Source: a virus (lineage: Duplodnaviria > Heunggongvirae > Uroviricota > Caudoviricetes). Taken from it: 25,651 nucleotides of DNA. Numbering within the stretch: the first letter of the stretch is position 1; the number at the start of each line of letters is the position of its first letter. This document shows, piece by piece, positions 1 to 25,651 of the stretch. The stretch is taken from positions 1 through 25,651 of the IMG/VR virus record IMGVR_UViG_2778261088_000004; one strand, written 5' to 3'. The notes under the pieces are model-generated. The model did no database searches. It worked only from the letters and a program-made list of their open reading frames with translations, and was not told the DNA's origin. Made by a program: the position numbers and the translations under genes.

Positions 1-191
1 GGTAAGCAGAGTTTTTGAAATGTAAGGCCTTTGAATAAGACAAAAGGCTGCCTCATCGCTAACTTTGCAACAGTGCCCCAAATAGTGTTAAAGCGCATAT
101 CTGGAGTTCATTCTGGCAAGATCCGGAAGGTTGGATTTCTCGTTGTGTCACTACTGAGTGCTGGGGTGACCAGGGGTTCTTACGAAAGGTT

Positions 192-425
192 ATGGGCGAT
201 GATACACCAGCATTTCAGGATCTGTATCCAGGATGGTTTGTAAGTTACAAGGCCGATGTTGTGGAACCTGGTTCAAAATATGCGAGCGCGCGTTACTCCA
301 GGGGGAATGGGGCATTACCAAAAGACTGCCGAATAATCTTTTTCCACGGCAAACCGCGACCTCGCGAAGTGTCAGAGGATTGGCTTCCCCTTATCAGCTC
401 ATTTTTTGAGCGAGAATCAGAATAA
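192..425 (+). CDS. Hypothetical small protein (77 aa); weak call
   Basis: ORF from the six-frame track; ends just before the operator/hairpin element at 427-492; no recognisable motif. Confidence 0.25.
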   Translation: MGDDTPAFQDLYPGWFVSYKADVVEPGSKYASARYSRGNGALPKDCRIIFFHGKPRPREVSEDWLPLISSFFERESE

Positions 426-426
426 T

Positions 427-443
427 ATTGCTCTAATAATTCC
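427..443 (+). promoter_or_regulatory. C1 repressor operator-like site (ATTGCTCTAATAATTCC)
   Basis: Matches the asymmetric 17-bp P1 C1 operator consensus ATTGCTCTAATAAATTT as I recall it; one of about nine such sites in the window. Confidence 0.5.
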
Positions 444-451
444 ATATTTTT

Positions 452-479
452 AAAACGTGATGTACACTCATCACGTTTT
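452..479. terminator. Stem-loop (AAAACGTGATG / loop TACACT / CATCACGTTTT) with flanking A/T runs; possible bidirectional terminator
   Basis: Perfect 11-bp inverted repeat with 6-nt loop read directly; A-run on the 5' side and T-run on the 3' side. Confidence 0.4.
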
Positions 480-492
480 TTATTAGAGCAAT
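476..492 (-). promoter_or_regulatory. C1 operator-like site in inverted orientation (reverse complement ATTGCTCTAATAAAAAA)
   Basis: Reverse complement matches the C1 operator consensus; paired with the site at 427-443 across the hairpin. Confidence 0.5.
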
Positions 493-506
493 CTACAAGG
501 TGCACT

Positions 507-725
507 ATGTGGCCATTCCGACGGAAATATCACTACTGGCTGATCGCCTTTGTTACGCCGACCGGCGGTATCAGGCATGTCATCACCAGGTATCGCAACA
601 AGAGACTCACCTTAGCCAGAATTTTACAGGCTGCCATAGGTGAGGGACTGGATACAAATTGCGTAGTCCTTCCTCCTTCATACTTAGGAAAAATGACCGA
701 AGCACAAGCTAATACGGAACTTTGA
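507..725 (+). CDS. Hypothetical small protein (72 aa) directly upstream of the 420-aa gene
   Basis: ORF track; stops 1 nt before the ATG at 727; no motif recognised. Confidence 0.3.
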   Translation: MWPFRRKYHYWLIAFVTPTGGIRHVITRYRNKRLTLARILQAAIGEGLDTNCVVLPPSYLGKMTEAQANTEL

Positions 726-726
726 A

Positions 727-1989
727 ATGAGCACTTCAGCACAAAACCAATCAATCGAAAATGTATCTATCCCTGATGTCCTGAATGCCGGTATCCCGGC
801 CATTATCCAGAACATCCGGGCCGCGCAACGCCGCGTTAGTTGTGATGACCTCACAGCACGTTTTTTTGATAATGCGGTTCAGTCAGCGGAGATGCTTCAC
901 GCACAGCTTATTGATGTTTATAACGCAGAAGCTGATAGCCATAACTCCCTGGTAGATGCAGCTGAAAATATGCAGTTGGATCTCGGTCTGAAGGGTAAAG
1001 AAATTGAAGAGCTTCAGCTGCAAATTGAACATTTGAAACGCCAGCAACAGGACGCGATCGACGATGCGACGCATGACGCCAACCAGCGTGCTGATAATGC
1101 CGAACGTATAAGCATTGAGCTGGAAACAAAACTCAATGAAATGACCGCGATGGTTGAACTGCGGAACTCACAGATTTCAACGCTAAAATCTCAATATAAA
1201 GAGATCATGAAACTTGATCCTTTTAACCTTGAGAAACGCTATAACAAAGCTAAAAGCGAGCGACAGGAACTGCGTAAGCAGGTCGCCGACCTTAACCAAC
1301 AGCTCAAAAAAACTATTAAAGATGCAAGCGAAGCGCGCGTGGCATTTGCTAATAAAAAAGCAGAGGTTACCGCGCTGGTTAATGAGAATGCCAAATTTGC
1401 GACGCTCAAGAAGGAAATGTATGGCATTACTGAGCGCCGTTTCCCTGCAAGCAAACTTCATCCGACGTTAGGGCAAATCTCCTTCTTCCCGCGCCTCCTG
1501 GCTTATGGGATCTCATCGCCTAAAGAGTTCAATAACGAGCGTCCTTATATCGTTTCTAAGCTGGACTTTGCTTATCAGTTCTGCTGCGACATGGGCTATG
1601 CCATTGATATCCGGATCAACGAATGGTTGATGCCAAACTTCCAGCCGTTGGCCATTTTCCGCGAGTTCCAGCCGGAAGGTTGGGTAGAGTTCTTCCATGA
1701 ATTGATCTGTAAAGAGATGGAAAGCCGCCGCCCGGAACTGGTCCGTCGAGTTGAGTGGGCGCAAGAGGTTATGTTGGCAGAGGCAGAGCTGCCGTTCGAA
1801 CCGGAATTTATTGATGATCTGGCAGCTAAAGGGCTGCATACCCTGTTTGATGTGGTTACCCGCCGTCATGAGCAGTTGGTTGTCGAATTGGGTTTAGAGG
1901 AAACAGCGGCAAGAAGACTTCTCGATGTTTGCTATGCACGTAGCGATGCATGGGAAAAAGAGAACGGCGGCACTATTTACGTTCGCTGA
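727..1989 (+). CDS. Hypothetical protein (420 aa), coiled-coil N-terminal half and globular C-terminal half
   Basis: Long ORF; heptad-like E/K/Q/L-rich sequence from roughly residue 60 to 230; followed by a strong intrinsic terminator; C1 operator pair upstream. Confidence 0.7.
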   Translation: MSTSAQNQSIENVSIPDVLNAGIPAIIQNIRAAQRRVSCDDLTARFFDNAVQSAEMLHAQLIDVYNAEADSHNSLVDAAENMQLDLGLKGKEIEELQLQIEHLKRQQQDAIDDATHDANQRADNAERISIELETKLNEMTAMVELRNSQISTLKSQYKEIMKLDPFNLEKRYNKAKSERQELRKQVADLNQQLKKTIKDASEARVAFANKKAEVTALVNENAKFATLKKEMYGITERRFPASKLHPTLGQISFFPRLLAYGISSPKEFNNERPYIVSKLDFAYQFCCDMGYAIDIRINEWLMPNFQPLAIFREFQPEGWVEFFHELICKEMESRRPELVRRVEWAQEVMLAEAELPFEPEFIDDLAAKGLHTLFDVVTRRHEQLVVELGLEETAARRLLDVCYARSDAWEKENGGTIYVR

Positions 1990-2010
1990 CAGTTACAGTG
2001 TCACTTTTAA

Positions 2011-2042
2011 TGCTGGTGGAGTGCGCCCACCAGCATTTTTTT
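2011..2042 (+). terminator. Rho-independent terminator (TGCTGGTGG / loop AGTGCGC / CCACCAGCA + T7)
   Basis: 9-bp GC-rich stem with 7-nt loop followed by a run of 7 T, 22 nt after the stop of the 727-1989 gene. Confidence 0.7.
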
Positions 2043-2061
2043 CGTCCAATGAGGAGGGCAT

Positions 2062-2568
2062 TTGAGTATTTTCAATAAACACGCACACCAGGAACGTCCG
2101 TATATCGTCATAGTTGATATTGATGGAACAATATCAGAGGCAACTGAAGACAGACTGCATTTGCTTCCGCCACCAGGTAAAGGTGCATTAACAAAGGACT
2201 GGAACGAGTTTAATCTCGCCTGTGACACTGATACTCCCATAACTCCAGTTATTGATATTGTGCGCCAGTTATTTAACGTTTACACGGTCTGGTTTGTAAC
2301 CGGGCGCTGTGAGATCGCAAGGGATAAAACACGAGCCTGGCTGCGGAAGTACGTAACAAACGGGGCTGAGCCTTTGCTATCTATGCGTCCTGCCACCGAT
2401 GACAGAAATGACGGCCCAGCAAAGATTGATCTCCTTAAGAAAATTGGTCTAAGTAAAATCGCGTTCGCGCTGGAAGATAAGATTGAAGTGGCGCGTGTTT
2501 TCAGGAGGCACGGCGTGCTTACGTTAATGGTCAGGGAGTATGAAAACGCGCTTCTCCATCAACAATAA
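2062..2568 (+). CDS. HAD-superfamily phosphatase-like protein (168 aa)
   Basis: TTG start 4 nt after GAGGAGG; N-terminal VIVDIDGTI (HAD motif I, DxDG) and FVTGR (motif II); family assignment is by motif only. Confidence 0.55.
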   Translation: MSIFNKHAHQERPYIVIVDIDGTISEATEDRLHLLPPPGKGALTKDWNEFNLACDTDTPITPVIDIVRQLFNVYTVWFVTGRCEIARDKTRAWLRKYVTNGAEPLLSMRPATDDRNDGPAKIDLLKKIGLSKIAFALEDKIEVARVFRRHGVLTLMVREYENALLHQQ

Positions 2569-2584
2569 TTGCTCTAATAAATAT
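2568..2584 (+). promoter_or_regulatory. C1 operator (ATTGCTCTAATAAATAT)
   Basis: Near-perfect match to the C1 operator consensus, overlapping the stop codon of the HAD-like gene and upstream of the long operon starting at 2763. Confidence 0.6.
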
Positions 2585-2666
2585 TGATTTTTAAAACAGA
2601 GAAAGTGAAAATAAAAACATGCCGCAAGGCGCGGCATGTATCCAATCAATCACAGGAGCTGAAAAT

Positions 2667-2753
2667 ATGAACACGGCATTCAAAATCATTATGGCCGCGA
2701 TCTATTTCTGGCTGTTCTCTATCACTTTTGGCGGCATCGTCGCACATGGGTAA
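2667..2753 (+). CDS. Possible 28-aa hydrophobic peptide (MNTAFKIIMAAIYFWLFSITFGGIVAHG)
   Basis: ATG preceded by AGGAG; single predicted transmembrane helix; too short for the ORF track; unverified. Confidence 0.3.
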   Translation: MNTAFKIIMAAIYFWLFSITFGGIVAHG

Positions 2754-2762
2754 GGGGGATGC

Positions 2763-3368
2763 ATGAAAGGCGAAGTGAAAGAGCGCGGCATGATTTTTAA
2801 CGATGAGATGGTCCGGGCAATTCTTGGCGGGAATAAAACACAGACTCGCAGGATTGTTGAAGAAAAATTCTATGGACGGGCAGTGGCCGCAGAGTTGCTT
2901 GCCAAGCATTGTCCATATGGTCAACCGGGCGATCGTATTTGGGTTCGCGAAACCTACCGGGTACATGGCAAAGCGACGGACGTCGCAACGCTGGTTTATC
3001 GCGCAAGCGTGCGTAACTCCTGGACAGAACAAACGCACCGGGTTCCGGTCGAGGTTTGTAATAAACCAGTATCAGAAAAGTGGACGCCATCAATTCACAT
3101 GCCGCGCTGGGCATCGCGCATTCTTCTGGAAATTACCAACGTGCGCGTTGAGCGGTTGAACGATATCAGCGAATGCGATGCAAGGGATGAGGGCGTTCCG
3201 CCTGCTGGAAGTTTGCTTCCTGATCACCCGGGAACATTCCTTACTCCCAAGGGGGATTTCGCAATGGCCAAGGTTGCGTTCCAGCGCCTGTGGGAATCCA
3301 TCTACGGCGAAGAAAGCTGGAGTGCTAATCCCTGGGTTTGGGTAATCGAGTTTGAGCGTATTCAGTAG
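2763..3368 (+). CDS. ASCH-domain-like protein (201 aa)
   Basis: ATG after GGGGGA; N-terminal FNDEMVRAILGGNKTQTRR resembles the ASCH GxKxxxxR signature. Confidence 0.55.
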   Translation: MKGEVKERGMIFNDEMVRAILGGNKTQTRRIVEEKFYGRAVAAELLAKHCPYGQPGDRIWVRETYRVHGKATDVATLVYRASVRNSWTEQTHRVPVEVCNKPVSEKWTPSIHMPRWASRILLEITNVRVERLNDISECDARDEGVPPAGSLLPDHPGTFLTPKGDFAMAKVAFQRLWESIYGEESWSANPWVWVIEFERIQ

Positions 3369-3377
3369 GGCGAGCGT

Positions 3378-3599
3378 ATGCAATCAGTTATTTGTGAGGA
3401 AGTCGGCCTGAATAAAGCATCCCCAGCAGAGTTAAGAGCAAGTCTCGAAATGGCGCATAGCCTTGCTCAAATTGGTGTCAGGTTTGTACCAATTCCAGTT
3501 GAAACAGATGAAGAATTTCACAGGTTAGCGGCATCGGCAGCACAAAAGCTGGAAATCATGGCAGCGAAAGTAGAGAAAGCTGAAGGAGCGACAAAATGA
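3378..3599 (+). CDS. Hypothetical protein (73 aa)
   Basis: ORF track; its stop overlaps the next start (ATGA). Confidence 0.45.
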   Translation: MQSVICEEVGLNKASPAELRASLEMAHSLAQIGVRFVPIPVETDEEFHRLAASAAQKLEIMAAKVEKAEGATK

Positions 3600-3811
3600 G
3601 CAAGCCAACCGACGAAGAAATAGTTCGGGTGTTGGAAGAACACGGGCGCTGTATGACTTACGTCGTGACCAACTGGCTTAGGGATAAATATCGCACACTC
3701 AAAACGGCATACGTTTTGCGTCGTCTAAAGAAACTGGAGTTCGACGGGAAAGTAAAGCGCGTTAACAGTTCTTATATAAGACAAATTTGCTGGGAGGCAT
3801 CCAGTGAATAA
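3596..3811 (+). CDS. Hypothetical small protein (71 aa), possibly DNA-binding
   Basis: ATG overlaps the upstream stop; basic, helix-rich sequence; function is a guess. Confidence 0.45.
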   Translation: MSKPTDEEIVRVLEEHGRCMTYVVTNWLRDKYRTLKTAYVLRRLKKLEFDGKVKRVNSSYIRQICWEASSE

Positions 3812-4448
3812 CCGCTTTTACATGATGTGCTTGCGTGAAACTGTGGGTAATAACGCCTCATTCCATTGCCATAACGGCAATGGTTACAGTTCTGATATCG
3901 ATCGCGCTCATGTTTACACGCTGGAAGCAGCCCAAAAAGCCTGGAATTGTGGACGAGATATCGATCAGCCTGTTTGCGCTGATAGCGTGGATGCAATGGC
4001 TGTGTGGCACGTTGATTGCCAGTACATCCCTACAGAAAGCCTGATTGAGTCAGATTGCACTGCGTATGTGGCCTACAAAAAAGGTAGCTGGAACGGCAAC
4101 GATGTTTACTGGCTTCAACACGGTGGATTGCCAACAGATGACTTCAGTAAAGCGACCATCTTTAGCGTCGCCAACAAAAACGAACCAGGAATAGTTTGGT
4201 TGCCATTTTCCATTGCTGATGCAGCAAAGCGCCGGACGTTCAATATCAATAACTTTAACCGCAGAACAATGGTTCAGGGCGCAGGTTTGGTCATGCCTGA
4301 CTGGTTGAAAAAGCAAAACAGAAGAAAGAAGTCGCGAAGCGGGAAGGTGCGTTGGAATTGTCCGCATTGCGGAAAAATAACCTGGCAGTACAGCCCATAT
4401 GATTTTGAAGGCTGTAGTGATTACAACTGTGAAGGATGGCGAGAATGA
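3804..4448 (+). CDS. Hypothetical protein (214 aa) with C-terminal Cys-rich zinc-ribbon-like motif
   Basis: GTG start after GGGAGG, overlapping the upstream stop; C-terminus NCPHCGKITW...GCSDYNCEGW. Confidence 0.55.
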   Translation: MNNRFYMMCLRETVGNNASFHCHNGNGYSSDIDRAHVYTLEAAQKAWNCGRDIDQPVCADSVDAMAVWHVDCQYIPTESLIESDCTAYVAYKKGSWNGNDVYWLQHGGLPTDDFSKATIFSVANKNEPGIVWLPFSIADAAKRRTFNINNFNRRTMVQGAGLVMPDWLKKQNRRKKSRSGKVRWNCPHCGKITWQYSPYDFEGCSDYNCEGWRE

Positions 4449-5311
4449 CAATTGACTATCAGGTACTGCGTGAGGCGGCAGAAAAGGCAACACCAGACGA
4501 ATGGGTCGCATTTATTTCGACGGATACTGGTACTTATGCGGTGCACACGCCCGGTGATGAACGATGTGAAGACGTTATCAAATGGACCGGCTTTGATGGA
4601 CAGAAAAATGCAGAGAACAACGCTCGTTATGTTGCCGCGTTCAACCCAAAGGTTACACTGGAGCTGCTTGGTGAAATTAAGCGCCTGGAGGACACAAATA
4701 TTGATGCTATGTGTCGAATTGCAGAGCTTGAGACTAATCTCGCGGCGCTGGCAGCGGAGAATGCGGCGCTGAAGGCCGGGGCTATGTATTTCTCATATGG
4801 CTCTGAATTTAGTTTCGAGTGTCACAAAACTGCTGAGGAGGCTATCGCTGCTGCTGAGGCTGCAATTGACGACTATAGAGGCGATGCTTGCGATGGATGG
4901 AGCGAAGAGGTCGAAAGCATTTGCTGGGGGGTAATTATTCAGCAGGCAACCAAGGTCGGTGAACGCAAGAAGAGGAAATGCGACAGAGTATCACCATGGA
5001 TTGAAAGAGTTTGTGATTATGAGCTTCGACCTAATGTCGAAACCCCAGCCACCGATGCTTTCCTGTCTGAAATTCGTGCGGAAGCACGCAACGAGGGGAT
5101 TAACTATACCGCCAGCCGTCTTGCTGCTGCGTTCAATCACGGATTTATCAATAAGTCTTTGCGTGAAGTTTTCGACGTTACACGCATGATTTTGTCAGCG
5201 AAAGAAGAGTTGGCTAATGAAGCGCATCCGATTGATGGCCTGTCTGGTGAATATGCGGAGAAATCCCTTGAAGAATGGGCGGAACAGATTCGCAAAGGAA
5301 GCAGCCAGTGA
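4436..5311 (+). CDS. Phage Ead/Ea22-like protein (291 aa), paralog 1 of 3
   Basis: Shares NYQ/DYQ-x-LREAAE, RIAELE and PATDAFL-x-E-x-RA modules with the next two large ORFs; central coiled coil; family name from memory. Confidence 0.6.
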   Translation: MARMTIDYQVLREAAEKATPDEWVAFISTDTGTYAVHTPGDERCEDVIKWTGFDGQKNAENNARYVAAFNPKVTLELLGEIKRLEDTNIDAMCRIAELETNLAALAAENAALKAGAMYFSYGSEFSFECHKTAEEAIAAAEAAIDDYRGDACDGWSEEVESICWGVIIQQATKVGERKKRKCDRVSPWIERVCDYELRPNVETPATDAFLSEIRAEARNEGINYTASRLAAAFNHGFINKSLREVFDVTRMILSAKEELANEAHPIDGLSGEYAEKSLEEWAEQIRKGSSQ

Positions 5312-5598
5312 ATATCGACACGACAATAACGATCGATACGCTCCTAAATACCGGTCTGGCACTTCTCGGTTGGCTTTACATCATGTCCCGCACATGGCGA
5401 TGGCTGGGTTCCATTTTCCTAAAACAGTGGAAAAAACGGCGCAAACAGGAACTACGCCAGAAGGCATTAGAAGCGTTCTATGACGCATTTGAGCTTAGCC
5501 GCATTGAACCAGGTACAACAGCCAGGATAGCGACAAAAGGCGACCTGATGATAGTGATGTTCCGACAGGAGAGAGCAGAGAAAGGGGAATCAGCATGA
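5308..5598 (+). CDS. Small membrane protein (about 97 aa from GTG start)
   Basis: GTG at 5308 overlaps the upstream TGA (GTGA); hydrophobic segment LLNTGLALLGWLYIM; the track's ATG at 5275 would overlap the upstream gene by 37 nt. Confidence 0.45.
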   Translation: MNIDTTITIDTLLNTGLALLGWLYIMSRTWRWLGSIFLKQWKKRRKQELRQKALEAFYDAFELSRIEPGTTARIATKGDLMIVMFRQERAEKGESA

Positions 5599-6329
5599 AA
5601 TTTTCCAAATTTTCTGAGTTGGTGAATCGTATTTTGTCCAACAACCACAGCCATCGTCGCGATATGGATGTAACAATCGTTGTTCATTCGCCTGGCAGCA
5701 TTGGTTCAACACCTTCAGTTGAGGTTCAGTCAATTCACGCTGGTTTTGATTGGGATTCCGGGAAAGTGCTTATTTTCCCATCACAGCCACTGACCACGCT
5801 AACACCAGAACAGATTACTGATATCACTGATAGTGTGCGCAAAGGTCAGTCTTGGCACGCATATCAGGAATACAAGAAGCATCAAGAGCAGTTGGAAAAA
5901 TTGTCGATTGAACTGGATGCCGCAAAACAGCGCATTGCAGAGCTGGAGGGTAATCGCACGGCGCTGGCAGTGGAGAATGAGCTGGCTCGTAAGGCAGTTC
6001 AGGCATTCTGCGATGTTGTTGGCGACAACACCGAGGTTATCGCTGAGGTGGTTGGGCGAGATGGCGTTCTGGTTATTTTGGAGGCCATGAAGGCAACAGG
6101 AAATATGCCAGCCACCGATGCTTTCCTGGCTGAAGTGCGGGCGCAGGGCGTGGATGCTGCTATAGAAGCTGCAAAAAATCTGGTGGCCCAAGAATATGAG
6201 TATAAGGATTTCAAAGCGGCGCAGAGTGATTGCTGTATGCACCCTGGTTCAGACCTGGTAGGGAAGGTTGAAATGACTGAGTGGTTAGTTGACTTTGCTG
6301 CCCAGCTTCGCAAAGGAGGCAACCAGTGA
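5595..6329 (+). CDS. Phage Ead/Ea22-like protein (244 aa), paralog 2
   Basis: Contains PATDAFLAEVRA and RIAELE modules and the same C-terminal QLRKGGNQ tail type as paralog 1. Confidence 0.6.
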   Translation: MKFSKFSELVNRILSNNHSHRRDMDVTIVVHSPGSIGSTPSVEVQSIHAGFDWDSGKVLIFPSQPLTTLTPEQITDITDSVRKGQSWHAYQEYKKHQEQLEKLSIELDAAKQRIAELEGNRTALAVENELARKAVQAFCDVVGDNTEVIAEVVGRDGVLVILEAMKATGNMPATDAFLAEVRAQGVDAAIEAAKNLVAQEYEYKDFKAAQSDCCMHPGSDLVGKVEMTEWLVDFAAQLRKGGNQ

Positions 6330-6844
6330 GCGAAATTAATTACCAGGCACTGCGTGAGGCGGCGGAACGTGCAATTCCAGCAATGGAACGCCTGTTAATG
6401 TTGCCAGCTGATGATGACTTGTTAAGTGAACAGGAACTTAAAGATTACGGTGTGGATATTGATGCGCTCAACGCCTTCAAATTTCTGACCGGACCAGAAA
6501 CCGTGCTGGCACTGCTGGATGAACGGGAAAGAAACCTGCAATACATCAAAAGCCGCGACCAGGAGAACGAGGATATTGCGCTAACGGTAGGGAAGCTGCG
6601 CGTTGAGCTTGAAGCAGCAAAATCAAAACTCAACGAGCAGCGTGAATATTACGAGGGAGTAATCGCGGATGGAAGTAAGCGCATAGCAGAACTGGAGGAG
6701 CGGGAAATACTGCTCCCGGAACGTAGCAGCATGCTTCATCGAACAGATTTTCACGATGATTACCAAACGGTAATGGCATACAAAGTTTCTGAAGTCATCG
6801 CTGCAATCCGCGCCGCTGGCATTCGCATCAAAGGAGGTGAGTAA
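6326..6844 (+). CDS. Phage Ead/Ea22-like protein (172 aa), paralog 3
   Basis: GTG start overlapping the upstream stop (GTGA); N-terminal NYQALREAAERAIP matches paralog 1; RIAELEE module. Confidence 0.55.
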   Translation: MSEINYQALREAAERAIPAMERLLMLPADDDLLSEQELKDYGVDIDALNAFKFLTGPETVLALLDERERNLQYIKSRDQENEDIALTVGKLRVELEAAKSKLNEQREYYEGVIADGSKRIAELEEREILLPERSSMLHRTDFHDDYQTVMAYKVSEVIAAIRAAGIRIKGGE

Positions 6845-7016
6845 TGCGTGTGGCATGTATCGGCTTGTTACCGTACCCGACTCGTTTTTGGGCTTCTGCG
6901 CTAATTGCAAAGCCACATGTCCTGATGGCTGACAACATAATCCCGGCACCAAAGCGCCGCCATACCGGTATTGCAGCGGCACGACGAGCAGCAAAGAGAC
7001 GCAGGAGAGCAAAGCG

Positions 7017-7193
7017 ATGAAAAACCGTAAGGCAAAACGACTTTTTTTACAGCGACCTGTGCGTGTGGTGGAGCTGGTTATTAGCAACCATAAGATAGCG
7101 GTACTCCATCCATTTGGTCAGGTGGCTTTTGCCGCGAAGCGTAAGCCTACTGCGTCACAGAACAGGCGGAAGAAAGGGTACGCAGTAAGATGA
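7017..7193 (+). CDS. Small basic protein (58 aa, MKNRKAKRLFLQRP...)
   Basis: ATG after AGGAGAGC; not in the ORF track (under 60 aa); its TGA overlaps the ATG of the next small ORF, which starts with the same MKNRKAK. Confidence 0.35.
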   Translation: MKNRKAKRLFLQRPVRVVELVISNHKIAVLHPFGQVAFAAKRKPTASQNRRKKGYAVR

Positions 7194-7378
7194 AAAACCG
7201 TAAAGCAAAGATTCTGTTAGTTCGTAGAAACGCTCCTGGCGTCTGGCAGTGGGTGAGACTCAGCAACCGACGGATGGGGTTGATGAAATATTACGGGATG
7301 ATGGATTGTGGTTTTTGCAAAAAGCCCAGCGCGGCGCAAAACCGCTGGAAAAACCATTTGCGCACTAAAGGAGAGTGA
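7190..7378 (+). CDS. Small basic Cys-containing protein (62 aa, MKNRKAKILLVRR...)
   Basis: ORF track; N-terminus duplicated from the upstream small ORF. Confidence 0.4.
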   Translation: MKNRKAKILLVRRNAPGVWQWVRLSNRRMGLMKYYGMMDCGFCKKPSAAQNRWKNHLRTKGE

Positions 7379-7380
7379 TA

Positions 7381-7895
7381 TGGCGTTAACACACCGCGAA
7401 CTCTGTCAGATTGCGTACAAGTTCCTTAAGCGCAACGGGTTCAAGGTTTGTTTTCATGACCGCTTTATAGCTGTAACCAGTACCGGAGAACAGCCAGATG
7501 CTATGGGGTTCAGAAATTCAGCATCATGCCTGATAGAGGCGAAGTGTTCTCGTGCTGATTTGTTGGCAGATAGAAAAAAGCGTTTTCGTAAAAATCCGTC
7601 TCTTGGAATGGGCGACTGGCGATTCTTTATTAGTGAGCCGGGAATTATTTCAATTGAGGATTTACCACCTGGCTGGGGATTACTTCACGTTGTTAACGGA
7701 AGAGTACGGAAAGTACATGGGTGGCCCAAGGGTAATTGCTGTTGGGGTAACCCTGAAGATAAACCTTTTATTGGGAATAAGCAGGTTGAATGCGATTACA
7801 TGTTATCTGCATTAAGGCGCATGGAGTTGAGAGGGCACCTTAATGAAATATATGACGGTGTAATTGTTAATAAGAAAGAAGGAAACGCGGCATGA
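7381..7895 (+). CDS. Putative PD-(D/E)xK-fold nuclease (171 aa)
   Basis: ATG at 7381 after AAAGGAGAG (the track start at 7308 lacks a ribosome-binding site); motif GEQPDAMGF followed 14 residues later by CLIEAKCSR. Confidence 0.55.
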
Positions 7896-8749
7896 TCACT
7901 ATTACCAAAGAGCGACTGCTGACAATCAAGCAGTGGCGCGAAACATACGGACCTGATAGCAACGTTGTACTGCCAGCAGAAGAAGCGGAAGAACTGGCGC
8001 GTATCGTGCTGGCATCGCTGGAAGCAGAGCCTGTTCTGTATCAGTCCTGCACTCGCCCCACCTGGAATAGCGGTGTTCCGTGGACGGAATGGAAAGAACG
8101 TAGTCGTGAGTGCTACGAAGACGATTTGCGTTTTACAGACACGCCTGACCATGCTGGTTGGATATACAAATGTCGAAAACTATATACCACTCCGCCAGCG
8201 CCGATAGCGTTAGAGGCCATTGAAAACGCAATTGAATACATTCGTAGTATCGCTTTTCACATCGATGAAGACGATTACCACGGCAAACATATTGCGTATT
8301 TCATGCGACAAGCATTGGCCTGGCTGGAAGGGCATTCATGCAGCGACGACAGACTGGGTAAAGCCGACAATCAACCAGTACGCGGCAACCAGGCTGCCGA
8401 ATCCAATCGCGGTAATGAGTGGACCGGCAATCCTGATATTGATAACGCAATCATCATGCTCGACCGCATAGATACGGCGGAAAGTTACGATGATGACCGT
8501 ATTGAGGCTGTTAAGGCTGTTTTGCGTAGACTGGCAGGCAACTCTCCGGTAACTCCGGATGGTTGGATAAGCTGTAGTGAGCGAATGCCCCCTCAAGATG
8601 ATTGGATTTTAATTTATTCAAAGCACGGCGAGTATATGGCAGGACAGGTACAAGGGGAATACGTGGAGTTGAGCGACGGCACTTTATCGTGGTTAGGGAA
8701 CGCCTTGTTCTGGATGCCGTTACCAGAACCGCCGCAGGAGGCGAAATGA
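7892..8749 (+). CDS. Phage protein (285 aa) with C-terminal DUF551-like domain
   Basis: ATGA overlap with the upstream gene; C-terminal GW...LIYS...WLGNALFWMPLPEPP resembles the phage DUF551 domain from memory. Confidence 0.55.
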   Translation: MITITKERLLTIKQWRETYGPDSNVVLPAEEAEELARIVLASLEAEPVLYQSCTRPTWNSGVPWTEWKERSRECYEDDLRFTDTPDHAGWIYKCRKLYTTPPAPIALEAIENAIEYIRSIAFHIDEDDYHGKHIAYFMRQALAWLEGHSCSDDRLGKADNQPVRGNQAAESNRGNEWTGNPDIDNAIIMLDRIDTAESYDDDRIEAVKAVLRRLAGNSPVTPDGWISCSERMPPQDDWILIYSKHGEYMAGQVQGEYVELSDGTLSWLGNALFWMPLPEPPQEAK

Positions 8750-9006
8750 TGGATGTAAAAGAGAAGGTTTTGCAGGTGATGCGTTCCCGGGCTGCCCTGC
8801 AAGATAAAGCTCTCGGCGGGGAATATCCATTCAGGATGGCAACCTGGAATCTGCGGTTGGCAATGGAGAAGGAATTTCCTGATGAAGAATGGCGTTCGGC
8901 AGATTTGCGCAAAATTCTTATGGAGCTGGCTAAAGACGGAACAGTATCCAAAGATACCCATGCCAGCCGGATTGGTCAGGCGGTATGGAGACTGGAGGTG
9001 AGGTAA
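8746..9006 (+). CDS. Hypothetical protein (86 aa)
   Basis: Start taken at the ATG overlapping the upstream TGA (ATGA); the track's start at 8602 would lie inside the upstream gene. Confidence 0.45.
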   Translation: MMDVKEKVLQVMRSRAALQDKALGGEYPFRMATWNLRLAMEKEFPDEEWRSADLRKILMELAKDGTVSKDTHASRIGQAVWRLEVR

Positions 9007-9287
9007 TGGCTAACCTGCAACTTGCCGTTAAAGGTGAATACTTCGATGCCATGATTCGCGGGGAGAAAACGGAAGAGTATCGCCTGTGTAATGACTACTG
9101 GAATAAGCGCCTCGTTAACCGTAAGTATTACCGCCTGATTATCACAAAGGGATATCCGAAGCGCGAAGACTTCAGTCGCAGAATTGACGTCCCGTATAAC
9201 GGATATGAAATAAAAACAATCACACATCCACACTTCGGTGATAAACCGGTAAAGGTGTTCGCGATAAAAGTGAAGATTAATAGCTAA
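9006..9287 (+). CDS. Small ASCH-domain-like protein (93 aa)
   Basis: ATG after GGAGGTGAGG (TAATG overlap); AVKGEYFDAMIRGEKTEEYR matches the ASCH GxKxxExR signature. Confidence 0.5.
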   Translation: MANLQLAVKGEYFDAMIRGEKTEEYRLCNDYWNKRLVNRKYYRLIITKGYPKREDFSRRIDVPYNGYEIKTITHPHFGDKPVKVFAIKVKINS

Positions 9288-9310
9288 ATTTCAATTAACA
9301 CGGAGTAATT

Positions 9311-9604
9311 ATGTGGCGCGGTAATAATCATGGCGGAAGTCAGATGATACTTACCGAATATACGTTCGACCACAAAACCAATAAATCACGTTCAGTATAT
9401 TTGCTTCGGCACAATAGCCGCGTAAGAAATACCGTTCTGGAGCAAAATCTGACCGTTGAAATGGATAATTTGGGAAACTTCAAGCCAACAATATCGCTTG
9501 ATGATTTTCCGTGTGGTTTAAGCGAAAGAGAAGCAATGCTGAAATTAGCAGAATGGCTACAAAGATTAAGCATTGCTATTGAAGATAACTGGTCTGAACC
9601 TTAA
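9311..9604 (+). CDS. Hypothetical protein (97 aa)
   Basis: ORF with upstream GGAG; no motif recognised. Confidence 0.45.
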   Translation: MWRGNNHGGSQMILTEYTFDHKTNKSRSVYLLRHNSRVRNTVLEQNLTVEMDNLGNFKPTISLDDFPCGLSEREAMLKLAEWLQRLSIAIEDNWSEP

Positions 9605-9610
9605 ATTAAT

Positions 9611-9985
9611 ATGATGACACTAAAACATTTTCTTGACCGCCCATTATGGGCGGCAGCCGCAGGCTATGACTTTAATTATATGGATTGCATGTCTTATACT
9701 GCCAATGCATACGACCATTCGTTCAGCCTGCTGTTTAATTCTTTAAGAATATTGCCGGAAACAGAAGTTGGAGAGCTTCATTTATGGATATTGGGCTTTA
9801 TCGCGGCTGGAGTTGGTATTGCCGTATGGCCTTTTATTTTCTGGCTGGTGGCTGTTGTAGTGTGGTTTAAGTGCAAGACGTACCGGAAAAAGTATTTCTT
9901 AGGTGATGGAATGACTGATATTGCCAAAATGAACATTGAAAAATGGACTAAGGAATGTGAAAAGAAATGGCGCAAAAAGAAATGA
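9611..9985 (+). CDS. Small membrane protein (124 aa)
   Basis: Predicted helices LWILGFIAAGVGIAVWPFIFWLVAVVVWF; lysine-rich C-terminus. Confidence 0.5.
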   Translation: MMTLKHFLDRPLWAAAAGYDFNYMDCMSYTANAYDHSFSLLFNSLRILPETEVGELHLWILGFIAAGVGIAVWPFIFWLVAVVVWFKCKTYRKKYFLGDGMTDIAKMNIEKWTKECEKKWRKKK

Positions 9986-10641
9986 CTACTCTAACGACAG
10001 CATACTTACAGCAATTGGTATTTTTTGCAGGCGAGGCTACTTGTCATCCTGACGCAAACTATTTATTGGAATTTGAGAGGTTAGCGTCACCCGGTATCGT
10101 TCTGGAACTGGCCCAACAGGTGCTGGCCTTGAGACAAAAAGAGCAACATGAAAGTAATACGTGTAGATTGAATTTTGAGCAGTGGCTGGAACAGCAACGC
10201 GGAAAAATCGATGTGGACTGTGGTTGTGTGTCCACTGAAACATTCATGCACTGGCTGCGGGTAGCTTACGAGGCTGGCAACTATCCGGATATTCCGGATA
10301 GTTCGGTGCCAGCGCCAGGAAAGGGCGTCACCGGTGAACGTATCCGCATTAAGCCGCATGTTTATCGCGAACTGGTTAACCGTCTCCACGATACAGCGAT
10401 CAAGTGTGCTGGCACCCAGCAATTACGAGAAAGAATTAGCCGTGTTTTGGGCGACGTTATTACGCCATATCATCATAAACAAGCCGAGAAAAGCGGTCTG
10501 GAAAGGTGTCATCTTGAGGCAGCATTAAACATTAAGCCGGGGCATACGCTTGGCATTATTGATGCACTGTTGGTTCATAAGATGGCCAGGGCTTTATTGT
10601 CGTTGGTGGACGCTGGTGATACAAGCGAGGGTGAAGTATGA
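9967..10641 (+). CDS. Hypothetical protein (224 aa; start may instead be ATG 9982)
   Basis: ORF track; the alternative ATG at 9982 overlaps the upstream stop (ATGA). Confidence 0.5.
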   Translation: MAQKEMTTLTTAYLQQLVFFAGEATCHPDANYLLEFERLASPGIVLELAQQVLALRQKEQHESNTCRLNFEQWLEQQRGKIDVDCGCVSTETFMHWLRVAYEAGNYPDIPDSSVPAPGKGVTGERIRIKPHVYRELVNRLHDTAIKCAGTQQLRERISRVLGDVITPYHHKQAEKSGLERCHLEAALNIKPGHTLGIIDALLVHKMARALLSLVDAGDTSEGEV

Positions 10642-11000
10642 GAGTTGCAGATCACATCAAACACCTTGAAAGAATTATCGAAAACGGTGAACTCTTAAGA
10701 GATCAGATGAGACGCACGGCAGAAGCCAGGGAGGCGATAATCCACAGTCAGGCTGGTAAATTAAAGCAATTGTCAGAGATTAACACGCTATACAAGAACA
10801 GACGTAACCGGGCGGTGATGCGGCTTCAGAAAGCACGTAATGAAATTAAATTGGTGGAGGCAAAACTGAAAAAACAGATCCAGCGTTACGATCAGCAAGA
10901 TGCTTTTTATGCCGCCATCAAGGCGGCTGCTAATGAAATAGGCATCTGGAAGTTGCTGGTGGAGAAAGCAAAGACGAAGTTAAATGCCAACGAAAGCTGA
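10638..11000 (+). CDS. Hypothetical coiled-coil protein (120 aa); last gene of the rightward operon
   Basis: ATGA overlap with the upstream gene; K/E/R-rich helical sequence. Confidence 0.5.
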   Translation: MRVADHIKHLERIIENGELLRDQMRRTAEAREAIIHSQAGKLKQLSEINTLYKNRRNRAVMRLQKARNEIKLVEAKLKKQIQRYDQQDAFYAAIKAAANEIGIWKLLVEKAKTKLNANES

Positions 11001-11075
11001 ACTACAGGTGCCCACCAGCACATACAGAAAATGATTGTTTCCACATCAAGGAGATTTTAATGTTTCACTGAAACA

Positions 11076-11213
11076 TTAAGTAAGCCAGTGCATAATTCCA
11101 TTTTTTACTGACCTTAAAAGCAAAATCAAAACGATGATGAGGATAATAGCCAGAATCTGGCTAATAATAGGCGCATCTAAAAATGCACTCAGGAACTGAA
11201 AAAAAGCGTTCAT
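11076..11213 (-). CDS. Candidate 45-aa hydrophobic peptide (MNAFFQFLSAFLDAPIISQILAIILIIVLILLLRSVKNGIMHWLT)
   Basis: Found by hand translation of the minus strand; AAGGAA lies 8 nt upstream of the ATG; single transmembrane helix; sits in an otherwise gene-poor gap. Confidence 0.3.
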   Translation of the reverse strand: MNAFFQFLSAFLDAPIISQILAIILIIVLILLLRSVKNGIMHWLT

Positions 11214-12075
11214 TCAGGTGGTTCCTTGTCAAATGTAAAGGTGCACTTGCTCACGTTGACGTAGAAACCCAACCCCTATATAGTTGGATTCGGTGAATGA
11301 AAGTCGTTAACGTGAGCTTACGGCACATGTTTTCGGAAAAACATCAGGGAACGGCTAATTCCTTGATGCGGGTGGGGTCTGTAATGCAGACCCTATCTAT
11401 TAACGTCATGATTGCATCTCAAATTTTCTCCTTATCTTCAATTAATCTACATTCATTTCATCTGTTAGCCACCACAATATGTAGAAAATGGCCCTCTTGC
11501 AAGTGCATAACTTTGTGGATAACTCAGGAAGGAAAAAGTGGCTTTCGCGCACCTTCGGTCAGACAAGGTGTCCGGGAAAGTCAACGCAAAGAAAAAAATT
11601 GTTAAAAATAACGTTTGTTGGAATTGTATATTTTTATCCCCTTCAATGGTTAGCATTCTATTAACATCTTTTTTTAGAGACAGAAAAACATATCGTAACA
11701 ACATATATACAGTGTTAAGAGGCGAGTATTATCCTGCGGTGGGAATTCTGGGCGCTGTTAGATTCGACTTTCTCAGCAGGATTACATCGTCAACTTGCGA
11801 CGTTGCCGTATGACTTTCGTGTAATAGGTGACAATGATGCGGCTAGTGAGTTACTTGTGAAGTTTTTCGGAAAAGGTTTTGTGGCCTCGGATCTTGATGA
11901 GCTACAGCAACATGAAGTGTCTAATTTGATTTTTAGCCATAGCCAATAAGCCTCCCTCCTCCATCAAGGCCACAATTTGTGACCTTAAACAATTTGTTTT
12001 CTGCTTTTTCTTATTTGAGAAAATAACGTTGTTGACAGCTAATAGGCTCGTTGTTGTTATACATGCCTGTATAGA

Positions 12076-12432
12076 TTATGACCGTAAATTATTAGCGGAT
12101 TTTAAGCCATATTCACCGTTGTAGAAATTACTCATGTTCCATTCATTAGGAAGTTCTTTTCTGTCCAATGTATAGTGGCGCACGATATAACGATCTTCAT
12201 CTTCTTCGATGGACAGGCGGACATAGCCAATGTGAATCACCGATACGGGCGGTGTTCGTATTGCATAGATGTCGCGGAGATATACCGGCAGCTCGACAAA
12301 TGCATCAGGTGCATCTGTGATGCTCGTTTTTTCACAGTATTCATATAACGCATCGTTGATATTGTTAAGAGATTCATGATCGTATATTTCCAGGTAATTA
12401 CCGCGATCGCGATGGTACTCGATTTTAGCCAT
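12076..12432 (-). CDS. Hypothetical protein (118 aa), distal gene of a divergent two-gene operon
   Basis: ATG directly abuts the stop of the upstream gene (TGAATG), with AGGGG upstream; acidic; no family recognised. Confidence 0.6.
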   Translation of the reverse strand: MAKIEYHRDRGNYLEIYDHESLNNINDALYEYCEKTSITDAPDAFVELPVYLRDIYAIRTPPVSVIHIGYVRLSIEEDEDRYIVRHYTLDRKELPNEWNMSNFYNGEYGLKSANNLRS

Positions 12433-13017
12433 TCAAAATCCCCTGTTATCGTTTTGCATTTCTCTAATCCGGTTCAGAACTACTTCATGCTGGACTTGGA
12501 TAGCGGCTTTTTCGTTTTCAAGCCGGGCAATAGACATCTCTAATTCTTTGCTGTACCAGGCGAGCTGGGCCAGGTTCATCCGGTTGTGGTCGAGAGTTGG
12601 AGACACTTCGACGCGATCCCTTTCTTCCTGCTTTAATGAGAAGAGATTTATCTCATCCCTTGAGGAAAATTCAGCAACAATTTCTTGTTGATGATCCGGT
12701 CGCTGCGGCATCCTCGCCAGTATAAATGGCGGTTCTTTTGAAAACATGAATGTCGGTTCAGACCGTGTTTTTACCCAGCTTGCCTGCTGTCTTTCGGCAA
12801 GTTCACAGGCTTCATCATAGTTATCTGCCAAACAAAGCACGGATGGACGGTCCCACGCCCCACCATTCAGACAATAAACTACAATTTTCCCGTCAGGTTG
12901 TGTAACCCCATATGGATGGTCCCACCAGGCGTCCAGCTGAGCTTTAGAGCGTTTCTCGTTAGGAGTGCAGTCAAAATTTTTGGGCAATACAGGATCGAGA
13001 GGAATGCGGGCAGGCAT
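12433..13017 (-). CDS. Hypothetical protein (194 aa), proximal gene of a divergent two-gene operon
   Basis: ATG at 13017 with AAGGA 8 nt upstream; C-terminal coiled-coil-like segment; shares its upstream intergenic region with humD. Confidence 0.6.
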   Translation of the reverse strand: MPARIPLDPVLPKNFDCTPNEKRSKAQLDAWWDHPYGVTQPDGKIVVYCLNGGAWDRPSVLCLADNYDEACELAERQQASWVKTRSEPTFMFSKEPPFILARMPQRPDHQQEIVAEFSSRDEINLFSLKQEERDRVEVSPTLDHNRMNLAQLAWYSKELEMSIARLENEKAAIQVQHEVVLNRIREMQNDNRGF

Positions 13018-13152
13018 AGCTAATTCCTTATTAACTGATTGGCAACGAGGTTACGCTGATCCGTTGGTGATGAATAGTAGCAAAGAGCACAAAATCATCA
13101 GCGGTGGTTGATGTACGTAACGCGTTTGCACCAAAGGTGTCTCTTTAATGTA

Positions 13153-13172
13153 TACTGTATAAATGAACAGTA
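13153..13172 (+). promoter_or_regulatory. LexA (SOS) box TACTGTATAAATGAACAGTA
   Basis: CTGT-N8-ACAG with flanking TA/TA, close to the E. coli LexA consensus TACTGTATATATATACAGTA; 20 nt upstream of the humD ATG and overlapping a TATAAAT -10-like hexamer. Confidence 0.7.
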
Positions 13173-13191
13173 TTATTGAGGTGAAAACGCT

Positions 13192-13581
13192 ATGGGCTTC
13201 CCTTCTCCTGCGGCGGATTATGTTGAAAGCCGAATTTCTCTTGATCAGCAACTAATCAGGCATCCATCAGCAACCTACTTCATGCGGGCAGCTGATAGCC
13301 ATCACCGTGAGGGAATATTGCAGGGTGCTTTGCTGGTGGTTGATTCCTCGCTTACTCCGGTTGATGGTTCTCTGCTTGTGTGCGCTATGGAGGGTGAATA
13401 TCGCATAAAGAGATACAGGAAGTATCCGCGCCAGCACCTGGAGGATTTAAGCACCGGGAAGAAAGAGGCGTTACCAGTAGATGACGATGGATGCACGGGC
13501 AGTAATGCTGTTTTTGGTGTGATCACTCATGTCATCAATGATGCCCGAAGTGGGGAGTTTGATGATTGTCCGGTTATTTAA
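13192..13581 (+). CDS. humD: HumD, UmuD'-like SOS mutagenesis protein homolog (129 aa)
   Basis: GFPSPAADYVE...HPSATYF...FGVITHV aligns with the E. coli UmuD C-terminal domain; LexA box upstream; position before phd-doc as in P1. Confidence 0.85.
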   Translation: MGFPSPAADYVESRISLDQQLIRHPSATYFMRAADSHHREGILQGALLVVDSSLTPVDGSLLVCAMEGEYRIKRYRKYPRQHLEDLSTGKKEALPVDDDGCTGSNAVFGVITHVINDARSGEFDDCPVI

Positions 13582-13653
13582 GCTGCAAAGGGCTGGTGCT
13601 TTATGCCTGTGAGGTTTATAATTGTGTACACATAACGAGTACACGAGGTGTTT

Positions 13654-13875
13654 ATGCAATCCATTAACTTCCGTACCGCGCGCGGCAACCTTTCTGAAGT
13701 GCTCAACAATGTTGAAGCCGGGGAAGAGGTTGAAATCACCCGCAGAGGCCGTGAGCCAGCAGTAATTGTCAGCAAGGCTACTTTCGAAGCCTACAAAAAA
13801 GCGGCGCTGGATGCTGAATTTGCATCCCTGTTTGACACCCTGGACTCCACCAACAAGGAACTGGTTAACCGATAA
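13654..13875 (+). CDS. phd: Phd antitoxin (73 aa)
   Basis: [39 protein letters not shown]... recognised as P1 Phd; stop overlaps the doc start (TAATG). Confidence 0.9.
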
Positions 13876-14255
13876 TGAGGCATATATCACCGGAAGAACT
13901 TATTGCGCTTCATGATGCGAATATAAGCCGCTACGGCGGCCTGCCTGGCATGTCAGATCCGGGCAGGGCAGAGGCCATTATCGGGAGAGTTCAGGCCAGA
14001 GTTGCCTACGAAGAGATCACCGACCTTTTCGAAGTCTCCGCCACCTACCTGGTGGCTACAGCGAGAGGGCATATATTCAATGATGCCAATAAGCGTACCG
14101 CGCTAAACAGCGCGCTGCTATTTCTACGCCGTAACGGGGTGCAGGTATTTGATTCACCTGAACTGGCAGACCTTACTGTAGGCGCTGCGACTGGCGAGAT
14201 ATCTGTATCTTCTGTCGCCGACACGTTACGTAGATTGTATGGTTCTGCGGAGTAG
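13875..14255 (+). CDS. doc: Doc toxin (Fic-fold kinase, 126 aa)
   Basis: [22 protein letters not shown]...[11 protein letters not shown] (Fic-like motif) recognised as P1 Doc; coupled to phd. Confidence 0.9.
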
Positions 14256-14259
14256 ATTA

Positions 14260-14439
14260 ATGGCACGCAAATACAACAAATTGTCCCGTGAAGCGTTAAA
14301 GATGCTTCTTGATGGCGTGAGTCGCCGCGAGGTAAAGCAATACCTGGTTGGTAAGCAAATTGGAGCCAGGACTGCTATTGCTGTGTTATGCCGTCAGGAA
14401 ATGGTTGTGCTTAAACAGAGAATGCCGGGCAGCAGATAA
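14260..14439 (+). CDS. pdcA: PdcA-like small protein (59 aa from ATG 14260)
   Basis: Small ORF immediately after doc with GGAG upstream; named from P1 gene order (phd, doc, pdcA, pdcB), not from sequence recall. Confidence 0.45.
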   Translation: MARKYNKLSREALKMLLDGVSRREVKQYLVGKQIGARTAIAVLCRQEMVVLKQRMPGSR

Positions 14440-14466
14440 AGCCCAATCAGTGATGAAAGGTGTGAT

Positions 14467-15510
14467 GTGAAAGCCGTAATTACTCCCTTTGTACAAAAAG
14501 AGCTTGGCGTCGCCACATTCAAAGTGGATCAGGAAGTCAGAAAGCTGGTGGAGGCTGGCCGTAAATTTATTATGGAGCCGGTGCCGCGTGAGTTAATCGA
14601 GCACATGGACGACGGCCTCGTTGTTTCCGAGCAAACTATGGCAACAAATGAGGCGTTGCAGCCGTTTTTTAACAGCGATGAACTGTTTCGCCGTATTGGT
14701 GGAATTGACGCGCTGGTGGCGTGGTTGCGCAGGAAAGAGGGGCAATGCCAGGCCGCAGATCGTAGCTGGTGTGACAACCATATTGTCCACGCAGAACGAG
14801 ACAATAGCGCGGTGTTGTTGTGCTGGCATCACGATAACCATTACCGGATGCGTGGTTTTAATGAGCTGAAAGAAACGCTGCATAATAATCGCGTTAACTG
14901 GATACTGGATGTCGCCCGTCAGGAAATGGGGCTTTCAGATGGCCATGATTTAAGTATTCAGGAACTGTGCTGGTGGGCTTTCATGCGCAACATGATGCAC
15001 CTGATGCCGGAAGAAGTTTGCCGTATATCAATAAATAAGATGAAAGCCGCAACGCAGGATAGCGGACCTCTGAAAGAGGCGGATATTCGCCCGTATGACG
15101 ATCGCGCTACAGCATATGTTCAGATGATGGAAGAACGCGCCGCGCCGATGCGTGCAAAAGTATGCCCTGTGGATGTTGACTCCGACCCTGGCATGGCGCA
15201 TTTCAAAATACCAAAACTGCAATCGCTAAAATTACCTGAGTACATGGACTTTGTTGCTTCCCGTCCATGCTGTGGGTGTGGAGCGGCGGGAGCTGGCGCT
15301 CACATTACGCCTTATATCGTTCGTCATAGTCGATTATGCGCGCATGACATTTACGCAATTCCTCTGTGCCAGTCATGCCAGCGTGATATTGAGCGTGACC
15401 GCGATAATTGGGAGAAGACGCACGGTAGGCTGGCGATGCATCAACGATTGTTCTTTGATTACGCGCTTGGAGTCGGCGCTATCACAAGTCACTCGTCGAG
15501 TGTTAGATAA
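14467..15510 (+). CDS. pdcB: PdcB-like protein (347 aa) with Cys/His-rich HNH-like segments
   Basis: GTG start after AAAGGTG; segments [25 protein letters not shown] and CCGCG...LCQSCQ; named from P1 gene order. Confidence 0.55.
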
Positions 15511-15511
15511 A

Positions 15512-15528
15512 ATTGCTCTAATGTATTG
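15512..15528 (+). promoter_or_regulatory. C1 operator (ATTGCTCTAATGTATTG) upstream of lpa
   Basis: Matches the C1 operator consensus; followed by a TATTAT -10-like hexamer; consistent with C1 control of lpa in P1. Confidence 0.55.
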
Positions 15529-15598
15529 CTATTTCTTTAATCGAGGGTATTATATTCCACGTTGATTAGTTGACATGGGCTAATCAGTAGGTGACAGG

Positions 15599-16051
15599 AT
15601 GTTACTTAACTGGCAGGGACGCCACTTCATGGAAATAAATCACTCACGAATAACATCGTACGAGATTGCGGATTACATGATCCGCACTAAATCTCTTCTA
15701 TCAGCGAAAGAACTCGCAGCAATTCTTGAAAAGGAATACCCGCATCTGGATGTCGATAAGCGCGATGTTTATCTGCGCTTAAAGGCTATCGCTGTGTCTA
15801 AGTATTCGTCTGTTTTGATTGATGACAGTACACGCCCACGTAGATTTCAGATCCACTCTCTGAATCCTGAATTCTTTCGCCGTAGCCGCGCTCCGCGCCG
15901 GTTTGATGAAAAACTCCAGAACGAACTCTATATGACGCAGGACGAAAAGGAACGCCGGGAGCACCAGCCTTGGGTAATGGCGCGTCAACTTTTCAATAAG
16001 GTGGCCCGTCAGCACCGTCATTACGGTAATGCCACATCCGCACGTATCTGA
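15599..16051 (+). CDS. lpa: Late promoter activator Lpa-like protein (150 aa)
   Basis: Position between pdcB and pacA, size, and the upstream C1 operator match P1 lpa; sequence itself not independently recalled. Confidence 0.55.
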   Translation: MLLNWQGRHFMEINHSRITSYEIADYMIRTKSLLSAKELAAILEKEYPHLDVDKRDVYLRLKAIAVSKYSSVLIDDSTRPRRFQIHSLNPEFFRRSRAPRRFDEKLQNELYMTQDEKERREHQPWVMARQLFNKVARQHRHYGNATSARI

Positions 16052-16136
16052 TTGATTGCTTGCCCGTTCCGGGCCTTTTGACATGTGACTTTCGTTACCC
16101 TCGCGTCAAAAAGAGTTTTTACGAAAGGAAGCATAA

Positions 16137-17330
16137 GTGACCTGGGACGATCACAAGAAGAATTTTGCTCGCCTGGCGCGAGATGGTGGTTACACCATCG
16201 CACAGTATGCCGCCGAGTTTAATCTTAACCCTAATACTGCACGTCGTTATCTCCGTGCCTTCAAAGAAGACACCAGGACAGCGGACAGCCGCAAGCCAAA
16301 TAAGCCAGTCAGGAAGCCACTAAAAAGCATGATCATTGATCACTCTAATGATCAACATGCAGGTGATCACATTGCGGCTGAAATAGCGGAAAAACAAAGG
16401 GTTAATGCCGTTGTCAGTGCCGCAGTCGAGAATGCGAAGCGCCAAAATAAGCGCATAAATGATCGTTCTGATGATCATGACGTGATCACCCGCGCCCACC
16501 GGACCTTACGTGATCGCCTGGAACGCGACACCCTGGATGATGATGGTGAACGCTTTGAATTCGAAGCTGGCGATTACCTGATAGATAACGTTGAAGCGCG
16601 GAAGGCCGCGCGCGCTATGTTGCGTCGGTCCGGGGCCGATGTTCTGGAAACCACTCTTCTGGAAAAGTCTCTTTCTCATCTCCTTATGCTGGAGAACGCC
16701 AGGGATACGTGTATTCGTCTGGTGCAGGAAATGCGCGATCAGCAAAAAGACGATGATGAAGGGACTCCGCCTGAATATCGTATCGCGAGCATGCTAAACA
16801 GCTGTTCCGCGCAGATAAGCAGCCTGATCAACACCATTTACAGCATCCGGAATAACTATCGAAAAGAAAGCCGGGAGGCGGAAAAGCACGCTTTATCTAT
16901 GGGGCAAGCTGGCATTGTTAAGCTGGCATACGAACGAAAGCGTGAAAATAACTGGTCAGTGCTGGAAGCAGCTGAATTCATCGAGGCGCATGGCGGGAAA
17001 GTGCCGCCCCTGATGCTGGAGCAAATCAAAGCCGATCTGCGTGCTCCTAAGACAAATACCGATGATGAGGAAAGGCAAACTGCCGTCGGTGGCCCTTCTC
17101 TTGAAGATCTGGACAAAGTTGCGCGAGAACGGGCCGCCAACCGCCGCGCCGATGCCGCATTGTGGATTGAGCAGCGTAGGGAAGAAATCGCCGATATCGT
17201 TGATACAGGCGGTTATGGAGATGTTGATACTGAAGGTGTATCAAACGACCCATGGCTGGAACAAGACCTGGACGAAGACGAGGAGGAAGACGAAGAAGTT
17301 ACCCGCAAGCTATACGGGGATGATGATTAA
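16137..17330 (+). CDS. pacA: Terminase small subunit PacA (397 aa)
   Basis: GTG start after AAAGGAAG; N-terminus [28 protein letters not shown] recognised; contains the pac hexanucleotide cluster; acidic C-terminal tail. Confidence 0.85.
16331..16487. other. P1 pac packaging site: seven GATC-containing hexanucleotide elements (4 + 3) flanking the cleavage region
   Basis: GATC at 16331, 16338, 16350, 16365 and at 16461, 16473, 16484, within TGATCA/TGATCG-type hexamers inside the pacA 5' region. Confidence 0.8.
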
Positions 17331-18814
17331 TGGCCAGAAGTTGCGTAACGGATCCACGTTGGCGCGAGCTGGTGGCGCTATATCGTTATGACTGGATTGC
17401 GGCCGCTGATGTTTTGTTCGGCAAAACACCTACCTGGCAGCAGGATCTGATTATTGAGTCTGTGCAGGAACAGGGTAGCAAGACATCTGTTTCGTCTGGT
17501 CACGGTACCGGGAAATCAGACATGACTTCTATCATGATCATGTTGTTCATAATCATGTATCCCGGTGCCCGAGCCATTATCGTTGCGAACAAAATTCAGC
17601 AGGTAATGACCGGTATATTCAAGTACATCAAGATAAACTGGGCTACTGCCACCAGCCGTTTTCCATGGCTTGCTGATTATTTTGTTCTGACAGAAACCGC
17701 TTTCTATGAGGTTACTGGTAAAGGTGTATGGACTGTAGTACCGAAGGGCTTTCGTCTGGGAAGTGAAGAAGCTCTCGCCGGTGAACACGCAGATCATCTT
17801 CTGTATATTATCGATGAAGCCTCCGGTGTCAGTGATAGAGCTTTCGGTATCATCACCGGTGCTCTTACCGGACAGGATAACCGCATCTTATTGCTGTCAC
17901 AGCCTACACGCCCAAGCGGCTATTTCTACGATACTCACCATAAACTGGCCAAGCGTCCTGGTAACCCTGATGGCGTTTATACGGCGATCACGCTTAACAG
18001 TGAGGAATCACCGCTGGTAACGCCAGCATTTATCAAAATGAAGCTGGCGGAGTACGGCGGGCGTGATAACCCTATGTACATGATTAAGGTACGCGGACTA
18101 TTCCCTAAATCACAGGATGGCTTCCTTCTTGGACGTGATGAGGTTGAACGTGCGACGCGGCGGAAAGTCAAGATTGCCAAAGGATGGGGCTGGCTTGCAT
18201 GTGTGGACGTTGCTGGTGGTACGGGACGGGATAAGTCCGTTATCAATATCATGATGGTGTCCGGCCAGAGAAATAAACGCCGTGTAATCAACTATCGAAT
18301 GCTGGAATACACAGACGTTACAGAAACGCAGCTTGCCGCCAAAATTTTCGCAGAATGTAATCCTGAGCGATTCCCAAATATCACCATAGCGATAGACGGC
18401 GATGGGCTGGGTAAAGCAACGGCGGATCTGATGTACGAGTATTATGGTATTACCGTACAGCGTATACGCTGGGGTAAAAAGATGCATAGCCGTGAAGATA
18501 AGAGCCTGTACTTTGATAAGCGTGCTTATGCCAACGTTCAAGCCGCAGAGGCCGTAAAATCAGGTCGTATGAGACTGGATAAGGGTAATGAAACTATTGA
18601 GGAAGCGTCGAAAATCCCTGTAGGGATTAACTCCGCAGGTCAATGGAAGGTGATGAGTAAGGAGGATATGAAGAAAAAACTCAACCTGCACTCACCAGAC
18701 CATTGGGATACATATTGTTTCGCTATGCTGGCGGATTATGTTCCCCAGGATGAAGTGCTTAGCGTCGAAGACGAAGCGCAGGTAGATGAAGCTCTGGCAT
18801 GGCTTAATGAATAA
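17330..18814 (+). CDS. pacB: Terminase large subunit PacB (494 aa)
   Basis: ATG overlaps the pacA stop; Walker-A-like GHGTGKS near the N-terminus; size and position as in P1. Confidence 0.8.
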
Positions 18815-18838
18815 CTCATTGACCATGCCGGATGGAAA

Positions 18839-19690
18839 CTATTGCGCGCTTTCGGGGTTGTCGTTTACTGGCTGCCCCTTCTTAGTTTTACGGCTGCGCG
18901 TAACTGATGCGGCTGATTTGACCTTTTTCTCTTCGCGAGTGATGGCAATTTGTTTTTTTACATTTTCAATATCTGCCAGGCGATATATTTTTGCCTGCGG
19001 CCAGCGGTCGCAGATGATCGGTTCTATAGAGTCATAAAGGCTAAATTTTGCTTTCTCGAATTCACCGTTGATGATAATTCCATCACGGAGAGTTTCATCG
19101 CAGATAAACACACCACATAGCGGCACATGGTAACTAACTGATTTACCATCATTGTAGTTAGGGCTACTAGAAATGTAATGGACGCGCAGCATTGTTTCGC
19201 TAAAGCCGTGTACGCGCATACGGAATTTTTCATCCTCCGGGTACTGCTTCATTAGCTCTTTTGTTGCTTCCAGGTTCTCTATGTATTTCGCACTGTGCTC
19301 ATTGATCCCTGCGCTTTTCTGGATGCGAATGTCCTTATCAATCAGATGAATAATGCGGCCAGCGGTCATGTTGACGCTGTTCACAGCTTCTGTCTGATAA
19401 GTCGTAACCTTACGCACACCGCGAAGGATGTTAGGCACTGGATATAAAATAGTCTTTGGGATATTGAGGTCTGGGTACTGTTCCAGTTCCCGCGCCATTA
19501 AAGTCCATTTATCAATTTCAGCCTGAATGCTGTCCGTTTCTTTGAACGGCAGAACGACAACCGGGCGAACAGGACGACCGTCGCTGGCGGCATCAACGTG
19601 TTGGGCGCGTGCAACAGCTTTTTTTAGAAAGAGATCCCTGAAGCTGACGAACTCCTGGTACAGTTGTTCGCCGTAGACATAATTTATCAT
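18839..19690 (-). CDS. c1: C1 repressor of lysis (283 aa)
   Basis: 283-aa ORF convergent with pacB and followed by coi and the Op99 operator cluster, the P1 immC arrangement; C1 operator sites occur throughout the window. Confidence 0.8.
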   Translation of the reverse strand: MINYVYGEQLYQEFVSFRDLFLKKAVARAQHVDAASDGRPVRPVVVLPFKETDSIQAEIDKWTLMARELEQYPDLNIPKTILYPVPNILRGVRKVTTYQTEAVNSVNMTAGRIIHLIDKDIRIQKSAGINEHSAKYIENLEATKELMKQYPEDEKFRMRVHGFSETMLRVHYISSSPNYNDGKSVSYHVPLCGVFICDETLRDGIIINGEFEKAKFSLYDSIEPIICDRWPQAKIYRLADIENVKKQIAITREEKKVKSAASVTRSRKTKKGQPVNDNPESAQ

Positions 19691-19800
19691 TGATCCTCCT
19701 CCAGAATTGACATGGCCAACAACTCACAGCGGATTACACTGGGAGTTGTTGGCCACCATTATAGAAGGATCCAACGAAAATAATAGATTTATTAGTGCAT

Positions 19801-20010
19801 TTATTGTGAGTCTGGCTGGTTAGTGGCCATGAGATATTCGATTGTGTCAGTGAGATCATCCAGGTCGTCTTGGGTGATGCGGTACTCCTGATTGGATATC
19901 TTTGAGTAGTGTTCAGCAATGGCGCGGGCAGCGTCGGTTTCGGCGGGGTCTACAGATAAAGCGTTAGAGCAATGTCTAACGTCGTCGATGGTTGGTGGAA
20001 TGAAAGCCAT
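19801..20010 (-). CDS. coi: Coi, C1 inactivator (69 aa)
   Basis: 69-aa ORF immediately upstream of c1 on the same strand, downstream of Op99-type operators; matches P1 coi in size and position. Confidence 0.7.
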   Translation of the reverse strand: MAFIPPTIDDVRHCSNALSVDPAETDAARAIAEHYSKISNQEYRITQDDLDDLTDTIEYLMATNQPDSQ

Positions 20011-20248
20011 AATTATGCCTCACTGTATTGACAACACAGAGCCTGAAGCTCTGACCTACTGTTTCACCCATGATCCATGCTGGGGTAATCTAACAACATT
20101 GCGCTGTGTGTAAGATGAGCAATGCATAGCTGTAATGCCGTTGTATAAGGTTTCCCTGTTTGCTCATTTCCTTCTGAGCCGCTCTACAACGCTGAAGACA
20201 CATTAAATAGTGAATCCAAAGTCGTATTACGAAACGGCGGCAAAACTA

Positions 20249-20265
20249 TAATTTATTAGAGCAAT
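20249..20265 (-). promoter_or_regulatory. C1 operator (Op99-type), inverted orientation
   Basis: TAATTTATTAGAGCAAT is the reverse complement of ATTGCTCTAATAAATTA. Confidence 0.6.
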
Positions 20266-20331
20266 TGTCAAACAACAATGAAAAACAATCCAGTTTTTGG
20301 CTGGTGGAGTGGGATTTTTCTCTCAAAATTT

Positions 20332-20348
20332 ATTGCTCTAATAATTCT
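20332..20348 (+). promoter_or_regulatory. C1 operator (Op99-type) ATTGCTCTAATAATTCT
   Basis: Consensus match, 44 bp before loxP. Confidence 0.6.
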
Positions 20349-20391
20349 TGATTTTTATGCACAGCTGGACGTAAACTCCTCTTCGGACCTA

Positions 20392-20425
20392 ATAACTTCG
20401 TATAGCATACATTATACGAAGTTAT
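20392..20425 (+). other. loxP site (ATAACTTCGTATA-GCATACAT-TATACGAAGTTAT)
   Basis: Exact 34-bp loxP: two 13-bp inverted arms around the 8-bp asymmetric spacer. Confidence 0.97.
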
Positions 20426-20843
20426 CTTAGGGGTTATTGAACATGATCAATTTACCTGTAAATCCATACAGTTCAATACCTTATCAGGTCAAATAGTGAT
20501 CACTTGATCATTTGATCAAGGTTGCGCTACGTAAAATCTGCGAAATGTTGGCGGTGTTAGTCCTACAGATTTCGCGTAGCGCACTTAGCACCACCAATCA
20601 ATCAGAGGTGAAAAATGGGATATTCAGCTGCTAAAGTGTCCACTCATCTTGAGCTTGAGAAAAACCGTGGTTACTGGCGGGCAAAAGGGTTTGAGCGTGA
20701 TAGTTACCAACTGTCATTATCTCGCGGTGAAGAGAAAATAGAACGCACGCGCGGTCGCTGGCGTTCCTATGACGAGAACCATAAACAGGTAAAGGCAGAG
20801 CCGATCCTGTACACTTTACTTAAAACCATTATCTGAGTGTTAA

Positions 20844-21875
20844 ATGTCCAATTTACTGACCGTACACCAAAATTTGCCTGCATTACCGGTCGATGCAACG
20901 AGTGATGAGGTTCGCAAGAATCTGATGGACATGTTCAGGGATCGCCAGGCGTTTTCTGAGCATACCTGGAAAATGCTTCTGTCCGTTTGCCGGTCGTGGG
21001 CGGCATGGTGCAAGTTGAATAACCGGAAATGGTTTCCCGCAGAACCTGAAGATGTTCGCGATTATCTTCTATATCTTCAGGCGCGCGGTCTGGCAGTAAA
21101 AACTATCCAGCAACATTTGGGCCAGCTAAACATGCTTCATCGTCGGTCCGGGCTGCCACGACCAAGTGACAGTAATGCTGTTTCACTGGTCATGCGACGG
21201 ATCCGAAAAGAAAACGTTGATGCCGGTGAACGTGCAAAACAGGCACTGGCGTTCGAACGCACTGATTTCGACCAGGTTCGTTCACTCATGGAAAATAGCG
21301 ATCGCTGCCAGGATATACGTAATCTGGCATTTCTGGGGATTGCTTATAACACCCTGTTACGTATAGCCGAAATTGCCAGGATCAGGGTTAAAGATATCTC
21401 ACGTACTGACGGTGGGAGAATGTTAATCCATATTGGCAGAACGAAAACGCTGGTTAGCACCGCAGGTGTAGAGAAGGCACTTAGCCTGGGGGTAACTAAA
21501 CTGGTCGAGCGATGGATTTCTGTCTCTGGTGTGGCTGATGATCCGAATAACTACTTGTTTTGCCGTGTCAGAAAAAATGGTGTTGCCGCGCCATCTGCCA
21601 CCAGCCAGCTATCAACTCGCGCCCTGGAAGGGATTTTTGAAGCAACTCATCGATTGATTTACGGCGCTAAGGATGACTCTGGTCAGAGATACCTGGCCTG
21701 GTCTGGACACAGTGCCCGTGTCGGAGCCGCGCGAGATATGGCCCGCGCCGGAGTTTCAATACCGGAGATCATGCAAGCTGGTGGCTGGACCAACGTAAAT
21801 ATTGTCATGAACTATATCCGTAACCTGGATAGTGAAACGGGGGCAATGGTACGCCTGCTGGAAGATGGCGATTAG
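20844..21875 (+). CDS. cre: Cre site-specific tyrosine recombinase (343 aa)
   Basis: Translation MSNLLTVHQNLPALPVDATSDEVRKNLMDMFRDRQAFSEHTWKMLLSVCRSWAAWCKLNNRKWFPAEPEDVRDYLLYLQARGLAVKTIQQHLGQLNMLHRRSGLPRPSDSNAVSLVMRRIRKENVDAGERAKQALAFERTDFDQVRSLMENSDRCQDIRNLAFLGIAYNTLLRIAEIARIRVKDISRTDGGRMLIHIGRTKTLVSTAGVEKALSLGVTKLVERWISVSGVADDPNNYLFCRVRKNGVAAPSATSQLSTRALEGIFEATHRLIYGAKDDSGQRYLAWSGHSARVGAARDMARAGVSIPEIMQAGGWTNVNIVMNYIRNLDSETGAMVRLLEDGD matches Cre as I know it; loxP lies 420 bp upstream. Confidence 0.97.
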   Translation: MSNLLTVHQNLPALPVDATSDEVRKNLMDMFRDRQAFSEHTWKMLLSVCRSWAAWCKLNNRKWFPAEPEDVRDYLLYLQARGLAVKTIQQHLGQLNMLHRRSGLPRPSDSNAVSLVMRRIRKENVDAGERAKQALAFERTDFDQVRSLMENSDRCQDIRNLAFLGIAYNTLLRIAEIARIRVKDISRTDGGRMLIHIGRTKTLVSTAGVEKALSLGVTKLVERWISVSGVADDPNNYLFCRVRKNGVAAPSATSQLSTRALEGIFEATHRLIYGAKDDSGQRYLAWSGHSARVGAARDMARAGVSIPEIMQAGGWTNVNIVMNYIRNLDSETGAMVRLLEDGD

Positions 21876-21892
21876 CCGTTCATTTGCGCTTG

Positions 21893-21909
21893 ATTGCTCT
21901 AATTATTTG
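21893..21909 (+). promoter_or_regulatory. C1 operator-like site (ATTGCTCTAATTATTTG) between cre and cra
   Basis: Consensus match. Confidence 0.5.
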
Positions 21910-21925
21910 ATATTTATGGTGACGC

Positions 21926-22237
21926 ATGCGGAAGGATTTCAAAATAGACGGAAAATATGTGGTGCTGTCTGTAAGCTCTCAAATTCAGTCACCATCTGTC
22001 ATTGTCACCGTAAAATTGAGCGATAGGATGCCTGATATCGACTCGATATCTGTTGCGTTCCCCGTTAAAAGCATGCGGAGCGCTGAACATTTTGTGATGA
22101 ATGCAACGGAGGAGGAAGCGCGGCGCGGGCTTACTAGAGTGATGGCGGAATTTGGCGAACTCCTGGGTAAGGTAAACAATGCCCTTTCAATCAGTTCAGC
22201 AAGATCCAAAGCGTTAACAGCTTCCATGATGAAATAA
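21926..22237 (+). CDS. cra: Cra-like (cre-associated) protein, 103 aa
   Basis: ORF directly after cre and before ref, as in P1; named by position. Confidence 0.55.
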   Translation: MRKDFKIDGKYVVLSVSSQIQSPSVIVTVKLSDRMPDIDSISVAFPVKSMRSAEHFVMNATEEEARRGLTRVMAEFGELLGKVNNALSISSARSKALTASMMK

Positions 22238-22367
22238 AAAAGCCTGGCAAGGAGCCAGGCTGCACAAAAGAGCGGGTTTGTATTCCGCATCCAATCAATC
22301 AAGAAGGAGTATAGCACACAGGTACTGAAGTGAAAAAATGTGATTCGCGATAAACAAAATATCTACC

Positions 22368-22397
22368 ATTGCTCTAATTGATTGCTATAATTGAGCC
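22368..22397 (+). promoter_or_regulatory. Two overlapping C1 operators (ATTGCTCTAATTGATTG and ATTGCTATAATTGAGCC) with embedded TATAAT -10
   Basis: Tandem consensus matches; perfect TATAAT at 22386-22391; consistent with C1-repressed ref expression. Confidence 0.55.
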
Positions 22398-22451
22398 GCA
22401 GTTTTTGTCAACTACGAAGACGTTGCCATTACTTCACTCCTTGACATCATT

Positions 22452-22477
22452 GGCGGCCATTAGGCCGCCTTTTTTTT
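22452..22477 (+). terminator. Terminator-like hairpin (GGCGGCC / loop ATTA / GGCCGCC + T8) in the ref leader
   Basis: 7-bp all-GC stem plus 8 T, ending 5 nt before the ref ATG and downstream of the operator/promoter. Confidence 0.5.
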
Positions 22478-22482
22478 GCCAT

Positions 22483-23043
22483 ATGAAAACAATCGAACAA
22501 AAACTTGAACAGCGCCGCGAGTGGCAGAAGGCAGCCAGAGAACGAGCGATCGCTCGGCAACGGGAAAAGTTGGCTGACCCCGCCTGGCGAGAATCGCAAT
22601 ATCAGAAAATGCGGGATTCTATCGACCGCCGTATCGCTAAACAGAAAGAGCGCCCACCAGCCAGCAAAACGCGGAAAAGTGCGGTAAAGATAAAATCTCG
22701 TGGCTTGAAGGGGCGAACACCGACAGCGGAGGAACGGAGCATCGCCAGTGCTCTTGGCGCTCTCCCCTGCATTGCCTGCTACATGCATGGAGTAATATCT
22801 GAAGAGGTATCTTTGCACCATATCTCCGGTCGTACCGCGCCGGGTTGTCACAAAAAGCAATTGCCCCTTTGTAGATGGCACCACCAGCATGCAGCACCGG
22901 CTGAAGTAAGAGAAAAATATCCCTGGCTGGTCCCTGTTCATGCCGATGGTGTGGTTGGAGGCAAGAAAGAATTCACCTTGCTGAACAAGTCAGAGATGGA
23001 GTTGCTGGCTGACGCCTATGAGATGGCAAACATTATGCACTAA
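22483..23043 (+). CDS. ref: Ref, recombination enhancement function (HNH-type RecA-dependent nuclease), 186 aa
   Basis: ATG 22483 (MKTIEQKLEQ...); basic N-terminus; HNH-like CIACYMHG...HHISGR...CHKKQLPLCRWHH; position after cre-cra; C1 operators upstream. The track's TTG at 22378 lies inside the operator. Confidence 0.75.
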   Translation: MKTIEQKLEQRREWQKAARERAIARQREKLADPAWRESQYQKMRDSIDRRIAKQKERPPASKTRKSAVKIKSRGLKGRTPTAEERSIASALGALPCIACYMHGVISEEVSLHHISGRTAPGCHKKQLPLCRWHHQHAAPAEVREKYPWLVPVHADGVVGGKKEFTLLNKSEMELLADAYEMANIMH

Positions 23044-23231
23044 TAAATATATTATTTTTAATCTGAAATAATTGACAACTGACAAGTGACTTCAGTCAGA
23101 ATCATCACATGCCCGGTACGGATGGATCCCTTTTCAAATATTCCATGGACGGCACAGTCTGAGTACCGGGCGCTACCTTTTGTTGTATTGCTAAGCCGCC
23201 GCTGGTGGCTTTTCTTTTTTGTAGGGGCGCT

Positions 23232-23543
23232 ATGGATAAGAAAATATGCGTTGTTTCGATGAGCGTCGGCAAACCGGCGTCAATGACTGCTGCATGGATC
23301 AACAACGAGCTGATAATGGCTGAGCGGACCAGCTACCCTGAACGCCGCCGCGATATGGAACTCCAGTTGCTGCGCGAATTGCGTGAGAAAGAGGAAAAAG
23401 GTTTTATCGTGCTGGTGGAAGAGGAAAACAGCTTTATTACTGGTCGAGTTGGCCAGCGTGTAAGGTTGCGCGATCCCTTCATGAACGGCAGGCCGGTCCT
23501 AATTGAGGCAATGCAGATTTATAAGGAGCTGGAACGCCAGAAA
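23232..23543 (+). pseudogene. 5' fragment (about 104 codons) of an unidentified gene, interrupted by the transposon end
   Basis: ORF from ATG 23232 (MDKKICVVSMSVGKP...) runs in frame into the inverted repeat beginning at 23544; the track's 157-aa ORF 23205-23678 is therefore chimeric. Confidence 0.4.
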
Positions 23544-23624
23544 GGGGTCGTTTGCGGGAGAGGGCGAAATCCTACGCTAAGGCTTTGGCCAACGATATTC
23601 TCCGGTAAGATTGATGTGTTCCCA
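23544..23624. mobile_element. Tn5393-type (Tn3-family) terminal inverted repeat, strB-proximal end
   Basis: Begins GGGGTCGTTTGCGGGAG (Tn3-family ends start GGGG); lies about 25 bp beyond the strB stop, as at the right end of Tn5393; recalled from memory, no alignment run. Confidence 0.55.
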
Positions 23625-23649
23625 GGGGATAGGAGAAGTCGCTTGATAT

Positions 23650-24486
23650 CTAGTATGACGTCTGTCGCACCTGCTTGATCGCGGCCGCGATAGCTAGATC
23701 GCGTTGCTCCTCTTCTCCATCCGCGTTCCAAGCTGCGGAAAGGCACCCATAAGCGTACGCCTGGTCGAGCAGGCGACGCGGATCGACGTCCAGCGCACGA
23801 GAGAATGCGTCCGCCATCTGTGCAATGCGTCTAGGATCGAGACAAAGGTCGTCTCTGTCAGCCGGATCGTAGAACATATTGGCGGCGCCAAAGCCCACTT
23901 CACCGACCAGACCGACGGGATCTATCACCAGCCAGCCGCGACTGGAGAACATGATGTTTTCATGATGCAGATCGCCATGTAGCCCACGCAGTTCCGAGGC
24001 ATTGCTCATCATTTGATCGGCTATAATCGCCGCGTGGACGTAGTCAGTTTGACAACCTGCGTTTTGATCATCGCGCGCCCGCTGAAACAAAGCTGCAAAG
24101 CGATCCCGGATCGGGAGAAGGGCAGAAGGCAGGGGTTCCTCAGATGCGGCATACAGCTTCGCCATTAGTTCCGCTGCAATTTCGGTCGCCTGGTAGTCGC
24201 CGTGCTCGGCAACGATGTGAGAGAGCATTCGCTCCCCGGCATATTCGAGCAACATCAGATTGTTCTCACGACCGAGCAACCGGACTGCTCCCCTCCCATT
24301 GCGCCATACCAGATAGTCGGCCCCGCGCAGTTCATCAGCAATGTCTTCTATAGGTTTCAATCCCTTGACGATTGCAGGAGTCCCGTCTGGCAATGAAACT
24401 TTCCAAACGAGGCTGGAAAAGGTGTCCGCAATGAGAACAGGTTGCGAAACGTGCCAATGAGCAGGAAAAACAGGCGGCATGAACAT
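23650..24486 (-). CDS. strB: Aminoglycoside 6-phosphotransferase APH(6)-Id, StrB (278 aa)
   Basis: Translation MFMPPVFPAHWHVSQPVLIADTFSSLVWKVSLPDGTPAIVKGLKPIEDIADELRGADYLVWRNGRGAVRLLGRENNLMLLEYAGERMLSHIVAEHGDYQATEIAAELMAKLYAASEEPLPSALLPIRDRFAALFQRARDDQNAGCQTDYVHAAIIADQMMSNASELRGLHGDLHHENIMFSSRGWLVIDPVGLVGEVGFGAANMFYDPADRDDLCLDPRRIAQMADAFSRALDVDPRRLLDQAYAYGCLSAAWNADGEEEQRDLAIAAAIKQVRQTSY is recognised as StrB; start overlaps the strA stop by 1 nt. Confidence 0.95.
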   Translation of the reverse strand: MFMPPVFPAHWHVSQPVLIADTFSSLVWKVSLPDGTPAIVKGLKPIEDIADELRGADYLVWRNGRGAVRLLGRENNLMLLEYAGERMLSHIVAEHGDYQATEIAAELMAKLYAASEEPLPSALLPIRDRFAALFQRARDDQNAGCQTDYVHAAIIADQMMSNASELRGLHGDLHHENIMFSSRGWLVIDPVGLVGEVGFGAANMFYDPADRDDLCLDPRRIAQMADAFSRALDVDPRRLLDQAYAYGCLSAAWNADGEEEQRDLAIAAAIKQVRQTSY

Positions 24487-25289
24487 CAACCCCAAGTCAG
24501 AGGGTCCAATCGCAGATAGAAGGCAAGGCGTTCGCGGTCGGGGGCTTCGATCCCCAATACATTGAATAGGACAGCGAAGGCGCGCTCTGCTTCATCTGGC
24601 GCTGCCCAGTTCTCTTCGGCGTTAGCAATCATGAGTGCCAAATCGGCATAGCGATCTGCTGTTCCGAGCCGCCCAAGGTCGATCAGACCCGTGCATTGAA
24701 GAGTTTTAGGGTCCACCATGAAGTTCGGCATGCAGGGATCACCATGGCAAACAACCATATCGGTGCGCTCTTGGTCGAGCCGCACCGGTAGCTCTCGTTC
24801 GACACGAGCCAAAAGATCGAGCTGCGGCGTACTCTTGTCCTCGTCCGGTAAGAAGTCGGGATTGACGGCATTGCGGGACACCACATCAACGGCGCGTCCG
24901 AACATTCGCGACAGCCTGCGCTCAAACGGACATTGATCAACCGATAGGCTGTGAACAGCGCCAAGTTGCTGCCCCATTGACGGCCACGCTTTGAGCAAAT
25001 CCGCTCCAGACAGATCAGCCGCCGGTACTCCCGGAATTGCCGTTATCACCAAGCATGCACCCTCCTGTTCCTCCTGCCAGTTGATCACCTCGGGGCAAGC
25101 CACACCTCGACCTTTGAGCCAAATGAGGCGGTCACGCTCTCCAGCGAGCTCACCGCGGCGGGAAGCAGGTGCGATTTTCGCGAAGGCATGCCCGTCACCA
25201 CGTCGAAAAACAAAATCACCAGATTCTCCGCCTCTGACAGGCAACCAGTCAGAATGCGATTCACCAAAAAAAATATTAGTTCGATTCAA
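24486..25289 (-). CDS. strA: Aminoglycoside 3''-phosphotransferase APH(3'')-Ib, StrA (267 aa)
   Basis: Translation MNRTNIFFGESHSDWLPVRGGESGDFVFRRGDGHAFAKIAPASRRGELAGERDRLIWLKGRGVACPEVINWQEEQEGACLVITAIPGVPAADLSGADLLKAWPSMGQQLGAVHSLSVDQCPFERRLSRMFGRAVDVVSRNAVNPDFLPDEDKSTPQLDLLARVERELPVRLDQERTDMVVCHGDPCMPNFMVDPKTLQCTGLIDLGRLGTADRYADLALMIANAEENWAAPDEAERAFAVLFNVLGIEAPDRERLAFYLRLDPLTWG is recognised as StrA; upstream of strB on the same strand. Confidence 0.95.
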   Translation of the reverse strand: MNRTNIFFGESHSDWLPVRGGESGDFVFRRGDGHAFAKIAPASRRGELAGERDRLIWLKGRGVACPEVINWQEEQEGACLVITAIPGVPAADLSGADLLKAWPSMGQQLGAVHSLSVDQCPFERRLSRMFGRAVDVVSRNAVNPDFLPDEDKSTPQLDLLARVERELPVRLDQERTDMVVCHGDPCMPNFMVDPKTLQCTGLIDLGRLGTADRYADLALMIANAEENWAAPDEAERAFAVLFNVLGIEAPDRERLAFYLRLDPLTWG

Positions 25290-25651
25290 TGGAGGTTCCT
25301 TCAGTTTTCTGATGAAGCGCGGAGGTGGCTCAACCTGCGAAAAGAAACGAGTTGCTACGTAAGTCCGAGAACATGCTTTCCATGGTCTTGCACCGGTTGT
25401 GTTCCGGTCTATCTCTCATTTTAAGCGGCTTTTTTCTCAAATGCCACCGGCGATTTCCAGCCGAGTGCTGATGAATCCCCTAATGATTTTTATCAAAATC
25501 ATTAAGTTAAGGTAGATACACATCTTGTCATATGATCAAATGGTTTCGCCAAAAATCAATAATCAGACAACAAAATGTGCGAACTCGATATTTTACACGA
25601 CTCTCTTTACCAATTCTGCCCCGAATTACACTTAAAACGACTCAACAGCTT

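Follow-up and report, generated by a model that had tools for sequence, protein, structure and literature searches.

The asymmetric 17-bp sites dispersed over this DNA are, judging from their sequences, very probably operators of C1, the primary immunity repressor of a P1-like phage-plasmid. This reading is supported by the identity or orthology of the sites to P1 operators, by a near-identical repressor, by the enrichment of the sites, by their conserved position and orientation and by operon compactness. The resulting map is mostly known biology and was correctly recognised in the sequence-only reading; a putative operator before c8 is a modest addition.

The window, that is, the whole stretch of 25,651 nucleotides that was analysed, is a segment of a P1-like (Punavirus) phage-plasmid with 95.7–98% nucleotide identity to P1, SJ46 and P7. 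It carries pmgR/S, pap, the Op88 operon, lpa, pacAB, c1-coi, lox-cre, c8, ref and a truncated mat. As compared to P1, hot is replaced and mat is interrupted by a strA-strB/IS10 insertion. The cognate repressor is encoded on the same element (ORF 18839-19690, minus strand), and Coi and Lpa show 100% protein identity to their P1 counterparts. Window and P1 have the same 17-bp asymmetric operators (identical or one base off), at the same positions relative to the genes and with the same promoter overlaps. The C1 immunity region and the operator set are also common to P7, SJ46, RCS47, JL22 and phiW39. C1 would be expected to occupy these sites in the element studied here.

C1 of P1 recognizes 17-bp sites that are asymmetric and share a nearly invariant core, ATTGCTCTAAT, on the 5′ side. 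These sites lie on or beside sigma-70 promoters and their orientation is nearly always that of the controlled gene. The P1 operator consensus and the total of 22 operators are described in PMC8546580. Nine operators had been proposed by eye in the window. Their sequences are present at every position given, and eight of the nine contain the exact 11-mer core, for which 0 occurrences are expected by chance; the ninth, 22381-22397, does not hold as an operator. Allowing at most three mismatches to ATTGCTCTAATAAATTT, nine matches were found in the window, as compared to 0.11 expected from shuffles. The weight-matrix scan that had been suggested as a check was then run, using a matrix trained on nine P1 operators, all of them outside the region homologous to the window. 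It returned ten sites at 13.7–26.7 bits; in the shuffled-sequence control, 0.69 sites reached at least 12 bits. The near-invariant core (A/T)TTGC(T/A)CTAAT was found together with the match to ATTGCTCTAATAAATTT, and Oc1a, Omat and Oc1c match like the P1 orthologues. Position 7 is C in all 19 monovalent P1 operators.

In GenBank AF234172, the operators Op86a/b, Op88, Op94, Op99a-e and Op2a/b are renamed OpmgRa/b, OpmgT, Olpa, Oc1a-e, Oref and Omat. Ten window sites correspond to operators annotated in this record, base-for-base or within one base, with the weak Oc1b in addition. Seven of the eight exact-core sites have an annotated P1 operator as orthologue (Op86a, Op86b, Op88, Op94, Op99d, Op99e and Op2a). 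Operator offsets are fixed across 80 PmgS-anchored and 80 Cre-anchored IMG/VR contigs. When P1 promoter hexamers were mapped onto the window, the operators overlapped -35, spacer or -10 elements, and 10 of the 11 strong sites share the orientation of the gene that follows. C1 control of pmgR-pmgS, of the operon behind 2568, of lpa, of coi-c1 and of ref, as initially proposed, agrees with the curated P1 sites OpmgRa/b, OpmgT, Olpa, Oc1d and Oref. That first map was however incomplete: Op99a/b, Op99c and Op2b, all annotated in P1, were left out, and therefore c1 autoregulation and mat were missing from its regulon.

Table 1. Operators, operator-like sites and associated features of the window
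Feature	Sequence	Position	Strand	Observation
OpmgRa	ATTGCTCTAATAATTCC	427-443	+	Exact core; identical to P1 82152-82168, annotated C1 operator; 80/80 PmgS-anchored contigs
Terminator-like hairpin and U-run		452-487	+	-15 kcal/mol, z = -5.8 (folding)
OpmgRb	ATTGCTCTAATAAAAAA	476-492	-	Exact core; identical to P1 82201-82217; 80/80 PmgS-anchored contigs
pmgR (507-725), pmgS (727-1989)		507-1989	+	100% and 99.3% protein identity to P1 PmgR and PmgS
OpmgT	ATTGCTCTAATAAATAT	2568-2584	+	Exact core; orthologue of P1 84293-84309, one base different
Op88 operon		2667-11000	+	20 co-directional ORFs, junctions -8 to +23 nt, last gene pmgV
Olpa	ATTGCTCTAATGTATTG	15512-15528	+	Exact core; identical to P1 89904-89920
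c1		18839-19690	-	Repressor gene; product 282/283 residues identical to P1 C1.100
Oc1ab		19774-19801		Bivalent, over Pc1; identical to P1 94166-94193
Oc1c	ATTGCTCTAACGCTTTA	19957-19973	-	Within coi; identical to P1 94349-94365; 5 mismatches
Oc1d		20249-20265	-	Exact core; identical to P1 94641-94657
Oc1e		20332-20348	+	Exact core; identical to P1 94724-94740
Operator-like site before c8	ATTGCTCTAATTATTTG	21893-21909	+	Exact core; 20.8 bits with the independent matrix
c8		21926-22237	+	Putative lysogeny-establishment gene; 91% protein identity to P1 C8
Oref	ATTGCTCTAATTGATTG	22368-22384	+	Exact core; identical to P1 1962-1978
Second ref stretch, rejected as operator	ATTGCTATAATTGAGCC	22381-22397	+	6 mismatches including invariant C7; about 7 bits
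GC-rich hairpin and U8		22452-22469	+	Between the ref promoters and the ref ATG (22483)
Omat	TATGCACTAATAAATAT	23034-23050	+	Orthologue of P1 2628-2644; 4 mismatches; 21.6 bits

At the left end of the window, OpmgRa includes the hexamer TTGCTC (428-433), the predicted -35 element of PpmgR, and OpmgRb lies in the opposed orientation immediately before the pmgR start. The hairpin between these two Op86 sites is located downstream of the pmgQ stop codon, with its U-run overlapping OpmgRb. The pmgR-pmgS unit under Op86a/b closes at a terminator at 2009-2037. A consensus promoter scan did not recover the Op86 and Op88 promoters, which are predictions only in the P1 record and whose hexamers are weak (TTGCTC with TAAAAC). 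Plpa was recovered by the promoter scan; its -35 element (TTGCTA, 15526-15531) is overlapped by Olpa, ahead of lpa (15599-16051).

In the c1 region, the bivalent site is made of Oc1a (19785-19801, minus strand, three mismatches) and of the weak Oc1b (19774-19790, plus strand). Oc1c is invariant among the Cre-anchored contigs covering it. Oc1d forms the whole 17-bp spacer of P1coi, between the -35 element TTGACA (20266-20271) and the -10 element; according to the P1 annotation, transferred here by sequence, it controls imcA/B, coi and c1. The site at 20332-20348, previously attributed to coi/c1, is Oc1e. It abuts the -35 element of P4cre and faces lox, cra and cre.

The site at 21893-21909 had been proposed as an operator with no target named. 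The exact operator core is indeed present, and the c8 ATG (21926) is 16 nt downstream, making c8 the likely target; no separate promoter was identified for this site. We give an even chance to this site being a genuine additional C1 operator, with c8 under C1 repression in most natural P1-like phage-plasmids; such repression would act through the C-type core, present in 71 of 80 Cre-anchored P1-like contigs. SJ46 and phiW39 have the C variant, as the window does, whereas P7 has the P1-type A variant. The C core is the usual form among the natural P1-like elements compared. At this position P1 and P7 carry ATTGCTATAAT, with a C-to-A change at the invariant position 7 that makes the core a consensus extended -10 element, TGCTATAAT, and this would explain the absence of the site from the classical operator lists.

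Alternatively, 21893-21909 may be a conserved promoter or 5′-leader element of c8 that resembles an operator, c8 then being outside C1 regulation. We hold this to be possible, though rather unlikely. The whole leader of about 45 nt is conserved beyond the operator core, up to the c8 ATG, and conservation alone is therefore no proof of C1 binding. Moreover, P1 and P7 are functional although they have ATTGCTATAAT here, which is a consensus extended -10 element, and an operator is annotated at this place in neither of the two curated records. However, the exact 11-nt core has no chance expectation in the window and the site scores 20.8–23.1 bits. TCTAAT does not have the A that is critical at the second position of a -10 hexamer, and the C variant is therefore a poor promoter. 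The orientation of the site also obeys the rule of the other operators. Finally, in Cronobacter phage JK004, a strong site of 25 bits is found 21 nt before a divergent c8 homologue (51% identical), despite otherwise unrelated flanks. These features argue for the operator reading.

As a separate observation, the C1 operator core and an extended -10 promoter are one mutation apart, and the same proximity is seen at the -10 element of P2ref, beside Oref.

OpmgT overlaps the -35 boxes of two predicted promoters, P2pmgT (2569-2574) and P1pmgT (2584-2589), and its offset is constant in about 75 of 80 PmgS-anchored contigs. Relative to P1, the operon behind it contains 6.9 kb of extra DNA (3338-10266), encoding DUF1382, two Ead/Ea22, DUF4752 and DUF551 proteins together with several proteins without family match. 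The Pfam matches above gathering score were PF13935 twice (69 and 127 bits), PF15944 (143), PF07131 (100) and PF04448 (41.5). DNA matches of this cargo to Stx phages and to lambda ea22 reveal homology with the lambdoid/Stx early-left region, and the additional 6.9 kb form a mosaic of genes known from the lambdoid early-left region. It is reasonable to consider that the accessory genes behind Op88 would be early, repressor-controlled functions, since the operon is compact, no Lpa-type late promoter was found in it and the lambdoid homologues belong to the CI-repressed early-left region. A single transcript would run from Op88 to position 11000.

It is improbable, in our view, that internal or read-through promoters make some of these genes active in the lysogen, as lysogenic-conversion cargo, so that Op88 would gate no more than a part of the 8.4-kb stretch. 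Hypervariability of the pmgT-humD region is recognised: it is a known cargo slot of P1-like phage-plasmids (PMC9603915), and its genes are dispensable in P1 (PMC10695390). Seventeen different cargo lengths were counted in 20 contigs, and P7, SJ46, RCS47, JL22 and phiW39 each carry a different cargo behind Op88. Weak promoter-like matches also occur, for example at 10073-10100. Against this, all 20 ORFs are co-directional and tightly coupled, the widest junction being 23 nt, and no strong plus-strand terminator was found inside the operon. No promoter match of at least 10/12 was found there either, with a scan too insensitive to exclude internal promoters. The homologous lambdoid genes, moreover, sit in the early-left region, e.g. 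within lambda ea22.

The arrangement behind Op88 resembles the CI/pL early-left operon of lambda (ea22 region): the accessory genes (Ead/Ea22, DUF551, DUF4752, DUF1382) are homologous to genes of the lambdoid early-left region, with DNA patches that are 90–96% identical, and in both cases they lie downstream of a promoter controlled by the prophage repressor. The repressors and operators are however unrelated. C1 sites are asymmetric and occur singly at many places in the genome; the operators bound by CI dimers are symmetric and clustered. In addition, an N-antitermination system is not evident in the window.

At ref, Oref lies within the P2ref spacer and overlaps the TG of the extended -10 element of this promoter. 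Control of ref by C1 is backed by experiment in P1, where ref is induced together with other C1-controlled genes (PMC4713147). The first map placed two tandem overlapping operators here, 22368-22384 and 22381-22397, and that such a pair guards ref is very unlikely. ATTGCT does repeat 13 nt downstream, resembling an operator start, but the second stretch departs from the consensus at 6 of 17 positions, and TGCTATAAT at 22383-22391 is the extended -10 element of P2ref, where the P1 record puts the -10 of this promoter. In the known bivalent operators of P1 (Op72ab, Op99ab), the two sites overlap in inverted orientation. The 22368 and 22381 stretches are direct repeats, the second devoid of C7 and of the 3′ half; the genuine bivalent pair of the window is that at 19774-19801. 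Oref is also monovalent in the P1 and P7 annotations. The hairpin at 22452-22469 is probably the ref attenuator, attenuator-antiterminator control of ref being announced in the title of Windle, Laufer and Hays 1988 (cited in PMC4713147). A ref start at TTG 22378 was rejected in favor of ATG 22483, behind this hairpin. Further downstream, Omat overlaps the stop codon of ref and is followed by Pmat (-35 at 23072-23077) and by LPmat (23084-23102).

A reading of the operator matches as AT-rich, promoter-like sequences whose conservation has nothing to do with a repressor is hardly credible: the core does include -35-like (TTGCTC) and -10-like (TCTAAT) hexamers, but ten sites are orthologous to C1-binding operators annotated in P1, the cognate repressor is encoded within the window and the enrichment of matches is extreme.

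In P1, C1 bound to an operator occludes RNA polymerase or blocks its path, and early lytic and immunity functions are thereby kept off in the plasmid prophage until C1 is inactivated by Coi or Ant. The predicted targets are pmgR-pmgS (Op86a/b), the 20-gene accessory operon (Op88), the late-gene activator lpa (Op94), c1 and coi (Op99a-d), cra/cre (Op99e), ref (Op2a) and mat (Op2b); c8 would most likely be a further target, through the 21893 site. If this site is an operator, the C-to-A change in P1 and P7 would both abolish it and create an extended -10 promoter, and the regulation of c8 in these two reference phages would be atypical of the family.

By megablast, the window falls in the P1 family (genus Punavirus), with 95.7-98% identity to P1, P7, SJ46 and RCS47. 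Many E. coli P1-like plasmids match it at similar identity, with coverage up to 90%. The immunity repressor C1 is 282/283 identical to P1 C1.100 and therefore its DNA specificity should equal that of the P1 repressor. For Coi, Lpa, Cre and PmgR, identity to the P1 proteins is 100%. In place of P1 hot, coding for a DNA polymerase III theta subunit homologue, and of the -10 of the hot late promoter, the window has unrelated DNA (11621-12450) carrying a 118-aa ORF on the minus strand (12076-12432).

Nine matches with at most three mismatches to the 17-bp operator sequence ATTGCTCTAATAAATTT were found in the window, as compared to 0.11 expected, and the exact core ATTGCTCTAAT occurred eight times in the window as against none in shuffled sequences. 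All 20 monovalent operators annotated in the GenBank P1 record were extracted. In order to avoid circularity, a weight matrix was trained on only nine of the P1 operators, all lying outside the part of P1 homologous to the window. With this matrix, ten window sites scored 13.7-26.7 bits, whereas shuffles gave 0.69 sites at ≥12 bits. The scan recovered eight of the nine operators proposed in a sequence-only reading, the exception being the second of two overlapping sites before ref. Four operators were missing from that reading, namely Oc1a and Oc1b (19774-19801), Oc1c (19957-19973) and Omat (23034-23050). Candidates at 2443-2459, 12085-12101, 25269-25285 and 25474-25490 were rejected, their matrix scores of 9-13 bits being in the chance range. 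Outside the window, P1 itself has an operator-like sequence that lacks annotation, ATTGCCCTAATGTATTT (16.6 bits), at AF234172 17166-17182 (L003 11166-11182), in the darB/prt divergent promoter region.

Window sites were assigned to P1 operators by base-by-base alignment. Omat is placed on the minus strand in the P1 record, yet it is the plus strand that carries the operator sequence.

C1 operators, probable c8-proximal operator, segments compared with P1 and resistance insertion in the window. Operator sites with a strand entry are the ten found with the nine-operator matrix.
Feature	Window position	Strand	P1 AF234172	Remark
OpmgRa (Op86a)	427	+		identical to P1
OpmgRb (Op86b)	476	-		identical to P1
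OpmgT (Op88)	2568	+		one base off P1, in 3′ part
Olpa (Op94)	15512	+		identical to P1
Oc1a (Op99a)	19785	-		identical to P1
Oc1c (Op99c)	19957			identical to P1
Oc1d (Op99d)	20249	-		identical to P1
Oc1e (Op99e)	20332	+		identical to P1
c8-proximal site	21893	+		
Oref (Op2a)	22368	+		identical to P1
Omat (Op2b)	23034	+		one base off P1, at position 1
Collinear block	78-2854		81803-84579	end of pmgQ, pmgR, pmgS, pap, Op88, start of pmgT
Unaligned to P1	2855-3086			between the two pmgT blocks
Collinear block	3087-3338		84932-85183	second block inside pmgT
Absent from P1	3338-10266			
Collinear block	10266-11621		85182-86535	
Replacement	11621-12450			in place of P1 hot
Collinear block	12450-20408		86842-94800	lxr, humD, phd-doc, pdcAB, lpa, pacAB, c1, coi, left half of lox
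Collinear block	20409-23544		1-3139	right half of lox, cra, cre, c8, ref, start of mat
aph(6)-Id/strB	23650-24495	-		resistance insertion
aph(3′′)-Ib/strA	24486-25289	-		resistance insertion
IS10/ISVsa5-type end with RNA-OUT	25513-25582	-		resistance insertion

Promoter geometry was obtained by projecting the promoters annotated in P1 onto the window. In this transferred annotation, the operator bases TTGCTC make the -35 of both PpmgR and P2pmgT. Olpa overlaps the -35 of Plpa, which was also recovered independently by a sigma-70 scan. Oc1d fills the 17-bp spacer of P1coi, and Oref occupies the spacer of P2ref up to the TG of the extended -10. Oc1e, wrongly ascribed to coi and c1 in the sequence-only reading, abuts the -35 of P4cre. 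Overall, ten of the eleven strong sites are co-oriented with the downstream gene. The sigma-70 consensus scan gave no enrichment (left half, 10 vs 18.7 expected; right half, 17 vs 16.0); the weak promoters predicted at Op86 and Op88 escape the scan, which is thus uninformative on these as well as on internal promoters. Among IMG/VR contigs, OpmgRa and OpmgRb were present in 80/80 of those anchored on PmgS and Op88 in about 75 of the 80, at fixed offsets. Oc1a, Oc1c, Oc1d, Oc1e, Oref and Omat were kept in Cre-anchored contigs.

Some features neighbor these operators. A strong hairpin with a U-run (452-487; -15 kcal/mol, z = -5.8) is located exactly between the convergent Op86a and Op86b, with the A-rich 3′ end of Op86b as its U-run. 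Read-through from the ppp-pmgQ operon upstream could be stopped by this hairpin, and PpmgR transcripts could start inside the stem and thereby escape termination. A leftward promoter-like match (23051-23078, minus strand; TTGTCA, 16 nt, AATAAT; 10/12) abuts Omat and is directed into the 3′ end of ref, in antisense; it, too, could be under the control of C1 at Omat. Beside lox, the LexA box over P2coi (20454-20473) is conserved, and therefore SOS input into Coi expression, hence into C1 inactivation, is retained here.

Tandem overlapping operators had been proposed before ref. The resemblance at 22381 is confirmed, since 22381-22391 reads ATTGCTATAAT and differs from the operator core at C7 only. 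A second operator is not: 22381-22397 has six mismatches, scores about 7 bits and coincides with the -10 of P2ref, which the P1 record puts at TGCTATAAT within it (22383-22391). Oref is annotated as monovalent in the P1 and P7 records alike, and true bivalent operators (Op72ab, Op99ab) are inverted overlapping pairs. PMC4713147 reports induction of ref together with further genes under C1 control, and occlusion of one ref promoter by a C1 site. Downstream, the actual ref start (ATG 22483) is preceded by a hairpin (22452-22469) that is GC-rich and ends in a U8 tail. It fits the ref attenuator that Windle et al. 1988 name in their title (cited in PMC4713147).

The site at 21893-21909, ATTGCTCTAATTATTTG, scored 20.8 bits with the independent matrix and 23.1 bits with the all-operator matrix. 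The sequence-only reading had listed this site without a target; the ATG of c8 is 16 nt downstream. This gene is thought to act in lysogeny establishment. No operator is annotated at this position in the P1 or P7 record. Both phages have ATTGCTATAATTATTTG there, with C7 changed to A; the 19 monovalent P1 operators all have C at position 7, and the change yields a perfect extended -10, TGCTATAAT. Among 80 contigs collected through Cre as an unbiased set, the core was ATTGCTCTAAT in 71, ATTGCTATAAT in 6, on two different flanking haplotypes, and ATTGCTCTGAT in 3. The C type was also found in SJ46, phiW39 and two Escherichia genome contigs. The 15 nt from the cre stop codon to the site are hypervariable while the site and downstream leader are conserved; leader conservation by itself would fit a 5′-UTR function as well as an operator function. 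A C8 relative was located by tblastn against a phage collection in Cronobacter phage JK004, with ATTGCTCTAATAATTTA (25 bits) 21 nt before the gene. This is the most telling case, as the homologue is only 51% identical and the intergenic flanks are unrelated, yet the operator-type site is there. A C8 scan of genome contigs returned three loci and no distant relative, and a literature search returned no paper tying 'C1 operator' to P1-like phage-plasmids or to c8. Because an operator-type site recurs before the divergent JK004 homologue with unrelated flanks, and in most contigs, 21893-21909 is probably a genuine operator putting c8 under C1 control. Of the elements mapped, only this one goes beyond the curated annotations of P1 and P7; it occurs commonly in nature, and both reference phages have it in altered form.

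Behind Op88, 20 co-directional ORFs (2667-11000) follow one another, all junctions being -8 to +23 nt with the best start codons. Scanning this operon revealed neither a strong plus-strand terminator nor a promoter match of at least 10/12. It also has no Lpa-type late promoter, LPpac (16083) and LPmat (23084) being the only two in the window. The 6.9-kb segment that P1 lacks encodes DUF1382, two Ead/Ea22, DUF4752 and DUF551 proteins and several without family match; of 16 operon ORFs compared with Pfam, 9 had no family. In patches, this cargo is 90-96% identical to the early-left DNA of lambdoid phages, Stx-converting ones among them, and lambda ea22 itself is one of the matches. Hypervariability of the pmgT-humD segment in P1-like phage-plasmids is already recognised (PMC9603915), and the distance from Op88 to pmgV took 17 different values, from 1.6 to 8.8 kb, in the 20 contigs with both boundaries locatable. 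In P1, pmgT, pmgU and pmgV are dispensable (PMC10695390). The inference of the sequence-only reading, that the accessory genes behind Op88 are early and repressor-gated, is the most economical one; the scan leaves room for internal promoters, which may exist.

The first 232 aa of P1 'PmgT' match the first operon gene of the window (2763-3368 vs the P1 84488-85557 region), and its last 77 aa are an out-of-frame reading into the 224-aa penultimate gene (9967-10641). P1 'PmgU' corresponds to the C-terminal 111 aa of that penultimate gene (94% identity). From these matches, P1 'PmgT' looks like a deletion fusion, and a 6.9-kb deletion seems to have left its scar in the Op88 operon of reference P1. 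Between Op88 and the first long ORF, a stable hairpin (2617-2639; -18 kcal/mol) is terminator-like on the minus strand only. Next comes a hydrophobic ORF of 28 codons, MNTAFKIIMAAIYFWLFSITFGGIVAHG (2667-2753), which has a good ribosome-binding site; for this region, SJ46 has a small membrane protein annotated and P1 has none.

The right end (23544-25651) is an antibiotic-resistance insertion, and the RNA-OUT of its IS10-type element was the only Rfam match over the window. The insertion cuts mat after about 140 codons. Since mat is on the list of P1 essential genes (PMC10695390), the element may be defective for lytic growth.

Overall, the known C1 operator map is correctly re-derived on a wild P1-like plasmid, and the predicted regulon logic is that of P1. 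As judged from sequence, the P1 C1 immunity circuit would carry over unchanged to this resistance-carrying plasmid, and the map shows which variable genes are predicted to stand behind a repressor-controlled promoter. Two points go further, modest in scale and directly testable. For c8, the conserved operator-like site points to membership in the C1 regulon in nature, though P1 and P7 are without the site. Op88 would be a fixed, repressor-gated entry point behind which lambdoid early-gene blocks are swapped among P1-like elements.

Follow-up and report, generated by a model that had tools for sequence, protein, structure and literature searches.

Positions 4445-6844 of the window (the whole stretch of DNA analysed here, 25,651 nt) hold three adjacent genes, designated g1, g2 and g3, whose products share short motifs in different combinations. 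The question raised by this locus is whether such genes arose by duplication in place or were assembled from parts that circulate among phages, and what their products may do.

Element and operon context

The window is a P1-like phage-plasmid, so that the P1-like nature implied by a preliminary description of this DNA was borne out. The genes g1-g3 occupy variable region 8 of P1-like phage-plasmids, downstream of pap (PMC9603915). The following features of the region are needed first.

2568-2584, + strand: C1 repressor operator ATTGCTCTAATAAATAT, directly 3' of pap
3793-3811, + strand: third copy of a junction module (GGAGG-N6-GTGAATA), Shine-Dalgarno sequence and GTG start of ORF 3804-4448
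4445-5311, + strand: g1, Ead/Ea22-like protein of 288 aa, built as N1-hinge 1-M0-hinge 2-C0-RKG tail
5308-5598, + strand: DUF4752 gene, 96 aa from GTG 5308, between g1 and g2, predicted to be translationally coupled
5595-6329, + strand: g2, Ea22-scaffold protein of 244 aa with a non-Ead N-terminal domain, built as N0-hinge 1-M3-hinge 2-C1-RKG tail
6326-6844, + strand: g3, lambda-Ea22-type protein of 172 aa in which an Ead/Ea22 N segment and a coiled coil precede a short C-terminal domain unlike that of lambda

Nine C1 operator sites were found in the window against 0.11 expected. The one at 2568-2584 carries a single mismatch to the operator consensus, is the same in sequence and position as the annotated Op(hea) of P7 and corresponds in position to OpmgT/Op88 of P1. 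It is presumed to be the control site of the operon holding g1-g3, and its location upstream suggests that these genes are repressed in lysogeny and expressed upon derepression, a reading taken from how P1 and P7 are annotated in GenBank. The promoter scan revealed fewer promoter-like sites than shuffled sequences and the + strand scan from 2640 to about 11000 no convincing terminator, in agreement with a single long operon.

Upstream of g1-g3 there is a member of the lambda orf63 family (DUF1382). The three genes belong to a series in which the stop codon of one gene overlaps the start codon of the next. Within the junction module at 3793-3811 (repeat family D5), the start of ORF 3804-4448 overlaps the stop of ORF 3596-3811; this junction is a mosaic breakpoint, with 23 starts of high-identity segments in the 3790-3799 bin and matches of four relatives (L004, L006, L010 and L014) starting exactly at 3793. 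The GTGA restarts noted earlier were confirmed at 5308-5311 and 6326-6329, where PGAP starts the DUF4752 gene and g3, respectively, in relatives; the DUF4752 CDS (PF15944 at 2e-42) is called there with 291 nt and a 4-nt overlap at either end. All three ORFs are present as originally delimited, except that g1 most likely starts at ATG 4445 and not at ATG 4436 (which would give 291 aa), because AAGGA lies 8 nt upstream of ATG 4445, the stop of ORF 3804-4448 overlaps this codon as ATGA, and the 288-aa form is called by RefSeq PGAP in relatives.

Modules of g1, g2 and g3 and their exchange

The modules from which the three genes are built are given below.

4450-4496, + strand: g1 N-terminal start module IDYQVLREAAEKATP, common to g3 and lambda Ea22
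4715-4763, + strand: g1 hinge 1 RIAELETNLAALAAEN, at the end of a predicted long helix, a recombination hotspot
4764-5044, + strand: g1 central cassette M0 of some 90 aa including Cys (phrog_21696), among 10 M clusters
5045-5080, + strand: g1 hinge 2 PATDAFLSEIRA, repeat D4
5285-5311, + strand: g1 tail QIRKGSSQ-stop, with AAAGGA as putative Shine-Dalgarno sequence and GTGA as overlap into the DUF4752 gene
5931-5979, + strand: g2 hinge 1 RIAELEGNRTALAVEN, repeat D1
5980-6107, + strand: g2 central cassette M3, the sole part of g2 varying among close homologs
6108-6143, + strand: g2 hinge 2 PATDAFLAEVRA, repeat D4
6303-6329, + strand: g2 tail QLRKGGNQ-stop, with AAAGGAGG as putative Shine-Dalgarno sequence and GTGA as overlap with the g3 start
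6683-6706, + strand: g3 RIAELEE coiled-coil motif, the sole similarity of g3 to g2
6809-6846, + strand: g3 tail AGIRIKGGE-stop, with AAAGGAGGT as putative Shine-Dalgarno sequence, then TAATG with the start of ORF 6844-7020

Four DNA matches, all colinear, connect the genes: D1 (4715-4763 with 5931-5979, RIAELE to ALAAEN, 86% over 49 nt, E 3e-8), D4 (5045-5080 with 6108-6143, PATDAFL, 89% over 36 nt, 21 of them in an exact core, E 8e-9), D10 (5285-5311 with 6303-6329, RKGxxQ and stop, 89% over 27 nt, E 5e-4) and D2 (4450-4496 with 6334-6380, INYQALREAAE, 79% over 47 nt, E 9e-5). To call these modules nearly identical, as had been done, overstates DNA identities of 79-89%. The claim that RIAELE occurs in all three genes is weak where g2 and g3 alone are compared (21 nt at 90%, E 0.005, blastn-short).

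Protein g1 matches the Pfam family PF13935 (Ead_Ea22) over aa 5-129 with 69.3 bits (6e-19, cutoff 27 bits) and is 100% identical to P0001, an 'ead/Ea22-like family protein' present on at least 1000 contigs. With g3 it has only the Ead/Ea22 N-terminal domain in common, the start modules sharing 11/15 residues by BLASTP, and with lambda Ea22 just 18 N-terminal residues (11/18 identical, E 3e-4). Protein g3 covers the full-length PF13935 model (127.1 bits, 1e-36, aa 2-124) and aligns to lambda Ea22 with 63% identity from aa 1 to residue 128, where the alignment ends (E 2e-47). Protein g2, identical to the 'hypothetical protein' P0121, gave no match to PF13935 even at E<=0.1 (gathering threshold 27 bits) and no homology to lambda Ea22 in a direct comparison (E 0.049); its N domain (aa 1-113) is phrog_6026. 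It matches phrog_368 at 2e-75, a family also matched by g1 and g3, and shares with g1 the hinges ALAAEN and PATDAFL, a distantly related C module and the RKG tail, and some g2-like variants of 244-246 aa with another central cassette do contain PF13935. Judged from these comparisons, g2 is a relative of the scaffold and not a member of PF13935. Membership in the Ead/Ea22-like family thus holds for g1 and g3, and the description of three paralogs was not supported. Homology of the three throughout their length was rejected, since the profiles of g2 and g3 align in hhalign over only 18 coiled-coil residues (probability 2.6%).

Our comparison of 173 related loci and 240 database proteins showed genes of the g1/g2 type to be assembled from three slots, N–ALAAEN–M–PATDAFL–C–RKG. 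Clustering of 320 distinct two-hinge proteins gave 8 N, 10 M and 11 C clusters in 52 combinations, the frequencies of which are biased because the loci were retrieved with g1 and g2 as queries. With g1 as (N1,M0,C0) and g2 as (N0,M3,C1), each single-slot hybrid of their own modules was found in nature, including (N0,M0,C0), (N1,M3,C0) and (N1,M0,C1), and the Stx2c phage L010 carries an intact hybrid gene with the N part of g1 and the C part of g2 joined at PATDAFL (g2 hinge 2). The only invariant columns of alignment A1 are ALAAEN, PATDAFL.E and A..RKG, with L102, A104, E105 and N106 in hinge 1 and P201-L207 in hinge 2 of g1. Variation in alignment A2 is confined to the central cassette, three types of which occur at the position of M3 between otherwise invariant flanks. 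Cassette M0 is absent or swapped out in L007-L010 and replaced by the cassette of g2 in P0111, P0113, P0118 and P0119. The slots are thus filled by unrelated or very divergent sequences, and the hinges and the tail are kept at the DNA level including synonymous sites, as seen at hinge 2: DNA identity between pairs is 0.91, compared with 0.41 and 0.59 on either side, the codon homozygosity of 0.75 exceeds the expected 0.35, and CCA, ACC and GCT are used in 48, 51 and 51 of 53 contexts, respectively.

The near-identical segments shared with other phages have their boundaries at the hinges and gene junctions. When segments of at least 90% identity were considered, 78 of 122 distinct endpoints (64%) lay no more than 12 nt from modules that make up 15.3% of the region (p=5e-34), endpoints at one hotspot not being independent events. 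Segment ends accumulate at hinge 1 (22 at 4760-4779 in g1, 28 at 5970-5979 in g2) and segment starts at hinge 2 (38 at 5030-5049 in g1, 11 at 6100-6109 in g2), and the matches of L007 and L009 are interrupted at 5979 and 6105, close to the limits of M3. Breakpoints inside g3 were located at 6494-6507, 6619-6622, 6689-6709 and 6808-6841, and segments both start and end at its coiled-coil motif (6680-6709). P7 DNA (L014) matches 3793-4481 at 98.5%, ending inside the g1 start module, and 6689-6840 at 96%; RCS47 DNA matches 6314-6598 at 97.5%. The module exchange proposed in the preliminary description is therefore strongly supported by hybrids, breakpoints and module combinations in the population.

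C-terminal tails and coupling to downstream genes

The related RKG tails of g1 and g2 (RKGSSQ and RKGGNQ) and the tail of g3 (IKGGE), which conforms to the K/R-G-E motif, both encode AAAGGA(G). Among relatives, the GGA codon is used in 87/87 RKG tails, and the K/R-G-E tails have GAG in 47/47 and GGA in 45/47 cases, compared with backgrounds of 34% and 24%. A GTGA or ATGA overlap was present in 104 of the 117 tails followed by an ORF, and for tails of the K/R-G-E type, to which g3 belongs, the downstream start lies between -5 and +6 nt relative to the stop in 79/89; most tails combine the stop/start overlap with a Shine-Dalgarno spacing of 5-8 nt. The conserved C-terminal K-G(-E) is, as read from its codons, the translation of the AAAGGAG that serves the coupled gene downstream as Shine-Dalgarno sequence. 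With this sequence in the tail and a start overlapping or abutting the stop (GTGA, ATGA, TAATG), the genes can therefore be regarded as translationally coupled. In the Ea22 literature the conserved K/R-G-E C-terminus is described as being 'of unknown significance', and a translated Shine-Dalgarno sequence would provide a simple explanation for it. The junction of tail and start is an exchange point too. The tail junction of g3 is also found in lambda ea22, where GCTGGCATTCGCATCAAAGGAG stands at the stop of the gene. A synonymous alternative to AAAGGAG is AAGGGCGAA.

Origin of the arrangement and possible role

We consider it probable that g1-g3 are adjacent members of a pool of Ea22-scaffold genes, recombined at the hinges, coupled through Shine-Dalgarno tails, controlled by C1 and tuning the choice between lysis and lysogeny. 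Such a pool would move between temperate enterobacterial phages of the lambdoid, epsilon15-like and P1-like types. New combinations would come not from duplication in place but from homologous recombination in hinge islands of 15-50 nt when phages or prophages reside in the same cell. The proteins may form oligomeric coiled-coil scaffolds presenting N- and C-terminal modules that can be exchanged, as suggested by the secondary-structure layout and the family literature. Confidence in the AlphaFold2 models is low (mean pLDDT 44 for g1 with alignment A1, 49 for g2 with A2), and they were used, with caution, for this layout only: long helices span 68-121 in g1 and 87-142 in g2, of which only about 90-130 of g2 reaches pLDDT 67-78. 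The proteins would be made after C1 derepression or infection and might tune the lysis-lysogeny outcome like lambda and Stx Ea22, via a host or phage partner. This role is taken over entirely from lambda and Stx Ea22, and the transfer is weak because the C modules of g1 and g2 are unrelated to the C-terminal domain (CTD) of lambda Ea22 and have no PDB matches. Against homologous recombination it can be held that exact identity at the hinges within the window does not exceed 21 nt, which is short for efficient RecA-dependent exchange, and that random joints followed by survival of the in-frame, domain-respecting ones would also put breakpoints on the islands.

An alternative explanation is protein-level constraint alone, in which non-homologous joints occur anywhere, selection keeps those at domain boundaries (Hendrix-type), and the hinges are functional or structural motifs such as a helix cap, an oligomerisation register or a partner-binding peptide. 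The invariance of the hinges in amino acids agrees with this, as do the 36% of endpoints that fall outside the defined modules and the low-confidence prediction that hinge 1 ends the long helix and hinge 2 begins a helix; however, synonymous sites in the hinges are kept far beyond the codon-usage expectation, the constraint on the tails is clearly on DNA (GGA and GAG codons), and endpoints lie within a few nucleotides of one another and not merely between domains, so that we regard this explanation as unlikely, though with some claim to attention.

Recent tandem duplication in place followed by divergence, as originally proposed, would make the shared motifs remnants of one ancestral gene. The three genes are indeed adjacent, on the same strand and colinear in their motifs, and a distant alignment can be made between the C modules of g1 and g2 (28% over 89 aa, E 9e-5), but no DNA similarity was detectable among the genes beyond islands of 27-49 nt, the longest exact match being 21 nt. 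The N domains of g1 and g2 come from different families, every gene segment has stand-alone copies of 95-99% identity in unrelated phages, and hybrids and alternative modules are abundant. None of these genes occurs in reference P1 and one in P7 and RCS47, vs three in the window, as the recommended comparison of copy number among P1-like genomes revealed. Duplication is accordingly very improbable, and the claim of its recency was not upheld.

Chance, with the motifs as a by-product of alanine/glutamate-rich coiled-coil composition, is hardly credible: protein Smith-Waterman scores exceeded those of 1000 block shuffles preserving local composition for g1/g2 (z=6.0, reached by 1/1000) and g1/g3 (z=6.0, 0/1000), the DNA matches are colinear at E 1e-8 to 1e-4 and the same motifs are the sole invariant columns across hundreds of homologs, which refutes it for these two pairs and bears out the sharing of modules in different combinations, whereas for the direct g2/g3 comparison (z=2.2, 36/1000) it still applies, RIAELE-like heptads being frequent in coiled coils as the spurious PDB and Pfam coiled-coil matches show.

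Within the preferred reading, a pool of recombining Ea22-scaffold genes, the closest known counterparts are the Ea22 proteins themselves. In lambda, Ea22 is a tetramer favouring lysogeny, and its chain comprises an N segment followed by a coiled coil and a CTD that varies. The ea22 genes of Stx phages are mosaics, and one genome may carry as many as three variants (PMC10834534, PMC7093339). The mosaic layout of a common N part and coiled coil with dissimilar CTDs, in two or three variants per genome, is known, Stx-phage Ea22 variants likewise lack a lambda-type CTD, and lambda Ea22 itself has no known partner (PMC10834534). Features common to g3 and lambda Ea22 are the N segment, the coiled coil and the tail ..AGIRIKG(G)E; like the Stx-phage variants V1-V3, g1 has the Stx-type N domain, with a predicted helix and three strands; and an orf63-family gene is close by as in the lambda exo-xis region. 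In contrast to lambda Ea22, g1-g3 reside on a P1-like phage-plasmid under presumed C1 control and not in a lambdoid pL operon, RKGxxQ and a GTGA overlap stand at the ends of g1 and g2 in place of K/R-G-E, g2 has another domain in place of the Ead N domain, and the lambda CTD is missing from all three, as PDB sequence searches and the end of the g3/lambda alignment indicate. Those searches returned only spurious coiled-coil matches for g1, g2 and g3, and NCBIfam and PADLOC no matches apart from a weak one of g2 to PD-Lambda-4_A (E 0.0036), which was dismissed, as it lies in the coiled coil. P7 Upf88.3 (P7 'hea' operon) and RCS47 gp058, each the single Ead/Ea22-like gene of its element, occupy the same place 3' of pap and the C1 operator, where the window has, in addition to three such genes, DUF4752.

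According to the module theory of Susskind and Botstein, lambdoid phages exchange modules at conserved boundary ('linker') sequences, and boundary sequences were reportedly noted in comparisons of HK97, HK022 and HK620. As with these linkers, short conserved DNA islands edge exchangeable segments and junctions of Shine-Dalgarno sequence and start are breakpoints; unlike them, two of the islands lie in frame and encode invariant peptides, giving chimeric proteins and not new gene orders. In polymorphic toxins, the VENN motif of CdiA and the PxxxxDPxGL motif of Rhs demarcate variable C-terminal modules. By analogy, the hinges and Shine-Dalgarno tails might be evolved cassette-exchange sites and the Ea22-scaffold genes a CdiA/Rhs-like 'polymorphic effector' system of phages, with a constant scaffold, a short invariant motif, highly variable C modules and tandem or orphan copies as possible donors. 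If so, the tandem copies in one operon would act as stores of modules, and recombination among co-resident prophages and phage-plasmids would quickly direct the scaffold to different factors of the host or of rival phages. We find this quite doubtful. In contrast to such toxins, g1-g3 show no signs of toxicity, secretion or cognate immunity genes, their N terminus and central cassette vary too, and Pfam, NCBIfam and PADLOC revealed no toxin, immunity or defence family, the genes downstream being DUF4752 and another scaffold gene.

Mosaicism of Ea22 and several variants per genome have already been published, so that g1-g3 are a familiar example and reveal neither a new kind of system nor a function. 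They do provide a clean, quantified case of intragenic mosaicism, with module limits that can now guide the cutting of these proteins into domains for experiments, and point to one Ea22-scaffold module pool shared by P1-like phage-plasmids, lambdoid Stx phages and epsilon15-like phages. Among complete E. coli genomes, 2833 of 5426 carry parts of the 2.6-kb region, and only 30 hold at least 80% of the arrangement.

Coupled gene chain and family assignment

The three ORFs named in the preliminary description were all found in the sequence. Successive stop/start overlaps run from g1 to the ORF at 6844-7020 and make this stretch a chain of genes coupled in translation:

4436-5311: g1, longest ORF form
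5308-5598: DUF4752 gene (96 aa) between g1 and g2, its GTG at 5308 lying within the g1 stop (GTGA)
5595-6329: g2, start via ATGA overlap
6326-6844: g3, start via GTGA overlap
6844-7020: ORF, start within TAATG

An alternative ATG of g1 at 4445 has AAGGA 8 nt upstream and forms an ATGA overlap with the stop of the ORF 3804-4448; the resulting 288-aa protein is the RefSeq PGAP call in relatives and also the database form (P0001). The DUF4752 protein carries a hydrophobic N-terminal segment, LLNTGLALLGWLYIM, which suggests a membrane anchor.

As indicated by profile searches, g1 (69 bits) and g3 (127 bits) belong to the Pfam family PF13935 Ead_Ea22 (cutoff 27), whereas g2 stayed below this model. 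A common N-terminal domain of ~80 residues connects g1 and g3 (hhalign E 1e-4), the N-terminal domain of g2 is a different one (phrog_6026), and phrog_368 was matched by all three. Residues 1-128 of g3 are 63% identical to lambda Ea22 (E 2e-47); the two proteins diverge beyond this point and identity returns only in the final residues ..AGIRIKG(G)E, while g1 shares only 18 residues with lambda Ea22. Searches of g1-g3 against PDB, NCBIfam and PADLOC gave no matches, and the AF2 models (pLDDT 44 for g1 and 49 for g2) were moderately confident only at the g2 helix ~90-130.

Four DNA repeats were found among g1-g3, all of them colinear (pairwise blastn, E 8e-9 to 9e-5). Three connect g1 with g2, at 4715-4763/5931-5979 (86% identity), 5045-5080/6108-6143 (89%, exact core of 21 nt) and 5285-5311/6303-6329 (89%), and one connects g1 with g3, at 4450-4496/6334-6380 (79%). 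Against 1000 block shuffles preserving local composition, protein local-alignment scores reached z=6.0 for both g1/g2 and g1/g3, which disposes of the concern that the shared motifs are no better than coiled-coil composition for these two pairs. The same concern holds for g2/g3, where the alignment was weak (z=2.2 in the same test) and all that is shared is a coiled-coil stretch of 18 residues (hhalign probability 2.6%) plus a 21-nt match at 90% (E 0.005). The three genes are not full-length paralogs but links of a chain, in which g3 is connected to g1 by the N domain, and g1 to g2 by the hinges, a distant C module and the tail; g2 has another N domain and no PF13935 match. The initial view of three paralogs arisen by recent duplication is thus not supported.

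Three-slot architecture and probable exchange at the hinges

In g1 and 24 homologs the only invariant columns were L102/A104/E105/N106 (hinge 1, ALAAEN), P201-L207/E209 (hinge 2, PATDAFL.E) and A279/R283/K284/G285 in the tail; the hinges delimit an N-terminal, a middle (M) and a C-terminal slot. Several proteins of this alignment combine modules of g1 and g2: P0091 joins the g2 N domain to the g1 cassette and g1 C module, P0087 and P0088 carry the g1 N domain and cassette with the g2 C module, and the g1 N domain with the g2 cassette and g1 C module is represented by P0111, P0113, P0118 (on 262 contigs) and P0119. Close homologs of g2 vary only in the central cassette, which is of three types. 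When 320 distinct two-hinge proteins were cut at the hinges and each slot clustered separately, the N slot gave 8 clusters, the M slot 10 and the C slot 11, and 52 combinations of them were observed, with g1 assigned to (N1,M0,C0) and g2 to (N0,M3,C1). Loci of ~8 kb carried between one and four scaffold genes: 20 loci had a single one, 56 had two, 33 had three and 3 had four, in a biased sample.

Segments of at least 90% identity were mapped in 14 annotated loci and 159 IMG/VR loci. Their ends piled up at 3793, 4450-4481, 4760-4777, 5030-5045, 5290-5315 and 5570-5595 in the upstream part of the region, and at 5970-5979, 6100-6108, 6290-6345, 6494-6507, 6619-6622, 6680-6709 and 6800-6845 in the downstream part. 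For the endpoint test each distinct coordinate was counted once, and modules were predefined from the intra-window repeats and the RIAELE motif of g3 reported in the preliminary description. No more than 12 nt separated 78 of 122 endpoints from modules that make up 15.3% of the region (binomial p=5e-34; for the g1-g3 stretch alone 77/114 against 22.3%, p=9e-25), although endpoints sharing a hotspot are not independent and these p-values overstate the evidence. The location of breakpoints on the modules is unambiguous, and a third junction copy, at 3793-3811, is also a breakpoint. One related locus (L007) matches 3087-4773, 5038-5979 and 6105-6622 with other cassettes between. In the Stx2c phage LC645408, positions 3134-3799 encode an intact 221-aa hybrid that follows g1 as far as 4773, then has a short cassette and continues as g2 from 6108, with the PATDAFL hinge as the joint. 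The DUF4752 gene and the g2 N domain are lacking, and the hybrid has the structure expected from unequal exchange between two PATDAFL hinge copies. The clustered endpoints and hybrid genes such as this one bear out the module exchange proposed earlier.

Conservation of hinge 2 extends to the DNA. The 21 nt that encode PATDAFL showed 91% pairwise identity over 53 distinct contexts, as against 41% in the upstream and 59% in the downstream 45-nt flank; codon homozygosity in the hinge was 0.75 versus 0.35 expected from the codon usage of the same genes, with CCA in 48, ACC in 51 and GCT in 51 of the 53 contexts. Because of this excess at synonymous positions, the sequences favour homology-guided exchange or homogenisation over pure protein-level constraint, and selection for domain-respecting joints may contribute. 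Such exchange would involve new N/M/C combinations arising by homologous recombination at hinges among co-resident temperate elements. Exact DNA identity between hinges within the window does not exceed 21 nt, and frequent in-place exchange between g1 and g2 is therefore not expected.

Pieces of the 2.6-kb region were detected in 581 plasmids (21 with at least 80% coverage) and in 453 phage records (none with at least 80% coverage). Of 5426 complete E. coli genomes, 2833 contained such pieces, predominantly within prophages of the chromosome. At least 80% of the present arrangement occurred in only 30 of these 5426 genomes and the full arrangement in none. The rarest part is the C-terminal domain of g3 (6623-6808), which is absent from the closest P1-like plasmids (99.4% elsewhere) and matches P7 Upf88.3 and Stx2c phages at 96-98%.

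C-terminal tails as probable translation signals

The tails of all three genes contain AAAGGAG(G), ahead of a coupled gene, at these positions:

5294-5300: g1 tail, before the DUF4752 gene
6312-6318: g2 tail, before g3
6830-6836: g3 tail, before ORF 6844-7020

RKG tails were always encoded by CGN-AAA-GGA, with GGA in 87/87 distinct contexts. Where an ORF followed, a GTGA or ATGA stop/start overlap was present in 104 of 117 such tails, and in 89 of those an SD-like pentamer ended 5-8 nt before the start. The related K/R-G-E tail, described as 'of unknown significance' (PMC7093339), was spelled AAAGGAGAG or AAAGGAGGTGAG in 45 of 47 distinct tails, with GAG for E in 47/47 (background 34%) and GGA for G in 45/47 (background 24%), and a start codon lay within -5 to +6 nt of the stop in 79 of 89. 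On the simplest reading of these codon patterns, the C-terminal RKG and K/R-G-E residues would be a translated Shine-Dalgarno sequence, and the junction would double as an exchange point. In lambda (NC_001416, 29840-29850) the junction AAAGGAGAGTGAGATCGG is retained at the ea22 stop, with ATC where relatives show the ATG of the coupled gene; no coupled gene follows, and ea8.5, which has an SD of its own, starts ~190 nt downstream. For these reasons the lambda +GE motif looks like a relic of lost coupling.

Two tandem small basic ORFs of 58 and 62 aa (7017-7193 and 7190-7378, ATGA overlap), annotated as hypothetical proteins in relatives, both start with MKNRKAK (21 nt, 95% identity), and the second ends in ..RTKGE, the same K-G-E tail.

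C1 operator, accessory operon and proposed function

The window represents a P1-like (Punavirus) phage-plasmid of E. coli, in which pmgS, pap, hot/humD/phd/doc, pacAB, c1 and cre surround g1-g3. Nine C1-operator-like sites were found in it, versus 0.11 expected:

2568-2584: C1 operator ATTGCTCTAATAAATAT, immediately after pap
427-443, 476-492, 15512-15528, 19785-19801, 20249-20265, 20332-20348, 21893-21909 and 22368-22384: further C1-operator-like sites

The operator at 2568-2584 has the same sequence as the annotated Op(hea) of P7 and occupies the position of P1 OpmgT/Op88 with predicted promoters, and for this reason C1 appears to control the whole ~8-kb accessory operon of lambdoid type. 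A sequence scan of the operon revealed no convincing + strand terminator. The stretch from pmgT to humD corresponds to variable region 8 of P1-like phage-plasmids (PMC9603915). Reference P1 carries only pmgT-pmgU-pmgV at this site, without an Ea22-like gene, and P7 and RCS47 carry one such gene each, in contrast to three in the window.

Lambda and Stx Ea22 are tetrameric and pro-lysogenic (PMC10834534, PMC7093339). By analogy, the proteins described here might modulate the lysis-lysogeny outcome; they would be made upon C1 derepression and probably form coiled-coil oligomers displaying exchangeable modules, to which the predicted structures lend weak support. An architecture of N segment, coiled coil and variable CTD, the coexistence of two or three variants per genome and a short segment of 16 residues common to Ea22 V1 and V2 have been described previously (PMC10834534), databases contain many identical copies of the g1 and g2 proteins, and gene trios nearly identical to the present one are already annotated in P1-like plasmids. 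The preliminary description was hence accurate as an observation and right in part as an interpretation, and the phenomenon itself is already known; our analysis adds precise hinge coordinates with the three-slot model, evidence for hinge conservation at synonymous sites and a Shine-Dalgarno explanation for the conserved C-terminus. We consider it improbable that the hinges evolved as sites for cassette exchange within a polymorphic effector system.

The genes inserted at this site are of the lambdoid exo-xis/ea type. The ORF at 3378-3599 encodes a member of the DUF1382 family, to which lambda orf63 belongs, and thereby indicates a lambdoid exo-xis-like cassette within the P1-type operon; lambda orf63 is a pro-lytic exo-xis gene. 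The ORF at 7892-8749 encodes a 285-aa 'EaA' protein with a C-terminal DUF551; in the Ea22 V2 variant of Stx phages this domain makes up the C-terminal part. In the window the DUF551 protein has a gene of its own and lacks the Ead N-terminal domain, and the PHROG 60 profile unites both parts.

Follow-up and report, generated by a model that had tools for sequence, protein, structure and literature searches.

A small gene of a P1-like phage-plasmid very probably encodes a PD-(D/E)xK nuclease whose family we read as a distant sister of MmcB-like proteins

What does a gene encode that is common in many Stx prophages and P1-like plasmids, has approximately 3,300 related clusters, and carries no functional annotation, with no Pfam or NCBIfam model covering it? 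The question is raised here by one copy of this gene in a stretch of viral DNA of 25,651 nt, which was analysed as a whole and is called the window below. Phage genomes are expected to carry small PD-(D/E)xK nucleases, and an earlier note on the window had read the active site of such a nuclease in the product of this gene. Our structural modelling and family comparisons make it very probable that the product of the target gene is a small nuclease with the fold of restriction endonucleases. This finding overturns nothing and is unsurprising to a specialist. The analysis adds the apparent affiliation with MmcB as a sister group outside the curated models, the size and spread of the family, a nuclease-primase neighbourhood in lytic phages, and a problem in the RefSeq annotation.

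At 99.5% identity to MH422554, the window belongs with the P1-like phage-plasmids. The Pfam domains flanking the target are those of a HAD/PNKP phosphatase, two Ead/Ea22-like genes, DUF4752, DUF551, an S24 peptidase (a UmuD-like repair protein in MH422554), Fic/Doc, and DUF968. P1-like records annotate the same neighbourhood with pmgS, a phosphatase, a UmuD-like protein or humD, phd/doc, lpa, and pacA. In the stretch from the phosphatase gene to the humD/phd-doc block, at about 2.7 to 11 kb of the window, lies a lambdoid 'ea'-type cassette, in which the following genes were located in addition to the target and its direct neighbours:

4436-5311 and 6326-6844, + strand: Ead/Ea22-like genes of the ea cassette
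5275-5598, + strand: DUF4752 gene of the ea cassette
8985-9287, + strand: ASCH-like gene, whose counterpart is annotated ASCH in phage RCS47

RCS47, a related phage, has the ea cassette without the target gene. The cassette site holds other gene sets in related P1-like elements, as in RCS47 and in a plasmid with a PAPS-reductase-family gene.

The target is one uninterrupted frame of 171 codons, running from an ATG at 7380 to a TGA ending at 7895, which confirms the product size of 171 aa given previously. The coordinates proposed for it, 7381-7895, are correct at the end, and at the start they are one base late and out of frame. The gene and its immediate surroundings are laid out as follows:

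7190..7378, + strand: very basic ORF of 62 aa, with its stop (7376-7378) 1 nt ahead of the target ATG
7368..7373, + strand: Shine-Dalgarno-like AAGGAG, 6 nt before the target ATG, from direct reading of the sequence
7380..7895, + strand, stop included: target ORF for the 171-aa MmcB-like PD-(D/E)xK protein, from the ORF listing and its translation
7892..8749, + strand: DUF551 (EaA-like) gene (Pfam DUF551, E 2.5e-10), with a start that overlaps the target stop (ATGA)

With the DUF551 start inside its stop, the target gene is one of a series of closely spaced ORFs on the same strand. The 62-aa ORF is a tandem paralog of the ORF at 7017-7193 on the + strand (37% identity, E 5e-10). The two overlapping ORFs code for very basic products of 58 and 62 aa that both start with MKNRKAK, and their first 21 nt form a direct repeat; the 62-aa product is annotated in RefSeq (WP_000797279), while its paralog is not. 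The 62-aa ORF is a neighbour of the target and a candidate partner at most. A consensus scan of the surroundings found no promoter or terminator near the target on the coding strand. There was no LexA box near the target either, the only such site in the window lying about 5 kb away, at 13153-13172, upstream of humD. This near-consensus box, TACTGTATAAATGAACAGTA, is located between humD (13192-13581) and a divergent gene on the - strand (12433-13017), which carries the annotation 'LexA regulated function' in MH422554. SOS control of the kind known for mmcB was rejected for the target, which has no LexA box nearby.

The active site had been proposed from two motifs, GEQPDAMGF and CLIEAKCSR. They start at residues 36 and 50, that is, 14 residues apart from start to start, just as described, and these starts place the candidate catalytic residues at D40, E53, and K55, with D and E separated by 12 residues. 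Taken alone, the D..[DE]xK motif is weak evidence and within chance, since shuffling the target protein yields the pattern D-x(8-25)-[DE]-x-K in 57% of cases, and 17 of the window's 31 long ORFs contain it as well. The stricter form PD...[DE]xK, with the preceding proline, occurred in one of these 31 ORFs and in 5% of the shuffles. As the motif alone is within chance, support for the nuclease reading rests on family conservation and on the predicted fold. The conserved elements of the target, all on the + strand, are listed below:

7458..7460: codon of D27, the acidic residue ending the first strand (D or E in 138 of 139 representatives)
7485..7553: active-site block G36-E37-Q-P39-D40, I52-E53-A-K55, and S57-R58, from conservation and from the alignments with MmcB and Hjc
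7497-7499: D40 codon in the active-site block
7536-7538: E53 codon in the active-site block
7542-7544: K55 codon in the active-site block
7557..7622: family-specific segment after the ExK strand, with D60, D64, K67, R70, G76, G78, and R81 each 95-100% conserved, covering helix 58-64 and the start of strand 80-85
7776..7820: C-terminal helix N133-K-Q-x-E137 ... A144-L-R146-R147, from conservation and from helix 134-150 of the model

Conservation was assessed in 147 cluster representatives aligned to the family model, 144 of which span the triad. D40, E53, and K55 are all intact in 142 of these 144 representatives of 50%-identity clusters. Taken singly, E37, D40, E53, and K55 are each conserved in 99% of the 147 representatives and H5 in 97%. 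D60, K67, R70, and G78 reach 100%, and D64, R81, and W99 reach 99%. Toward the C-terminus, E137 (98%), R146 (90%), and R147 (91%) are also conserved.

The AlphaFold2 model of the target, built with 33 homologs, had a mean pLDDT of 84.8 and a pTM of 0.79. It contains helix 5-18, strands 22-26, 41-45, and 48-54, helix 58-64, and strand 80-85, which together form the alpha-beta-beta-beta-alpha-beta core on which the earlier reading depended, followed by a hairpin (100-113) and a long helix (134-150). D40 opens the second strand of the model, and E53 and K55 close the third, so the target has the two conserved features by which the superfamily is recognised, an acidic residue opening strand 2 and a (D/E)xK on strand 3. 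With the triad kept across the family and the core fold predicted, the PD-(D/E)xK reading of the active site is well supported. The Foldseek comparison suggested in the earlier note also bore out the fold. The one significant match in the PDB was 3DNX (E 5.4e-6, TM 0.56/0.64), followed by weaker matches to Hjc, the R2 endonuclease domain, AF1548, Bax1, EcoT38I, and XisH, and all strong structural neighbours of the model were PD-(D/E)xK proteins. A fold search of BFVD placed several phage proteins named MmcB family or MmcB-like in UniProt among the top matches.

The XisH-family structures among these matches raise another explanation, namely that the target is a non-catalytic protein of the PD-(D/E)xK fold that controls excision or the choice between lysis and lysogeny, in the manner of XisH or other exo-xis proteins. 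Lambdoid prophages carry the gene close to xis and int, one homolog overlaps the start of an integrase gene, and two studies describe effects of other exo-xis genes on lysogeny (PMC7093339, PMC3824215). However, such a regulator is highly improbable because the catalytic residues are 99% conserved, which is unexpected for a pseudo-enzyme, and homologs are also present in lytic phages that have no integrase.

The target matches two PHROGs over its full length, PHROG 9263 (E 1e-121, residues 3-171) and PHROG 631 (E 9.3e-94, residues 1-170), both labelled 'unknown function', and a PHROG labelled 'DNA repair protein' matches it weakly (E 0.003). Searches with the single target sequence gave no Pfam match, no NCBIfam match, and only noise in the PDB by sequence. 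The defence models of PADLOC-DB v2 gave no match to the target at E<=0.1. The link to MmcB emerged only via family profiles and structure. A family HMM built from 50 diverse members matches 3DNX with an E-value of 1e-4, and hhalign comparison of the family alignment with 20 MmcB proteins gave a probability of 98% and an E-value of 3e-13 over 123 columns. In this comparison the first-strand acidic residue, D40, E53-x-K55, an S-R-x-D-F-x-x-D helix, an R-F/Y strand, and a C-terminal A-x-R-R helix were all in register. D40/E53/K55 of the target align with D39/E53/K55 of the MmcB proteins, D27 with their conserved EE, and the C-terminal helix with their AARRL helix. D60, D64, and R81 of the target family are likewise present in MmcB proteins. 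The portion of 3DNX that aligns with the target family scores 110 bits on PF06319 (E 1.1e-31), and the close homologs of 3DNX are all named MmcB family DNA repair protein. Thus, profile-profile and structure comparisons both indicate homology to MmcB-like proteins over the whole domain. The PF06319 (MmcB-like) model itself gave no match to the target or to 33 relatives in hmmscan at E<=10, below its gathering threshold. For this reason we read the target family as an unnamed, mostly phage-borne distant sister of MmcB-like nucleases, and not as a part of PF06319.

The only recurrent Pfam signal was that of Hjc (PF01870). Sub-threshold matches were found in 14 of the 33 relatives (best E 0.008), whose scores of about 17-18 bits fall short of the 21.1 cut-off, and the target itself had no match. 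As the MmcB-like and Hjc models both stay below threshold, no function can be transferred by membership. The target might still be imagined as an archaeal Hjc-type Holliday-junction resolvase that, like T7 endonuclease I, works as a homodimer and resolves four-way junctions ahead of packaging. In addition to the weak Pfam matches, this reading could draw on the family HMM, which aligns D40/E53/K55 with Hjc D42/E55/K57 at identical spacing, on the Hjc structures among the fold matches, and on the homologs located in the replication module of lytic phages. We consider it unlikely.

The family is large. A word-indexed search returned 319 relatives of the target at 60-100% identity in Enterobacterales, all of them unnamed, and full-length homologs at 60-98% identity occur across this order. 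A HMMER scan with the family profile detected 3,308 representatives of 50%-identity clusters at E<=1e-3, of which 2,457 remained at E<=1e-10, and tblastn located the family in 643 phage records. Among 5,426 complete E. coli genomes the target gene was present in 931, with 1,050 chromosomal and 250 plasmid copies. Longer family members, such as those with TniB or dATP/dGTP pyrophosphohydrolase, were considered as informative fusions and rejected, as they share no consistent added domain; they look like fusions with neighbour genes or mis-calls. The literature on the exo-xis region, phage MmcB-like proteins, Ackermannviridae, and DUF551/ASCH does not describe the target protein, and in the literature searched nothing was found on the biochemistry or genetics of any family member.

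The gene neighbourhoods of the family are dominated by DNA metabolism. In the lytic Vibrio Mardecavirus PVA73, the homolog, annotated 'endonuclease', belongs to the replication module, where it follows, in this order, a DnaC-like loader, an Xni flap endonuclease, a DnaB-like helicase, and another helicase, and directly precedes a primase. IMG/VR loci of the PVA73 type have a helicase upstream and a Zn-ribbon primase downstream of the homolog. In Kuttervirus, Taipeivirus, and Limestonevirus (Ackermannviridae) and in the 157-kb Vibrio phage K452, the homolog is located one small gene upstream of the DNA primase, and the gene in between is often a homing endonuclease. Across Ackermannviridae, K452, and Mardecavirus, no more than one small gene ever separates the homolog from the DNA primase downstream of it. 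Five homologs from lytic phages were compared with the target:

4980-5597, 2980-3588, 2980-3594, 2896-3672, and 4869-5480, in positions of the extracted loci: five lytic-phage homologs

These homologs keep D40, E53, K55, R58, D60, D64, R81, and the C-terminal helix, and carry an inserted segment. Possibly, though we put this forward only tentatively, the family is an unrecognised component of phage replication, a primase-linked MmcB-like structure-specific nuclease that is core in Ackermannviridae and Mardecavirus and optional in lambdoid, Stx, and P1-like phages. Such an enzyme would process stalled forks or intermediates of recombination-dependent replication, or would clear cross-link-type damage from phage DNA.

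In the temperate Vibrio phage X29, the neighbours of the homolog are an exonuclease, RNase T, DUF551, DUF1064, a RusA-like protein, ASCH, Dam, and SSB. In this Vibrio cholerae phage (extracted-locus 4660-7520), a stretch of about 3 kb contains the DUF551 gene, the homolog of the nuclease, and a gene with an ASCH domain, as in the E. coli window. This hints that DUF551, nuclease, and ASCH accessory genes travel together across host genera. Over 70 IMG/VR viral loci, the 109 immediate same-strand neighbours fell into 73 clusters, so the check for linkage to an adjacent partner, proposed previously, revealed no obligate one. The Pfam domains of these clusters included dATP/dGTP pyrophosphohydrolase, C5 DNA methylase, helicases, primase zinc ribbon, NinG, NinB, SSB, Lar, DUF1064, HNH, and RNA ligase. 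The largest cluster was DUF551, which was found at 10 loci. It was rejected as an obligate partner because it lies on either side of the homolog and in a minority of loci.

In Stx and lambdoid prophages, copies of the target gene sit between exo and xis in the pL-side early-left block, and because of this position the placement in an early operon proposed in the earlier note holds for the lambdoid copies. An O157:H7 prophage that adjoins mlrA, the bacterial gene beyond its int, has the order gam-bet-exo ... TraR-Ea22-[target homolog]-hyp-DUF551-...-xis-int. O157:H7-type copies of the gene, compared with the target through the E. coli O157:H7 E32511 prophage next to mlrA (extracted-locus positions 6001-6514), carry a 2-nt deletion together with two neighbouring substitutions, all precisely within the I-E-A-K codons (window 7533-7544). 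E53 and K55 are therefore lost, and the product ends after 58 aa (WP_001356547). Among 883 matching E. coli records, at least 216 contain a sequence >=99% identical to the deleted form, the listed examples being mostly O157:H7, and allele counts from short probes discriminate only in part because gapped alignments bridge the 2-nt deletion. The O157:H7 lineage is possibly clonal. The deletion in the active site may thus be a single inherited clonal event, and we do not read it as repeated selection against the activity. Being absent from RCS47 and inactivated in many O157:H7 prophages, the gene is dispensable there. For the P1-like phage-plasmid, we propose that the target is dispensable cargo imported with the lambdoid ea cassette.

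The same allele bears on how the gene has been annotated. RefSeq labels a copy with 100% identity to the target (NZ_CP033848.1) 'hypothetical protein, frameshifted' and marks only its first 179 nt, and the GenBank P1 record MH422554 leaves the gene (extracted-locus 9561-10075) unannotated. The first-179-nt feature of RefSeq is found at extracted-locus positions 9001-9179 in NZ_CP033848.1 and again at a second locus (7001-7179). These records would fit a target that is a non-functional, frameshifted pseudogene, a reading that is barely credible. The window copy is one unbroken frame, full-length homologs from many genera and phage families are collinear with it, its C-terminal residues are conserved, and the real frameshift is the 2-nt deletion of O157:H7-type copies that gives rise to WP_001356547. 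We infer that this truncated O157 product is the reference that misleads the RefSeq annotation, and the 'frameshifted' label on the intact gene looks like an artefact. As a result of the handling in RefSeq and GenBank, protein sets systematically lack an intact gene that is widespread.

In the O157:H7 allele the break falls precisely on the ExK codons, as if the activity were costly to the lysogen, and this could point to a nuclease of genetic conflict, either a prophage exclusion or defence effector or an early anti-defence or host-DNA-degrading enzyme. Such a role could also be suggested by the hypervariable accessory cassettes in which temperate phages and the phage-plasmid carry the gene, by the Lar restriction alleviation and DNA methylase genes adjoining it at some loci, and by the fold, which the target shares with restriction enzymes and CRISPR ancillary nucleases. 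However, the O157 lesion may reflect one clonal event, and the gene lacks a PADLOC match, a sensor or partner gene, and a conserved neighbour. In strictly lytic phages of Ackermannviridae and Mardecavirus it is retained near the primase, which is easier to reconcile with a function in replication than with a variable gene of conflict, and unspecific degradation of host DNA would be suicidal for lambdoid phages, whose own DNA is unmodified. A conflict nuclease is therefore a rather doubtful explanation.

Taken together, we give a probability of roughly one half to the reading that the target is a small, stand-alone, metal-dependent MmcB-sister endonuclease acting on branched or damaged DNA, carried as dispensable cargo in the P1-like phage-plasmid. 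D/E27, E37, and D40 on strands 1 and 2 and E53 on strand 3 would hold Mg2+, K55 would position the attacking water, and the basic residues R58, K67, R70, R81, R146, and R147 would bind the DNA backbone. The predicted substrates are stalled or reversed forks, D-loops, junctions, and cross-link-like lesions that may arise from phage replication and recombination. The role on branched or damaged DNA is inferred from relatives and gene neighbourhoods, as the nearest relative, MmcB, is an endonuclease that protects against mitomycin C and cisplatin, the next-nearest minimal nucleases are junction resolvases (Hjc), and the family adjoins primase and helicase genes in lytic phages and exo and bet in lambdoid phages. 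Selectivity for DNA structure is suggested because a temperate phage with unmodified DNA presumably could not afford an unspecific DNase, and sequence-specific restriction or bulk degradation of host DNA is less likely. For the copies of temperate phages, which lie in mosaic regions with anti-restriction and defence-type genes (Lar, methylases), other roles fit equally well.

The placement beside MmcB would give this nuclease a testable active site (D40, E53, K55) and would justify screening branched or damaged DNA for its substrates. The conserved nuclease-primase neighbourhood is worth study in phages used for therapy, such as the lytic Kuttervirus and Limestonevirus. If the primase-linked reading is true, the family would provide the first tractable phage model of MmcB-type repair.

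Among known systems, the closest to the target are the MmcB-like proteins (PF06319, formerly DUF1052), represented by 3DNX (SPO1766 of Ruegeria pomeroyi) and by MmcB of Caulobacter, with about 22-28% identity. MmcB is an SOS-induced PD-(D/E)XK endonuclease needed in Caulobacter for tolerance to mitomycin C and cisplatin, and it is hypothesised to work with translesion polymerases on interstrand cross-links, its place in cross-link repair being likewise a hypothesis (PMC9578287). No description of its substrate was found in that review. The target family differs from MmcB in having G-E-x-P-D where MmcB proteins have R-V-D, an extra K-K-x-F-R-x-x-P-x-x-G-M-G insertion, a W-G-L-L motif, and a longer hairpin region (100-133). 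It is phage-borne, whereas MmcB is chromosomal in alphaproteobacteria, and mmcB is SOS-regulated (PMC9578287), whereas the target has no LexA box nearby. With the archaeal Hjc (PF01870; 1HH1, 2EO0, 2WCW), the target has in common the minimal PD-(D/E)xK core, the D-x12-E-x-K spacing, and an S or T after the lysine, its D40/E53/K55 corresponding to D42/E55/K57 of Sulfolobus Hjc. T7 endonuclease I, VRR-NUC, lambda Exo, Cas4-like proteins, and type II restriction enzymes (SdaI) resemble the target in fold and in the architecture of a metal-dependent active site. Its direct affiliation is with PHROG 9263 and PHROG 631, which carry no functional annotation, and the link of these PHROGs to MmcB-like nucleases is new in this analysis.

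What the first reader, a model, noticed from the sequence alone, without database searches (positions are those of the whole stretch)
11001..12075. About 1.1 kb gene-poor gap between two convergent operons
No convincing protein-coding ORF spans 11001-12075. The track ORFs here (11297-11605, 11465-11704, 11538-11813) have no ribosome-binding sites and junk-like composition. The region is AT-rich in places (11600-11720) and contains a short hairpin (GGGTCTG / loop TAATG / CAGACCC around 11374-11392). In a compact phage genome, a gap this large usually holds an RNA gene, a replication or partition site, or a recent deletion scar.
Basis: seen in the sequence. Interest (0 to 1): 0.5.

Follow-up and report, generated by a model that had tools for sequence, protein, structure and literature searches.

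The report
Small-protein module plus gene remnants
The "empty" 1.1 kb of this P1/P7-type phage-plasmid has two parts: a conserved unit, barely annotated, in which a copied host nrdA promoter points at a structured leader and a 45-residue membrane peptide, and the decayed leftovers of two genes, so it is mostly ordinary but gives one testable lead.

Summary
The gap is real. PGAP annotates nothing between the pmgV homologue (ends 11000, +) and upf93.6 (ends 12076, -). It is the known upfM-upfO / upf91.x interval of phages P1 and P7, part of "variable region 8" of P1-like phage-plasmids. It is not empty.

Left half (11001-~11552): a module conserved in three plasmid lineages.
- A 95% copy of the E. 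coli nrdA promoter (DnaA box, -35, -10) faces leftward.
- Next comes a ~250-nt leader, 92% conserved between lineages. The flanking genes hot and humD are 86-87% conserved.
- Then a 45-aa hydrophobic ORF (11213->11076, Shine-Dalgarno AAGGA), the only long ORF (45 aa) kept open in all lineages; two short ORFs inside the conserved leader also stay open.
- A strong promoter-like site on the opposite strand lies inside the leader.

I read this as a small membrane-protein gene, possibly type I toxin-antitoxin-like. Expression and toxicity are untested.

Right half (11553-12075): scars.
- More nrdA-upstream-like DNA.
- A humD control region with half its LexA box deleted.
- The last 66 codons of a Toprim gene with its weak terminator.

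No tRNA, Rfam family, iterons or origin features were found. Interest is modest.

The parts
11057..11079 (.). Perfect 11/11 inverted repeat (TTAATGTTTCA/TGAAACATTAA) overlapping the stop codon of the small ORF. It is a candidate 3' stem-loop of the leftward transcript. It has no U-tract, so it is not a canonical terminator.
   Evidence: repeat I3. A stem is kept in the divergent lineage L007 with one G-C to G-U change and one U-A to C-G change (my reading of the alignment).
11076..11213 (-). 45-aa hydrophobic ORF, MNAFFQFLSAFLDAPIISQILAIILIIVLILLLRSVKNGIMHWLT. It has one predicted transmembrane segment and a polar C-terminal tail. I propose it as the product of the module.
   Evidence: The ORF is listed. 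It has the same start, stop and length in the P1-type and L007-type lineages (58% amino-acid identity). dN/dS is 0.41. Random substitution keeps an open hydrophobic ORF in 1.8% of trials. It is full length in 216/216 plasmid hits. PGAP annotates it as WP_000123562.1 in P1-type plasmids. It has no Pfam, NCBIfam or PADLOC family.
11223..11227 (-). Shine-Dalgarno AAGGA, 9 nt upstream of the ATG at 11213. It is GAGGA in lineage L007.
11250..11436 (.). Highly conserved structured block. On the minus strand it is the predicted 5' leader of the small-ORF mRNA. On the plus strand it is the candidate antisense RNA. It contains the long hairpin with arms 11249-11261 and 11305-11317, a hairpin at 11342-11368 and a hairpin at 11370-11398.
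   Evidence: It is 92% identical between the window and L007, against 76% for the ORF and 86-87% for hot and humD. The plus-strand fold has z = -5.29 and the minus-strand transcript z = -3.96. Three of the substitutions fall in the 7-nt loop of the 11342-11368 hairpin while its stem is kept.
11256..11284 (+). Sigma-70 promoter-like site TTGACG-17-TATAGT (P1's predicted 'PupfN'), lying inside the leader. The predicted start is about 11291. It is the candidate promoter of a cis-antisense RNA.
   Evidence: 10 of 12 matches. It is invariant in all three lineages. No transcript data are available.
11375..11393 (.). On the plus strand it can extend to 13 pairs using G-U pairs.
   Evidence: There is a compensatory U-A to C-G change in lineage L007.
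11344..11433 (-). Strong Shine-Dalgarno AAGGAG (11433-11428), followed by a start codon at 11417 and a 21-codon ORF (11409->11344) inside the leader. It is a possible leader ORF or ribosome-loading site. Its amino-acid changes track the RNA-stem changes, so it is probably not a protein gene.
11474..11600 (-). Copy of the E. coli nrdA promoter region reading leftward: DnaA box TTATCCACA at 11522-11514, -35 TTGCAA at 11502-11497, -10 TATTGT at 11479-11474. The predicted start is about 11466. Homology to E. coli ends just after the -10.
   Evidence: Positions 11484-11600 are 95% identical to the ypaB/nrdA upstream DNA in all 5426 E. coli genomes. M95666 annotates an 'nrdA-like promoter' and a DnaA box on this strand. 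The DnaA box is confirmed.
11601..11748 (+). Decayed humD control region of foreign type. It has an AT-rich upstream part and a LexA box that has lost 11 bp (junction 11704/11705; right half-site CAGT at 11710-11713). It also has an SD remnant AAGAGG (11718-11723) and a stub of the first ~10 humD codons.
   Evidence: It is about 79% identical to the DNA directly upstream of humD in rep_cluster_488 plasmids. The alignment shows the deletion and the stub.
11749..11949 (+). 3' fragment (last 66 codons, residues 109-174) of a 174-aa Toprim/primase-like gene. It is a pseudogene remnant. P7's IS903 is inserted here, at about 11821/11822.
   Evidence: 88% amino-acid identity, E = 4e-40. The intact gene occurs in PhiR41_1 and pKOr024_2. 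PHROG assigns 'DNA primase'.
11950..12030 (+). Downstream tail of the Toprim gene. It has a weakened terminator-like hairpin, GGCCAC-aattt-GTGACC (11968-11984), followed by a U-rich run. This 65-bp tail is shared with many ~110-kb plasmids of Klebsiella, Enterobacter and Salmonella.
   Evidence: (the stem is perfect in PhiR41_1).

Best explanation
The gap is a mosaic with two halves.

Left half (11001-~11552). I read this as one leftward transcription unit that standard annotation misses or puts on the wrong strand.
- A captured copy of the host nrdA promoter starts a transcript at about 11466. In E. coli this promoter is regulated by DnaA and is induced by replication stress independently of LexA.
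- The transcript runs through a ~250-nt highly conserved, hairpin-rich leader.
- It then reaches a 45-residue hydrophobic peptide gene (11213->11076) and a stem-loop at 11079-11057.
- A strong promoter-like site on the opposite strand (11256-11284) would produce an RNA fully complementary to the leader.
- That layout matches type I toxin-antitoxin loci and other small membrane-protein genes controlled by antisense RNA.
- Together with the LexA-controlled lxr and humD next door, the module would give the prophage a second, LexA-independent output tied to replication status.

Right half (11553-12075). This is non-functional debris from recombination in a known variable region. It holds a foreign humD control region with a broken LexA box, fused to the 3' end and terminator of a Toprim gene.

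Shown here: the homologies, the conservation pattern, the retention of the ORF, and the remnants.
Inferred only: the transcription start sites, translation of the peptide, existence of the antisense RNA, and any toxic or regulatory activity.
For: Identity of the region:
- It is the P1/P7 pmgV-lxr interval.
- PGAP leaves it empty.

Promoter:
- 117 bp are 95% identical to the E. coli nrdA upstream DNA, including the DnaA box and the -35. Homology ends after the -10, and the copy faces left.
- GenBank record M95666 of P1 annotates it as an 'nrdA-like promoter'.
- The regulation of nrdAB by DnaA, and its LexA-independent induction by damage, come from PMC8203912 and PMC11228462.

Module conservation:
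- It is present in three lineages and in 216 of 5426 complete E. coli genomes, with 222 of 223 copies on plasmids.

Small ORF:
- Only minus-strand ORFs are kept in all lineages. P1's upfM and upfN are not.
- The ORF keeps the same length, with a Shine-Dalgarno sequence. dN/dS is 0.41, and the simulation gives p of about 0.02 for keeping an open hydrophobic frame.
- It is full length in 216 of 216 tblastn hits, and PGAP calls it in P1-type plasmids.

Leader:
- It is 92% identical between lineages, against 76% for the ORF and 86-87% for hot and humD.
- Fold z-scores are -5.3 and -4.0.
- There is one compensatory pair, and substitutions concentrate in loops.
- The opposite-strand promoter matches 10 of 12 positions and is invariant.

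Remnants.

Variable region 8: PMC9603915.
Against: - No transcript, protein or phenotype data exist for this unit. I found none in the literature searches.
- Only three lineages exist, so covariation is weak: 1 compensatory pair out of 51, and a covariation term of about 0. Structure cannot be assigned to one strand.
- The peptide shows no more amino-acid conservation than random substitution would leave (19 observed against 19.6 expected changes). Differences by codon position are flat, at 12/8/13.
- No canonical terminator exists on either strand.
- The nrdA-like promoter scores only 8 of 12 by my count and fell below the scan's threshold.
- SD-occluding structures are not consistent between lineages.
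- There is no similarity to any known toxin, Rfam or defence family, and no relatives beyond these plasmids in 1.84 billion representative proteins.
- Frameshifted copies occur.
- P1 upfN and upfO knock-downs have no lytic phenotype (PMC10695390).
Confidence: 0.55

Rival explanations
1. The conserved left block is a plus-strand element. The TTGACG-17-TATAGT promoter (P1's 'PupfN') starts a non-coding leader or small RNA that, in P1 and in the pIncFIB-type plasmids, runs on into hot (and humD). The hairpins act as stabilisers or attenuators. The 45-codon minus-strand ORF is incidental.
For: - The promoter matches 10 of 12 positions and is invariant.
- The plus-strand fold has z = -5.3. Two stems use G-U pairs that would be A-C mismatches on the other strand.
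- hot lies downstream on the plus strand in both P1 and L007.
- The peptide's amino-acid conservation is weak.
Against: - In the window lineage hot is gone, yet the block is still intact.
- The DNA between the block and hot is poorly conserved (18 of 30 identical per 30-nt window).
- One stem change in L007 favours the minus strand: U-G there, C-A on the plus strand.
- This reading does not explain the precise fusion of a leftward nrdA promoter to the block, or the retention of an open hydrophobic frame with a Shine-Dalgarno sequence.
- There is no plus-strand terminator.
Confidence: 0.2
2. The whole interval is functionless filler in a recombination hot spot. The left block looks conserved only because it was exchanged recently between lineages, and the promoter copy is maintained by gene conversion with the host chromosome.
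For: - This is variable region 8 of P1-like phage-plasmids (PMC9603915).
- The right half is demonstrably debris.
- IS903, and in other plasmids IS5-like and IS3-family elements, sit in or near the interval.
- Some P1-like plasmids lack the module altogether.
- The P1 genes in this interval are non-essential.
- Only three lineages exist.
Against: - Within one contiguous homologous stretch, identity falls to 76% in the ORF and about 60-70% at 11436-11480, but stays at 92% in the block.
- Substitutions inside the block avoid or compensate stems.
- The ORF stays open and hydrophobic (p of about 0.02) and is full length in 216 of 216 copies.
Confidence: 0.17
3. The interval is a DNA-level site: a replication origin, a partition or incompatibility site, or a DnaA-titrating locus.
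For: - There is a perfect DnaA box at 11514-11522.
- AT-rich DNA lies at 11600-11720.
- Several inverted repeats are present.
Against: - There is only one DnaA box. The whole window has three matches against 2.35 expected by chance.
- There are no iterons or direct-repeat arrays, and no skew inflection.
- The DnaA box and the AT-rich DNA are explained by homology to the nrdA and humD promoter regions.
- From my own knowledge of P1, its known origins and parS lie elsewhere.
Confidence: 0.04

Closest known systems
Phage P1 upfM-upfN-upfO interval with the 'nrdA-like promoter / DnaA box' (NC_005856 85.9-86.5 kb; M95666), and phage P7 upf91.3-upf91.7 (AF503408)
   Same: This is the same locus. Window 10601-11552 is 96.5% identical to P1. 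The whole interval is 99.6% identical to P7, apart from P7's IS903 insertion.
   Different: The published annotations place small ORFs on the plus strand, and those ORFs are not conserved in the third lineage. They do not annotate the minus-strand 45-aa ORF. Beyond 11552, P1 has LPhot and hot where the window has humD and Toprim remnants followed by upf93.6.
Stress-induced type I toxin-antitoxin loci of E. coli (tisB/istR-1, dinQ/agrB, ldr/rdl) and the plasmid hok/sok system
   Same: Shared features are a hydrophobic single-helix peptide shorter than 60 aa, a long structured 5' leader, and a promoter-like site for an RNA antisense to the leader. The locus also sits on a mobile element next to DNA-damage genes. 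The architecture of those systems is from my own knowledge; the features in this window are.
   Different: There is no sequence or covariance-model similarity to any of them. The promoter is nrdA-type, with a DnaA box and no LexA box. The candidate antisense RNA has no canonical terminator. Neither toxicity nor the antisense RNA has been demonstrated.
E. coli nrdAB promoter region (ypaB-nrdA intergenic DNA)
   Same: The window is 95% identical over 117 bp, including the DnaA box TTATCCACA and the -35 TTGCAA, in the same orientation relative to the downstream transcript.
   Different: Homology stops at the -10. The transcribed part is phage-specific, and the E. coli DNA downstream of the start is absent. 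A sister plasmid type (CP027358) couples the same promoter copy to a different short unit that ends in a canonical terminator.
Toprim-domain (primase-like) gene of P1-like and PhiR41_1-type phage-plasmids (WP_000159954.1, XSB42472.1)
   Same: Window 11749-11949 encodes residues 109-174 at 88% identity, followed by the same downstream tail.
   Different: The first 108 codons, the start codon and the ribosome-binding site are missing, so only a fragment remains.

Membership tests
Type I toxin-antitoxin system | Small (<60 aa) hydrophobic peptide with a predicted transmembrane helix | tested here: met
   The ORF is 45 aa. Kyte-Doolittle mean is 3.1 over residues 15-33 in the window and 2.6 in lineage L007. 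The ORF and its Shine-Dalgarno sequence are conserved.
Type I toxin-antitoxin system | Antisense RNA antitoxin that pairs with the toxin mRNA | tested here: inconclusive
   An invariant 10/12 promoter match lies on the opposite strand inside the leader, and the predicted RNA folds well (z = -5.3). There is no canonical terminator and no expression data.
Type I toxin-antitoxin system | Peptide is toxic when expressed and is neutralised by the RNA | not testable with these tools
   This needs over-expression and membrane-potential assays.
Hok/Sok, Ldr/Rdl, TisB/IstR, ShoB, Ibs/Sib, Zor/Orz, DinQ/AgrB (known enterobacterial type I families) | Sequence or covariance-model match to the family | tested here: not met
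   Pfam and NCBIfam give no significant hit. Rfam gives none at gathering score or at E <= 10, apart from chance hits. phmmer against 1.84 billion proteins finds only copies of the ORF itself.
Terminator-defined small RNA gene | Promoter followed by a GC-rich hairpin and a U-tract | tested here: not met
   The only terminator-like site in 10900-12200 lies inside the ORF, on the minus strand. The 11375-11393 hairpin is followed by AUCUAUUAA.
tRNA / tmRNA / any Rfam family | ARAGORN or Infernal match | tested here: not met
   There are no tRNAs in the window. The only Rfam match in the window is RNA-OUT at 25513-25582, outside the finding.
Plasmid/phage replication origin or partition site | Iterons or arrays of direct repeats, clustered DnaA boxes, and a skew change | tested here: not met
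   Only two-copy short repeats are present. There is one DnaA box. Cumulative skew is flat.
E. coli nrdA-type promoter | Sequence identity across the DnaA box, -35 and -10, in the same orientation towards a downstream transcript | tested here: met
   The window is 95% identical over 117 bp. Promoter activity and DnaA control were not tested.
Toprim/primase-like protein gene | Complete ORF with the N-terminal part and a start codon | tested here: not met
   Only residues 109-174 are present, and a stop codon lies upstream in frame. It is filed as a pseudogene fragment.
LexA-regulated humD promoter | Intact 20-bp LexA box (CTGT-N8-ACAG) followed by humD | tested here: not met
   An 11-bp deletion removes the left half-site, and humD is cut after about 10 codons. 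The functional copy is at 13192-13581.

The most novel reading that the evidence does not exclude
P1-family phage-plasmids carry an unrecognised, lineage-restricted type I toxin-antitoxin-like switch. A host-derived nrdA promoter, which senses DnaA and replication status, drives a structured mRNA for a 45-aa membrane peptide, and a cis-antisense RNA made from inside the leader holds it in check. This would give the prophage a LexA-independent replication-stress or plasmid-loss response alongside Phd/Doc, humD and lxr.
Probability: 0.25. Interest if true: 0.6.

Novelty: new member of a known kind. Interest (0 to 1): 0.38.

Why it matters
P1 is one of the best-studied phages, and P1-like phage-plasmids are common carriers of resistance genes.

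If the reading holds, three of P1's annotated "upf" genes are artefacts on the wrong strand. The real content would be a small membrane-peptide gene wired to a stolen host promoter that reports replication status. That would add a second addiction or stress module next to phd/doc. It would also be a clear case of a phage copying a host regulatory region rather than a host gene.

The right half matters only for annotation. It should be marked as pseudogene and remnant DNA, not as ORFs.

If the module turns out to be inert, the finding is simply a variable-region scar.

Tried and rejected
- tRNA scan and Rfam, at gathering score and at E <= 10: nothing relevant. The BsrG hit (E = 0.64) is chance.
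- Origin or iteron idea: rejected.
- Plus-strand ORFs upfM, upfN, upfO and upf91.x: rejected as genes because they are not open in lineage L007. Their PHROG hits reflect prior annotation only.
- Searches for more distant relatives, to gain covariation power, all returned the same three lineages or nothing:
  - an exact 23-mer in genome contigs (zero hits);
  - back-translated peptide patterns in genome contigs (none confirmed);
  - IMG/VR scans;
  - the 5.8-billion-protein word search;
  - phmmer on 1.84 billion representative proteins;
  - all complete E. coli genomes.
- PADLOC defence models: no hit.
- SD-sequestering hairpin as a conserved feature: not consistent between lineages, so dropped.
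- A 20-nt pairing between the 5' and 3' parts of the ORF (repeat I1): by my inspection it is not kept in L007, so dropped.
- 21-codon and 25-codon ORFs in the leader: open in all lineages. The amino-acid changes of the 21-codon ORF coincide with RNA-stem changes, so I do not propose either as a protein gene.
- NrdR-box matches near the -10: looked at by eye only, and not claimed.
- The Lobocka 2004 P1 genome paper could not be opened.
- P1 transcriptome papers do not discuss this interval.
Full report
**What the window is.**
- The window is a P1/P7-type phage-plasmid. Window 10600-12500 is 99.6-99.9% identical to phage P7, Salmonella phage SJ46 and about 90 E. coli and Salmonella plasmids. It matches phage P1 at 96.5%, but only up to 11552.
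- The finding lies between the pmgV homologue (10638-11000, +) and the convergent upf93.6 and lxr-like genes (12076-13017, -). These are followed by humD and phd/doc.
- PGAP annotates nothing in 11001-12075.
- The P7 record fills the interval with the mechanical ORFs upf91.3-91.7 and carries an IS903 insertion at about 11822. P1 annotates upfM, upfN and upfO, predicted promoters, and an 'nrdA-like promoter/DnaA box'.
- A survey of P1-like phage-plasmids lists pmgT-humD as one of eight highly variable regions (PMC9603915).
- So the gap is real. It is already on record as DNA of unknown function.

**Negative screens.**
- There are no tRNA or tmRNA genes.
- No Rfam family matches at gathering score or at E <= 10, apart from chance hits.
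- There are no iterons, only a single DnaA box, and no skew inflection.
- GC dips only mildly, to 0.36.
- The origin or partition reading is therefore not supported.

**Left half: a conserved module (11001-~11552).**
- The same ~530 bp occurs in three lineages: P7-type, P1-type, and ~108-kb rep_cluster_488 plasmids such as CP082122. In that last type it lies between hsdM and hot-humD, again unannotated.
- It is present in 216 of 5426 complete E. coli genomes, almost always on plasmids.
- No more distant relatives were found by any route.

**The captured promoter.**
- Window 11484-11600 is 95% identical to the DNA upstream of nrdA in every E. coli chromosome.
- In the window's orientation nrdA lies to the left on the minus strand, so the copied promoter reads leftward.
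- The alignment shows the DnaA box TTATCCACA (11522-11514), the -35 TTGCAA (11502-11497) and a -10 TATTGT (11479-11474). Homology to E. coli ends immediately after the -10.
- The predicted start is therefore near 11466. This is an inference.
- In E. coli, nrdAB is activated or repressed by DnaA according to its nucleotide state (PMC8203912). It is induced by replication inhibition independently of LexA (PMC11228462).

**What lies downstream of that promoter.**
- A six-frame comparison of the three lineages shows that upfM and upfN are not kept open in the divergent lineage. The ORFs open in all lineages are on the minus strand.
- The principal one is a 45-codon ORF (11213->11076) with AAGGA 9 nt upstream (GAGGA in the divergent lineage). 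It has identical start, stop and length, and a hydrophobic core.
- dN/dS is 0.41.
- With 33 random substitutions the frame stays open in 14% of trials. It stays open with a core at least as hydrophobic as observed in 1.8% of trials.
- The number of amino-acid changes is no lower than random, and codon-position bias is absent. Selection therefore seems to act on an open hydrophobic frame rather than on a particular sequence.
- All 216 tblastn hits in plasmids are full length.
- PGAP annotates the P1-type copy as a hypothetical protein.
- It matches no Pfam, NCBIfam or PADLOC family.
- A few frameshifted copies exist in metagenomic assemblies.

**The leader block (11250-11436).**
- Between the ORF and the promoter lies the best-conserved part of the module. 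It is 92% identical between the window and the divergent lineage. The ORF is 76% identical, hot 87% and humD 86%.
- It folds into a long hairpin (arms 11249-11261 and 11305-11317) and two further hairpins (11342-11368 and 11370-11398). Fold z is -5.3 on the plus strand and -4.0 for the whole minus-strand transcript.
Three substitutions fall in the loop of the neighbouring hairpin while its stem is kept.
- Formally, this is one compensatory pair out of 51 and a covariation term near zero. Some wobble pairs favour the plus strand and one favours the minus strand. Structure is therefore suggested but not assigned to a strand.
- Inside the block, the plus strand carries an invariant TTGACG-17-TATAGT (10 of 12 matches). 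An RNA started there would be fully complementary to the leader.
- No canonical terminator exists on either strand.
- The perfect inverted repeat at 11057-11079 overlaps the ORF's stop codon and is kept, with changes, in the divergent lineage. It lacks a U-tract.

**Interpretation of the left half.**
- The simplest account of three facts is a leftward small-protein transcription unit. The facts are a precise promoter capture, a constrained leader, and a retained hydrophobic ORF with a Shine-Dalgarno sequence.
- The added antisense promoter gives it the layout of a type I toxin-antitoxin locus. That comparison rests on my own knowledge of tisB/istR-1, dinQ/agrB, ldr/rdl and hok/sok.
- It is not a member of any known family.
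- Transcription, translation, toxicity and the antisense RNA are all untested. I found no literature on them.
- CRISPRi knock-down of P1 upfN and upfO has no lytic phenotype (PMC10695390). This fits an accessory function, but it equally fits no function at all.

**Right half: remnants (11553-12075).**
- Window 11495-11737 is about 79% identical to the DNA directly upstream of humD in another rep_cluster_488 plasmid type, CP027358.
- The alignment shows that plasmid's perfect LexA box. In the window an 11-bp deletion removes the left half (junction 11704/11705). Then come the SD remnant and a stub of the first humD codons. The window's functional humD, with its own LexA box, lies at 13192-13581.
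- From 11738 the DNA is 90% identical to the 3' end of a 174-aa Toprim/primase-like gene, which is intact in PhiR41_1 and pKOr024_2.
- Window 11749-11949 encodes residues 109-174 of that protein at 88% identity (E = 4e-40), with an in-frame stop upstream.
- The gene's downstream hairpin is weakened by a mismatch here. Its 65-bp tail is shared with many ~110-kb plasmids of other enterobacteria.
- P7's IS903 sits inside this fragment.
- This half is recombination debris.

**Verdict.**
- The locus is already known as DNA of unknown function in P1 and P7.
- The new element is the strand reassignment, together with the model of a promoter-leader-peptide unit with an antisense RNA. It is plausible and cheap to test, but it rests on three lineages and no expression data.
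- My confidence is about 0.9 for the mosaic and remnant description. It is about 0.6 that the 45-codon ORF is a real gene, and about 0.25-0.3 that the unit is a type I toxin-antitoxin-like system.

Noticed in passing
L116 (NZ_CP027358.1) about 1835-1960, minus strand: In a sister plasmid type, the same nrdA-like promoter copy (TTGCAC-17-TATCTT) lies back-to-back with the LexA box of humD. About 85 nt downstream it is followed by a canonical intrinsic terminator (AAAAAAGCCCAG...CTGGGCTTTTT). This looks like a small-RNA unit in the position where the window has the leader and peptide module.
   Followed up: partly
L116 about 1480-1790: An unannotated 800-bp gap contains repeated motifs: TAAGTATCTGGCGACT twice and AAATCGTGCCG two to three times. 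Their meaning is unknown.
   Followed up: no
window 25513-25582 (-): RNA-OUT, the antisense RNA of IS10/Tn10, scores 97 bits. An IS10 end therefore lies at the right edge of the window.
   Followed up: no
window 12076-13017 (-): upf93.6 (118 aa) replaces P1's hot at this position and is co-oriented with the lxr-like gene. Both have only PHROG families of unknown function and no Pfam, NCBIfam or PADLOC match.
   Followed up: partly
plasmids NZ_CP100671.1 and CP056895.1 (hits H37, H38): Other copies of this 1.9-kb region are split by IS5-like (ISKpn26) and IS3-family insertions. Together with P7's IS903, this suggests the interval tolerates insertions. The exact insertion points were not mapped.
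   Followed up: no
window 11171-11188 (-), inside the small ORF: The hairpin GTGCATT-TTTA-GATGCGC in codons 9-14 is kept in all lineages. It lies in the part of the ORF that is best conserved at the nucleotide level (27 of 30 identical). It was flagged as terminator-like, and it could be an RNA element within the coding region.
   Followed up: partly
window 11972-11980 and 11989-11997: ACAATTTGT occurs twice, 17 bp apart, in the tail of the Toprim remnant. The two copies are less alike in PhiR41_1.
   Followed up: no

What the first reader, a model, noticed from the sequence alone, without database searches (positions are those of the whole stretch)
11076..11213. Candidate 45-aa hydrophobic peptide gene on the minus strand within the gap
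Hand translation of the minus strand gives MNAFFQFLSAFLDAPIISQILAIILIIVLILLLRSVKNGIMHWLT with AAGGAA 8 nt upstream of the ATG. Size and single-helix hydrophobic character match type I toxin or small membrane effector peptides (Hok/Ldr/TisB-like), and its isolated position in non-coding DNA fits a toxin with an antisense RNA partner.
Basis: inference. Interest (0 to 1): 0.45.

Follow-up and report, generated by a model that had tools for sequence, protein, structure and literature searches.

The report
Candidate antisense-controlled membrane peptide in P1
A conserved 45-residue membrane-peptide gene in phage-plasmid P1/P7 has a long leader, a host-like DnaA-box promoter and a conserved opposing promoter, so it looks like an untested RNA-controlled toxin module that the reference P1 annotation reads on the wrong strand.

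Summary
The ORF is where the finding says (11076-11213, minus strand), with AAGGAA 8 nt before the ATG. The window is a P1/P7-type phage-plasmid. The ORF lies between pmgV and lxr, near humD and phd-doc.

It is very likely a real gene. It is 45 codons with no indels in three lineages down to 58% amino-acid identity. Its substitutions keep it hydrophobic (P about 0.005-0.02). It was intact in 80 of 82 loci read.

It is the 3' part of a self-contained module of about 565 bp (11010-11574):
- The 'nrdA-like promoter' with two invariant DnaA boxes, already noted in GenBank M95666, points at the ORF through a leader of about 255 nt.
- A near-consensus sigma-70 promoter (11256-11284, plus strand) inside that leader fires back at it. 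Its hexamers are intact in 82 of 82 loci.
- The roughly 175-nt overlap is better conserved (90-97%) than the ORF (76%).

P1's plus-strand upfM, upfN and upfO are not conserved as ORFs.

This layout fits a type I toxin-antitoxin-like locus. However, there is no homology to Hok, Ldr, TisB or any Pfam, NCBIfam, PADLOC or Rfam family. The plus-strand RNA would not cover the ribosome-binding site. Conservation of a global RNA fold is not demonstrated. Toxicity, translation and both RNAs are untested.

The parts
11076..11213 (-). 45-aa ORF (stop included). Predicted short N-terminal amphipathic helix (residues 2-12), a break at D13-A14 just before Pro15, a long hydrophobic helix (15-44, core 16-33), and a basic C-terminal tail.
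11222..11227 (-). Shine-Dalgarno-like AAGGAA, 8 nt before the ATG (GAGGA in the divergent lineage). The GG core is predicted mostly base-paired (0.85-1.0) in all three lineages, but with different partners.
11474..11502 (-). nrdA-like sigma-70 promoter: -35 TTGCAA (11497-11502), 17-nt spacer, -10 TATTGT (11474-11479). Predicted start about 11467. It points toward the ORF.
11502..11522 (-). Two DnaA boxes: TTATCCACA (11514-11522) and TTATGCACT (11502-11510). Both are invariant in E. coli nrdA upstream DNA and in all three phage lineages.
11484..11574 (-). Stretch 98.9% identical to the E. coli chromosomal nrdA upstream region (ypaB), in the same orientation as nrdA.
11214..11467 (-). Predicted 5' leader of about 255 nt of the ORF mRNA. 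It contains conserved local hairpins, including GGGUCUG/CAGACCC (11375-11393) with a compensatory U-A to C-G change.
11256..11284 (+). Opposing sigma-70 promoter TTGACG-17-TATAGT (10 of 12 consensus positions; P1 'PupfN'). Predicted start about 11292, face-to-face with the nrdA-like promoter. Hexamers and spacing are intact in 82 of 82 loci.
11292..11467 (+). Overlap of about 175 nt between the two predicted transcripts (the candidate antisense RNA region), which contains the best-conserved DNA of the module (90-97% at about 11250-11430). The plus RNA folds into three hairpins (z = -4.1). A possible weak terminator is hairpin 11375-11393 followed by UAUCUAUU.
11010..11075 (-). Conserved 3' UTR: a hairpin overlapping the stop codon (11059-11077, one compensatory pair), an anti-SD-like CUCCUUG (11047-11053), and a U-rich tail (11025-11034) that can pair with the 5' end of the leader (11453-11464).
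11010..11574 (-). The whole conserved module, shared by the window/P7, P1 and divergent lineages. Its flanks differ between lineages: pmgV or hsdM on one side, hot present or absent on the other.

Best explanation
The ORF is a real gene for a 45-residue single-pass membrane peptide of P1-family phage-plasmids. It is the coding part of a self-contained module of about 565 bp.

Shown:
- The ORF is conserved in frame and in hydrophobicity.
- Its upstream DNA is homologous to the E. coli nrdA promoter, with two invariant DnaA boxes, and is oriented toward the ORF.
- A near-consensus promoter on the other strand inside the leader is invariant.
- The overlap between the two is the best-conserved DNA of the module.

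Inferred:
- The nrdA-like promoter makes an mRNA of about 450 nt, with a leader of about 255 nt in which the ribosome-binding site is largely base-paired.
- The opposing promoter makes an antisense RNA, or simply interfering transcription, across the leader. This keeps peptide synthesis low through RNA pairing and degradation and/or promoter collision.
- When that balance is lost, or when DnaA control is relieved under replication stress, the peptide inserts into the inner membrane and harms or arrests the cell.

This is a type I toxin-antitoxin-like mechanism. The peptide belongs to no described toxin family.
For: - Element identity: P1/P7 phage-plasmid.
- Coding: 45 codons with no indels in three lineages. 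Substitutions preserve hydrophobicity (P = 0.005-0.019). An SD-like motif is kept in all lineages. A helix-break-helix model has pLDDT 90.
- Minus-strand promoter: 91 nt are 98.9% identical to nrdA upstream DNA in the nrdA orientation, and GenBank M95666 annotates it as 'nrdA-like promoter' plus a dnaA box.
- Opposing promoter: TTGACG-17-TATAGT is intact in 82 of 82 loci, and variation falls only in the spacer. It is retained in the window lineage, which lacks hot, so it is not merely a hot promoter.
- Conservation profile: the overlap is 90-97% identical, against 76% for the ORF.
- Linkage: the leader core and the ORF co-occur in 53 of 53 IMG/VR loci. The module keeps its borders while its neighbours change.
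- Rival ORFs: plus-strand upfM and upfN are not conserved.
- Wobble-pair asymmetry: G.U pairs favour the minus RNA over the ORF and the transcript ends, and favour the plus RNA in the central hairpins.
- Repeated independent disruptions of the ORF: IS1 twice, three frameshifts and one insertion.
- Narrow distribution, which is reported as typical of type I systems (PMC5367252 abstract).
Against: - There is no direct evidence of either RNA, of translation or of toxicity.
- No sequence similarity to any known toxin or antitoxin RNA family.
- The plus RNA would not cover the ribosome-binding site, and it shows no complementarity to it in trans.
- It has no canonical terminator.
- A conserved global mRNA fold is not supported. 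Of the base pairs in the window's minimum-energy fold that changed in the divergent lineage, 17 of 39 stay paired, against a null expectation of 46%. The consensus fold with 99.8% pairing was derived from the same sequences, so it is circular, and it has only 2 compensatory pairs.
- Amino-acid identity is not conserved beyond chance.
- From my own knowledge: P1 plasmid addiction has been attributed to phd-doc alone, so any killing after plasmid loss by this module would have to be weak or conditional.
- The region is dispensable for lytic growth (PMC10695390).
Confidence: 0.45

Rival explanations
1. The peptide is a real but non-toxic small membrane protein. It could be a modulator of a host membrane protein, or a lysogen-expressed exclusion or accessory factor. 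Its expression would be set by the nrdA-like promoter and damped by the opposing promoter, without toxin-antitoxin behaviour.
For: The coding and promoter evidence is the same as for the best explanation. There is no homology to any toxin family. Amino-acid sequence is only loosely constrained. From my own knowledge, many enterobacterial peptides of this size and shape are regulators rather than toxins. The region is dispensable for lytic growth.
Against: The very long leader, the invariant face-to-face promoter and an overlap better conserved than the coding part are unusual for ordinary small membrane protein genes and typical of antisense-controlled toxins. Repeated independent disruptions were seen.
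Confidence: 0.25
2. The ORF is not translated. The functional elements are the promoters and RNAs only: an sRNA or a 5' UTR from the plus-strand promoter, or a relic of captured nrdA regulatory DNA that titrates DnaA. The open frame would persist because the strand is U-rich, which gives hydrophobic codons.
For: The non-coding overlap is more conserved than the ORF. The probability that the frame stays open by chance is 0.31-0.42. Amino-acid differences are not fewer than random. PGAP does not call the ORF in the window-type variant. The plus RNA folds well (z = -4.1).
Against: Hydrophobicity is retained beyond what the mutational spectrum allows (P = 0.019). There are no indels in 135 nt while the flanks have several. 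The ATG, the stop and an SD-like motif are kept in all lineages. Conservation extends about 65 nt past the stop and then ends, as expected for a transcript that includes the ORF.
Confidence: 0.2
3. The reference P1 annotation is right: the region encodes the plus-strand proteins UpfM, UpfN and UpfO, and the minus-strand ORF is incidental.
For: These are annotated in NC_005856 and in P7. The plus-strand promoter was named PupfN there. RNA-seq reads over upfN are reported during lytic infection (supplement of PMC8201110; strand not stated in the passages read).
Against: upfM has no counterpart in the divergent lineage. upfN is 65, 102, 42 or 31 aa depending on lineage, and a 1-nt indel falls inside it. 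upfO matches the E. coli ypaB frame that lies inside the nrdA promoter homology. PGAP calls none of them.
Confidence: 0.03

Closest known systems
hok/sok (parB of plasmid R1) and relatives
   Same: A compact module of about 0.5-0.6 kb on a plasmid-like replicon. A small membrane peptide is encoded on an mRNA of about 400-450 nt. An antisense promoter lies inside the leader and fires toward the mRNA 5' end, upstream of the toxin's own ribosome-binding site. Pairing between the 5' and 3' ends of the mRNA is possible.
   Different: No Hok_Gef Pfam match and no Rfam match. There is no mok-like reading frame overlapping the toxin start: the leader ORFs of 21 and 25 aa end 130 and 37 nt upstream. 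The peptide has an N-terminal amphipathic helix followed by a transmembrane helix, rather than Hok's N-terminal transmembrane segment and Cys-containing periplasmic tail (Hok features from my own knowledge). The 5'-3' pairing rests on one compensatory pair.
Ldr/Rdl, ZorO/OrzO, DinQ/AgrB and TisB/IstR-1 (E. coli chromosomal type I systems)
   Same: A peptide of 30-45 aa with one transmembrane helix, a long structured 5' UTR, and an RNA antitoxin that acts well upstream of the ribosome-binding site (general features from my own knowledge). Transcription is tied to DNA-related stress.
   Different: No sequence similarity. The stress input is DnaA boxes in an nrdA-type promoter, not LexA: there is no CTG-N10-CAG site in the module, and the nearest lies at 13155-13170 between lxr and humD. 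The RNA is fully cis-overlapping rather than divergently encoded. The system sits on a phage-plasmid.
E. coli nrdAB promoter region
   Same: Two DnaA boxes and the -35 region are shared, 98.9% identical over 91 nt in this window and in the same orientation relative to the downstream gene. nrdAB is repressed by DnaA-ATP and induced by replication stress (PMC11853086).
   Different: Homology ends at about the -10 region. Downstream lies an unrelated leader and the 45-aa ORF instead of ribonucleotide reductase. Whether NrdR boxes are retained was not established.
Face-to-face promoter switches of temperate phages (for example coliphage 186 pR/pL, lambda PR/PRE, P1 c4/ant)
   Same: Two convergent promoters with overlapping transcripts, a layout known to give transcriptional interference and antisense control (from my own knowledge).
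   Different: No repressor gene is involved here. The weaker promoter expresses only a tiny membrane peptide.

Membership tests
Type I toxin-antitoxin system (generic) | Small (<60 aa) hydrophobic toxin ORF with a predicted transmembrane helix | tested here: met
   45 aa, GRAVY 1.56, hydrophobic core at residues 16-33, helix 15-44 with pLDDT 90
Type I toxin-antitoxin system (generic) | An RNA antitoxin gene overlapping or adjacent to the toxin mRNA, on the opposite strand | tested here: inconclusive
   A near-consensus opposing promoter is invariant in 82 of 82 loci, and the overlap of about 175 nt is highly conserved. The RNA itself, its 3' end and its effect are not shown, and there is no canonical terminator.
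Type I toxin-antitoxin system (generic) | Toxicity of the peptide on expression, neutralised by the RNA | not testable with these tools
   This needs induction and rescue experiments. The only indirect hint is the repeated natural disruptions.
Type I toxin-antitoxin system (generic) | Translationally inert primary transcript (sequestered ribosome-binding site, structured leader) | tested here: inconclusive
   The SD GG core is predicted 0.85-1.0 paired in three lineages, but with different partners. A conserved global fold is not supported beyond chance. Local hairpins have 2 compensatory pairs.
Hok/Sok | Toxin matches the Hok/Gef family profile | tested here: not met
   No Pfam or NCBIfam hit at E <= 10 other than irrelevant weak ones
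Hok/Sok | A mok-type upstream reading frame overlapping the toxin start, and a Sok-like RNA | tested here: not met
   The leader ORFs end 37 nt or more upstream of the ATG. Rfam finds no match in 10900-12150 even at E <= 10.
Ldr/Rdl | Toxin similar to Ldr; Rdl RNA present | tested here: not met
   No Pfam hit. BLASTP against an LdrD sequence recalled from memory gives no alignment. No Rfam hit.
TisB/IstR, DinQ/AgrB (SOS-controlled type I) | A LexA box at the toxin promoter; toxin family match | tested here: not met
   No CTG-N10-CAG site in 11000-11650. No family match.
nrdA-type DnaA-regulated promoter | Sequence homology to PnrdA with both DnaA boxes, oriented toward the downstream gene | tested here: met
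   98.9% identity over 91 nt, the same orientation as nrdA, boxes invariant in all lineages, and annotated as nrdA-like in M95666
nrdA-type DnaA-regulated promoter | Actual regulation by DnaA-ATP or NrdR | not testable with these tools
   Homology stops near the -10 region. NrdR boxes were not established. Reporter assays are needed.

The most novel reading that the evidence does not exclude
P1-family phage-plasmids carry, next to phd-doc, a second and so far unrecognised RNA-controlled toxin module. Its toxin would represent a new family. Its transcription would be wired to the host replication initiator DnaA through a captured nrdA promoter, so that the prophage reads the host's replication state and can arrest or kill the cell under replication stress, plasmid loss or superinfection.
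Probability: 0.3. Interest if true: 0.7.

Novelty: new variant of a known kind. Interest (0 to 1): 0.55.

Why it matters
- P1 is a reference phage and plasmid. Its only recognised addiction module, phd-doc, lies about 2.5 kb away.
- A second, RNA-regulated membrane-toxin module would change how this accessory region (hot, lxr, humD, phd-doc) is read, and would replace three doubtful genes (upfM, upfN, upfO) in the reference annotation.
- A DnaA-box, nrdA-type promoter driving a type I-like toxin would be an unusual stress input. The SOS-linked type I toxins I know of (TisB, DinQ) use LexA.
- It is directly testable with a few constructs.
- P1-like phage-plasmids also spread resistance genes such as blaCTX-M-55 (PMC9603915), so their maintenance functions have practical interest.

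Tried and rejected
- **Known families:** Pfam, NCBIfam, PHROGs, PADLOC and Rfam (gathering threshold, and E <= 10) gave no meaningful match.
- **Ldr similarity:** a resemblance to Ldr seen by eye was rejected by BLASTP.
- **Wider relatives:** the 5.8-billion-protein search, the exhaustive search of 1.84 billion representatives, GTDB genomes (two scans), IMG/VR and metagenomes found only the same three lineages or broken copies of them. No deeper alignment could be built, so covariation power stayed low.
- **Global mRNA fold:** a test independent of the consensus gave no signal beyond chance. I therefore do not claim hok-like fold-back inhibition, only that such pairings are possible.
- **Trans pairing:** pairing of the plus RNA with the ribosome-binding site is not better than shuffled controls.
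a convergent promoter over the ribosome-binding site or the ORF 3' end (P1upfM/P2upfM; CTGAAA-17-CATAAT at 11068-11096) is not conserved in the divergent lineage.
- **The terminator-like hit** at 11171-11188 lies inside the ORF, so it is a conserved hairpin and not a terminator.
- **Leader peptides:** the 21-aa leader ORF changes by 8 non-synonymous and 1 synonymous nucleotide substitutions between lineages, so it is not a conserved protein.
- **Literature:** no paper in the library mentions this ORF or a type I system in P1. Lobocka 2004 and Chikova & Schaaper 2007 were not held.

Full report
**1. The observation**

AAGGAA (11222-11227) lies 8 nt before the ATG.

The window is a P1/P7-type phage-plasmid. 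The 1.1 kb around the ORF is 99.8-100% identical to P7, to Salmonella phage SJ46 and to many E. coli and Salmonella plasmids, and 96.5% identical to P1.

In gene-map terms the ORF lies in the gap between pmgV (10638-11000, +) and the lxr homologue (12433-13017, -). humD and phd-doc follow.

The ORF is not new as a database entry. It is AMR60003.1 in SJ46 and WP_000123562.1 ('hypothetical protein') in P1-type plasmids. PGAP leaves it unannotated in this window's variant. The reference P1 and P7 records instead annotate plus-strand upfM, upfN and upfO over the same DNA.

**2. Is it a gene?**

Three lineages exist:
- Window/P7 type: MNAFF...
- P1 type: MTAFF..., 2 amino-acid differences.
- A divergent 'D' type in other P1-like plasmids: MIVFFQFLSAFLNAPVLSQVLAIVFIVVLIWFFKSVINRGVRWLI. 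It is 58% identical in amino acids and differs at 33 of 138 nucleotides.

All three have 45 codons with the same ATG and TAA and no indel, although both flanks contain indels.

Most replacements, especially in the hydrophobic core, are I/V, L/F or R/K exchanges. Nei-Gojobori dN/dS is 0.41.

I placed the observed substitutions at random. The frame stays open in 31-42% of trials, so openness alone proves little. It stays open and as hydrophobic as observed in only 0.5% of trials (uniform model) or 1.9% (spectrum-preserving model). The number of amino-acid changes is not below random. Selection therefore seems to act on hydrophobic character, as expected for a membrane helix.

The peptide is the second most hydrophobic of the 119 ATG ORFs of 30-70 aa in the window. 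AlphaFold, run on the single sequence, gives helix 2-12, a break at residues 13-14 (D-A, just before Pro15), and helix 15-44, with pLDDT 90.

The ORF was a full 45-codon frame in 62 of 63 loci in a first set and in all 19 metagenome loci. In 3 of those the last five residues are replaced by an IS1 end.

Exceptions and broken copies:
- IS1 inserted at codon 41 in the P1 type (L063, L064, L138).
- IS1 inserted at about codon 37 in the D type (P0003).
- Frameshifts: L062 in the T7 run, P0001 and P0004.
- One insertion (P0002).

**3. What surrounds it**

Comparison with the D type shows a conserved block at 11010-11574, with unrelated flanks. The D type has hsdM where the window has pmgV. The window type lacks hot, which P1 and the D type have.

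Conservation within the block is uneven (ORF figure):

| Region | Identity, window vs D type |
|---|---|
| 11493-11532 | about 87-90% |
| about 11250-11430 | 90-97% (dipping to about 80% near 11341-11380) |
| The ORF | 76% overall |

*The upstream stretch is an nrdA-type promoter.* The first 91 nt (11574-11484, read on the ORF strand) are 98.9% identical to the E. coli chromosome just upstream of nrdA, in the same orientation as nrdA. It contains:
- two DnaA boxes (11514-11522 and 11502-11510), invariant in E. coli and in all phage lineages;
- a -35 TTGCAA (11497-11502);
- a 17-nt spacer;
- a -10 TATTGT (11474-11479; TACTGT in the D type).

GenBank M95666 (1993) already labels this 'nrdA-like promoter' and 'dnaA box' on that strand. 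No product was assigned to it in the stretch of that record I read.

The predicted start near 11467 gives a leader of about 255 nt before the ORF.

P1's UpfO is the counterpart of the E. coli ypaB frame inside this homology. upfM is absent from the D type. upfN is 65, 102, 42 or 31 aa depending on lineage, and a 1-nt indel falls inside it. These three plus-strand genes are probably spurious.

*A second promoter points back at the first.* Inside the leader, on the plus strand, lies TTGACG-17-TATAGT (11256-11284). It matches 10 of 12 consensus positions and is P1's predicted 'PupfN'.
- Its hexamers and spacing are intact in 82 of 82 loci. The only variation among lineages is in the spacer.
- Its predicted start (about 11292) faces the nrdA-like promoter, so the two transcripts would overlap by about 175 nt. 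That overlap contains the best-conserved DNA of the module.
- It cannot be simply a promoter for hot, because the window lineage keeps it without hot.
- The leader core and the ORF co-occur in 53 of 53 IMG/VR loci.

**4. RNA structure, stated cautiously**

- Both strands fold better than shuffled sequence: plus 11292-11440, z = -4.1; minus 11040-11480, z = -3.65.
- Local hairpins are kept. Compensatory changes occur at 11378/11390 (U-A to C-G) and in the hairpin overlapping the stop codon (11064/11072).
- The ends of the predicted mRNA can pair: 11453-11464 with 11025-11034. One compensatory pair supports this, and in the D type the pairing is a 17-bp helix.
- The 3' UTR carries an anti-SD-like CUCCUUG that can pair with the SD region. 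The SD GG core is predicted 0.85-1.0 paired in all lineages, but with different partners.
- G.U asymmetry suggests that the ORF and the transcript ends are structured as minus RNA, and the central hairpins as plus RNA (my reading of the predicted pairs).
- The non-circular test fails. Of the window's minimum-energy pairs that changed in the D type, 17 of 39 remain pairs, against a null expectation of 46%. The consensus count of 99.8% paired is circular.

I therefore treat hok-like fold-back control as possible but not shown.

The plus RNA has no canonical terminator. Hairpin 11375-11393 followed by UAUCUAUU is at best a weak one. The plus RNA also has no significant complementarity to the ribosome-binding region.

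**5. Most likely mechanism**

*Shown:*
- a conserved hydrophobic ORF;
- an nrdA-homologous promoter with DnaA boxes aimed at it;
- an invariant opposing promoter;
- a highly conserved overlap.

*Inferred:*
- The nrdA-like promoter makes a long-leader mRNA that is poorly translated.
- Transcription from the strong opposing promoter lowers peptide synthesis, by antisense pairing in the leader and/or by collision with the weaker promoter.
- Loss of that control, or de-repression when DnaA control is relieved during replication stress (nrdAB behaves this way; PMC11853086), lets the peptide reach the membrane and harm the cell.

This is how type I toxin-antitoxin loci work, and several of them act through sites far upstream of the toxin's ribosome-binding site (my own knowledge). 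I put about 0.45 on this full reading and about 0.75 on the narrower claim that the ORF is a real membrane-peptide gene.

Weak external hints:
- P1vir RNA-seq shows more reads over 'upfN' (the overlap) than over 'upfO' (supplement of PMC8201110; strand not stated in the passages read).
- The region is dispensable for lytic growth (PMC10695390).

**6. Comparison with known systems**

The module works like hok/sok, Ldr/Rdl or ZorO/OrzO in layout, but it fails the membership tests for each:
- no profile or Rfam match;
- no BLASTP similarity to Ldr;
- no mok-type overlapping frame;
- no LexA box in the module, the nearest being at 13155-13170 between lxr and humD.

No relatives exist outside P1-like elements in any collection searched. 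A narrow distribution is reported for type I systems generally (PMC5367252 abstract).

No paper in the searchable library mentions the ORF or a type I system in P1.

**7. Verdict**

The ORF and the nrdA-like promoter are each already in databases. What is new is the joined reading of them as an antisense-controlled membrane-peptide module with a DnaA-type input, together with the likely mis-annotation of upfM, upfN and upfO.

I rate it a new variant of a known kind, of moderate interest (0.55), and cheaply testable.

Noticed in passing
window 11484-11574 (to about 11612): This stretch is 98.9% identical to the E. coli chromosomal nrdA upstream region (ypaB). It is much closer than the P1-type and D-type versions of the same segment, which suggests recent exchange between this phage-plasmid lineage and the host chromosome. 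P1 'upfO' is the counterpart of ypaB.
   Followed up: partly
L063, L064, L138 (P1 type, codon 41); P0003 (D type, about codon 37): Independent IS1 insertions in the last codons of the 45-aa ORF replace the C-terminus with ...VMTPTY and cut off the 3' UTR. There are also frameshifted copies (L062, P0001, P0004) and one insertion (P0002). This could be toxin attenuation or IS1 target preference.
   Followed up: partly
window 11249-11261 and 11306-11318: A 13-bp inverted repeat, GCTCACGTTGACG / CGTTAACGTGAGC, brackets the plus-strand promoter, with the -35 box inside the left arm. It is nearly invariant in all lineages. It may be an RNA stem or a protein-binding site.
   Followed up: no
window 11575-12075: About 500 bp have no PGAP gene, and there is no hot gene in this lineage (tblastn negative). 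P7 carries IS903 inserted in this stretch, and its annotated Upf91.6 and Upf91.7 'transmembrane' ORFs lie here.
   Followed up: partly
window 11344-11433 (minus strand): A strong SD (AAGGAG, 11428-11433) sits 10 nt before a 3-codon mini-ORF (ATG CAA TCA TGA). The stop of that mini-ORF overlaps the ATG of a 21-aa leader ORF. The frames are kept in all lineages but the amino acids are not, so this is a possible leader-peptide or standby element.
   Followed up: partly
window 13155-13170: A LexA box, CTGTATAAATGAACAG, lies between lxr and humD, as in P1. There is none in the module.
   Followed up: yes
window 25513-25582 (minus strand): An Rfam RNA-OUT match (97 bits) marks an IS10/Tn10 end at the right edge of the window.
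   Followed up: no
plasmid hits H117-H127: Other E. coli plasmids of 72-137 kb share only the DnaA-box segment of about 70-80 nt (78-90% identity), without the leader or the ORF. nrdA-type promoter DNA therefore also occurs on other large plasmids.
   Followed up: no

What the first reader, a model, noticed from the sequence alone, without database searches (positions are those of the whole stretch)
12076..13191. Divergent two-gene operon of unknown function sharing the humD SOS-box intergenic region
Two minus-strand genes (194 aa and 118 aa) are arranged as a coupled operon (TGAATG, each with its own Shine-Dalgarno sequence) and diverge from humD across a 174-bp region that holds a near-consensus LexA box. 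Neither product matches a family I recognise; the first has a C-terminal coiled-coil-like segment and the second is acidic. A small SOS-adjacent operon in a phage-plasmid accessory position is a plausible place for an anti-defence, superinfection-exclusion or host-takeover function. This is the most obvious candidate for an undescribed system in the window.
Basis: partly seen in the sequence, partly recalled or inferred. Interest (0 to 1): 0.6.

Follow-up and report, generated by a model that had tools for sequence, protein, structure and literature searches.

The report
P1/P7 lxr–upf93.6 accessory operon beside humD
The two genes are real and are already catalogued in phages P1 and P7 (lxr, "LexA regulated function", and upf93.6), but nobody knows their function; here they prove to be two separable, plasmid-type small acidic proteins with no recognisable fold, not a coupled system.

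Summary
Two abutting minus-strand genes (194 aa, 12433-13017; 118 aa, 12076-12432; TGA-ATG junction, each with its own Shine-Dalgarno) diverge from humD across 174 bp. That spacer holds a near-consensus LexA box (13153-13172).

The locus is not undescribed. It is 98.7-99.7% identical to phage P7, SJ46 and P1-like records. There the genes are annotated as upf94.2/lxr ("LexA regulated function") and upf93.6, and the LexA site is annotated too. Function is unknown everywhere.

New here:
- **Lxr** is a ~135-aa N-domain plus a lineage-specific C-terminal coiled coil. The N-domain defines a large family (at least 879 clusters) on alpha-, beta- and gammaproteobacterial plasmids, conjugative elements and phage-plasmids. 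It has no Pfam model.
- **Upf93.6** belongs to a small family. One homologue lies in an ssb-containing, leading-region-like gene block of IncN plasmids.
- **Shared properties:** both families are uniformly acidic and have no solved-structure neighbour.
- **Separability:** each gene occurs widely without the other, and only the P1 lineage has the LexA box.
- **Published data:** lxr is dispensable for lytic growth and strongly transcribed during P1vir infection.

Best guess, at low confidence: these are independent host- or defence-modulating cargo proteins, derepressed with SOS. Interest is modest.

The parts
12433..13017 (-). lxr (= P7 upf94.2), 194 aa, 'LexA regulated function'
   Evidence: ORF. 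It is 93% identical to P1 Lxr and matches PHROG 6164 at E 6.6e-135, function unknown. It is annotated in the P1 and P7 records. dN/dS is 0.10.
12613..13017 (-). Lxr N-domain (residues ~1-135): conserved 'LxrN' module with motifs LDxWWDHP(Y/F)G, CLNGGAWDR and QRPD
   Evidence: Alignment A1 has 24 invariant columns. The AF2 model has pLDDT of about 85-98 over this part, with topology b-b-b-a-b-b-a. The domain occurs alone as 130-140-aa proteins in at least 879 clusters.
12442..12573 (-). Lxr C-terminal long helix (residues 149-192), coiled-coil-like; present only in the enterobacterial long forms
   Evidence: AF2 predicts helix 149-192. There is a weak DUF7491 hit at E 0.054. The segment is absent from the 130-140-aa homologues. 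This half of the gene is the divergent part between P1-like variants, at 55-80% DNA identity against over 93% for the 5' half.
12076..12432 (-). upf93.6, 118 aa, small acidic alpha/beta protein
   Evidence: ORF. It is 98-99% identical to P7 Upf93.6 and matches PHROG 5797 at E 1e-76. The AF2 model has pLDDT 76.6 and pTM 0.72. pI is 4.9.
12430..12435 (-). TGA-ATG junction; both genes are in the same reading frame
   Evidence: Sequence. (13017-12432) = 585 = 3 x 195.
13018..13191 (.). 174-bp divergent intergenic region
   Evidence: It is 98% conserved among P1, the window and a variant whose Lxr is only 79% identical. The flanking humD-phd-doc block is equally conserved, so this is block conservation, not extra constraint.
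13153..13172 (.). LexA box TACTGTATAAATGAACAGTA
   Evidence: unique in the window, 0/100 shuffles. It is annotated as a LexA protein_bind feature in the P1 and P7 records.
13127..13156 (+). candidate humD promoter (TGCACC-18-TATACT); the -10 overlaps the LexA box
   Evidence: Own consensus scan. Prediction only.
13156..13185 (-). candidate lxr promoter A (TTCACC-18-TATACA); overlaps the LexA box
   Evidence: Own relaxed scan. It is a weak match (8 of 12) and the tool's stricter scan found none here.
13074..13101 (-). candidate lxr promoter B (CTGATG-16-TGcTACTAT, extended -10); lies downstream of the LexA box and does not overlap it
   Evidence: If this promoter is the one used, LexA would not be expected to repress lxr.
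13192..13581 (+). humD (UmuD'-like), the divergent neighbour
   Evidence: Peptidase_S24 and PHROG 811 UmuD-like; annotated.
12483..12483 (.). P1-type / P7-type mosaic junction inside the last ~15 codons of lxr
   Evidence: P1 records match only from query base 584. Many PLSDB plasmids break at the same place, query 371-422.

Best explanation
**Identity (near certain).** This is the lxr-upf93.6 accessory operon of P7-type P1-like phage-plasmids. It lies in the variable region between the pmgT-V block and humD-phd-doc.

**Mechanism (inferred, roughly 0.3).** The two products are independent, non-essential cargo proteins of plasmid ancestry. They would act by binding a host or competitor protein, in the manner of establishment or anti-defence factors, and not by binding DNA or catalysing a reaction.
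- Lxr is a compact, very conserved acidic N-domain. In this lineage it is joined to a C-terminal coiled coil that probably makes it oligomeric.
- Upf93.6 is a separate small acidic alpha/beta protein, translated from the same mRNA by close coupling.

**Regulation (partly inferred).** The operon lies back-to-back with humD around one strong LexA operator. It is therefore probably derepressed with the SOS response. It is also strongly transcribed in lytic growth.

**Shown:** gene identity, purifying selection, separability of the two genes, family distributions, acidity, lack of any known fold or domain, position of the LexA box, and, from published data, dispensability and expression of P1 lxr.

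**Inferred:** LexA control of lxr, oligomerisation, a protein-binding mode, and an anti-defence or establishment role.
For: **Identity.** The window is 98.7-99.7% identical to P7, SJ46 and P1-like records that annotate lxr/upf94.2, upf93.6 and the LexA site.

**Plasmid ancestry.** tblastn finds Lxr relatives in 891 PLSDB plasmids, 564 of them conjugative, against 13 phage records. Upf93.6 is in 185 plasmids against 7 phage records.

**LxrN family.** It has at least 879 clusters across alpha-, beta- and gammaproteobacteria, at 50-60% identity across classes. Such conservation would fit a conserved target.

**LxrN contexts.**
- Next to the TraG/VirD4 coupling protein in 17 of 53 genome loci.
- After traCDG and an SNase gene, near ArdC, in alphaproteobacterial elements.
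- Near ArdC-N, SNase and a resolvase in Pseudomonas plasmids.

**Upf93.6 contexts.**
- A 38%-identical homologue lies in an ssb / TrfB-like operon pointing toward stbABC in IncN plasmids. I take this to be the leading region by analogy with R388/pKM101 (my own knowledge; oriT was not located).
- More distant homologues lie in runs of small co-directional ORFs with HigB and a large ParB_N protein.
- Leading regions are enriched for anti-defence and SOS-inhibitor genes (PMC11541004).

**Acidity.** Both families are uniformly acidic: median pI 4.98 (n=48) and 4.80 (n=24).

**Published data on P1 lxr.** lxr is non-essential for P1 lytic growth by CRISPRi (PMC10695390). Its log fold change is 5.9 at 10 min and 10.4 at 30 min of P1vir infection, higher than humD at 3.8 and 6.8 (PMC8201110 Table S1).

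**LexA box.** It is unique in the window and beyond chance. One candidate lxr promoter overlaps it.
Against: - No direct functional evidence exists for either protein.
- Context is heterogeneous, with no conserved partner gene.
- 'Guilt by leading-region association' is weak, and for LxrN the leading side of oriT was not established.
- No LexA box precedes LxrN genes anywhere else: a gamma-type box-like site (not a good LexA box) occurred in 1 of 53 loci and an alpha-type box in none. SOS control is therefore not intrinsic to the family.
- The equally good candidate promoter B lies downstream of the box.
- I did not check whether the published RNA-seq is strand-specific. lxr signal could include antisense read-through from the late promoter LPhot.
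- At least one P1-like plasmid carries both genes as pseudogenes.
Confidence: 0.35

Rival explanations
1. SOS/translesion accessory. Lxr, with or without Upf93.6, would work with HumD, host UmuC/RecA or the replisome in DNA-damage tolerance. It would be co-induced with humD from the shared LexA operator, much as P1 Hot is a theta-subunit mimic and HumD a UmuD' mimic.
For: - lxr is divergent from humD around one LexA box.
- In P1 the same locus also carries hot, a DNA pol III theta homologue.
- LxrN genes lie near umuD/umuC-type genes in two further, unrelated elements. In a sphingomonad element LxrN is convergent and adjacent to a Peptidase_S24 + IMS/DUF4113 operon. In an enterobacterial large plasmid umuC lies 4 kb away.
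- Host recA is induced during P1vir infection, when lxr is high.
Against: - Only 7 of 58 genome loci, representing 2 independent elements, have umuC within 5 kb. This is not clearly above chance for plasmids that often carry umuDC.
- No LexA boxes precede LxrN elsewhere.
- RCS47 and D6 keep humD and the box but lack lxr, so humD does not need it.
Confidence: 0.15
2. Plasmid-maintenance DNA-binding factor. Lxr would be, as NCBI's pipeline names it, a 'DNA-binding protein' that assists multimer resolution, partition or replication control of the plasmid prophage.
For: - NCBI names many homologues 'DNA-binding protein'.
- In Pseudomonas plasmids LxrN sits in a 66-aa / LxrN / resolvase operon with overlapping stop and start, near RepA and an SNase nuclease. 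This recalls the RK2 parCBA layout (my own knowledge).
- SNase is a recurrent neighbour, in 9 of 53 loci.
Against: - No NCBIfam or Pfam model backs the name.
- The family is uniformly acidic, with N-domain pI 4.5-6.1.
- Resolvase adjacency is confined to one plasmid group.
- P1 resolves multimers with Cre/lox (established knowledge; cre is at 20844-21875 in this window, assigned by position and length only).
Confidence: 0.12
3. Toxin-antitoxin or abortive-infection/exclusion module. The abutting pair would be a defence or addiction cassette, with one protein neutralising the other.
For: - It is a two-gene, tightly coupled small operon in an accessory region next to phd-doc.
- In SSU5-like phage-plasmids LxrN lies just upstream of a HEPN_Toprim_N/RiboL-PSP gene.
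Against: - Each gene is common without the other. P1 and the most abundant P1-like variant have lxr + hot and no upf93.6. Salmonella P1-like elements have lxr followed by a different 70-aa gene. upf93.6 homologues follow unrelated genes in IncN and Salmonella plasmids.
- There are no PADLOC, Pfam or NCBIfam hits.
- The one Lxr::Upf93.6 fusion protein is a singleton on a 1.2-kb contig.
Confidence: 0.08

Closest known systems
Phage P1 lxr (P1_gp102, 'LexA regulated function') and phage P7 upf94.2
   Same: Orthologue: 93% aa identity to P1 Lxr over 189 residues, and 98.5% to P7 Upf94.2. It has the same position divergent from humD, the same 174-bp spacer (98% identical) and the same LexA box.
   Different: P1 Lxr is 190 aa with a different extreme C-terminus. 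It is followed by convergent hot instead of co-directional upf93.6; the junction is at window ~12483. No function is known for either. 'LexA regulated' is a name given from the nearby box.
Phage P7 upf93.6 (PHROG 5797)
   Same: 98-99% identical, at the same position directly after the lxr stop codon.
   Different: P7 additionally has IS903 about 260 bp further on; the window does not. Function unknown.
Leading-region establishment / anti-defence genes of conjugative plasmids (PsiB, ArdA/ArdB/KlcA, ArdC, plasmid SSB)
   Same: Works-like resemblance only. These are small, acidic, non-essential, MGE-borne proteins that are highly conserved across hosts. A Upf93.6 homologue sits in an ssb operon in what I take to be the leading region of IncN plasmids, and LxrN is often beside T4SS coupling-protein, SNase and ArdC genes.
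   Different: There is no sequence or structural similarity to any of them. Here the genes are on a non-conjugative phage-plasmid and next to a LexA operator, not an ssDNA promoter. No inhibition activity has been tested.
LexA-controlled divergent SOS gene pairs / umuDC-type operons (mucAB, impCAB)
   Same: A strong CTGT-N8-ACAG operator lies immediately upstream of a UmuD'-type gene, with an accessory gene beside it.
   Different: Lxr is unrelated to DinI/ImpC-type accessory proteins. There is no umuC partner on the element. The box is 136 nt from the lxr start.

Membership tests
P1 Lxr / PHROG 6164 | Full-length sequence homology to P1 Lxr | tested here: met
   93% identity over 189 aa; PHROG 6164 E 6.6e-135 over 1-194.
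P1 Lxr / PHROG 6164 | Position divergent from humD with the LexA box in the spacer | tested here: met
P7 Upf93.6 / PHROG 5797 | Full-length sequence homology | tested here: met
   PHROG 5797 E 1e-76 over 1-118; 98.3% identity to P7.
LexA (SOS) regulon member | High-quality LexA box (CTGT-N8-ACAG with TA-rich core) | tested here: met
   TACTGTATAAATGAACAGTA at 13153-13172; 0/100 shuffles.
LexA (SOS) regulon member | Operator overlaps the promoter of the gene concerned | tested here: inconclusive
   The predicted humD -10 overlaps the box. For lxr, candidate A overlaps and the equally scoring candidate B does not. The stricter scan found no promoter in the spacer.
LexA (SOS) regulon member | DNA-damage-inducible, LexA-dependent transcription | not testable with these tools
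   The only published data found are for P1vir infection, where lxr log fold change rises from 5.9 to 10.4. No lexA-mutant or mitomycin C data were found.
Type II toxin-antitoxin pair | Obligate co-occurrence of the two genes | tested here: not met
   lxr occurs without upf93.6. upf93.6 homologues occur without lxr.
Type II toxin-antitoxin pair | Homology to a known toxin or antitoxin family | tested here: not met
Known anti-restriction / SOS-inhibitor proteins (ArdA, ArdB/KlcA, ArdC, PsiB, Ocr) | Sequence or fold similarity | tested here: not met
Known anti-restriction / SOS-inhibitor proteins (ArdA, ArdB/KlcA, ArdC, PsiB, Ocr) | Inhibition of a defence system or of RecA/SOS | not testable with these tools
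   Needs experiments.
DNA-binding protein (NCBI PGAP product name for Lxr homologues) | Recognisable DNA-binding domain, or a basic surface | tested here: not met
   No NCBIfam or Pfam model. N-domain pI is 4.5-6.1 in 48 members. No DNA-binding fold was recovered.
STT3/AglB oligosaccharyltransferase C-terminal 'WWDYG' domain | Significant sequence match and shared fold | tested here: not met

The most novel reading that the evidence does not exclude
The Lxr N-domain (LxrN) may be an unrecognised, very widespread MGE protein family. It has at least 879 clusters on plasmids, conjugative elements and phage-plasmids of alpha-, beta- and gammaproteobacteria, no Pfam model and no structural neighbour in the PDB. 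It could be a new class of inhibitor of a conserved host function: a defence system, or a RecA/replisome/SOS component. Upf93.6 could be a second, independent new inhibitor. In P1-like elements both would be wired to the SOS response.
Probability: 0.25. Interest if true: 0.6.

Novelty: already known. Interest (0 to 1): 0.3.

Why it matters
As a locus it adds nothing new. The genes, their order and the LexA site have been in the P1 and P7 GenBank records for some two decades.

What could matter is the family behind lxr. It is a compact, strongly conserved, acidic ~135-aa domain carried by hundreds of plasmids, including large Klebsiella and Enterobacter resistance plasmids, alphaproteobacterial conjugative elements and SSU5-like and P1-like phage-plasmids. 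It has no domain model, no solved relative and a probably misleading 'DNA-binding protein' label.

If it targets a conserved host process, it would be a new player in plasmid or phage-plasmid establishment. P1 offers an easy genetic system in which to test this, and upf93.6 could be tested in the same experiments.

Tried and rejected
1. **Domain libraries.** Pfam, NCBIfam and PADLOC gave nothing significant for either protein. PHROGs gave only families of unknown function.
2. **PDB sequence and profile searches** gave nothing significant.
3. **Fold searches.**
   - Lxr by Foldseek PDB: no hit at E <= 0.001.
   - The afdb50 library was unavailable.
4. **Profile search hits of Upf93.6 to giant proteins** are LRR / Rx_N repeat artefacts.
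5. **Rosetta-stone fusion.** P0057 (Lxr C-terminus::Upf93.6) is a single 1.2-kb contig. Its '58 members' are ordinary separate proteins. Rejected as evidence of interaction.
6. **In-frame TGA read-through.** A second lxr-upf pair (L016) is also in frame but uses TAA plus a 15-nt spacer. This is probably coincidence.
7. **Candidate relatives by size.** A 194-aa neighbour in L025, a 116-aa gene in RCS47 and a 136-aa neighbour in L097 are all unrelated.
8. **LexA boxes upstream of LxrN genes elsewhere.** No convincing box was found.
9. **Extra conservation of the 174-bp spacer.** It is no higher than in the flanking humD-phd-doc block.
10. **Literature.** No functional study of lxr, upf93.6 or upf94.2 was found. 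The P1 genome paper and the HumD paper are not held.
Full report
**1. Observation.**
The window holds two minus-strand ORFs, 12433..13017 (194 aa) and 12076..12432 (118 aa). On the minus strand the first stop, TGA, is followed directly by the second ATG. AAGGA lies 7 nt before the first start and GGGGA 6 nt before the second. humD (13192..13581, +; Peptidase_S24, PHROG UmuD-like) diverges across exactly 174 bp.

The site TACTGTATAAATGAACAGTA at 13153-13172 is the only match in the window within 3 mismatches of the LexA consensus. It was never produced in 100 shuffles. The description is therefore accurate.

**2. Identity.**
Megablast places the region in P1-like phage-plasmids. It is 99.7% identical to three 'P1' isolates, 99.3% to Salmonella phage SJ46 and 98.7% to phage P7, over all 1801 bases queried.
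- In P7 the genes are annotated upf94.2 and upf93.6, with a LexA protein_bind feature.
- In one isolate they are 'LexA regulated function' and 'Upf93.6'.
- Reference P1 matches only from window ~12483 rightwards. Its lxr (190 aa, 'LexA regulated function') is 93% identical to the 194-aa protein. It is followed by convergent hot, not by upf93.6.

Gene 2 is the P7-type cargo gene upf93.6.

In PLSDB, 242 plasmids match the region. 125 of them carry the whole two-gene unit plus spacer.

**3. Are the genes real and expressed?**
- lxr has dN/dS 0.10 against a 67%-identical homologue. upf93.6 has dN 0.33 with saturated dS.
- Published CRISPRi scores P1 lxr as non-essential for lytic growth (PMC10695390).
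- Published RNA-seq of P1vir infection lists lxr at log fold change 5.9 (10 min) and 10.4 (30 min). humD is at 3.8 and 6.8 (PMC8201110 Table S1). I did not verify the strand-specificity of that data set.
- At least one P1-like plasmid carries both genes as pseudogenes.

**4. The LexA box and promoters.**
The box is 20 nt upstream of the humD ATG and overlaps the best predicted humD -10. It is 136 nt from the lxr ATG.

The tool's promoter scan finds nothing in the spacer. A relaxed scan gives two equally scoring lxr candidates:
- TTCACC-18-TATACA (13185-13156), which overlaps the box.
- CTGATG-16-TGcTACTAT (13101-13074), which lies downstream of the box and does not overlap it.

The name 'LexA regulated' thus rests on proximity. 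I found no experiment.

The spacer is 98% identical among P1, the window and a variant whose Lxr is only 79% identical. The adjoining humD-phd-doc block is just as conserved. The divergence begins inside lxr at about 12730, that is, in the C-terminal half of the protein.

**5. Lxr protein.**
AF2 with a 48-sequence alignment gives pLDDT 88.9. The model has an N-domain (b-b-b-a-b-b-a, to about residue 133), a short low-confidence linker, and one long helix at 149-192.

The N-domain is sharply conserved: 24 invariant columns, with motifs LDxWWDHP(Y/F)G, CLNGGAWDR and QRPD. It exists on its own as 130-140-aa proteins.

A profile search finds at least 879 clusters, none with a Pfam domain. They come from Enterobacterales, Pseudomonas, Xanthomonas, Burkholderiales, Rhizobiales and Sphingomonadales. 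tblastn finds it in 891 plasmids (564 conjugative) but only 13 phage records.

Contexts are varied:
- SSU5-like phage-plasmids, between a RecA/gp32/exonuclease block and a HEPN_Toprim gene.
- Pseudomonas ~47-kb plasmids, in a 66-aa / LxrN / resolvase operon.
- Alphaproteobacterial elements, straight after traC-traD-traG and an SNase gene, near ArdC.
- Large IncFIB and IncHI plasmids, among hypothetical genes.

Across 53 genome loci the recurrent neighbours are the TraG/VirD4 coupling protein (17), WGR (12), DUF736 (10), a ~60-aa helical ORF (10) and SNase (9).

No convincing LexA box of the gamma or alpha type precedes the gene in any of these loci.

The N-domain is acidic throughout the family, with median pI 4.98. 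NCBI's 'DNA-binding protein' label has no HMM behind it and no structural support.
- Foldseek gives nothing at E <= 0.001.

**6. Upf93.6 protein.**
Close homologues are few and enterobacterial. An exhaustive profile search adds about 20 standalone 100-123-aa relatives sharing H(Y/F)T(L)..(K/R)E(L)...W....FY.G.YG. Its hits to giant proteins are LRR / Rx_N repeat artefacts.

It occurs without lxr in several settings:
- After an 81-aa and a 320-aa winged-helix-like gene next to ccdAB in Salmonella plasmids.
- After ssb and a TrfB-related gene in IncN plasmids, in a co-directional block running toward stbABC. I take this to be the leading region by analogy with R388/pKM101. That is my own knowledge; oriT was not located here.
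- Between Mrr_cat and PLDc_2 genes.
- In runs of small co-directional ORFs.

**7. One system or two genes?**
Two genes.
- lxr is followed by hot in P1 and in the most abundant P1-like variant.
- It is followed by a 70-aa gene in Salmonella P1-like elements.
- It is followed by upf93.6 and then that same 70-aa gene in another element.
- RCS47 and D6 keep humD and the box but have hot in place of lxr.
- The apparent Lxr::Upf93.6 fusion protein is a singleton.

The region is a known recombination hot spot of P1-like elements (PMC9603915, PMC6906374). PLSDB breakpoints cluster at the 3' end of lxr and within the spacer.

**8. How it most likely works.**
Shown:
- A co-translated pair of non-essential, purified-by-selection, acidic small proteins of plasmid ancestry.
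- It sits next to a strong LexA operator and is transcribed in lytic growth.

Inferred, at about 0.3: each acts on its own by binding a conserved host or rival-element protein, in the manner of establishment or anti-defence factors. Lxr would be oligomerised by its coiled coil, and SOS derepression would add expression when the lysogen is damaged or induced.

Leading regions are enriched for such genes (PMC11541004). That is association, not a test.

Rivals:
- A role with HumD, UmuC or RecA. LxrN sits beside umuDC-type genes in two further unrelated elements, but only in 7 of 58 loci.
- A maintenance or DNA-binding role, suggested by the resolvase operon and contradicted by charge and fold.
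- A TA or abortive-infection pair, contradicted by separability.

**9. Verdict.**
The locus is already annotated and named, and its function is still unknown.

It is not a novel system, but lxr fronts a large, uncharacterised MGE family that deserves an experiment. Interest is 0.3.

Noticed in passing
window 25513-25582 (-): Rfam RNA-OUT (97 bits, E 1.9e-19), the antisense RNA of IS10. An IS10/Tn10 end therefore lies at the right edge of the window, next to ORFs at 23650-25289.
   Followed up: no
window 12430-12435; L016 4983-5003: lxr and upf93.6 are in the same reading frame, separated only by TGA, so read-through would give a 313-aa fusion. One database protein (P0057) has TGG there, but it is a single 1.2-kb contig. 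A second lxr-upf pair is also in frame but has TAA plus 15 nt. This is probably coincidence.
   Followed up: yes
window ~12433-12730 versus L092: There is a mosaic boundary inside lxr. The 3' half (linker plus coiled coil) is only 55-80% identical at DNA level to the commonest P1-like variant. The 5' half, the spacer and humD-phd-doc are 93-100% identical. The C-terminal module of Lxr seems to be exchanged or to diverge separately from the N-domain.
   Followed up: partly
L051/L052/L054/L059 (sphingomonad contigs), e.g. L059 4213-5883; L017-L020 and L033-L035: LxrN genes lie convergent and adjacent to a umuD-like (Peptidase_S24) plus umuC-like (IMS/IMS_C/DUF4113) operon in a sphingomonad element. 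They lie 4 kb from umuC in an enterobacterial large plasmid. Together with P1 humD this makes three unrelated co-localisations with Pol V-type genes. The number is too small to call significant.
   Followed up: partly
L093 68-745: A Tad2-like (anti-Thoeris) gene (Pfam E 1.9e-22) lies just beyond doc in a P1-like metagenomic contig that also carries humD-lxr-hot. Known anti-defence cargo does land in this neighbourhood.
   Followed up: no
L003-L006, 6498-7763: In SSU5-like Klebsiella phage-plasmids the short LxrN gene is followed, about 100 bp downstream on the same strand, by a 421-aa HEPN_Toprim_N / HEPN_RiboL-PSP protein. It is split in two in one contig. This is a possible defence gene.
   Followed up: no
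window 11000-12075: An ORF-poor, AT-rich stretch (39% GC against 48% for the window) lies between the pmgV-like gene and upf93.6. P7 has IS903 inserted in the corresponding region. upf93.6 itself is 41% GC. No intrinsic terminator was found after upf93.6 on the minus strand.
   Followed up: partly
Lxr residues ~29-101 (window ~12715-12931): Both the single-sequence and the profile search of the PDB pick the C-terminal globular domain of archaeal oligosaccharyltransferase AglB (3vgp, 3vu0). They align its WWDYG motif with Lxr's WWDHPYG at E 0.08-0.4. Structure searches do not support this.
   Followed up: yes
L095 (NZ_CP080373.1, pPK5086-95kb) 301-1416: In this IncY P1-like plasmid, at 98.8% DNA identity, lxr is reduced to a 135-aa C-terminal ORF and upf93.6 has no ORF of 80 aa or more. 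Both genes can decay.
   Followed up: partly
PMC8201110 Table S1 (P1 coordinates 86837-87409): During P1vir infection lxr rises far more than its divergent partner humD: log fold change 10.4 against 6.8 at 30 min. The two are therefore not simply co-regulated, or lxr signal includes antisense read-through from the late promoter LPhot.
   Followed up: no
L007-L010, 5790-7040: Pseudomonas ~47-kb plasmids carry a conserved 66-aa / LxrN / serine-resolvase operon, with LxrN and resolvase overlapping by 4 bp. It sits beside a Fic/VbhA pair, RepA_C, an SNase nuclease and an ArdC-N protein.
   Followed up: no

What the first reader, a model, noticed from the sequence alone, without database searches (positions are those of the whole stretch)
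13153..13172. Near-consensus LexA box overlapping the humD promoter
TACTGTATAAATGAACAGTA has the CTGT-N8-ACAG core and TA flanks of an E. coli SOS box, overlaps a TATAAAT -10-like element, and sits 20 nt before the ATG of a UmuD'-like gene. The phage-plasmid's mutagenesis accessory subunit is therefore expected to be induced together with the host SOS response. The same box may also affect the divergent operon to its left.
Basis: partly seen in the sequence, partly recalled or inferred. Interest (0 to 1): 0.45.

Follow-up and report, generated by a model that had tools for sequence, protein, structure and literature searches.

The report
Known LexA operator of P1 humD
The 20-bp sequence is a genuine, high-scoring binding site for the host SOS repressor LexA in front of the phage P1/P7 humD (pre-activated UmuD') gene, but this same site is already annotated in the reference P1 and P7 genomes, so it is a correct but ordinary finding.

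Summary
TACTGTATAAATGAACAGTA lies at 13153-13172, 19 nt before the humD ATG (13192). It is the best LexA-type site in the window (heterology index about 4.0, between dinQ and uvrB). None of 200 surrogate sequences reached that score.

The window is a P1/P7-type phage-plasmid. GenBank AF234172 (P1) and AF503408 (P7) already carry a LexA protein_bind feature on the homologous 20 bp, and the literature calls humD LexA-regulated. I found no direct binding or expression test in the papers I could read.

New supporting evidence comes from comparison:
- All 80 close relatives keep a box 18-19 nt before the ATG. The CTGT/ACAG arms never vary; only spacer positions do.
- 26 of 27 HumD homologues at 50-74 % identity in other Enterobacteriaceae also have a strong box.
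- E. coli umuD has the same box-19 nt-ATG layout.

The box travels with humD. Left-hand neighbours change about 10 nt upstream of it, and the only Lxr homologue found without humD has no box. Control of the leftward gene is therefore doubtful.

The promoter is unmapped.

Novelty: already known.

The parts
13153..13172 (.). LexA operator (SOS box) TACTGTATAAATGAACAGTA. The arms are CTGT at 13155-13158 and ACAG at 13167-13170.
   Evidence: Sequence read. HI 4.05, the best site in the window, with 0/200 surrogates reaching it and 0/100 shuffles matching. It is homologous to the LexA protein_bind features at AF234172 87545..87564 and AF503408 94404..94423. The arms are invariant in 27 unique relatives.
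13192..13581 (+). humD, an orphan, pre-truncated UmuD'-type accessory subunit (129 aa). It is the gene the box is inferred to repress.
   Evidence: ORF. Peptidase_S24, E 5.7e-9. It aligns with E. coli UmuD from Gly25, and the Ser/Lys dyad positions are kept. Annotated as HumD in P1 and P7.
13180..13185 (+). Shine-Dalgarno-like GAGGTG, ending 6 nt before the ATG. It requires the transcription start to lie at or left of about 13178.
   Evidence: Read from the sequence. Conserved as GAGGT in relatives.
13151..13156 (+). Best-conserved candidate -10 hexamer, TATACT, straddling the left edge of the box (inferred, not mapped).
   Evidence: PWM score 8.7 when paired with TTGCAC, rank 85 of 307,392 candidates in the window; the known Pphd scores 9.1. 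Present in all P1-family left contexts except lab P1 itself.
13126..13131 (+). Candidate -35 hexamer, TTGCAC, 19 nt upstream of TATACT (inferred).
   Evidence: TTGCAC or TTTCAC occupies the same position (-27..-22 from the box) in three otherwise unrelated left contexts. It is analogous to TTGATC-N17/18-TACTGT in umuD and in distant homologues.
13158..13164 (+).
   Evidence: Present. It has no usable -35 (AGGTGT at 17-nt spacing) and does not appear among the top PWM candidates. It reads TATGAAT in the common RCS47/D6-type relatives.
12433..13017 (-). Divergent Lxr-like gene (P7 upf94.2 type, 194 aa). Its ATG is 135 nt from the box. LexA control is claimed by P1's annotation but doubtful here.
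   Evidence: ORF. Annotated in P1 as 'lxr, LexA regulated function' and in P7 as upf94.2. No Pfam family. Absent from RCS47 and D6, which keep the box. The uncoupled homologue L176 lacks a box.
13142..13144 (.). Mosaic breakpoint. Homology of divergent P1-like elements to this window begins here, about 10 nt left of the box, so box and humD form one module.
   Evidence: Megablast hits to RCS47, D6, 813R1 and CMS-2020a start at query 1143-1145. Plasmid and E. coli hits start at query 23-25. Left contexts are shown.

Best explanation
The 20-mer is the operator through which the host LexA repressor controls humD of a P1/P7-type phage-plasmid.

Proposed mechanism. In an undamaged lysogen a LexA dimer sits on CTGT-N8-ACAG. 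The box covers the -10 region and the transcription start of a local sigma-70 promoter. The most likely promoter is TTGCAC-N19-TATACT; TATAAA inside the box is an alternative -10. Bound LexA therefore blocks RNA polymerase. DNA damage activates RecA, LexA cleaves itself, and humD is transcribed.

Consequence. HumD is born in the already-truncated UmuD' form, so it skips the RecA-mediated cleavage that delays activation of host UmuD. No phage C1 operator lies nearby. Among the regulators examined, LexA is therefore the only identifiable gate on its supply to host UmuC.

Basis of each step.
- Shown here: sequence, score, statistics, positional homology to the annotated P1/P7 site, deep conservation, and umuD-like geometry.
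- Inferred: LexA occupancy, the exact promoter, and the repression mechanism.
- From the literature: HumD functions as UmuD' (McLenigan 1999, as cited in PMC7092418 and PMC4713147).
For: Score and statistics.
- HI 4.05, within the range of strongly LexA-dependent E. coli genes (dinQ 3.9, uvrB 4.3, recA 5.0).
- This box and the P2coi site are the only two credible sites in 25.6 kb, and they are the two LexA protein_bind features found in the parts of the P1 record I inspected.

Existing annotation.
- The P1 and P7 records annotate the homologous 20 bp as a LexA binding site.
- PMC9603915 states that humD is LexA-regulated.

Conservation.
- 80 of 80 IMG/VR contigs with HumD at 96-100 % identity have a box with HI of 6.85 or lower, 18-19 nt before the ATG. 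There are 14 distinct box sequences. They differ mainly at positions 8, 9, 10 and 13 (rarely at 2, 7, 19, 20) and never in CTGT or ACAG.
- The roughly 85 %-identity plasmid class keeps boxes with different spacers.
- 26 of 27 full-length homologues at 50-74 % identity (Citrobacter, Klebsiella, Kluyvera, Enterobacter, Atlantibacter and others) have a box with HI between 1.1 and 8. It occurs as a single box 15-19 nt from the ATG, as a tandem pair, or ahead of a small upstream ORF in the same operon.

Geometry and promoter.
- E. coli umuD has the same box-19 nt-ATG geometry.
- umuD and the distant homologues share TTGATC-N17/18-TACTGT, so the left arm of the box coincides with the -10.

Other regulators.
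- No C1 operator lies near humD; the nearest match is at 15512.
Against: - No direct evidence of LexA binding or of lexA-dependent humD expression was found. The primary papers (PMC523184, PMC94175, PMC2072811) are not held.
- The standard sigma-70 scan finds no promoter in 12700-13700.
- The best candidate promoter has a long 19-nt spacer and only a moderate score.
- The P1 record places its predicted PhumD about 465 nt upstream, inside lxr, rather than at the box.
- The close relatives are phylogenetically shallow, so their invariance alone is weak evidence. The argument rests mainly on the divergent homologues.
Confidence: 0.88

Rival explanations
1. The box is a shared, bidirectional operator. 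It represses both humD and the divergent lxr-type operon (12433-13017 and the 118-aa ORF downstream of it), as the P1 annotation states ('LexA binding site in the regulatory region of lxr and humD').
For: - The P1 record names the leftward gene lxr, 'LexA regulated function'.
- In 51 of 53 Lxr-selected loci the box sits at a fixed 134-136 nt from the lxr ATG.
- Weak leftward promoter candidates overlap the box: TTCACC(13185)-N20-TACAGT scores 6.5 and TTCACC-N18-TATACA scores 5.0.
Against: - The box lies 135 nt from the lxr ATG.
- The best leftward promoter candidate, CTGATG(13101..13096)-N16-TACTAT(13079..13074), score 7.6, lies more than 50 nt outside the box.
- RCS47, D6, L031/L081-type and plasmid relatives have no lxr but keep the box next to humD.
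- The recombination breakpoint lies between lxr and the box.
- The one complete locus with an Lxr homologue but no humD (L176, 65 % identity) has no LexA box in its 234-nt upstream region; the best HI there is 15.2. This is a single case.
Confidence: 0.3
2. humD is transcribed from a distant upstream promoter: the P1-record PhumD inside lxr, or read-through from hot or late promoters where hot precedes humD. The box would then act as a downstream roadblock rather than by promoter occlusion.
For: - AF234172 annotates a predicted PhumD at 87080-87106. The identical sequence is at window 12688-12714.
- In RCS47 and D6, hot is co-directional and immediately upstream of humD.
Against: - The annotated PhumD is TTGATG-N15-CATCCT, with a poor -10 and a 15-nt spacer.
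- It is absent from every lxr-less context, yet box position and humD are conserved there.
- umuD and the distant homologues place a conserved TTGATC -35 17-18 nt before the box. That is the classic occlusion arrangement.
Confidence: 0.08
3. The palindrome is a chance or relic match with no regulatory role.
For: No experimental evidence of binding was found in the accessible papers. No promoter passes the standard consensus scan.
Against: - None of 200 surrogates and none of 100 shuffles reach it.
- The arms are invariant while the spacer varies.
- Boxes with unrelated spacers sit in front of homologues as low as 50 % identity.
Confidence: 0.03

Closest known systems
LexA binding site of phage P1 (AF234172 87545..87564) and phage P7 (AF503408 94404..94423), upstream of humD
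   Same: The 20-bp sequence is identical, as are the 19-nt gap to the humD ATG and the downstream phd-doc-pdcA-pdcB order. The window is 97.7-99.4 % identical to P1 and P7 records across the region.
   Different: The window has the P7-type left end (upf94.2/upf93.6). P1 c1-100 homology starts only at window 12483. Lab P1 has G instead of A at the base just left of the box, giving TGTACT rather than TATACT.
E. coli umuDC operator (TACTGTATATAAAAACAGTA)
   Same: Both are 20-bp LexA boxes with perfect CTGT/ACAG arms and TA flanks, 19 nt before the start codon of a UmuD-family gene. In both, an A/T-rich spacer contains TATAAA.
   Different: umuD encodes the full-length 139-aa precursor and is followed by umuC. 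humD starts at the equivalent of Gly25 and has no umuC partner. The umuD -35 is TTGATC at N17 from TACTGT, whereas the P1 family has TTGCAC at N19 from TATACT. HI is 2.4 for umuD and 4.05 for humD.
P1 P2coi LexA site (AF234172 46..65), the second SOS box of the same phage
   Same: It is a host LexA box inside a phage promoter, present in this window at 20454-20473.
   Different: It is weaker (HI 7.55). It lies squarely between the -35 and -10 of a strong leftward promoter, TTGAAC-N16-TAAATT, score 11.0. It controls the anti-repressor Coi and so the lysis-lysogeny switch, not a repair function (PMC4713147).

Membership tests
Gammaproteobacterial (E. coli-type) LexA operator / SOS box | 20-bp imperfect palindrome with a CTGT-N8-ACAG core (consensus TACTGTATATATATACAGTA) | tested here: met
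   17 of 20 positions match the consensus, and both arms and the TA flanks are perfect.
Gammaproteobacterial (E. coli-type) LexA operator / SOS box | Heterology index within the range of operators that bind LexA and confer lexA-dependent expression | tested here: met
   HI 4.05 on a 24-site symmetrised matrix. Published values for proven SOS genes run from 1.8 to 13 (PMC11228462).
Gammaproteobacterial (E. coli-type) LexA operator / SOS box | Position overlapping the -35, -10 or transcription start of the regulated promoter | tested here: inconclusive
   The standard scan finds no promoter. A relaxed PWM gives TTGCAC-N19-TATACT, which the box overlaps. The footprint across relatives and umuD supports a -10 at the left arm of the box. 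No transcription-start data were found.
Gammaproteobacterial (E. coli-type) LexA operator / SOS box | Conservation of the site in front of orthologous genes despite divergence of the flanks | tested here: met
   80 of 80 close relatives and 26 of 27 distant homologues have a box.
Gammaproteobacterial (E. coli-type) LexA operator / SOS box | Physical LexA binding and derepression on LexA cleavage | not testable with these tools
   This needs EMSA or footprinting and expression assays in lexA alleles. Nothing was found in the held literature.
HumD-type orphan UmuD' protein (the regulated gene) | Peptidase S24 / UmuD fold | tested here: met
   PF00717, E 5.7e-9, 36.1 bits against a cutoff of 23.3.
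HumD-type orphan UmuD' protein (the regulated gene) | Begins at the UmuD Cys24/Gly25 cleavage position, so the N-terminal arm is absent | tested here: met
   MGFPSPAADYVE in HumD aligns with UmuD ...C-GFPSPAADYVE. There is no in-frame upstream extension, because the box and the SD sequence lie immediately upstream.
HumD-type orphan UmuD' protein (the regulated gene) | No cognate umuC partner downstream | tested here: met
   phd-doc follow humD. No UmuC-like hit occurs within 2 kb in any HumD-type locus.
HumD-type orphan UmuD' protein (the regulated gene) | Functionally substitutes for UmuD' with host UmuC | not testable with these tools
   Reported by McLenigan et al. 1999, as cited in PMC7092418 and PMC4713147. 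The paper itself is not held.

The most novel reading that the evidence does not exclude
The box is the operator of a self-contained, horizontally exchanged cassette made of a LexA box plus an orphan umuD' gene. Its recombination breakpoint lies about 10 nt left of the box. The neighbouring gene, named lxr ('LexA-regulated') in P1, is not actually under LexA control. Across Enterobacteriaceae the same cassette exists in architectures I have not seen described: tandem operators 4 nt apart, or a conserved 79-aa ORF co-transcribed ahead of humD. Together these would define a broader SOS-gated accessory module that feeds pre-activated UmuD' to host Pol V.
Probability: 0.4. Interest if true: 0.3.

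Novelty: already known. Interest (0 to 1): 0.15.

Why it matters
The site links a widespread mobile element to the host SOS response. The module is found in 657 PLSDB plasmids and in 697 of 5,426 complete E. coli genomes.

When LexA is cleaved, the phage-plasmid can supply UmuD' that needs no RecA-mediated processing. This could shorten the delay before error-prone Pol V becomes active and raise damage-induced mutagenesis in lysogens, including under quinolone treatment.

This idea, and the site itself, are already in the P1 literature and annotation. The value of this check is to confirm the call, to show that the box belongs to humD rather than to lxr, and to point out that the promoter and LexA binding seem never to have been mapped in the papers accessible here.

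Tried and rejected
- The standard sigma-70 and terminator scan of 12700-13700 gave no promoter. It found only a weak 5-bp hairpin with a T-run at 13128-13140.
- The repeat finder reported no inverted repeat, because the 6-bp arms fall below its minimum length. This is uninformative.
- The P1-record PhumD (window 12688-12714, TTGATG-N15-CATCCT) was considered as the real promoter. I rejected it as the general one because it lies inside lxr and is missing from lxr-less relatives that keep the box.
- The -10-like TATTAT at 13171-13176 was rejected. Transcription from it would start at or after the Shine-Dalgarno sequence.
- Phage C1 repressor as a rival regulator: there are 9 operator-like matches in the window, but none within 2 kb of humD.
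- Pfam gave nothing for the Lxr-like protein. It gave only a sub-threshold DUF7588 hit for the 118-aa ORF and nothing for the 79-aa upstream ORF of distant homologues.
- Łobocka 2004 (PMC523184), McLenigan 1999 (PMC94175) and Chikova 2007 (PMC2072811) are not held.
- Searches for experimental LexA binding at this P1 site found nothing. Ronayne 2016 used humD only as a gene not under C1 control in thermal-induction RT-qPCR, not in an SOS test.

Full report
**Observation.**
Window 13153-13172 reads TACTGTATAAATGAACAGTA. It has perfect CTGT and ACAG arms separated by 8 nt, with TA flanks. TATAAAT lies inside the spacer at 13158-13164. A GAGGTG Shine-Dalgarno sequence is at 13180-13185. The ATG of a 129-aa ORF is at 13192, 19 nt after the box.

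The site is far from a chance match:
- CTGT-N8-ACAG occurs twice in the window, against 0.21 expected.
- A match to the 20-mer consensus with at most 3 mismatches occurs once, and in none of 100 shuffles.
Its values track the published HIs listed in PMC11228462.
- On that matrix the box scores HI 4.05, the best 20-mer in the window. It falls between dinQ and uvrB, ahead of recA and sulA.
- None of 200 Markov surrogates reached that score.
- Only one other site is credible: 20454-20473 (HI 7.55). The third best scores 12.85.

**What the window is.**
The region is 99.4 % identical to P1-type records and 98.8 % identical to P7. The gene order is upf93.6, then upf94.2 (lxr-like) on the minus strand, followed by humD, phd, doc, pdcA and pdcB on the plus strand.

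The curated P1 record AF234172 carries a protein_bind feature for LexA at 87545..87564. Its note reads 'LexA binding site in the regulatory region of lxr and humD'. This is the same 20 bp with the same 19-nt gap. The P7 record AF503408 has 'LexA; regulation of humD expression' at 94404..94423.

The second site in the window corresponds to P1's other annotated LexA site (46..65), which overlaps promoter P2coi next to lox. [quoted passage not shown] The finding is therefore already known.

I could not read Łobocka 2004, McLenigan 1999 or Chikova 2007, which are not held. No accessible paper tested LexA binding or lexA-dependent expression of humD.

**The regulated gene.**
HumD is a Peptidase_S24 protein. 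Aligned with E. coli UmuD it begins at Gly25 (MGFPSPAADYVE...), which is the UmuD' form, and it keeps the Ser and Lys dyad positions. No umuC follows it. PMC7092418 describes HumD as an 'already activated' UmuD. No C1 operator lies within 2 kb, so LexA is the only recognisable regulator.

**Comparative evidence (new here).**
- Close relatives. I fetched 80 IMG/VR contigs encoding HumD at 96-100 % identity. All 80 have a box with HI of 6.85 or lower, 18-19 nt before the ATG. There are 14 distinct box sequences. Across 27 unique upstream sequences the variation falls mainly at box positions 8, 9, 10 and 13 (rarely at 2, 7, 19, 20) and never in CTGT or ACAG.
- The 85 %-identity class. Plasmids at about 85 % identity carry TACTGTATGTGTATACAGTA or TACTGTATGGATAAACAGTA.
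- Distant homologues. I fetched 38 loci from other species, of which 27 encode full-length HumD-type proteins at 50-74 % identity. All are 100-129 aa, start MGFP or MAFP, and lack umuC. 26 of the 27 have a box with HI between 1.1 and 8.0.
- Three architectures occur among them. One is a single box 15-19 nt from the ATG. Another is two boxes 4 nt apart. The third is a box followed by a conserved 79-aa ORF and then humD, forming a two-gene operon. The single exception (L102) has a disrupted upstream ORF.
- E. coli umuD itself has the box, 19 nt, then ATG.

This is strong phylogenetic-footprint support for a functional operator.

**Which gene owns the box.**
Homology of divergent P1-like elements to the window starts at about 13142-13144, roughly 10 nt left of the box.
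- RCS47 and D6 have no lxr. There, hot is co-directional and immediately upstream, and the box is retained.
- At least two further left contexts exist: L031/L081/L182 and L014/L018.
- When loci are selected by the Lxr-like protein instead, 51 of 53 have the divergent humD and box at 134-136 nt. One of the other two is truncated.
- The remaining one, L176 (65 % identity), is the only locus with an Lxr homologue uncoupled from humD. It has no LexA box in its 234-nt upstream region.
- The best leftward promoter candidate (13101..13074) lies outside the box.

I therefore regard the box as humD's operator. I give only about 0.3 to LexA control of lxr, despite the gene's name. This rests on one uncoupled case and on promoter predictions.

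**Promoter.**
The standard scan finds no sigma-70 promoter. A relaxed PWM gives TTGCAC (13126-13131), 19 nt, TATACT (13151-13156), with a score of 8.7. That is rank 85 of about 307,000 candidates, comparable with the known Pphd at 9.1.

TTGCAC or TTTCAC sits at the same distance from the box in three unrelated left contexts. umuD and the distant homologues share TTGATC-N17/18-TACTGT, which makes the left arm of the box the -10.

On either model the box covers the -10 and the start site, so occlusion is the likely mechanism. The P1-record PhumD (TTGATG-N15-CATCCT, window 12688-12714) is weak and is absent from lxr-less relatives.

**Verdict.**
The site is real and almost certainly functional (confidence 0.88). 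It is already annotated in the P1 and P7 records and accepted in the literature. It is also common: 657 PLSDB plasmids and 697 of 5,426 complete E. coli genomes carry the module. Interest is low.

The residual open points are experimental: LexA binding, the transcription start, and whether lxr is really LexA-regulated.

Noticed in passing
window 20454-20473: A second LexA box, ACCTGTAAATCCATACAGTT (HI 7.55), lies just right of loxP (20384-20417). It sits between the -35 and -10 of a strong leftward promoter, TTGAAC-N16-TAAATT (score 11.0). It corresponds to P1's annotated LexA site 46..65 in P2coi, which links SOS to the Coi anti-repressor. It is also already known.
   Followed up: partly
window 13142-13144 (and L003, L004, L031, L014, L181, L182): There is a recurrent mosaic junction about 10 nt left of the box. 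At least four unrelated left-hand contexts join the box and humD module here: lxr-side, hot-side, L031/L182 type and L014/L018 type. All keep a TTGCAC or TTTCAC hexamer 27-22 nt before the box.
   Followed up: yes
L001 (AF234172) position 2170, equivalent to window 13152: Lab P1 c1-100 has G where all 82 other P1-family sequences have A at the base immediately left of the box, turning TATACT into TGTACT. If TATACT is the -10, this would be a promoter-down change in the reference strain.
   Followed up: no
L087-L092, L100, L101 (Citrobacter, Klebsiella, Kluyvera, Pseudocitrobacter): These HumD homologues are preceded by two strong LexA boxes separated by only 4 nt, for example TACTGGATAGATATACAGTA-ttta-TACTGTGTTTTTATCCGGTA. 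This suggests cooperative, tighter repression.
   Followed up: partly
L087, L095, L103-L107, L109, L113 (about 260 nt upstream of the humD homologue): A conserved 79-aa ORF (MPRRSDIE...NWxWSLKQANxWI...FNPNGGL) sits between the LexA box and the humD homologue, forming an apparent two-gene SOS operon. It has no Pfam family. In L102 the ORF is disrupted and the box is gone.
   Followed up: partly
window 12076-13017 (- strand): The left arm is of the P7 type (upf94.2 of 194 aa and upf93.6 of 118 aa). Homology to P1 c1-100 begins only at window 12483, so the 3' end of the lxr-type gene and the gene after it differ from P1. Neither protein has a Pfam family above threshold.
   Followed up: partly
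window 13128-13140: A weak hairpin (GCACC-AAA-GGTGT) followed by a T-rich run overlaps the candidate -35 of humD. It was flagged as terminator-like by the scan, and shuffles give a similar number of such hits.
   Followed up: no
window 427, 476, 2568, 15512, 19785, 20249, 20332, 21893, 22368: There are nine C1-operator-like matches (ATTGCTCTAATAAATTT with at most 3 mismatches; 0.11 expected). They include the sites expected at lpa (15512) and around c1/coi/lox. None is near humD.
   Followed up: no
L112 (Bacillota MAG), L118 (Acinetobacter idrijaensis, 278-bp contig): HumD-like sequences appear in assemblies of unrelated taxa: 63 % identity in L112 and 96 % over 28 residues in L118. Contamination or mis-binning by enterobacterial phage-plasmid DNA is the most likely cause.
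   Followed up: no

What the first reader, a model, noticed from the sequence alone, without database searches (positions are those of the whole stretch)
23044..25651. Streptomycin-resistance module (strB-strA) with a Tn5393-type end embedded in a P1-like phage-plasmid next to ref
Two minus-strand ORFs translate to proteins I recognise as APH(6)-Id (StrB) and APH(3'')-Ib (StrA), overlapping by 1 nt. A sequence starting GGGGTCGTTTGCGGGAG at 23544 looks like the Tn5393 terminal inverted repeat on the 3' side of strB. The module is visibly GC-richer than the backbone and begins about 500 bp after ref, where P1 as I remember it continues with mat-res-mod. A phage-plasmid carrying aminoglycoside resistance can move the genes by lysogeny and transduction. 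The 362 bp upstream of strA (25290-25651) is non-coding in this window; the usual upstream partner (sul2 in RSF1010-type clusters, tnpR in intact Tn5393) would lie beyond the window end.
Basis: partly seen in the sequence, partly recalled or inferred. Interest (0 to 1): 0.75.

Follow-up and report, generated by a model that had tools for sequence, protein, structure and literature searches.

The report
Streptomycin-resistance transposon arm in P1 plasmid
An E. coli P1-type phage-plasmid has had its mat gene split by the streptomycin-resistance end of a well-known transposon (the type found on plasmid R64), which is real but an ordinary new instance of an already documented way that resistance genes enter these elements.

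Summary
strB (23650-24486, minus) and strA (24486-25289, minus) are intact reference alleles that overlap by 1 nt. The complete 81-bp Tn5393 terminal repeat starts at 23544.

- The repeat lies inside P1 mat. Only codons 1-104 of 213 remain, fused to 44 foreign codons.
- The 362 bp upstream of strA is not empty. It holds a tnpR stub, the last 79 bp of IS1133, a Tn10 target duplication, and 184 bp of IS10 with RNA-OUT.
- The window is a whole draft contig (NNXM01000062.1, E. coli). It breaks in IS26 on the left and IS10 on the right.

Window 23542-25651 is 100% identical to plasmid R64, whose element is published as Tn5393l (Tn5393 + IS1133::Tn10). The contig stops in IS10 exactly where an assembler using 77-base words would meet a second, slightly different IS10, so a whole Tn10 (tetB) probably follows.

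P1-like phage-plasmids with Tn5393-IS1133-strAB (pET6.1-IncY), Tn3-family insertions at ref/mat, and other mat disruptions are already on record. This is a new member of a known kind, of low interest. Classical genetics reports mat as essential for lytic growth, so phage-borne spread is doubtful, not assured.

The parts
1..77 (+). Right end of IS26: the last 25 nt of its transposase gene plus the terminal repeat ...TTGCAACAGTGCC. The contig starts here.
   Evidence: Exact 77-nt match to both IS26 copies in MH445380, next to their 705-bp transposase genes. Backbone matches of almost all P1-like records begin at window 78.
78..23543 (+). P1-type phage-plasmid backbone: 3' part of pmgQ, pmgR/S, a variable region, humD, phd-doc, pdcB, lpa, pacA, pacB, c1(-), cra, cre (20844-21875), c8, ref (22483-23043), the mat promoter region and the 5' half of mat.
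   Evidence: 95% coverage at about 98% identity to E. coli P1-like plasmids, and 84% at 97% to P1 isolates. Gene lengths equal those in P1: PacA 397, PacB 494, C1 283, Cre 343, Ref 186 aa. Window 78 corresponds to P1 81803, inside pmgQ.
23232..23678 (+). Truncated mat (Mat'). Codons 1-104 (23232-23543) are native. They are followed by 44 codons read from the transposon repeat and the antisense strand of the strB 3' end, then a stop codon.
   Evidence: Residues 1-104 are identical to the 213-aa Mat of pET6.1-IncY and MH445380, then diverge. The protein is a singleton cluster, WP_440939771.1, labelled E. coli.
23539..23543 (.). AGAAA: the 5 bp of P1 sequence next to the repeat. These are the expected copy of a Tn3-family 5-bp target duplication. 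The boundary is uncertain by 1 nt, because P1 also has a G at the next position.
   Evidence: Alignment of the window, P1 and R64 across the junction. The second copy cannot be checked because the other end is not in the window.
23544..23624 (+). Complete 81-bp right terminal inverted repeat of Tn5393.
   Evidence: Identical to R64's right repeat. 77/81 match to R64's left repeat, with similarity ending at position 81.
23650..24486 (-). strB = aph(6)-Id, 278 aa, intact.
   Evidence: NCBIfam APH_6 equivalog at 386 bits (cut-off 325). 100% DNA identity to the R64 gene, which AMRFinder scores as 100% aph(6)-Id.
24486..25289 (-). strA = aph(3'')-Ib, 267 aa, TTG start, intact. Its stop codon overlaps the strB ATG by 1 nt.
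   Evidence: NCBIfam APH_3pp_Ib at 638 bits (cut-off 600), full length. 100% DNA identity to R64.
25290..25388 (-). Tn5393 sequence upstream of strA. It includes the last 34 nt of tnpR (25355-25388, stop codon TAG at 25355-25357).
   Evidence: tnpR-bearing Tn5393 contexts match up to 25388 and sul2/RSF1010-type contexts only to 25321. tnpR position taken from NZ_CP061974.
25389..25467 (-). Remnant of the 3' end of IS1133 (last 14 codons of its transposase, the stop codon and the right repeat). The inner boundary may be 25383, because the repeat ...CAAGACCA overlaps bases also present in IS-free Tn5393. It contains a promoter-like site pointing at strA (25447 to 25418).
   Evidence: Identical to the 3' end of the annotated 'IS3-like element IS1133 family transposase' locus of pET6.1-IncY. 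IS1133 repeats seen in R64 (pair I4). Promoter-like match 9/12.
25459..25467 (.). AGCCGAGTG: one copy of the 9-bp target duplication made when Tn10 entered IS1133.
   Evidence: In R64 its reverse complement, CACTCGGCT, directly flanks both outer ends of Tn10. The window is identical to the strA-side copy.
25468..25651 (+). Outside end of IS10 (first 184 nt; transposase ATG at 25575). The contig stops here.
   Evidence: 100% identical to the IS10 copy next to strA in R64, at all six sites where R64's two IS10 copies differ. ISVsa5/IS10 transposase is annotated at this position in all plasmid hits. Also matches an annotated IS10 in EF120459.
25513..25582 (-). RNA-OUT, the antisense RNA of IS10. 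Its promoter (pOUT) fires outward, in the direction of strA-strB.
   Evidence: Rfam RF00240, 97.3 bits (gathering score 41), full model 1-70.

Best explanation
The window is a complete short-read contig from an E. coli draft genome. It shows 23.5 kb of a P1-type phage-plasmid. The mat gene of that element has been split by one end of a Tn5393-family (Tn3-type) streptomycin-resistance transposon.

The arm visible here runs, from the outside in:
- the right terminal repeat
- strB, then strA
- a tnpR stub
- the end of IS1133
- the left IS10 of Tn10

This arm is base-for-base the same as in plasmid R64, whose element is published as Tn5393l.

Most likely history:
- Tn10 had already inserted into the IS1133 of a Tn5393. 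This is shown by the shared 9-bp duplication.
- The composite element then transposed from a plasmid into mat, using the Tn5393 transposase acting on its 81-bp ends. This is inferred from the complete repeat ending exactly at the P1 breakpoint.
- The rest of it (Tn10 with tetB, the 5' part of IS1133, tnpR, tnpA, the left repeat, then the 3' half of mat) probably lies on other contigs.

Expected function:
- StrA and StrB phosphorylate streptomycin and make the host resistant, as this same arrangement does in R64.
- Transcription probably comes from the IS1133 remnant and/or IS10 pOUT (inferred).
- The price is a broken mat gene, which probably weakens or abolishes production of infectious P1 particles.
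- The resistance genes are therefore carried mainly by a plasmid-like prophage, not by a proven transducing phage.
For: Identity of the module:
- 2,110 bases are 100% identical to R64.
- strA and strB pass curated family models at full length.
- The 81-bp repeat is verified against both R64 ends.
- The IS1133 remnant is verified against an annotated IS1133.
- IS10 is verified by Rfam RNA-OUT and by alignment.
- The Tn10 9-bp duplication is present on both sides in R64.
- The R64 element is described as Tn5393l, carrying IS1133 and Tn10 (PMC6361801; PMC10333595).

Backbone and breakpoint:
- P1-like plasmids cover 78-23543 at about 98% identity.
- P1 homology ends inside mat.
- Mat' keeps residues 1-104 of 213.

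The junction is real:
- An independent Logan assembly of SRR3993885 gives an identical sequence across it.
- The two sides share no repeat that could mislead an assembler.

More IS10 lies beyond the window:
- The contig holds exactly 77 nt of IS26.
- It ends at IS10 position 184, which is the last site that differs between R64's two IS10 copies (107) plus 77.

Precedent:
- pET6.1-IncY, a P1 subgroup-1 phage-plasmid, carries tnpR-IS1133-strA-strB between c8 and ref.
- Tn1721-blaCTX-M-27 lies between ref and mat in SJ46/P1-CTX.

The host is labelled E. coli.
Against: - Only one transposon end is in the window. The 5-bp target duplication, tnpA, Tn10 and the 3' half of mat were not seen.
- A search with the missing Mat C-terminus found no fragment that starts at the breakpoint.
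- The run behind the Logan contig may be the same read set as the NCBI assembly. If so, it shows independence from the assembler, not from the sample.
- The Logan contig stops inside strB, near window 23940, for an unknown reason.
- Only 23.5 kb of roughly 95 kb of P1 is visible, so the integrity of the rest of the phage-plasmid is unknown.
- Streptomycin resistance is inferred from identity with R64 and was not measured. That R64 confers streptomycin and tetracycline resistance is established knowledge recalled by me, not verified in a paper read here.
- The effect of losing mat is uncertain. The gene is listed as essential, yet knockdown gave a plating efficiency of 0.28.
Confidence: 0.85

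Rival explanations
1. Only this arm (repeat-strB-strA-IS1133 remnant-IS10) is joined to P1. After the original transposition, IS10 or IS26 caused deletion, inversion or cointegration. In that case the P1 segment in the window is a fragment within a larger mosaic plasmid, an unresolved P1-plasmid cointegrate or the chromosome, and not part of an intact phage-plasmid.
For: - The contig is bounded by IS26 on one side and IS10 on the other, and holds only 23.5 kb of P1.
- The other junction was not found.
- P1-like elements rearranged by IS26 or fused with plasmids are documented (PMC6906374; Table S1 of PMC11117986).
- tnpR of the R64-type element is altered at its 3' end by IS1133. This could hinder resolution of cointegrates.
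Against: - All backbone genes visible in the window have full P1 lengths and P1 gene order, as in a recently functional element.
- The contig ends are explained simply by repeat copy number at k=77 and do not need any rearrangement.
- The IS26 breakpoint is in the nonessential gene pmgQ.
Confidence: 0.25
2. The junction between mat and the transposon repeat is an assembly chimera that joins reads from a P1-like plasmid and from an unrelated strAB-bearing plasmid.
For: - It is a short-read draft contig.
- strAB modules are often present in several copies.
- The junction occurs nowhere else: 0 of 72,556 plasmids, 0 of 5,426 complete E. coli genomes, and 0 in the phage, viral-contig and species-representative genome collections.
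- Its fusion protein is a singleton.
Against: - Two different assemblers give the same junction, base for base.
- The two sides share at most 1-3 bases, so there is no repeat through which a graph could cross.
- The break falls exactly at the first base of a complete transposon repeat, as real transposition predicts and as random misjoining would not.
Confidence: 0.03
3. The genes are present but silent, because the insertions upstream of strA (IS1133, then Tn10) separate them from their promoter. One Tn5393 variant is reported to behave this way.
For: [quoted passage not shown] In the window only 178 bp of non-IS10 sequence remains upstream of strA.
Against: - The whole upstream region to the window end is identical to R64. 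R64 is a classical streptomycin- and tetracycline-resistance plasmid (established knowledge, not tested here).
- Insertion sequences upstream of strAB raise resistance, according to the review.
- A promoter-like site in the IS1133 remnant and IS10 pOUT (RNA-OUT) both point toward strA.
Confidence: 0.07

Closest known systems
Tn5393l of IncI1 plasmid R64 (AP005147 / NC_005014): Tn5393 with IS1133 interrupted by Tn10
   Same: Window 23542-25651 is 100% identical over 2,110 bases. The match covers the right repeat, strB, strA, the tnpR stub, the IS1133 end, the 9-bp Tn10 duplication and the strA-side IS10 variant.
   Different: The target differs: R64's copy sits in IS2 within the ars region of a conjugative plasmid, while here the repeat abuts P1 mat. 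Tn10, tnpR, tnpA and the left repeat are not visible in the window.
pET6.1-IncY (NZ_CP043218), an E. coli O80:H26 P1 subgroup-1 phage-plasmid listed by Pfeifer et al. 2022
   Same: A P1-type IncY phage-plasmid that carries tnpR-IS1133-strA-strB of Tn5393 in the cre-c8-ref-mat neighbourhood.
   Different: - There the resistance region lies between c8 and ref and mat is intact (213 aa).
- IS1133 is whole and sits 25 bp closer to strA.
- The right repeat is cut by Tn2 carrying blaTEM-1.
- There is no IS10.
SJ46 / P1-CTX and relatives: Tn1721-blaCTX-M-27 in P1-like phages
   Same: A Tn3-family resistance transposon inserted at the ref/mat locus of a P1-like element by transposition (PMC11117986).
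   Different: That insertion is described as lying between ref and mat, and the phage is inducible, forms plaques and transduces. It is also a different transposon carrying a different resistance gene. Here the mat coding sequence itself is split.
Other P1-like elements with mat disrupted by mobile elements (CAKEHY010000027.1 in GCA_917083495.1; the P0021 cluster)
   Same: Mat switches to foreign sequence because of an insertion. One case is a Tn3-family transposase plus resolvase at about residue 152. Another is a gene with an IS3-type integrase domain (likely an insertion sequence) at about residue 155, in a cluster of 235 member sequences.
   Different: Different elements and different positions within mat. 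No strAB was seen in the parts of those contigs that I read.

Membership tests
APH(3'')-Ib (StrA) | Full-length match to the allele-specific NCBIfam model NF032895 above its curated cut-off | tested here: met
   637.7 bits against a cut-off of 600, residues 1-267 of 267. DNA is 100% identical to the R64 gene, which AMRFinder scores as 100% aph(3'')-Ib.
APH(6)-Id (StrB) | Full-length match to the APH(6)-I equivalog model and identity to the reference allele | tested here: met
   385.9 bits against a cut-off of 325. DNA is 100% identical to the R64 gene for WP_000480968.1, scored as 100% aph(6)-Id.
APH(3'')-Ib / APH(6)-Id | Confers streptomycin resistance (enzyme activity and expression) | not testable with these tools
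   Inferred from identity of the genes and of 362 bp upstream with R64. No MIC is available.
Tn5393 (Tn3-family unit transposon) | 81-bp terminal inverted repeat beginning GGGG, with strB next to the right repeat | tested here: met
   23544-23624 equals R64's right repeat and matches the left repeat at 77/81, with similarity ending at position 81. The strB stop codon lies 26 bp inside the repeat.
Tn5393 (Tn3-family unit transposon) | Own transposition module: tnpA, res and tnpR | tested here: not met
   Within the window only the last 34 nt of tnpR remain. tnpA and res are absent from the window. They may lie beyond IS10 as in R64, but this was not seen. The window therefore holds an arm of a Tn5393-type element, not a demonstrably complete transposon.
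Tn5393 (Tn3-family unit transposon) | 5-bp target-site duplication flanking both ends | not testable with these tools
   One candidate copy, AGAAA, lies at 23539-23543. The other end is not in the window and was not found.
Tn5393l (the R64 variant) | Tn10 inserted in IS1133 with the 9-bp duplication CACTCGGCT | tested here: met
   This was tested for the strA-side junction only. The junction is identical, including the duplication copy at 25459-25467 and the strA-side IS10 variant. The far-side junction and tet(B) are outside the window.
IS10 / Tn10 | IS10 outside end with RNA-OUT and the transposase start | tested here: met
   184 nt are 100% identical to IS10 of R64. Rfam RNA-OUT scores 97 bits. 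The ATG at 25575 is followed by the same bases as in both R64 IS10 copies.
IS10 / Tn10 | Two IS10 copies flanking tetR-tetA(B) | tested here: inconclusive
   The contig ends at IS10 position 184 = 107 + 77. This fits a second IS10 copy that differs at position 107, as in Tn10 of R64. No tet gene is visible.
P1-like phage-plasmid (Punavirus, IncY) | P1 gene order and high identity across conserved phage genes | tested here: met
   Tested for the 23.5 kb present: pmgS, phd-doc, lpa, pacAB, c1, cre, c8, ref and mat, at 97-99% identity to P1-like plasmids and phages.
P1-like phage-plasmid (Punavirus, IncY) | Plasmid replicon (repA/parAB), a lytic replicon, and complete head and tail genes, meaning a complete and inducible element | not testable with these tools
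   These regions lie outside the contig. mat is interrupted and pmgQ is cut by IS26.
IS26 | Terminal repeat GGCACTGTTGCAAA and the 3' end of tnp26 | tested here: met
   77-nt exact match to two IS26 copies in MH445380. Only the end is present in the window.

The most novel reading that the evidence does not exclude
The insertion makes a natural mat-null P1-like element. Other mat disruptions turned up in the same search: a Tn3-family insertion in another E. coli genome, and an insertion flanked by an IS3-type integrase gene whose fusion protein has 235 member sequences. Together these would mean one of two things. Either mat is dispensable for propagation of natural P1-like phages, contrary to classical genetics. 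Or a sizeable share of resistance-carrying 'phage-plasmids' are really phage-dead plasmids, caught on the way from phage-plasmid to plasmid.
Probability: 0.3. Interest if true: 0.4.

Novelty: new member of a known kind. Interest (0 to 1): 0.22.

Why it matters
It adds one more documented route by which a very common streptomycin-resistance module, probably linked to tetracycline resistance, has entered a P1-type phage-plasmid in E. coli. That supports the published picture that the cre-ref-mat-res region of these elements collects resistance transposons.

Its practical value is mainly as a caution. The resistance genes are real, but the carrier's ability to spread them as a phage cannot be assumed, because the insertion breaks a gene reported to be needed for particle maturation. 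Counts of 'resistance genes on phages' drawn from draft assemblies should check for such damage.

Tried and rejected
Searches that found nothing:
- The exact mat::repeat junction was sought in species-representative genomes and viral contigs, and by BLAST in plasmids and complete E. coli genomes. There were no hits, so no second occurrence and no closed reference exist.
- I tried to find the other junction (left repeat - AGAAA - 3' half of mat) with a protein search using the missing Mat C-terminus and a predicted junction peptide. No fragment starts at the breakpoint. The predicted reading frame also has no start codon, so a gene would probably not have been called there anyway.
- The literature held no mention of the accession or the run.
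- The primary paper on mat (Lehnherr 2001, PMC95297) is not held. Its conclusion is cited second-hand through PMC10695390.

Ideas considered and rejected:
- RSF1010/sul2-type or Tn6029-type context: rejected, because those contexts diverge from the window at 25321.
- MH445380 (a 126-kb P1 isolate) as a possible strAB carrier: rejected. It carries aadA-type genes, and its second match to the query is not strAB.

A technical note: the Python sandbox could not see several fetched loci, so the alignments were made with DNA alignment.
Full report
WHAT IS THERE

- strB occupies 23650-24486 on the minus strand (278 aa, ATG start).
- strA occupies 24486-25289 on the minus strand (267 aa, TTG start).
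- The strA stop codon and the strB start codon share one base.
- StrA passes NCBI's allele-specific APH(3'')-Ib model over its whole length (638 bits, cut-off 600). StrB passes the APH(6)-I equivalog model (386 bits, cut-off 325).
- The stretch is G+C-richer than the backbone: 0.55-0.60 against 0.37-0.53.
- GGGGTCGTTTGCGGGAG starts at 23544.

THE TRANSPOSON END

Plasmid R64 carries a complete element of this type.
- Window 23544-23624 is identical to R64's right terminal repeat.
- It matches R64's left repeat at 77 of 81 positions, and similarity stops immediately after position 81.
- In all, window 23542-25651 (2,110 bases) is 100% identical to R64.
- About 70 plasmids in PLSDB cover this same stretch from the repeat to the window end, and every one of those listed is 100% identical.

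THE BACKBONE AND THE BREAKPOINT

Window 78-23543 is a P1-type phage-plasmid.
- It has 95% coverage at about 98% identity to E. coli P1-like plasmids, and 84% at 97% to P1 isolates.
- Genes present include pmgS, phd-doc, lpa, pacA, pacB, c1, cre, c8 and ref. Those checked against P1 (PacA, PacB, C1, Cre, c8, Ref) have the P1 lengths.

P1 homology ends at P1 coordinate 3139, inside mat (annotated at 2716-3468).
- Around the break, P1 reads ...CCAGAAAG|CGAT...
- The window reads ...CCAGAAA|GGGGTCGTTTGCGGG...
- R64 shares only the transposon side.

In close relatives Mat is 213 aa. Its first 104 residues are identical to the window's ORF, which begins at 23232 and then runs on into 44 foreign codons. 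The 500 bp between ref and the repeat is therefore the mat promoter region plus the first half of mat, and the transposon end lies within the gene.

UPSTREAM OF strA

- sul2/RSF1010-type contexts diverge from the window at 25321. Tn5393 contexts that carry tnpR diverge at 25388.
- The last 34 nt of tnpR lie at 25355-25388.
- 25389-25467 is identical to the 3' end of the annotated IS1133 of plasmid pET6.1-IncY.
- 25459-25467 (AGCCGAGTG) is the reverse complement of CACTCGGCT, the 9-bp sequence that flanks both outer ends of Tn10 in R64.
- From 25468 to the window end is the outside end of IS10. It matches the R64 copy next to strA at 100%. It is independently recognised by Rfam as RNA-OUT at 25513-25582 on the minus strand, at 97 bits against a gathering score of 41.

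In R64 the full order is left repeat, tnpA, tnpR, IS1133 interrupted by Tn10 (tetB), strA, strB, right repeat. This element is published as Tn5393l (PMC6361801; PMC10333595). The 'usual upstream partner' is therefore not beyond the window. What lies beyond is IS10.

NATURE OF THE WINDOW

The window is the entire contig NNXM01000062.1 (25,651 bp) of assembly GCA_002486265.1. NCBI labels the Mat fusion protein as E. coli.

Both contig ends fall in insertion sequences.
- Its first 77 bases are an exact IS26 end. The breakpoint maps to P1 81803, inside pmgQ, a gene scored nonessential.
- Its last 184 bases are IS10.

R64's two IS10 copies differ at positions 24, 25, 27, 47, 83 and 107 from the outer end, and then not again until position 203.
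- The window has the strA-side variant at all six sites.
- It stops at position 184, which is 107 + 77.
- Together with the 77-nt IS26 overlap, this is the signature of a 77-mer assembly graph breaking at repeats.
- It implies that the genome holds a second IS10 that differs at position 107, as a whole Tn10 would provide.
- This is inference. No tet gene is visible.

IS THE JUNCTION REAL?

- A Logan assembly of run SRR3993885 produced a 12.4-kb contig that is identical to the window across the junction.
- The two sides share at most 1-3 bases, so there is no repeat that could cause a misjoin.
- The break coincides with the first base of a complete transposon repeat.
- A chimera is therefore very unlikely.
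- The run may be the same read set as the NCBI assembly, so this is not an independent sample.
- The junction occurs nowhere else in the phage, plasmid, complete E. coli genome, viral-contig or species-representative genome collections. The fusion protein is a singleton among about 15 billion sequences.

HOW IT MOST LIKELY WORKS

Shown:
- Both resistance genes are intact reference alleles.
- Their upstream region is identical to that of R64.

Inferred:
- The host is streptomycin-resistant, as hosts of R64 are (established knowledge, not measured here).
- Transcription probably starts in the IS1133 remnant, where a promoter-like site points at strA (25447 to 25418). It may also come from IS10 pOUT, which fires outward toward strA.
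- Insertion sequences upstream of strAB are reported to raise resistance.
- The composite element reached mat by Tn3-type transposition, because a complete repeat ends exactly at the breakpoint.
- The remainder of the element, including tetB, probably follows on other contigs.

CONSEQUENCE FOR THE PHAGE

- Piya et al. (PMC10695390) list mat among known essential P1 genes, citing Lehnherr 2001. Their own knockdown lowered plating only to 0.28.
- Losing the C-terminal 51% of Mat therefore probably impairs production of infectious particles, but this is not certain.
- By contrast, the Tn1721-blaCTX-M-27 insertion in P1-CTX/SJ46 lies between ref and mat, and that phage is inducible and transduces.

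COMPARISON WITH WHAT IS KNOWN

- Phage-plasmids of the P1 group often carry resistance genes in a few hot spots next to transposable elements, especially IS26 (PMC9600943).
- That paper's Table S1 lists NZ_CP043218 (pET6.1-IncY), a P1 subgroup-1 element carrying aph(3'')-Ib and strB. I confirmed that it holds tnpR-IS1133-strA-strB between c8 and ref.
- A survey table lists ref and mat as loci where Tn1721 and Tn3 join resistance genes to P1. It also lists P1-plasmid fusions carrying aph(6)-Id and aph(3'')-Ib.
- A P1-like element has been shown to lysogenise commensal E. coli under streptomycin selection (PMC6906374).
- Searching with the missing Mat C-terminus also revealed other natural mat disruptions. 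One is a Tn3-family transposase plus resolvase at about residue 152 in GCA_917083495.1. Another lies next to a gene with an IS3-type integrase domain at about residue 155, and its fusion protein has 235 member sequences.

VERDICT

The finding is real and well described, but ordinary. A published resistance module sits in a published kind of carrier, at a new position within a known insertion neighbourhood. I rate it a new member of a known kind, with interest of about 0.2.

The only mildly open point is whether natural mat-null P1-like elements still work as phages. An induction and lysogenisation test of this isolate, with and without mat supplied in trans, would settle that.

Noticed in passing
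window 1-77: The contig begins with exactly 77 nt of an IS26 end. The backbone breakpoint maps to P1 81803, inside pmgQ, a gene scored nonessential both by knockdown and by deletion.
   Followed up: yes
window 25468-25651 and 1-77: Both contig ends fit breaks in a 77-mer assembly graph: 77 nt of IS26 on the left, and IS10 up to position 184 = 107 + 77 on the right. This implies several IS26 copies and at least two non-identical IS10 copies in the genome.
   Followed up: yes
window 23086-23262 and 23232 onward: The P1 reference annotates a 250-aa Mat starting further upstream (P1 2716). In the window that upstream frame closes at 23260, and the open frame starts at ATG 23232, as in the 213-aa Mat of MH445380 and pET6.1-IncY. 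The reference start may therefore not be general.
   Followed up: partly
window 25355-25395; L011 5245-5352: IS1133 sits at two different positions relative to the tnpR stop codon. The R64/window type and the pET6.1 type are 25 bp apart. About 420 PLSDB records show the gapped (pET6.1-like) form.
   Followed up: partly
L008 (R64) 4148-4186 and 4185-4265: R64 has an extra partial copy (39 nt) of the Tn5393 left terminal repeat immediately outside the true left repeat, overlapping it by two bases.
   Followed up: no
L015 6001-9464 (CAKEHY010000027.1); L013/L014 (P0021): Other P1-like contigs have mat interrupted by mobile elements. One carries a Tn3-family transposase plus resolvase at about Mat residue 152. 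Another has a gene with an IS3-type integrase domain at about residue 155, and its fusion protein has 235 member sequences. A third fragment (P0017) carries a foreign N-terminus.
   Followed up: partly
L004 (Logan SRR3993885_210), end of contig = window ~23940: The independent assembly stops inside strB, about 290 nt from its 3' end, for no visible reason. Possible causes are a second, slightly different strB copy in the genome or a coverage gap.
   Followed up: no
window ~2600-12000: The P1 reference covers only about half of the backbone part of the window (52%), while natural P1-like plasmids cover up to 95%. Their annotations under the match include ead/Ea22-like and DUF551 proteins. I did not locate the uncovered stretch. 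It probably falls in the pmgT-humD variable region described for P1-like plasmids.
   Followed up: no
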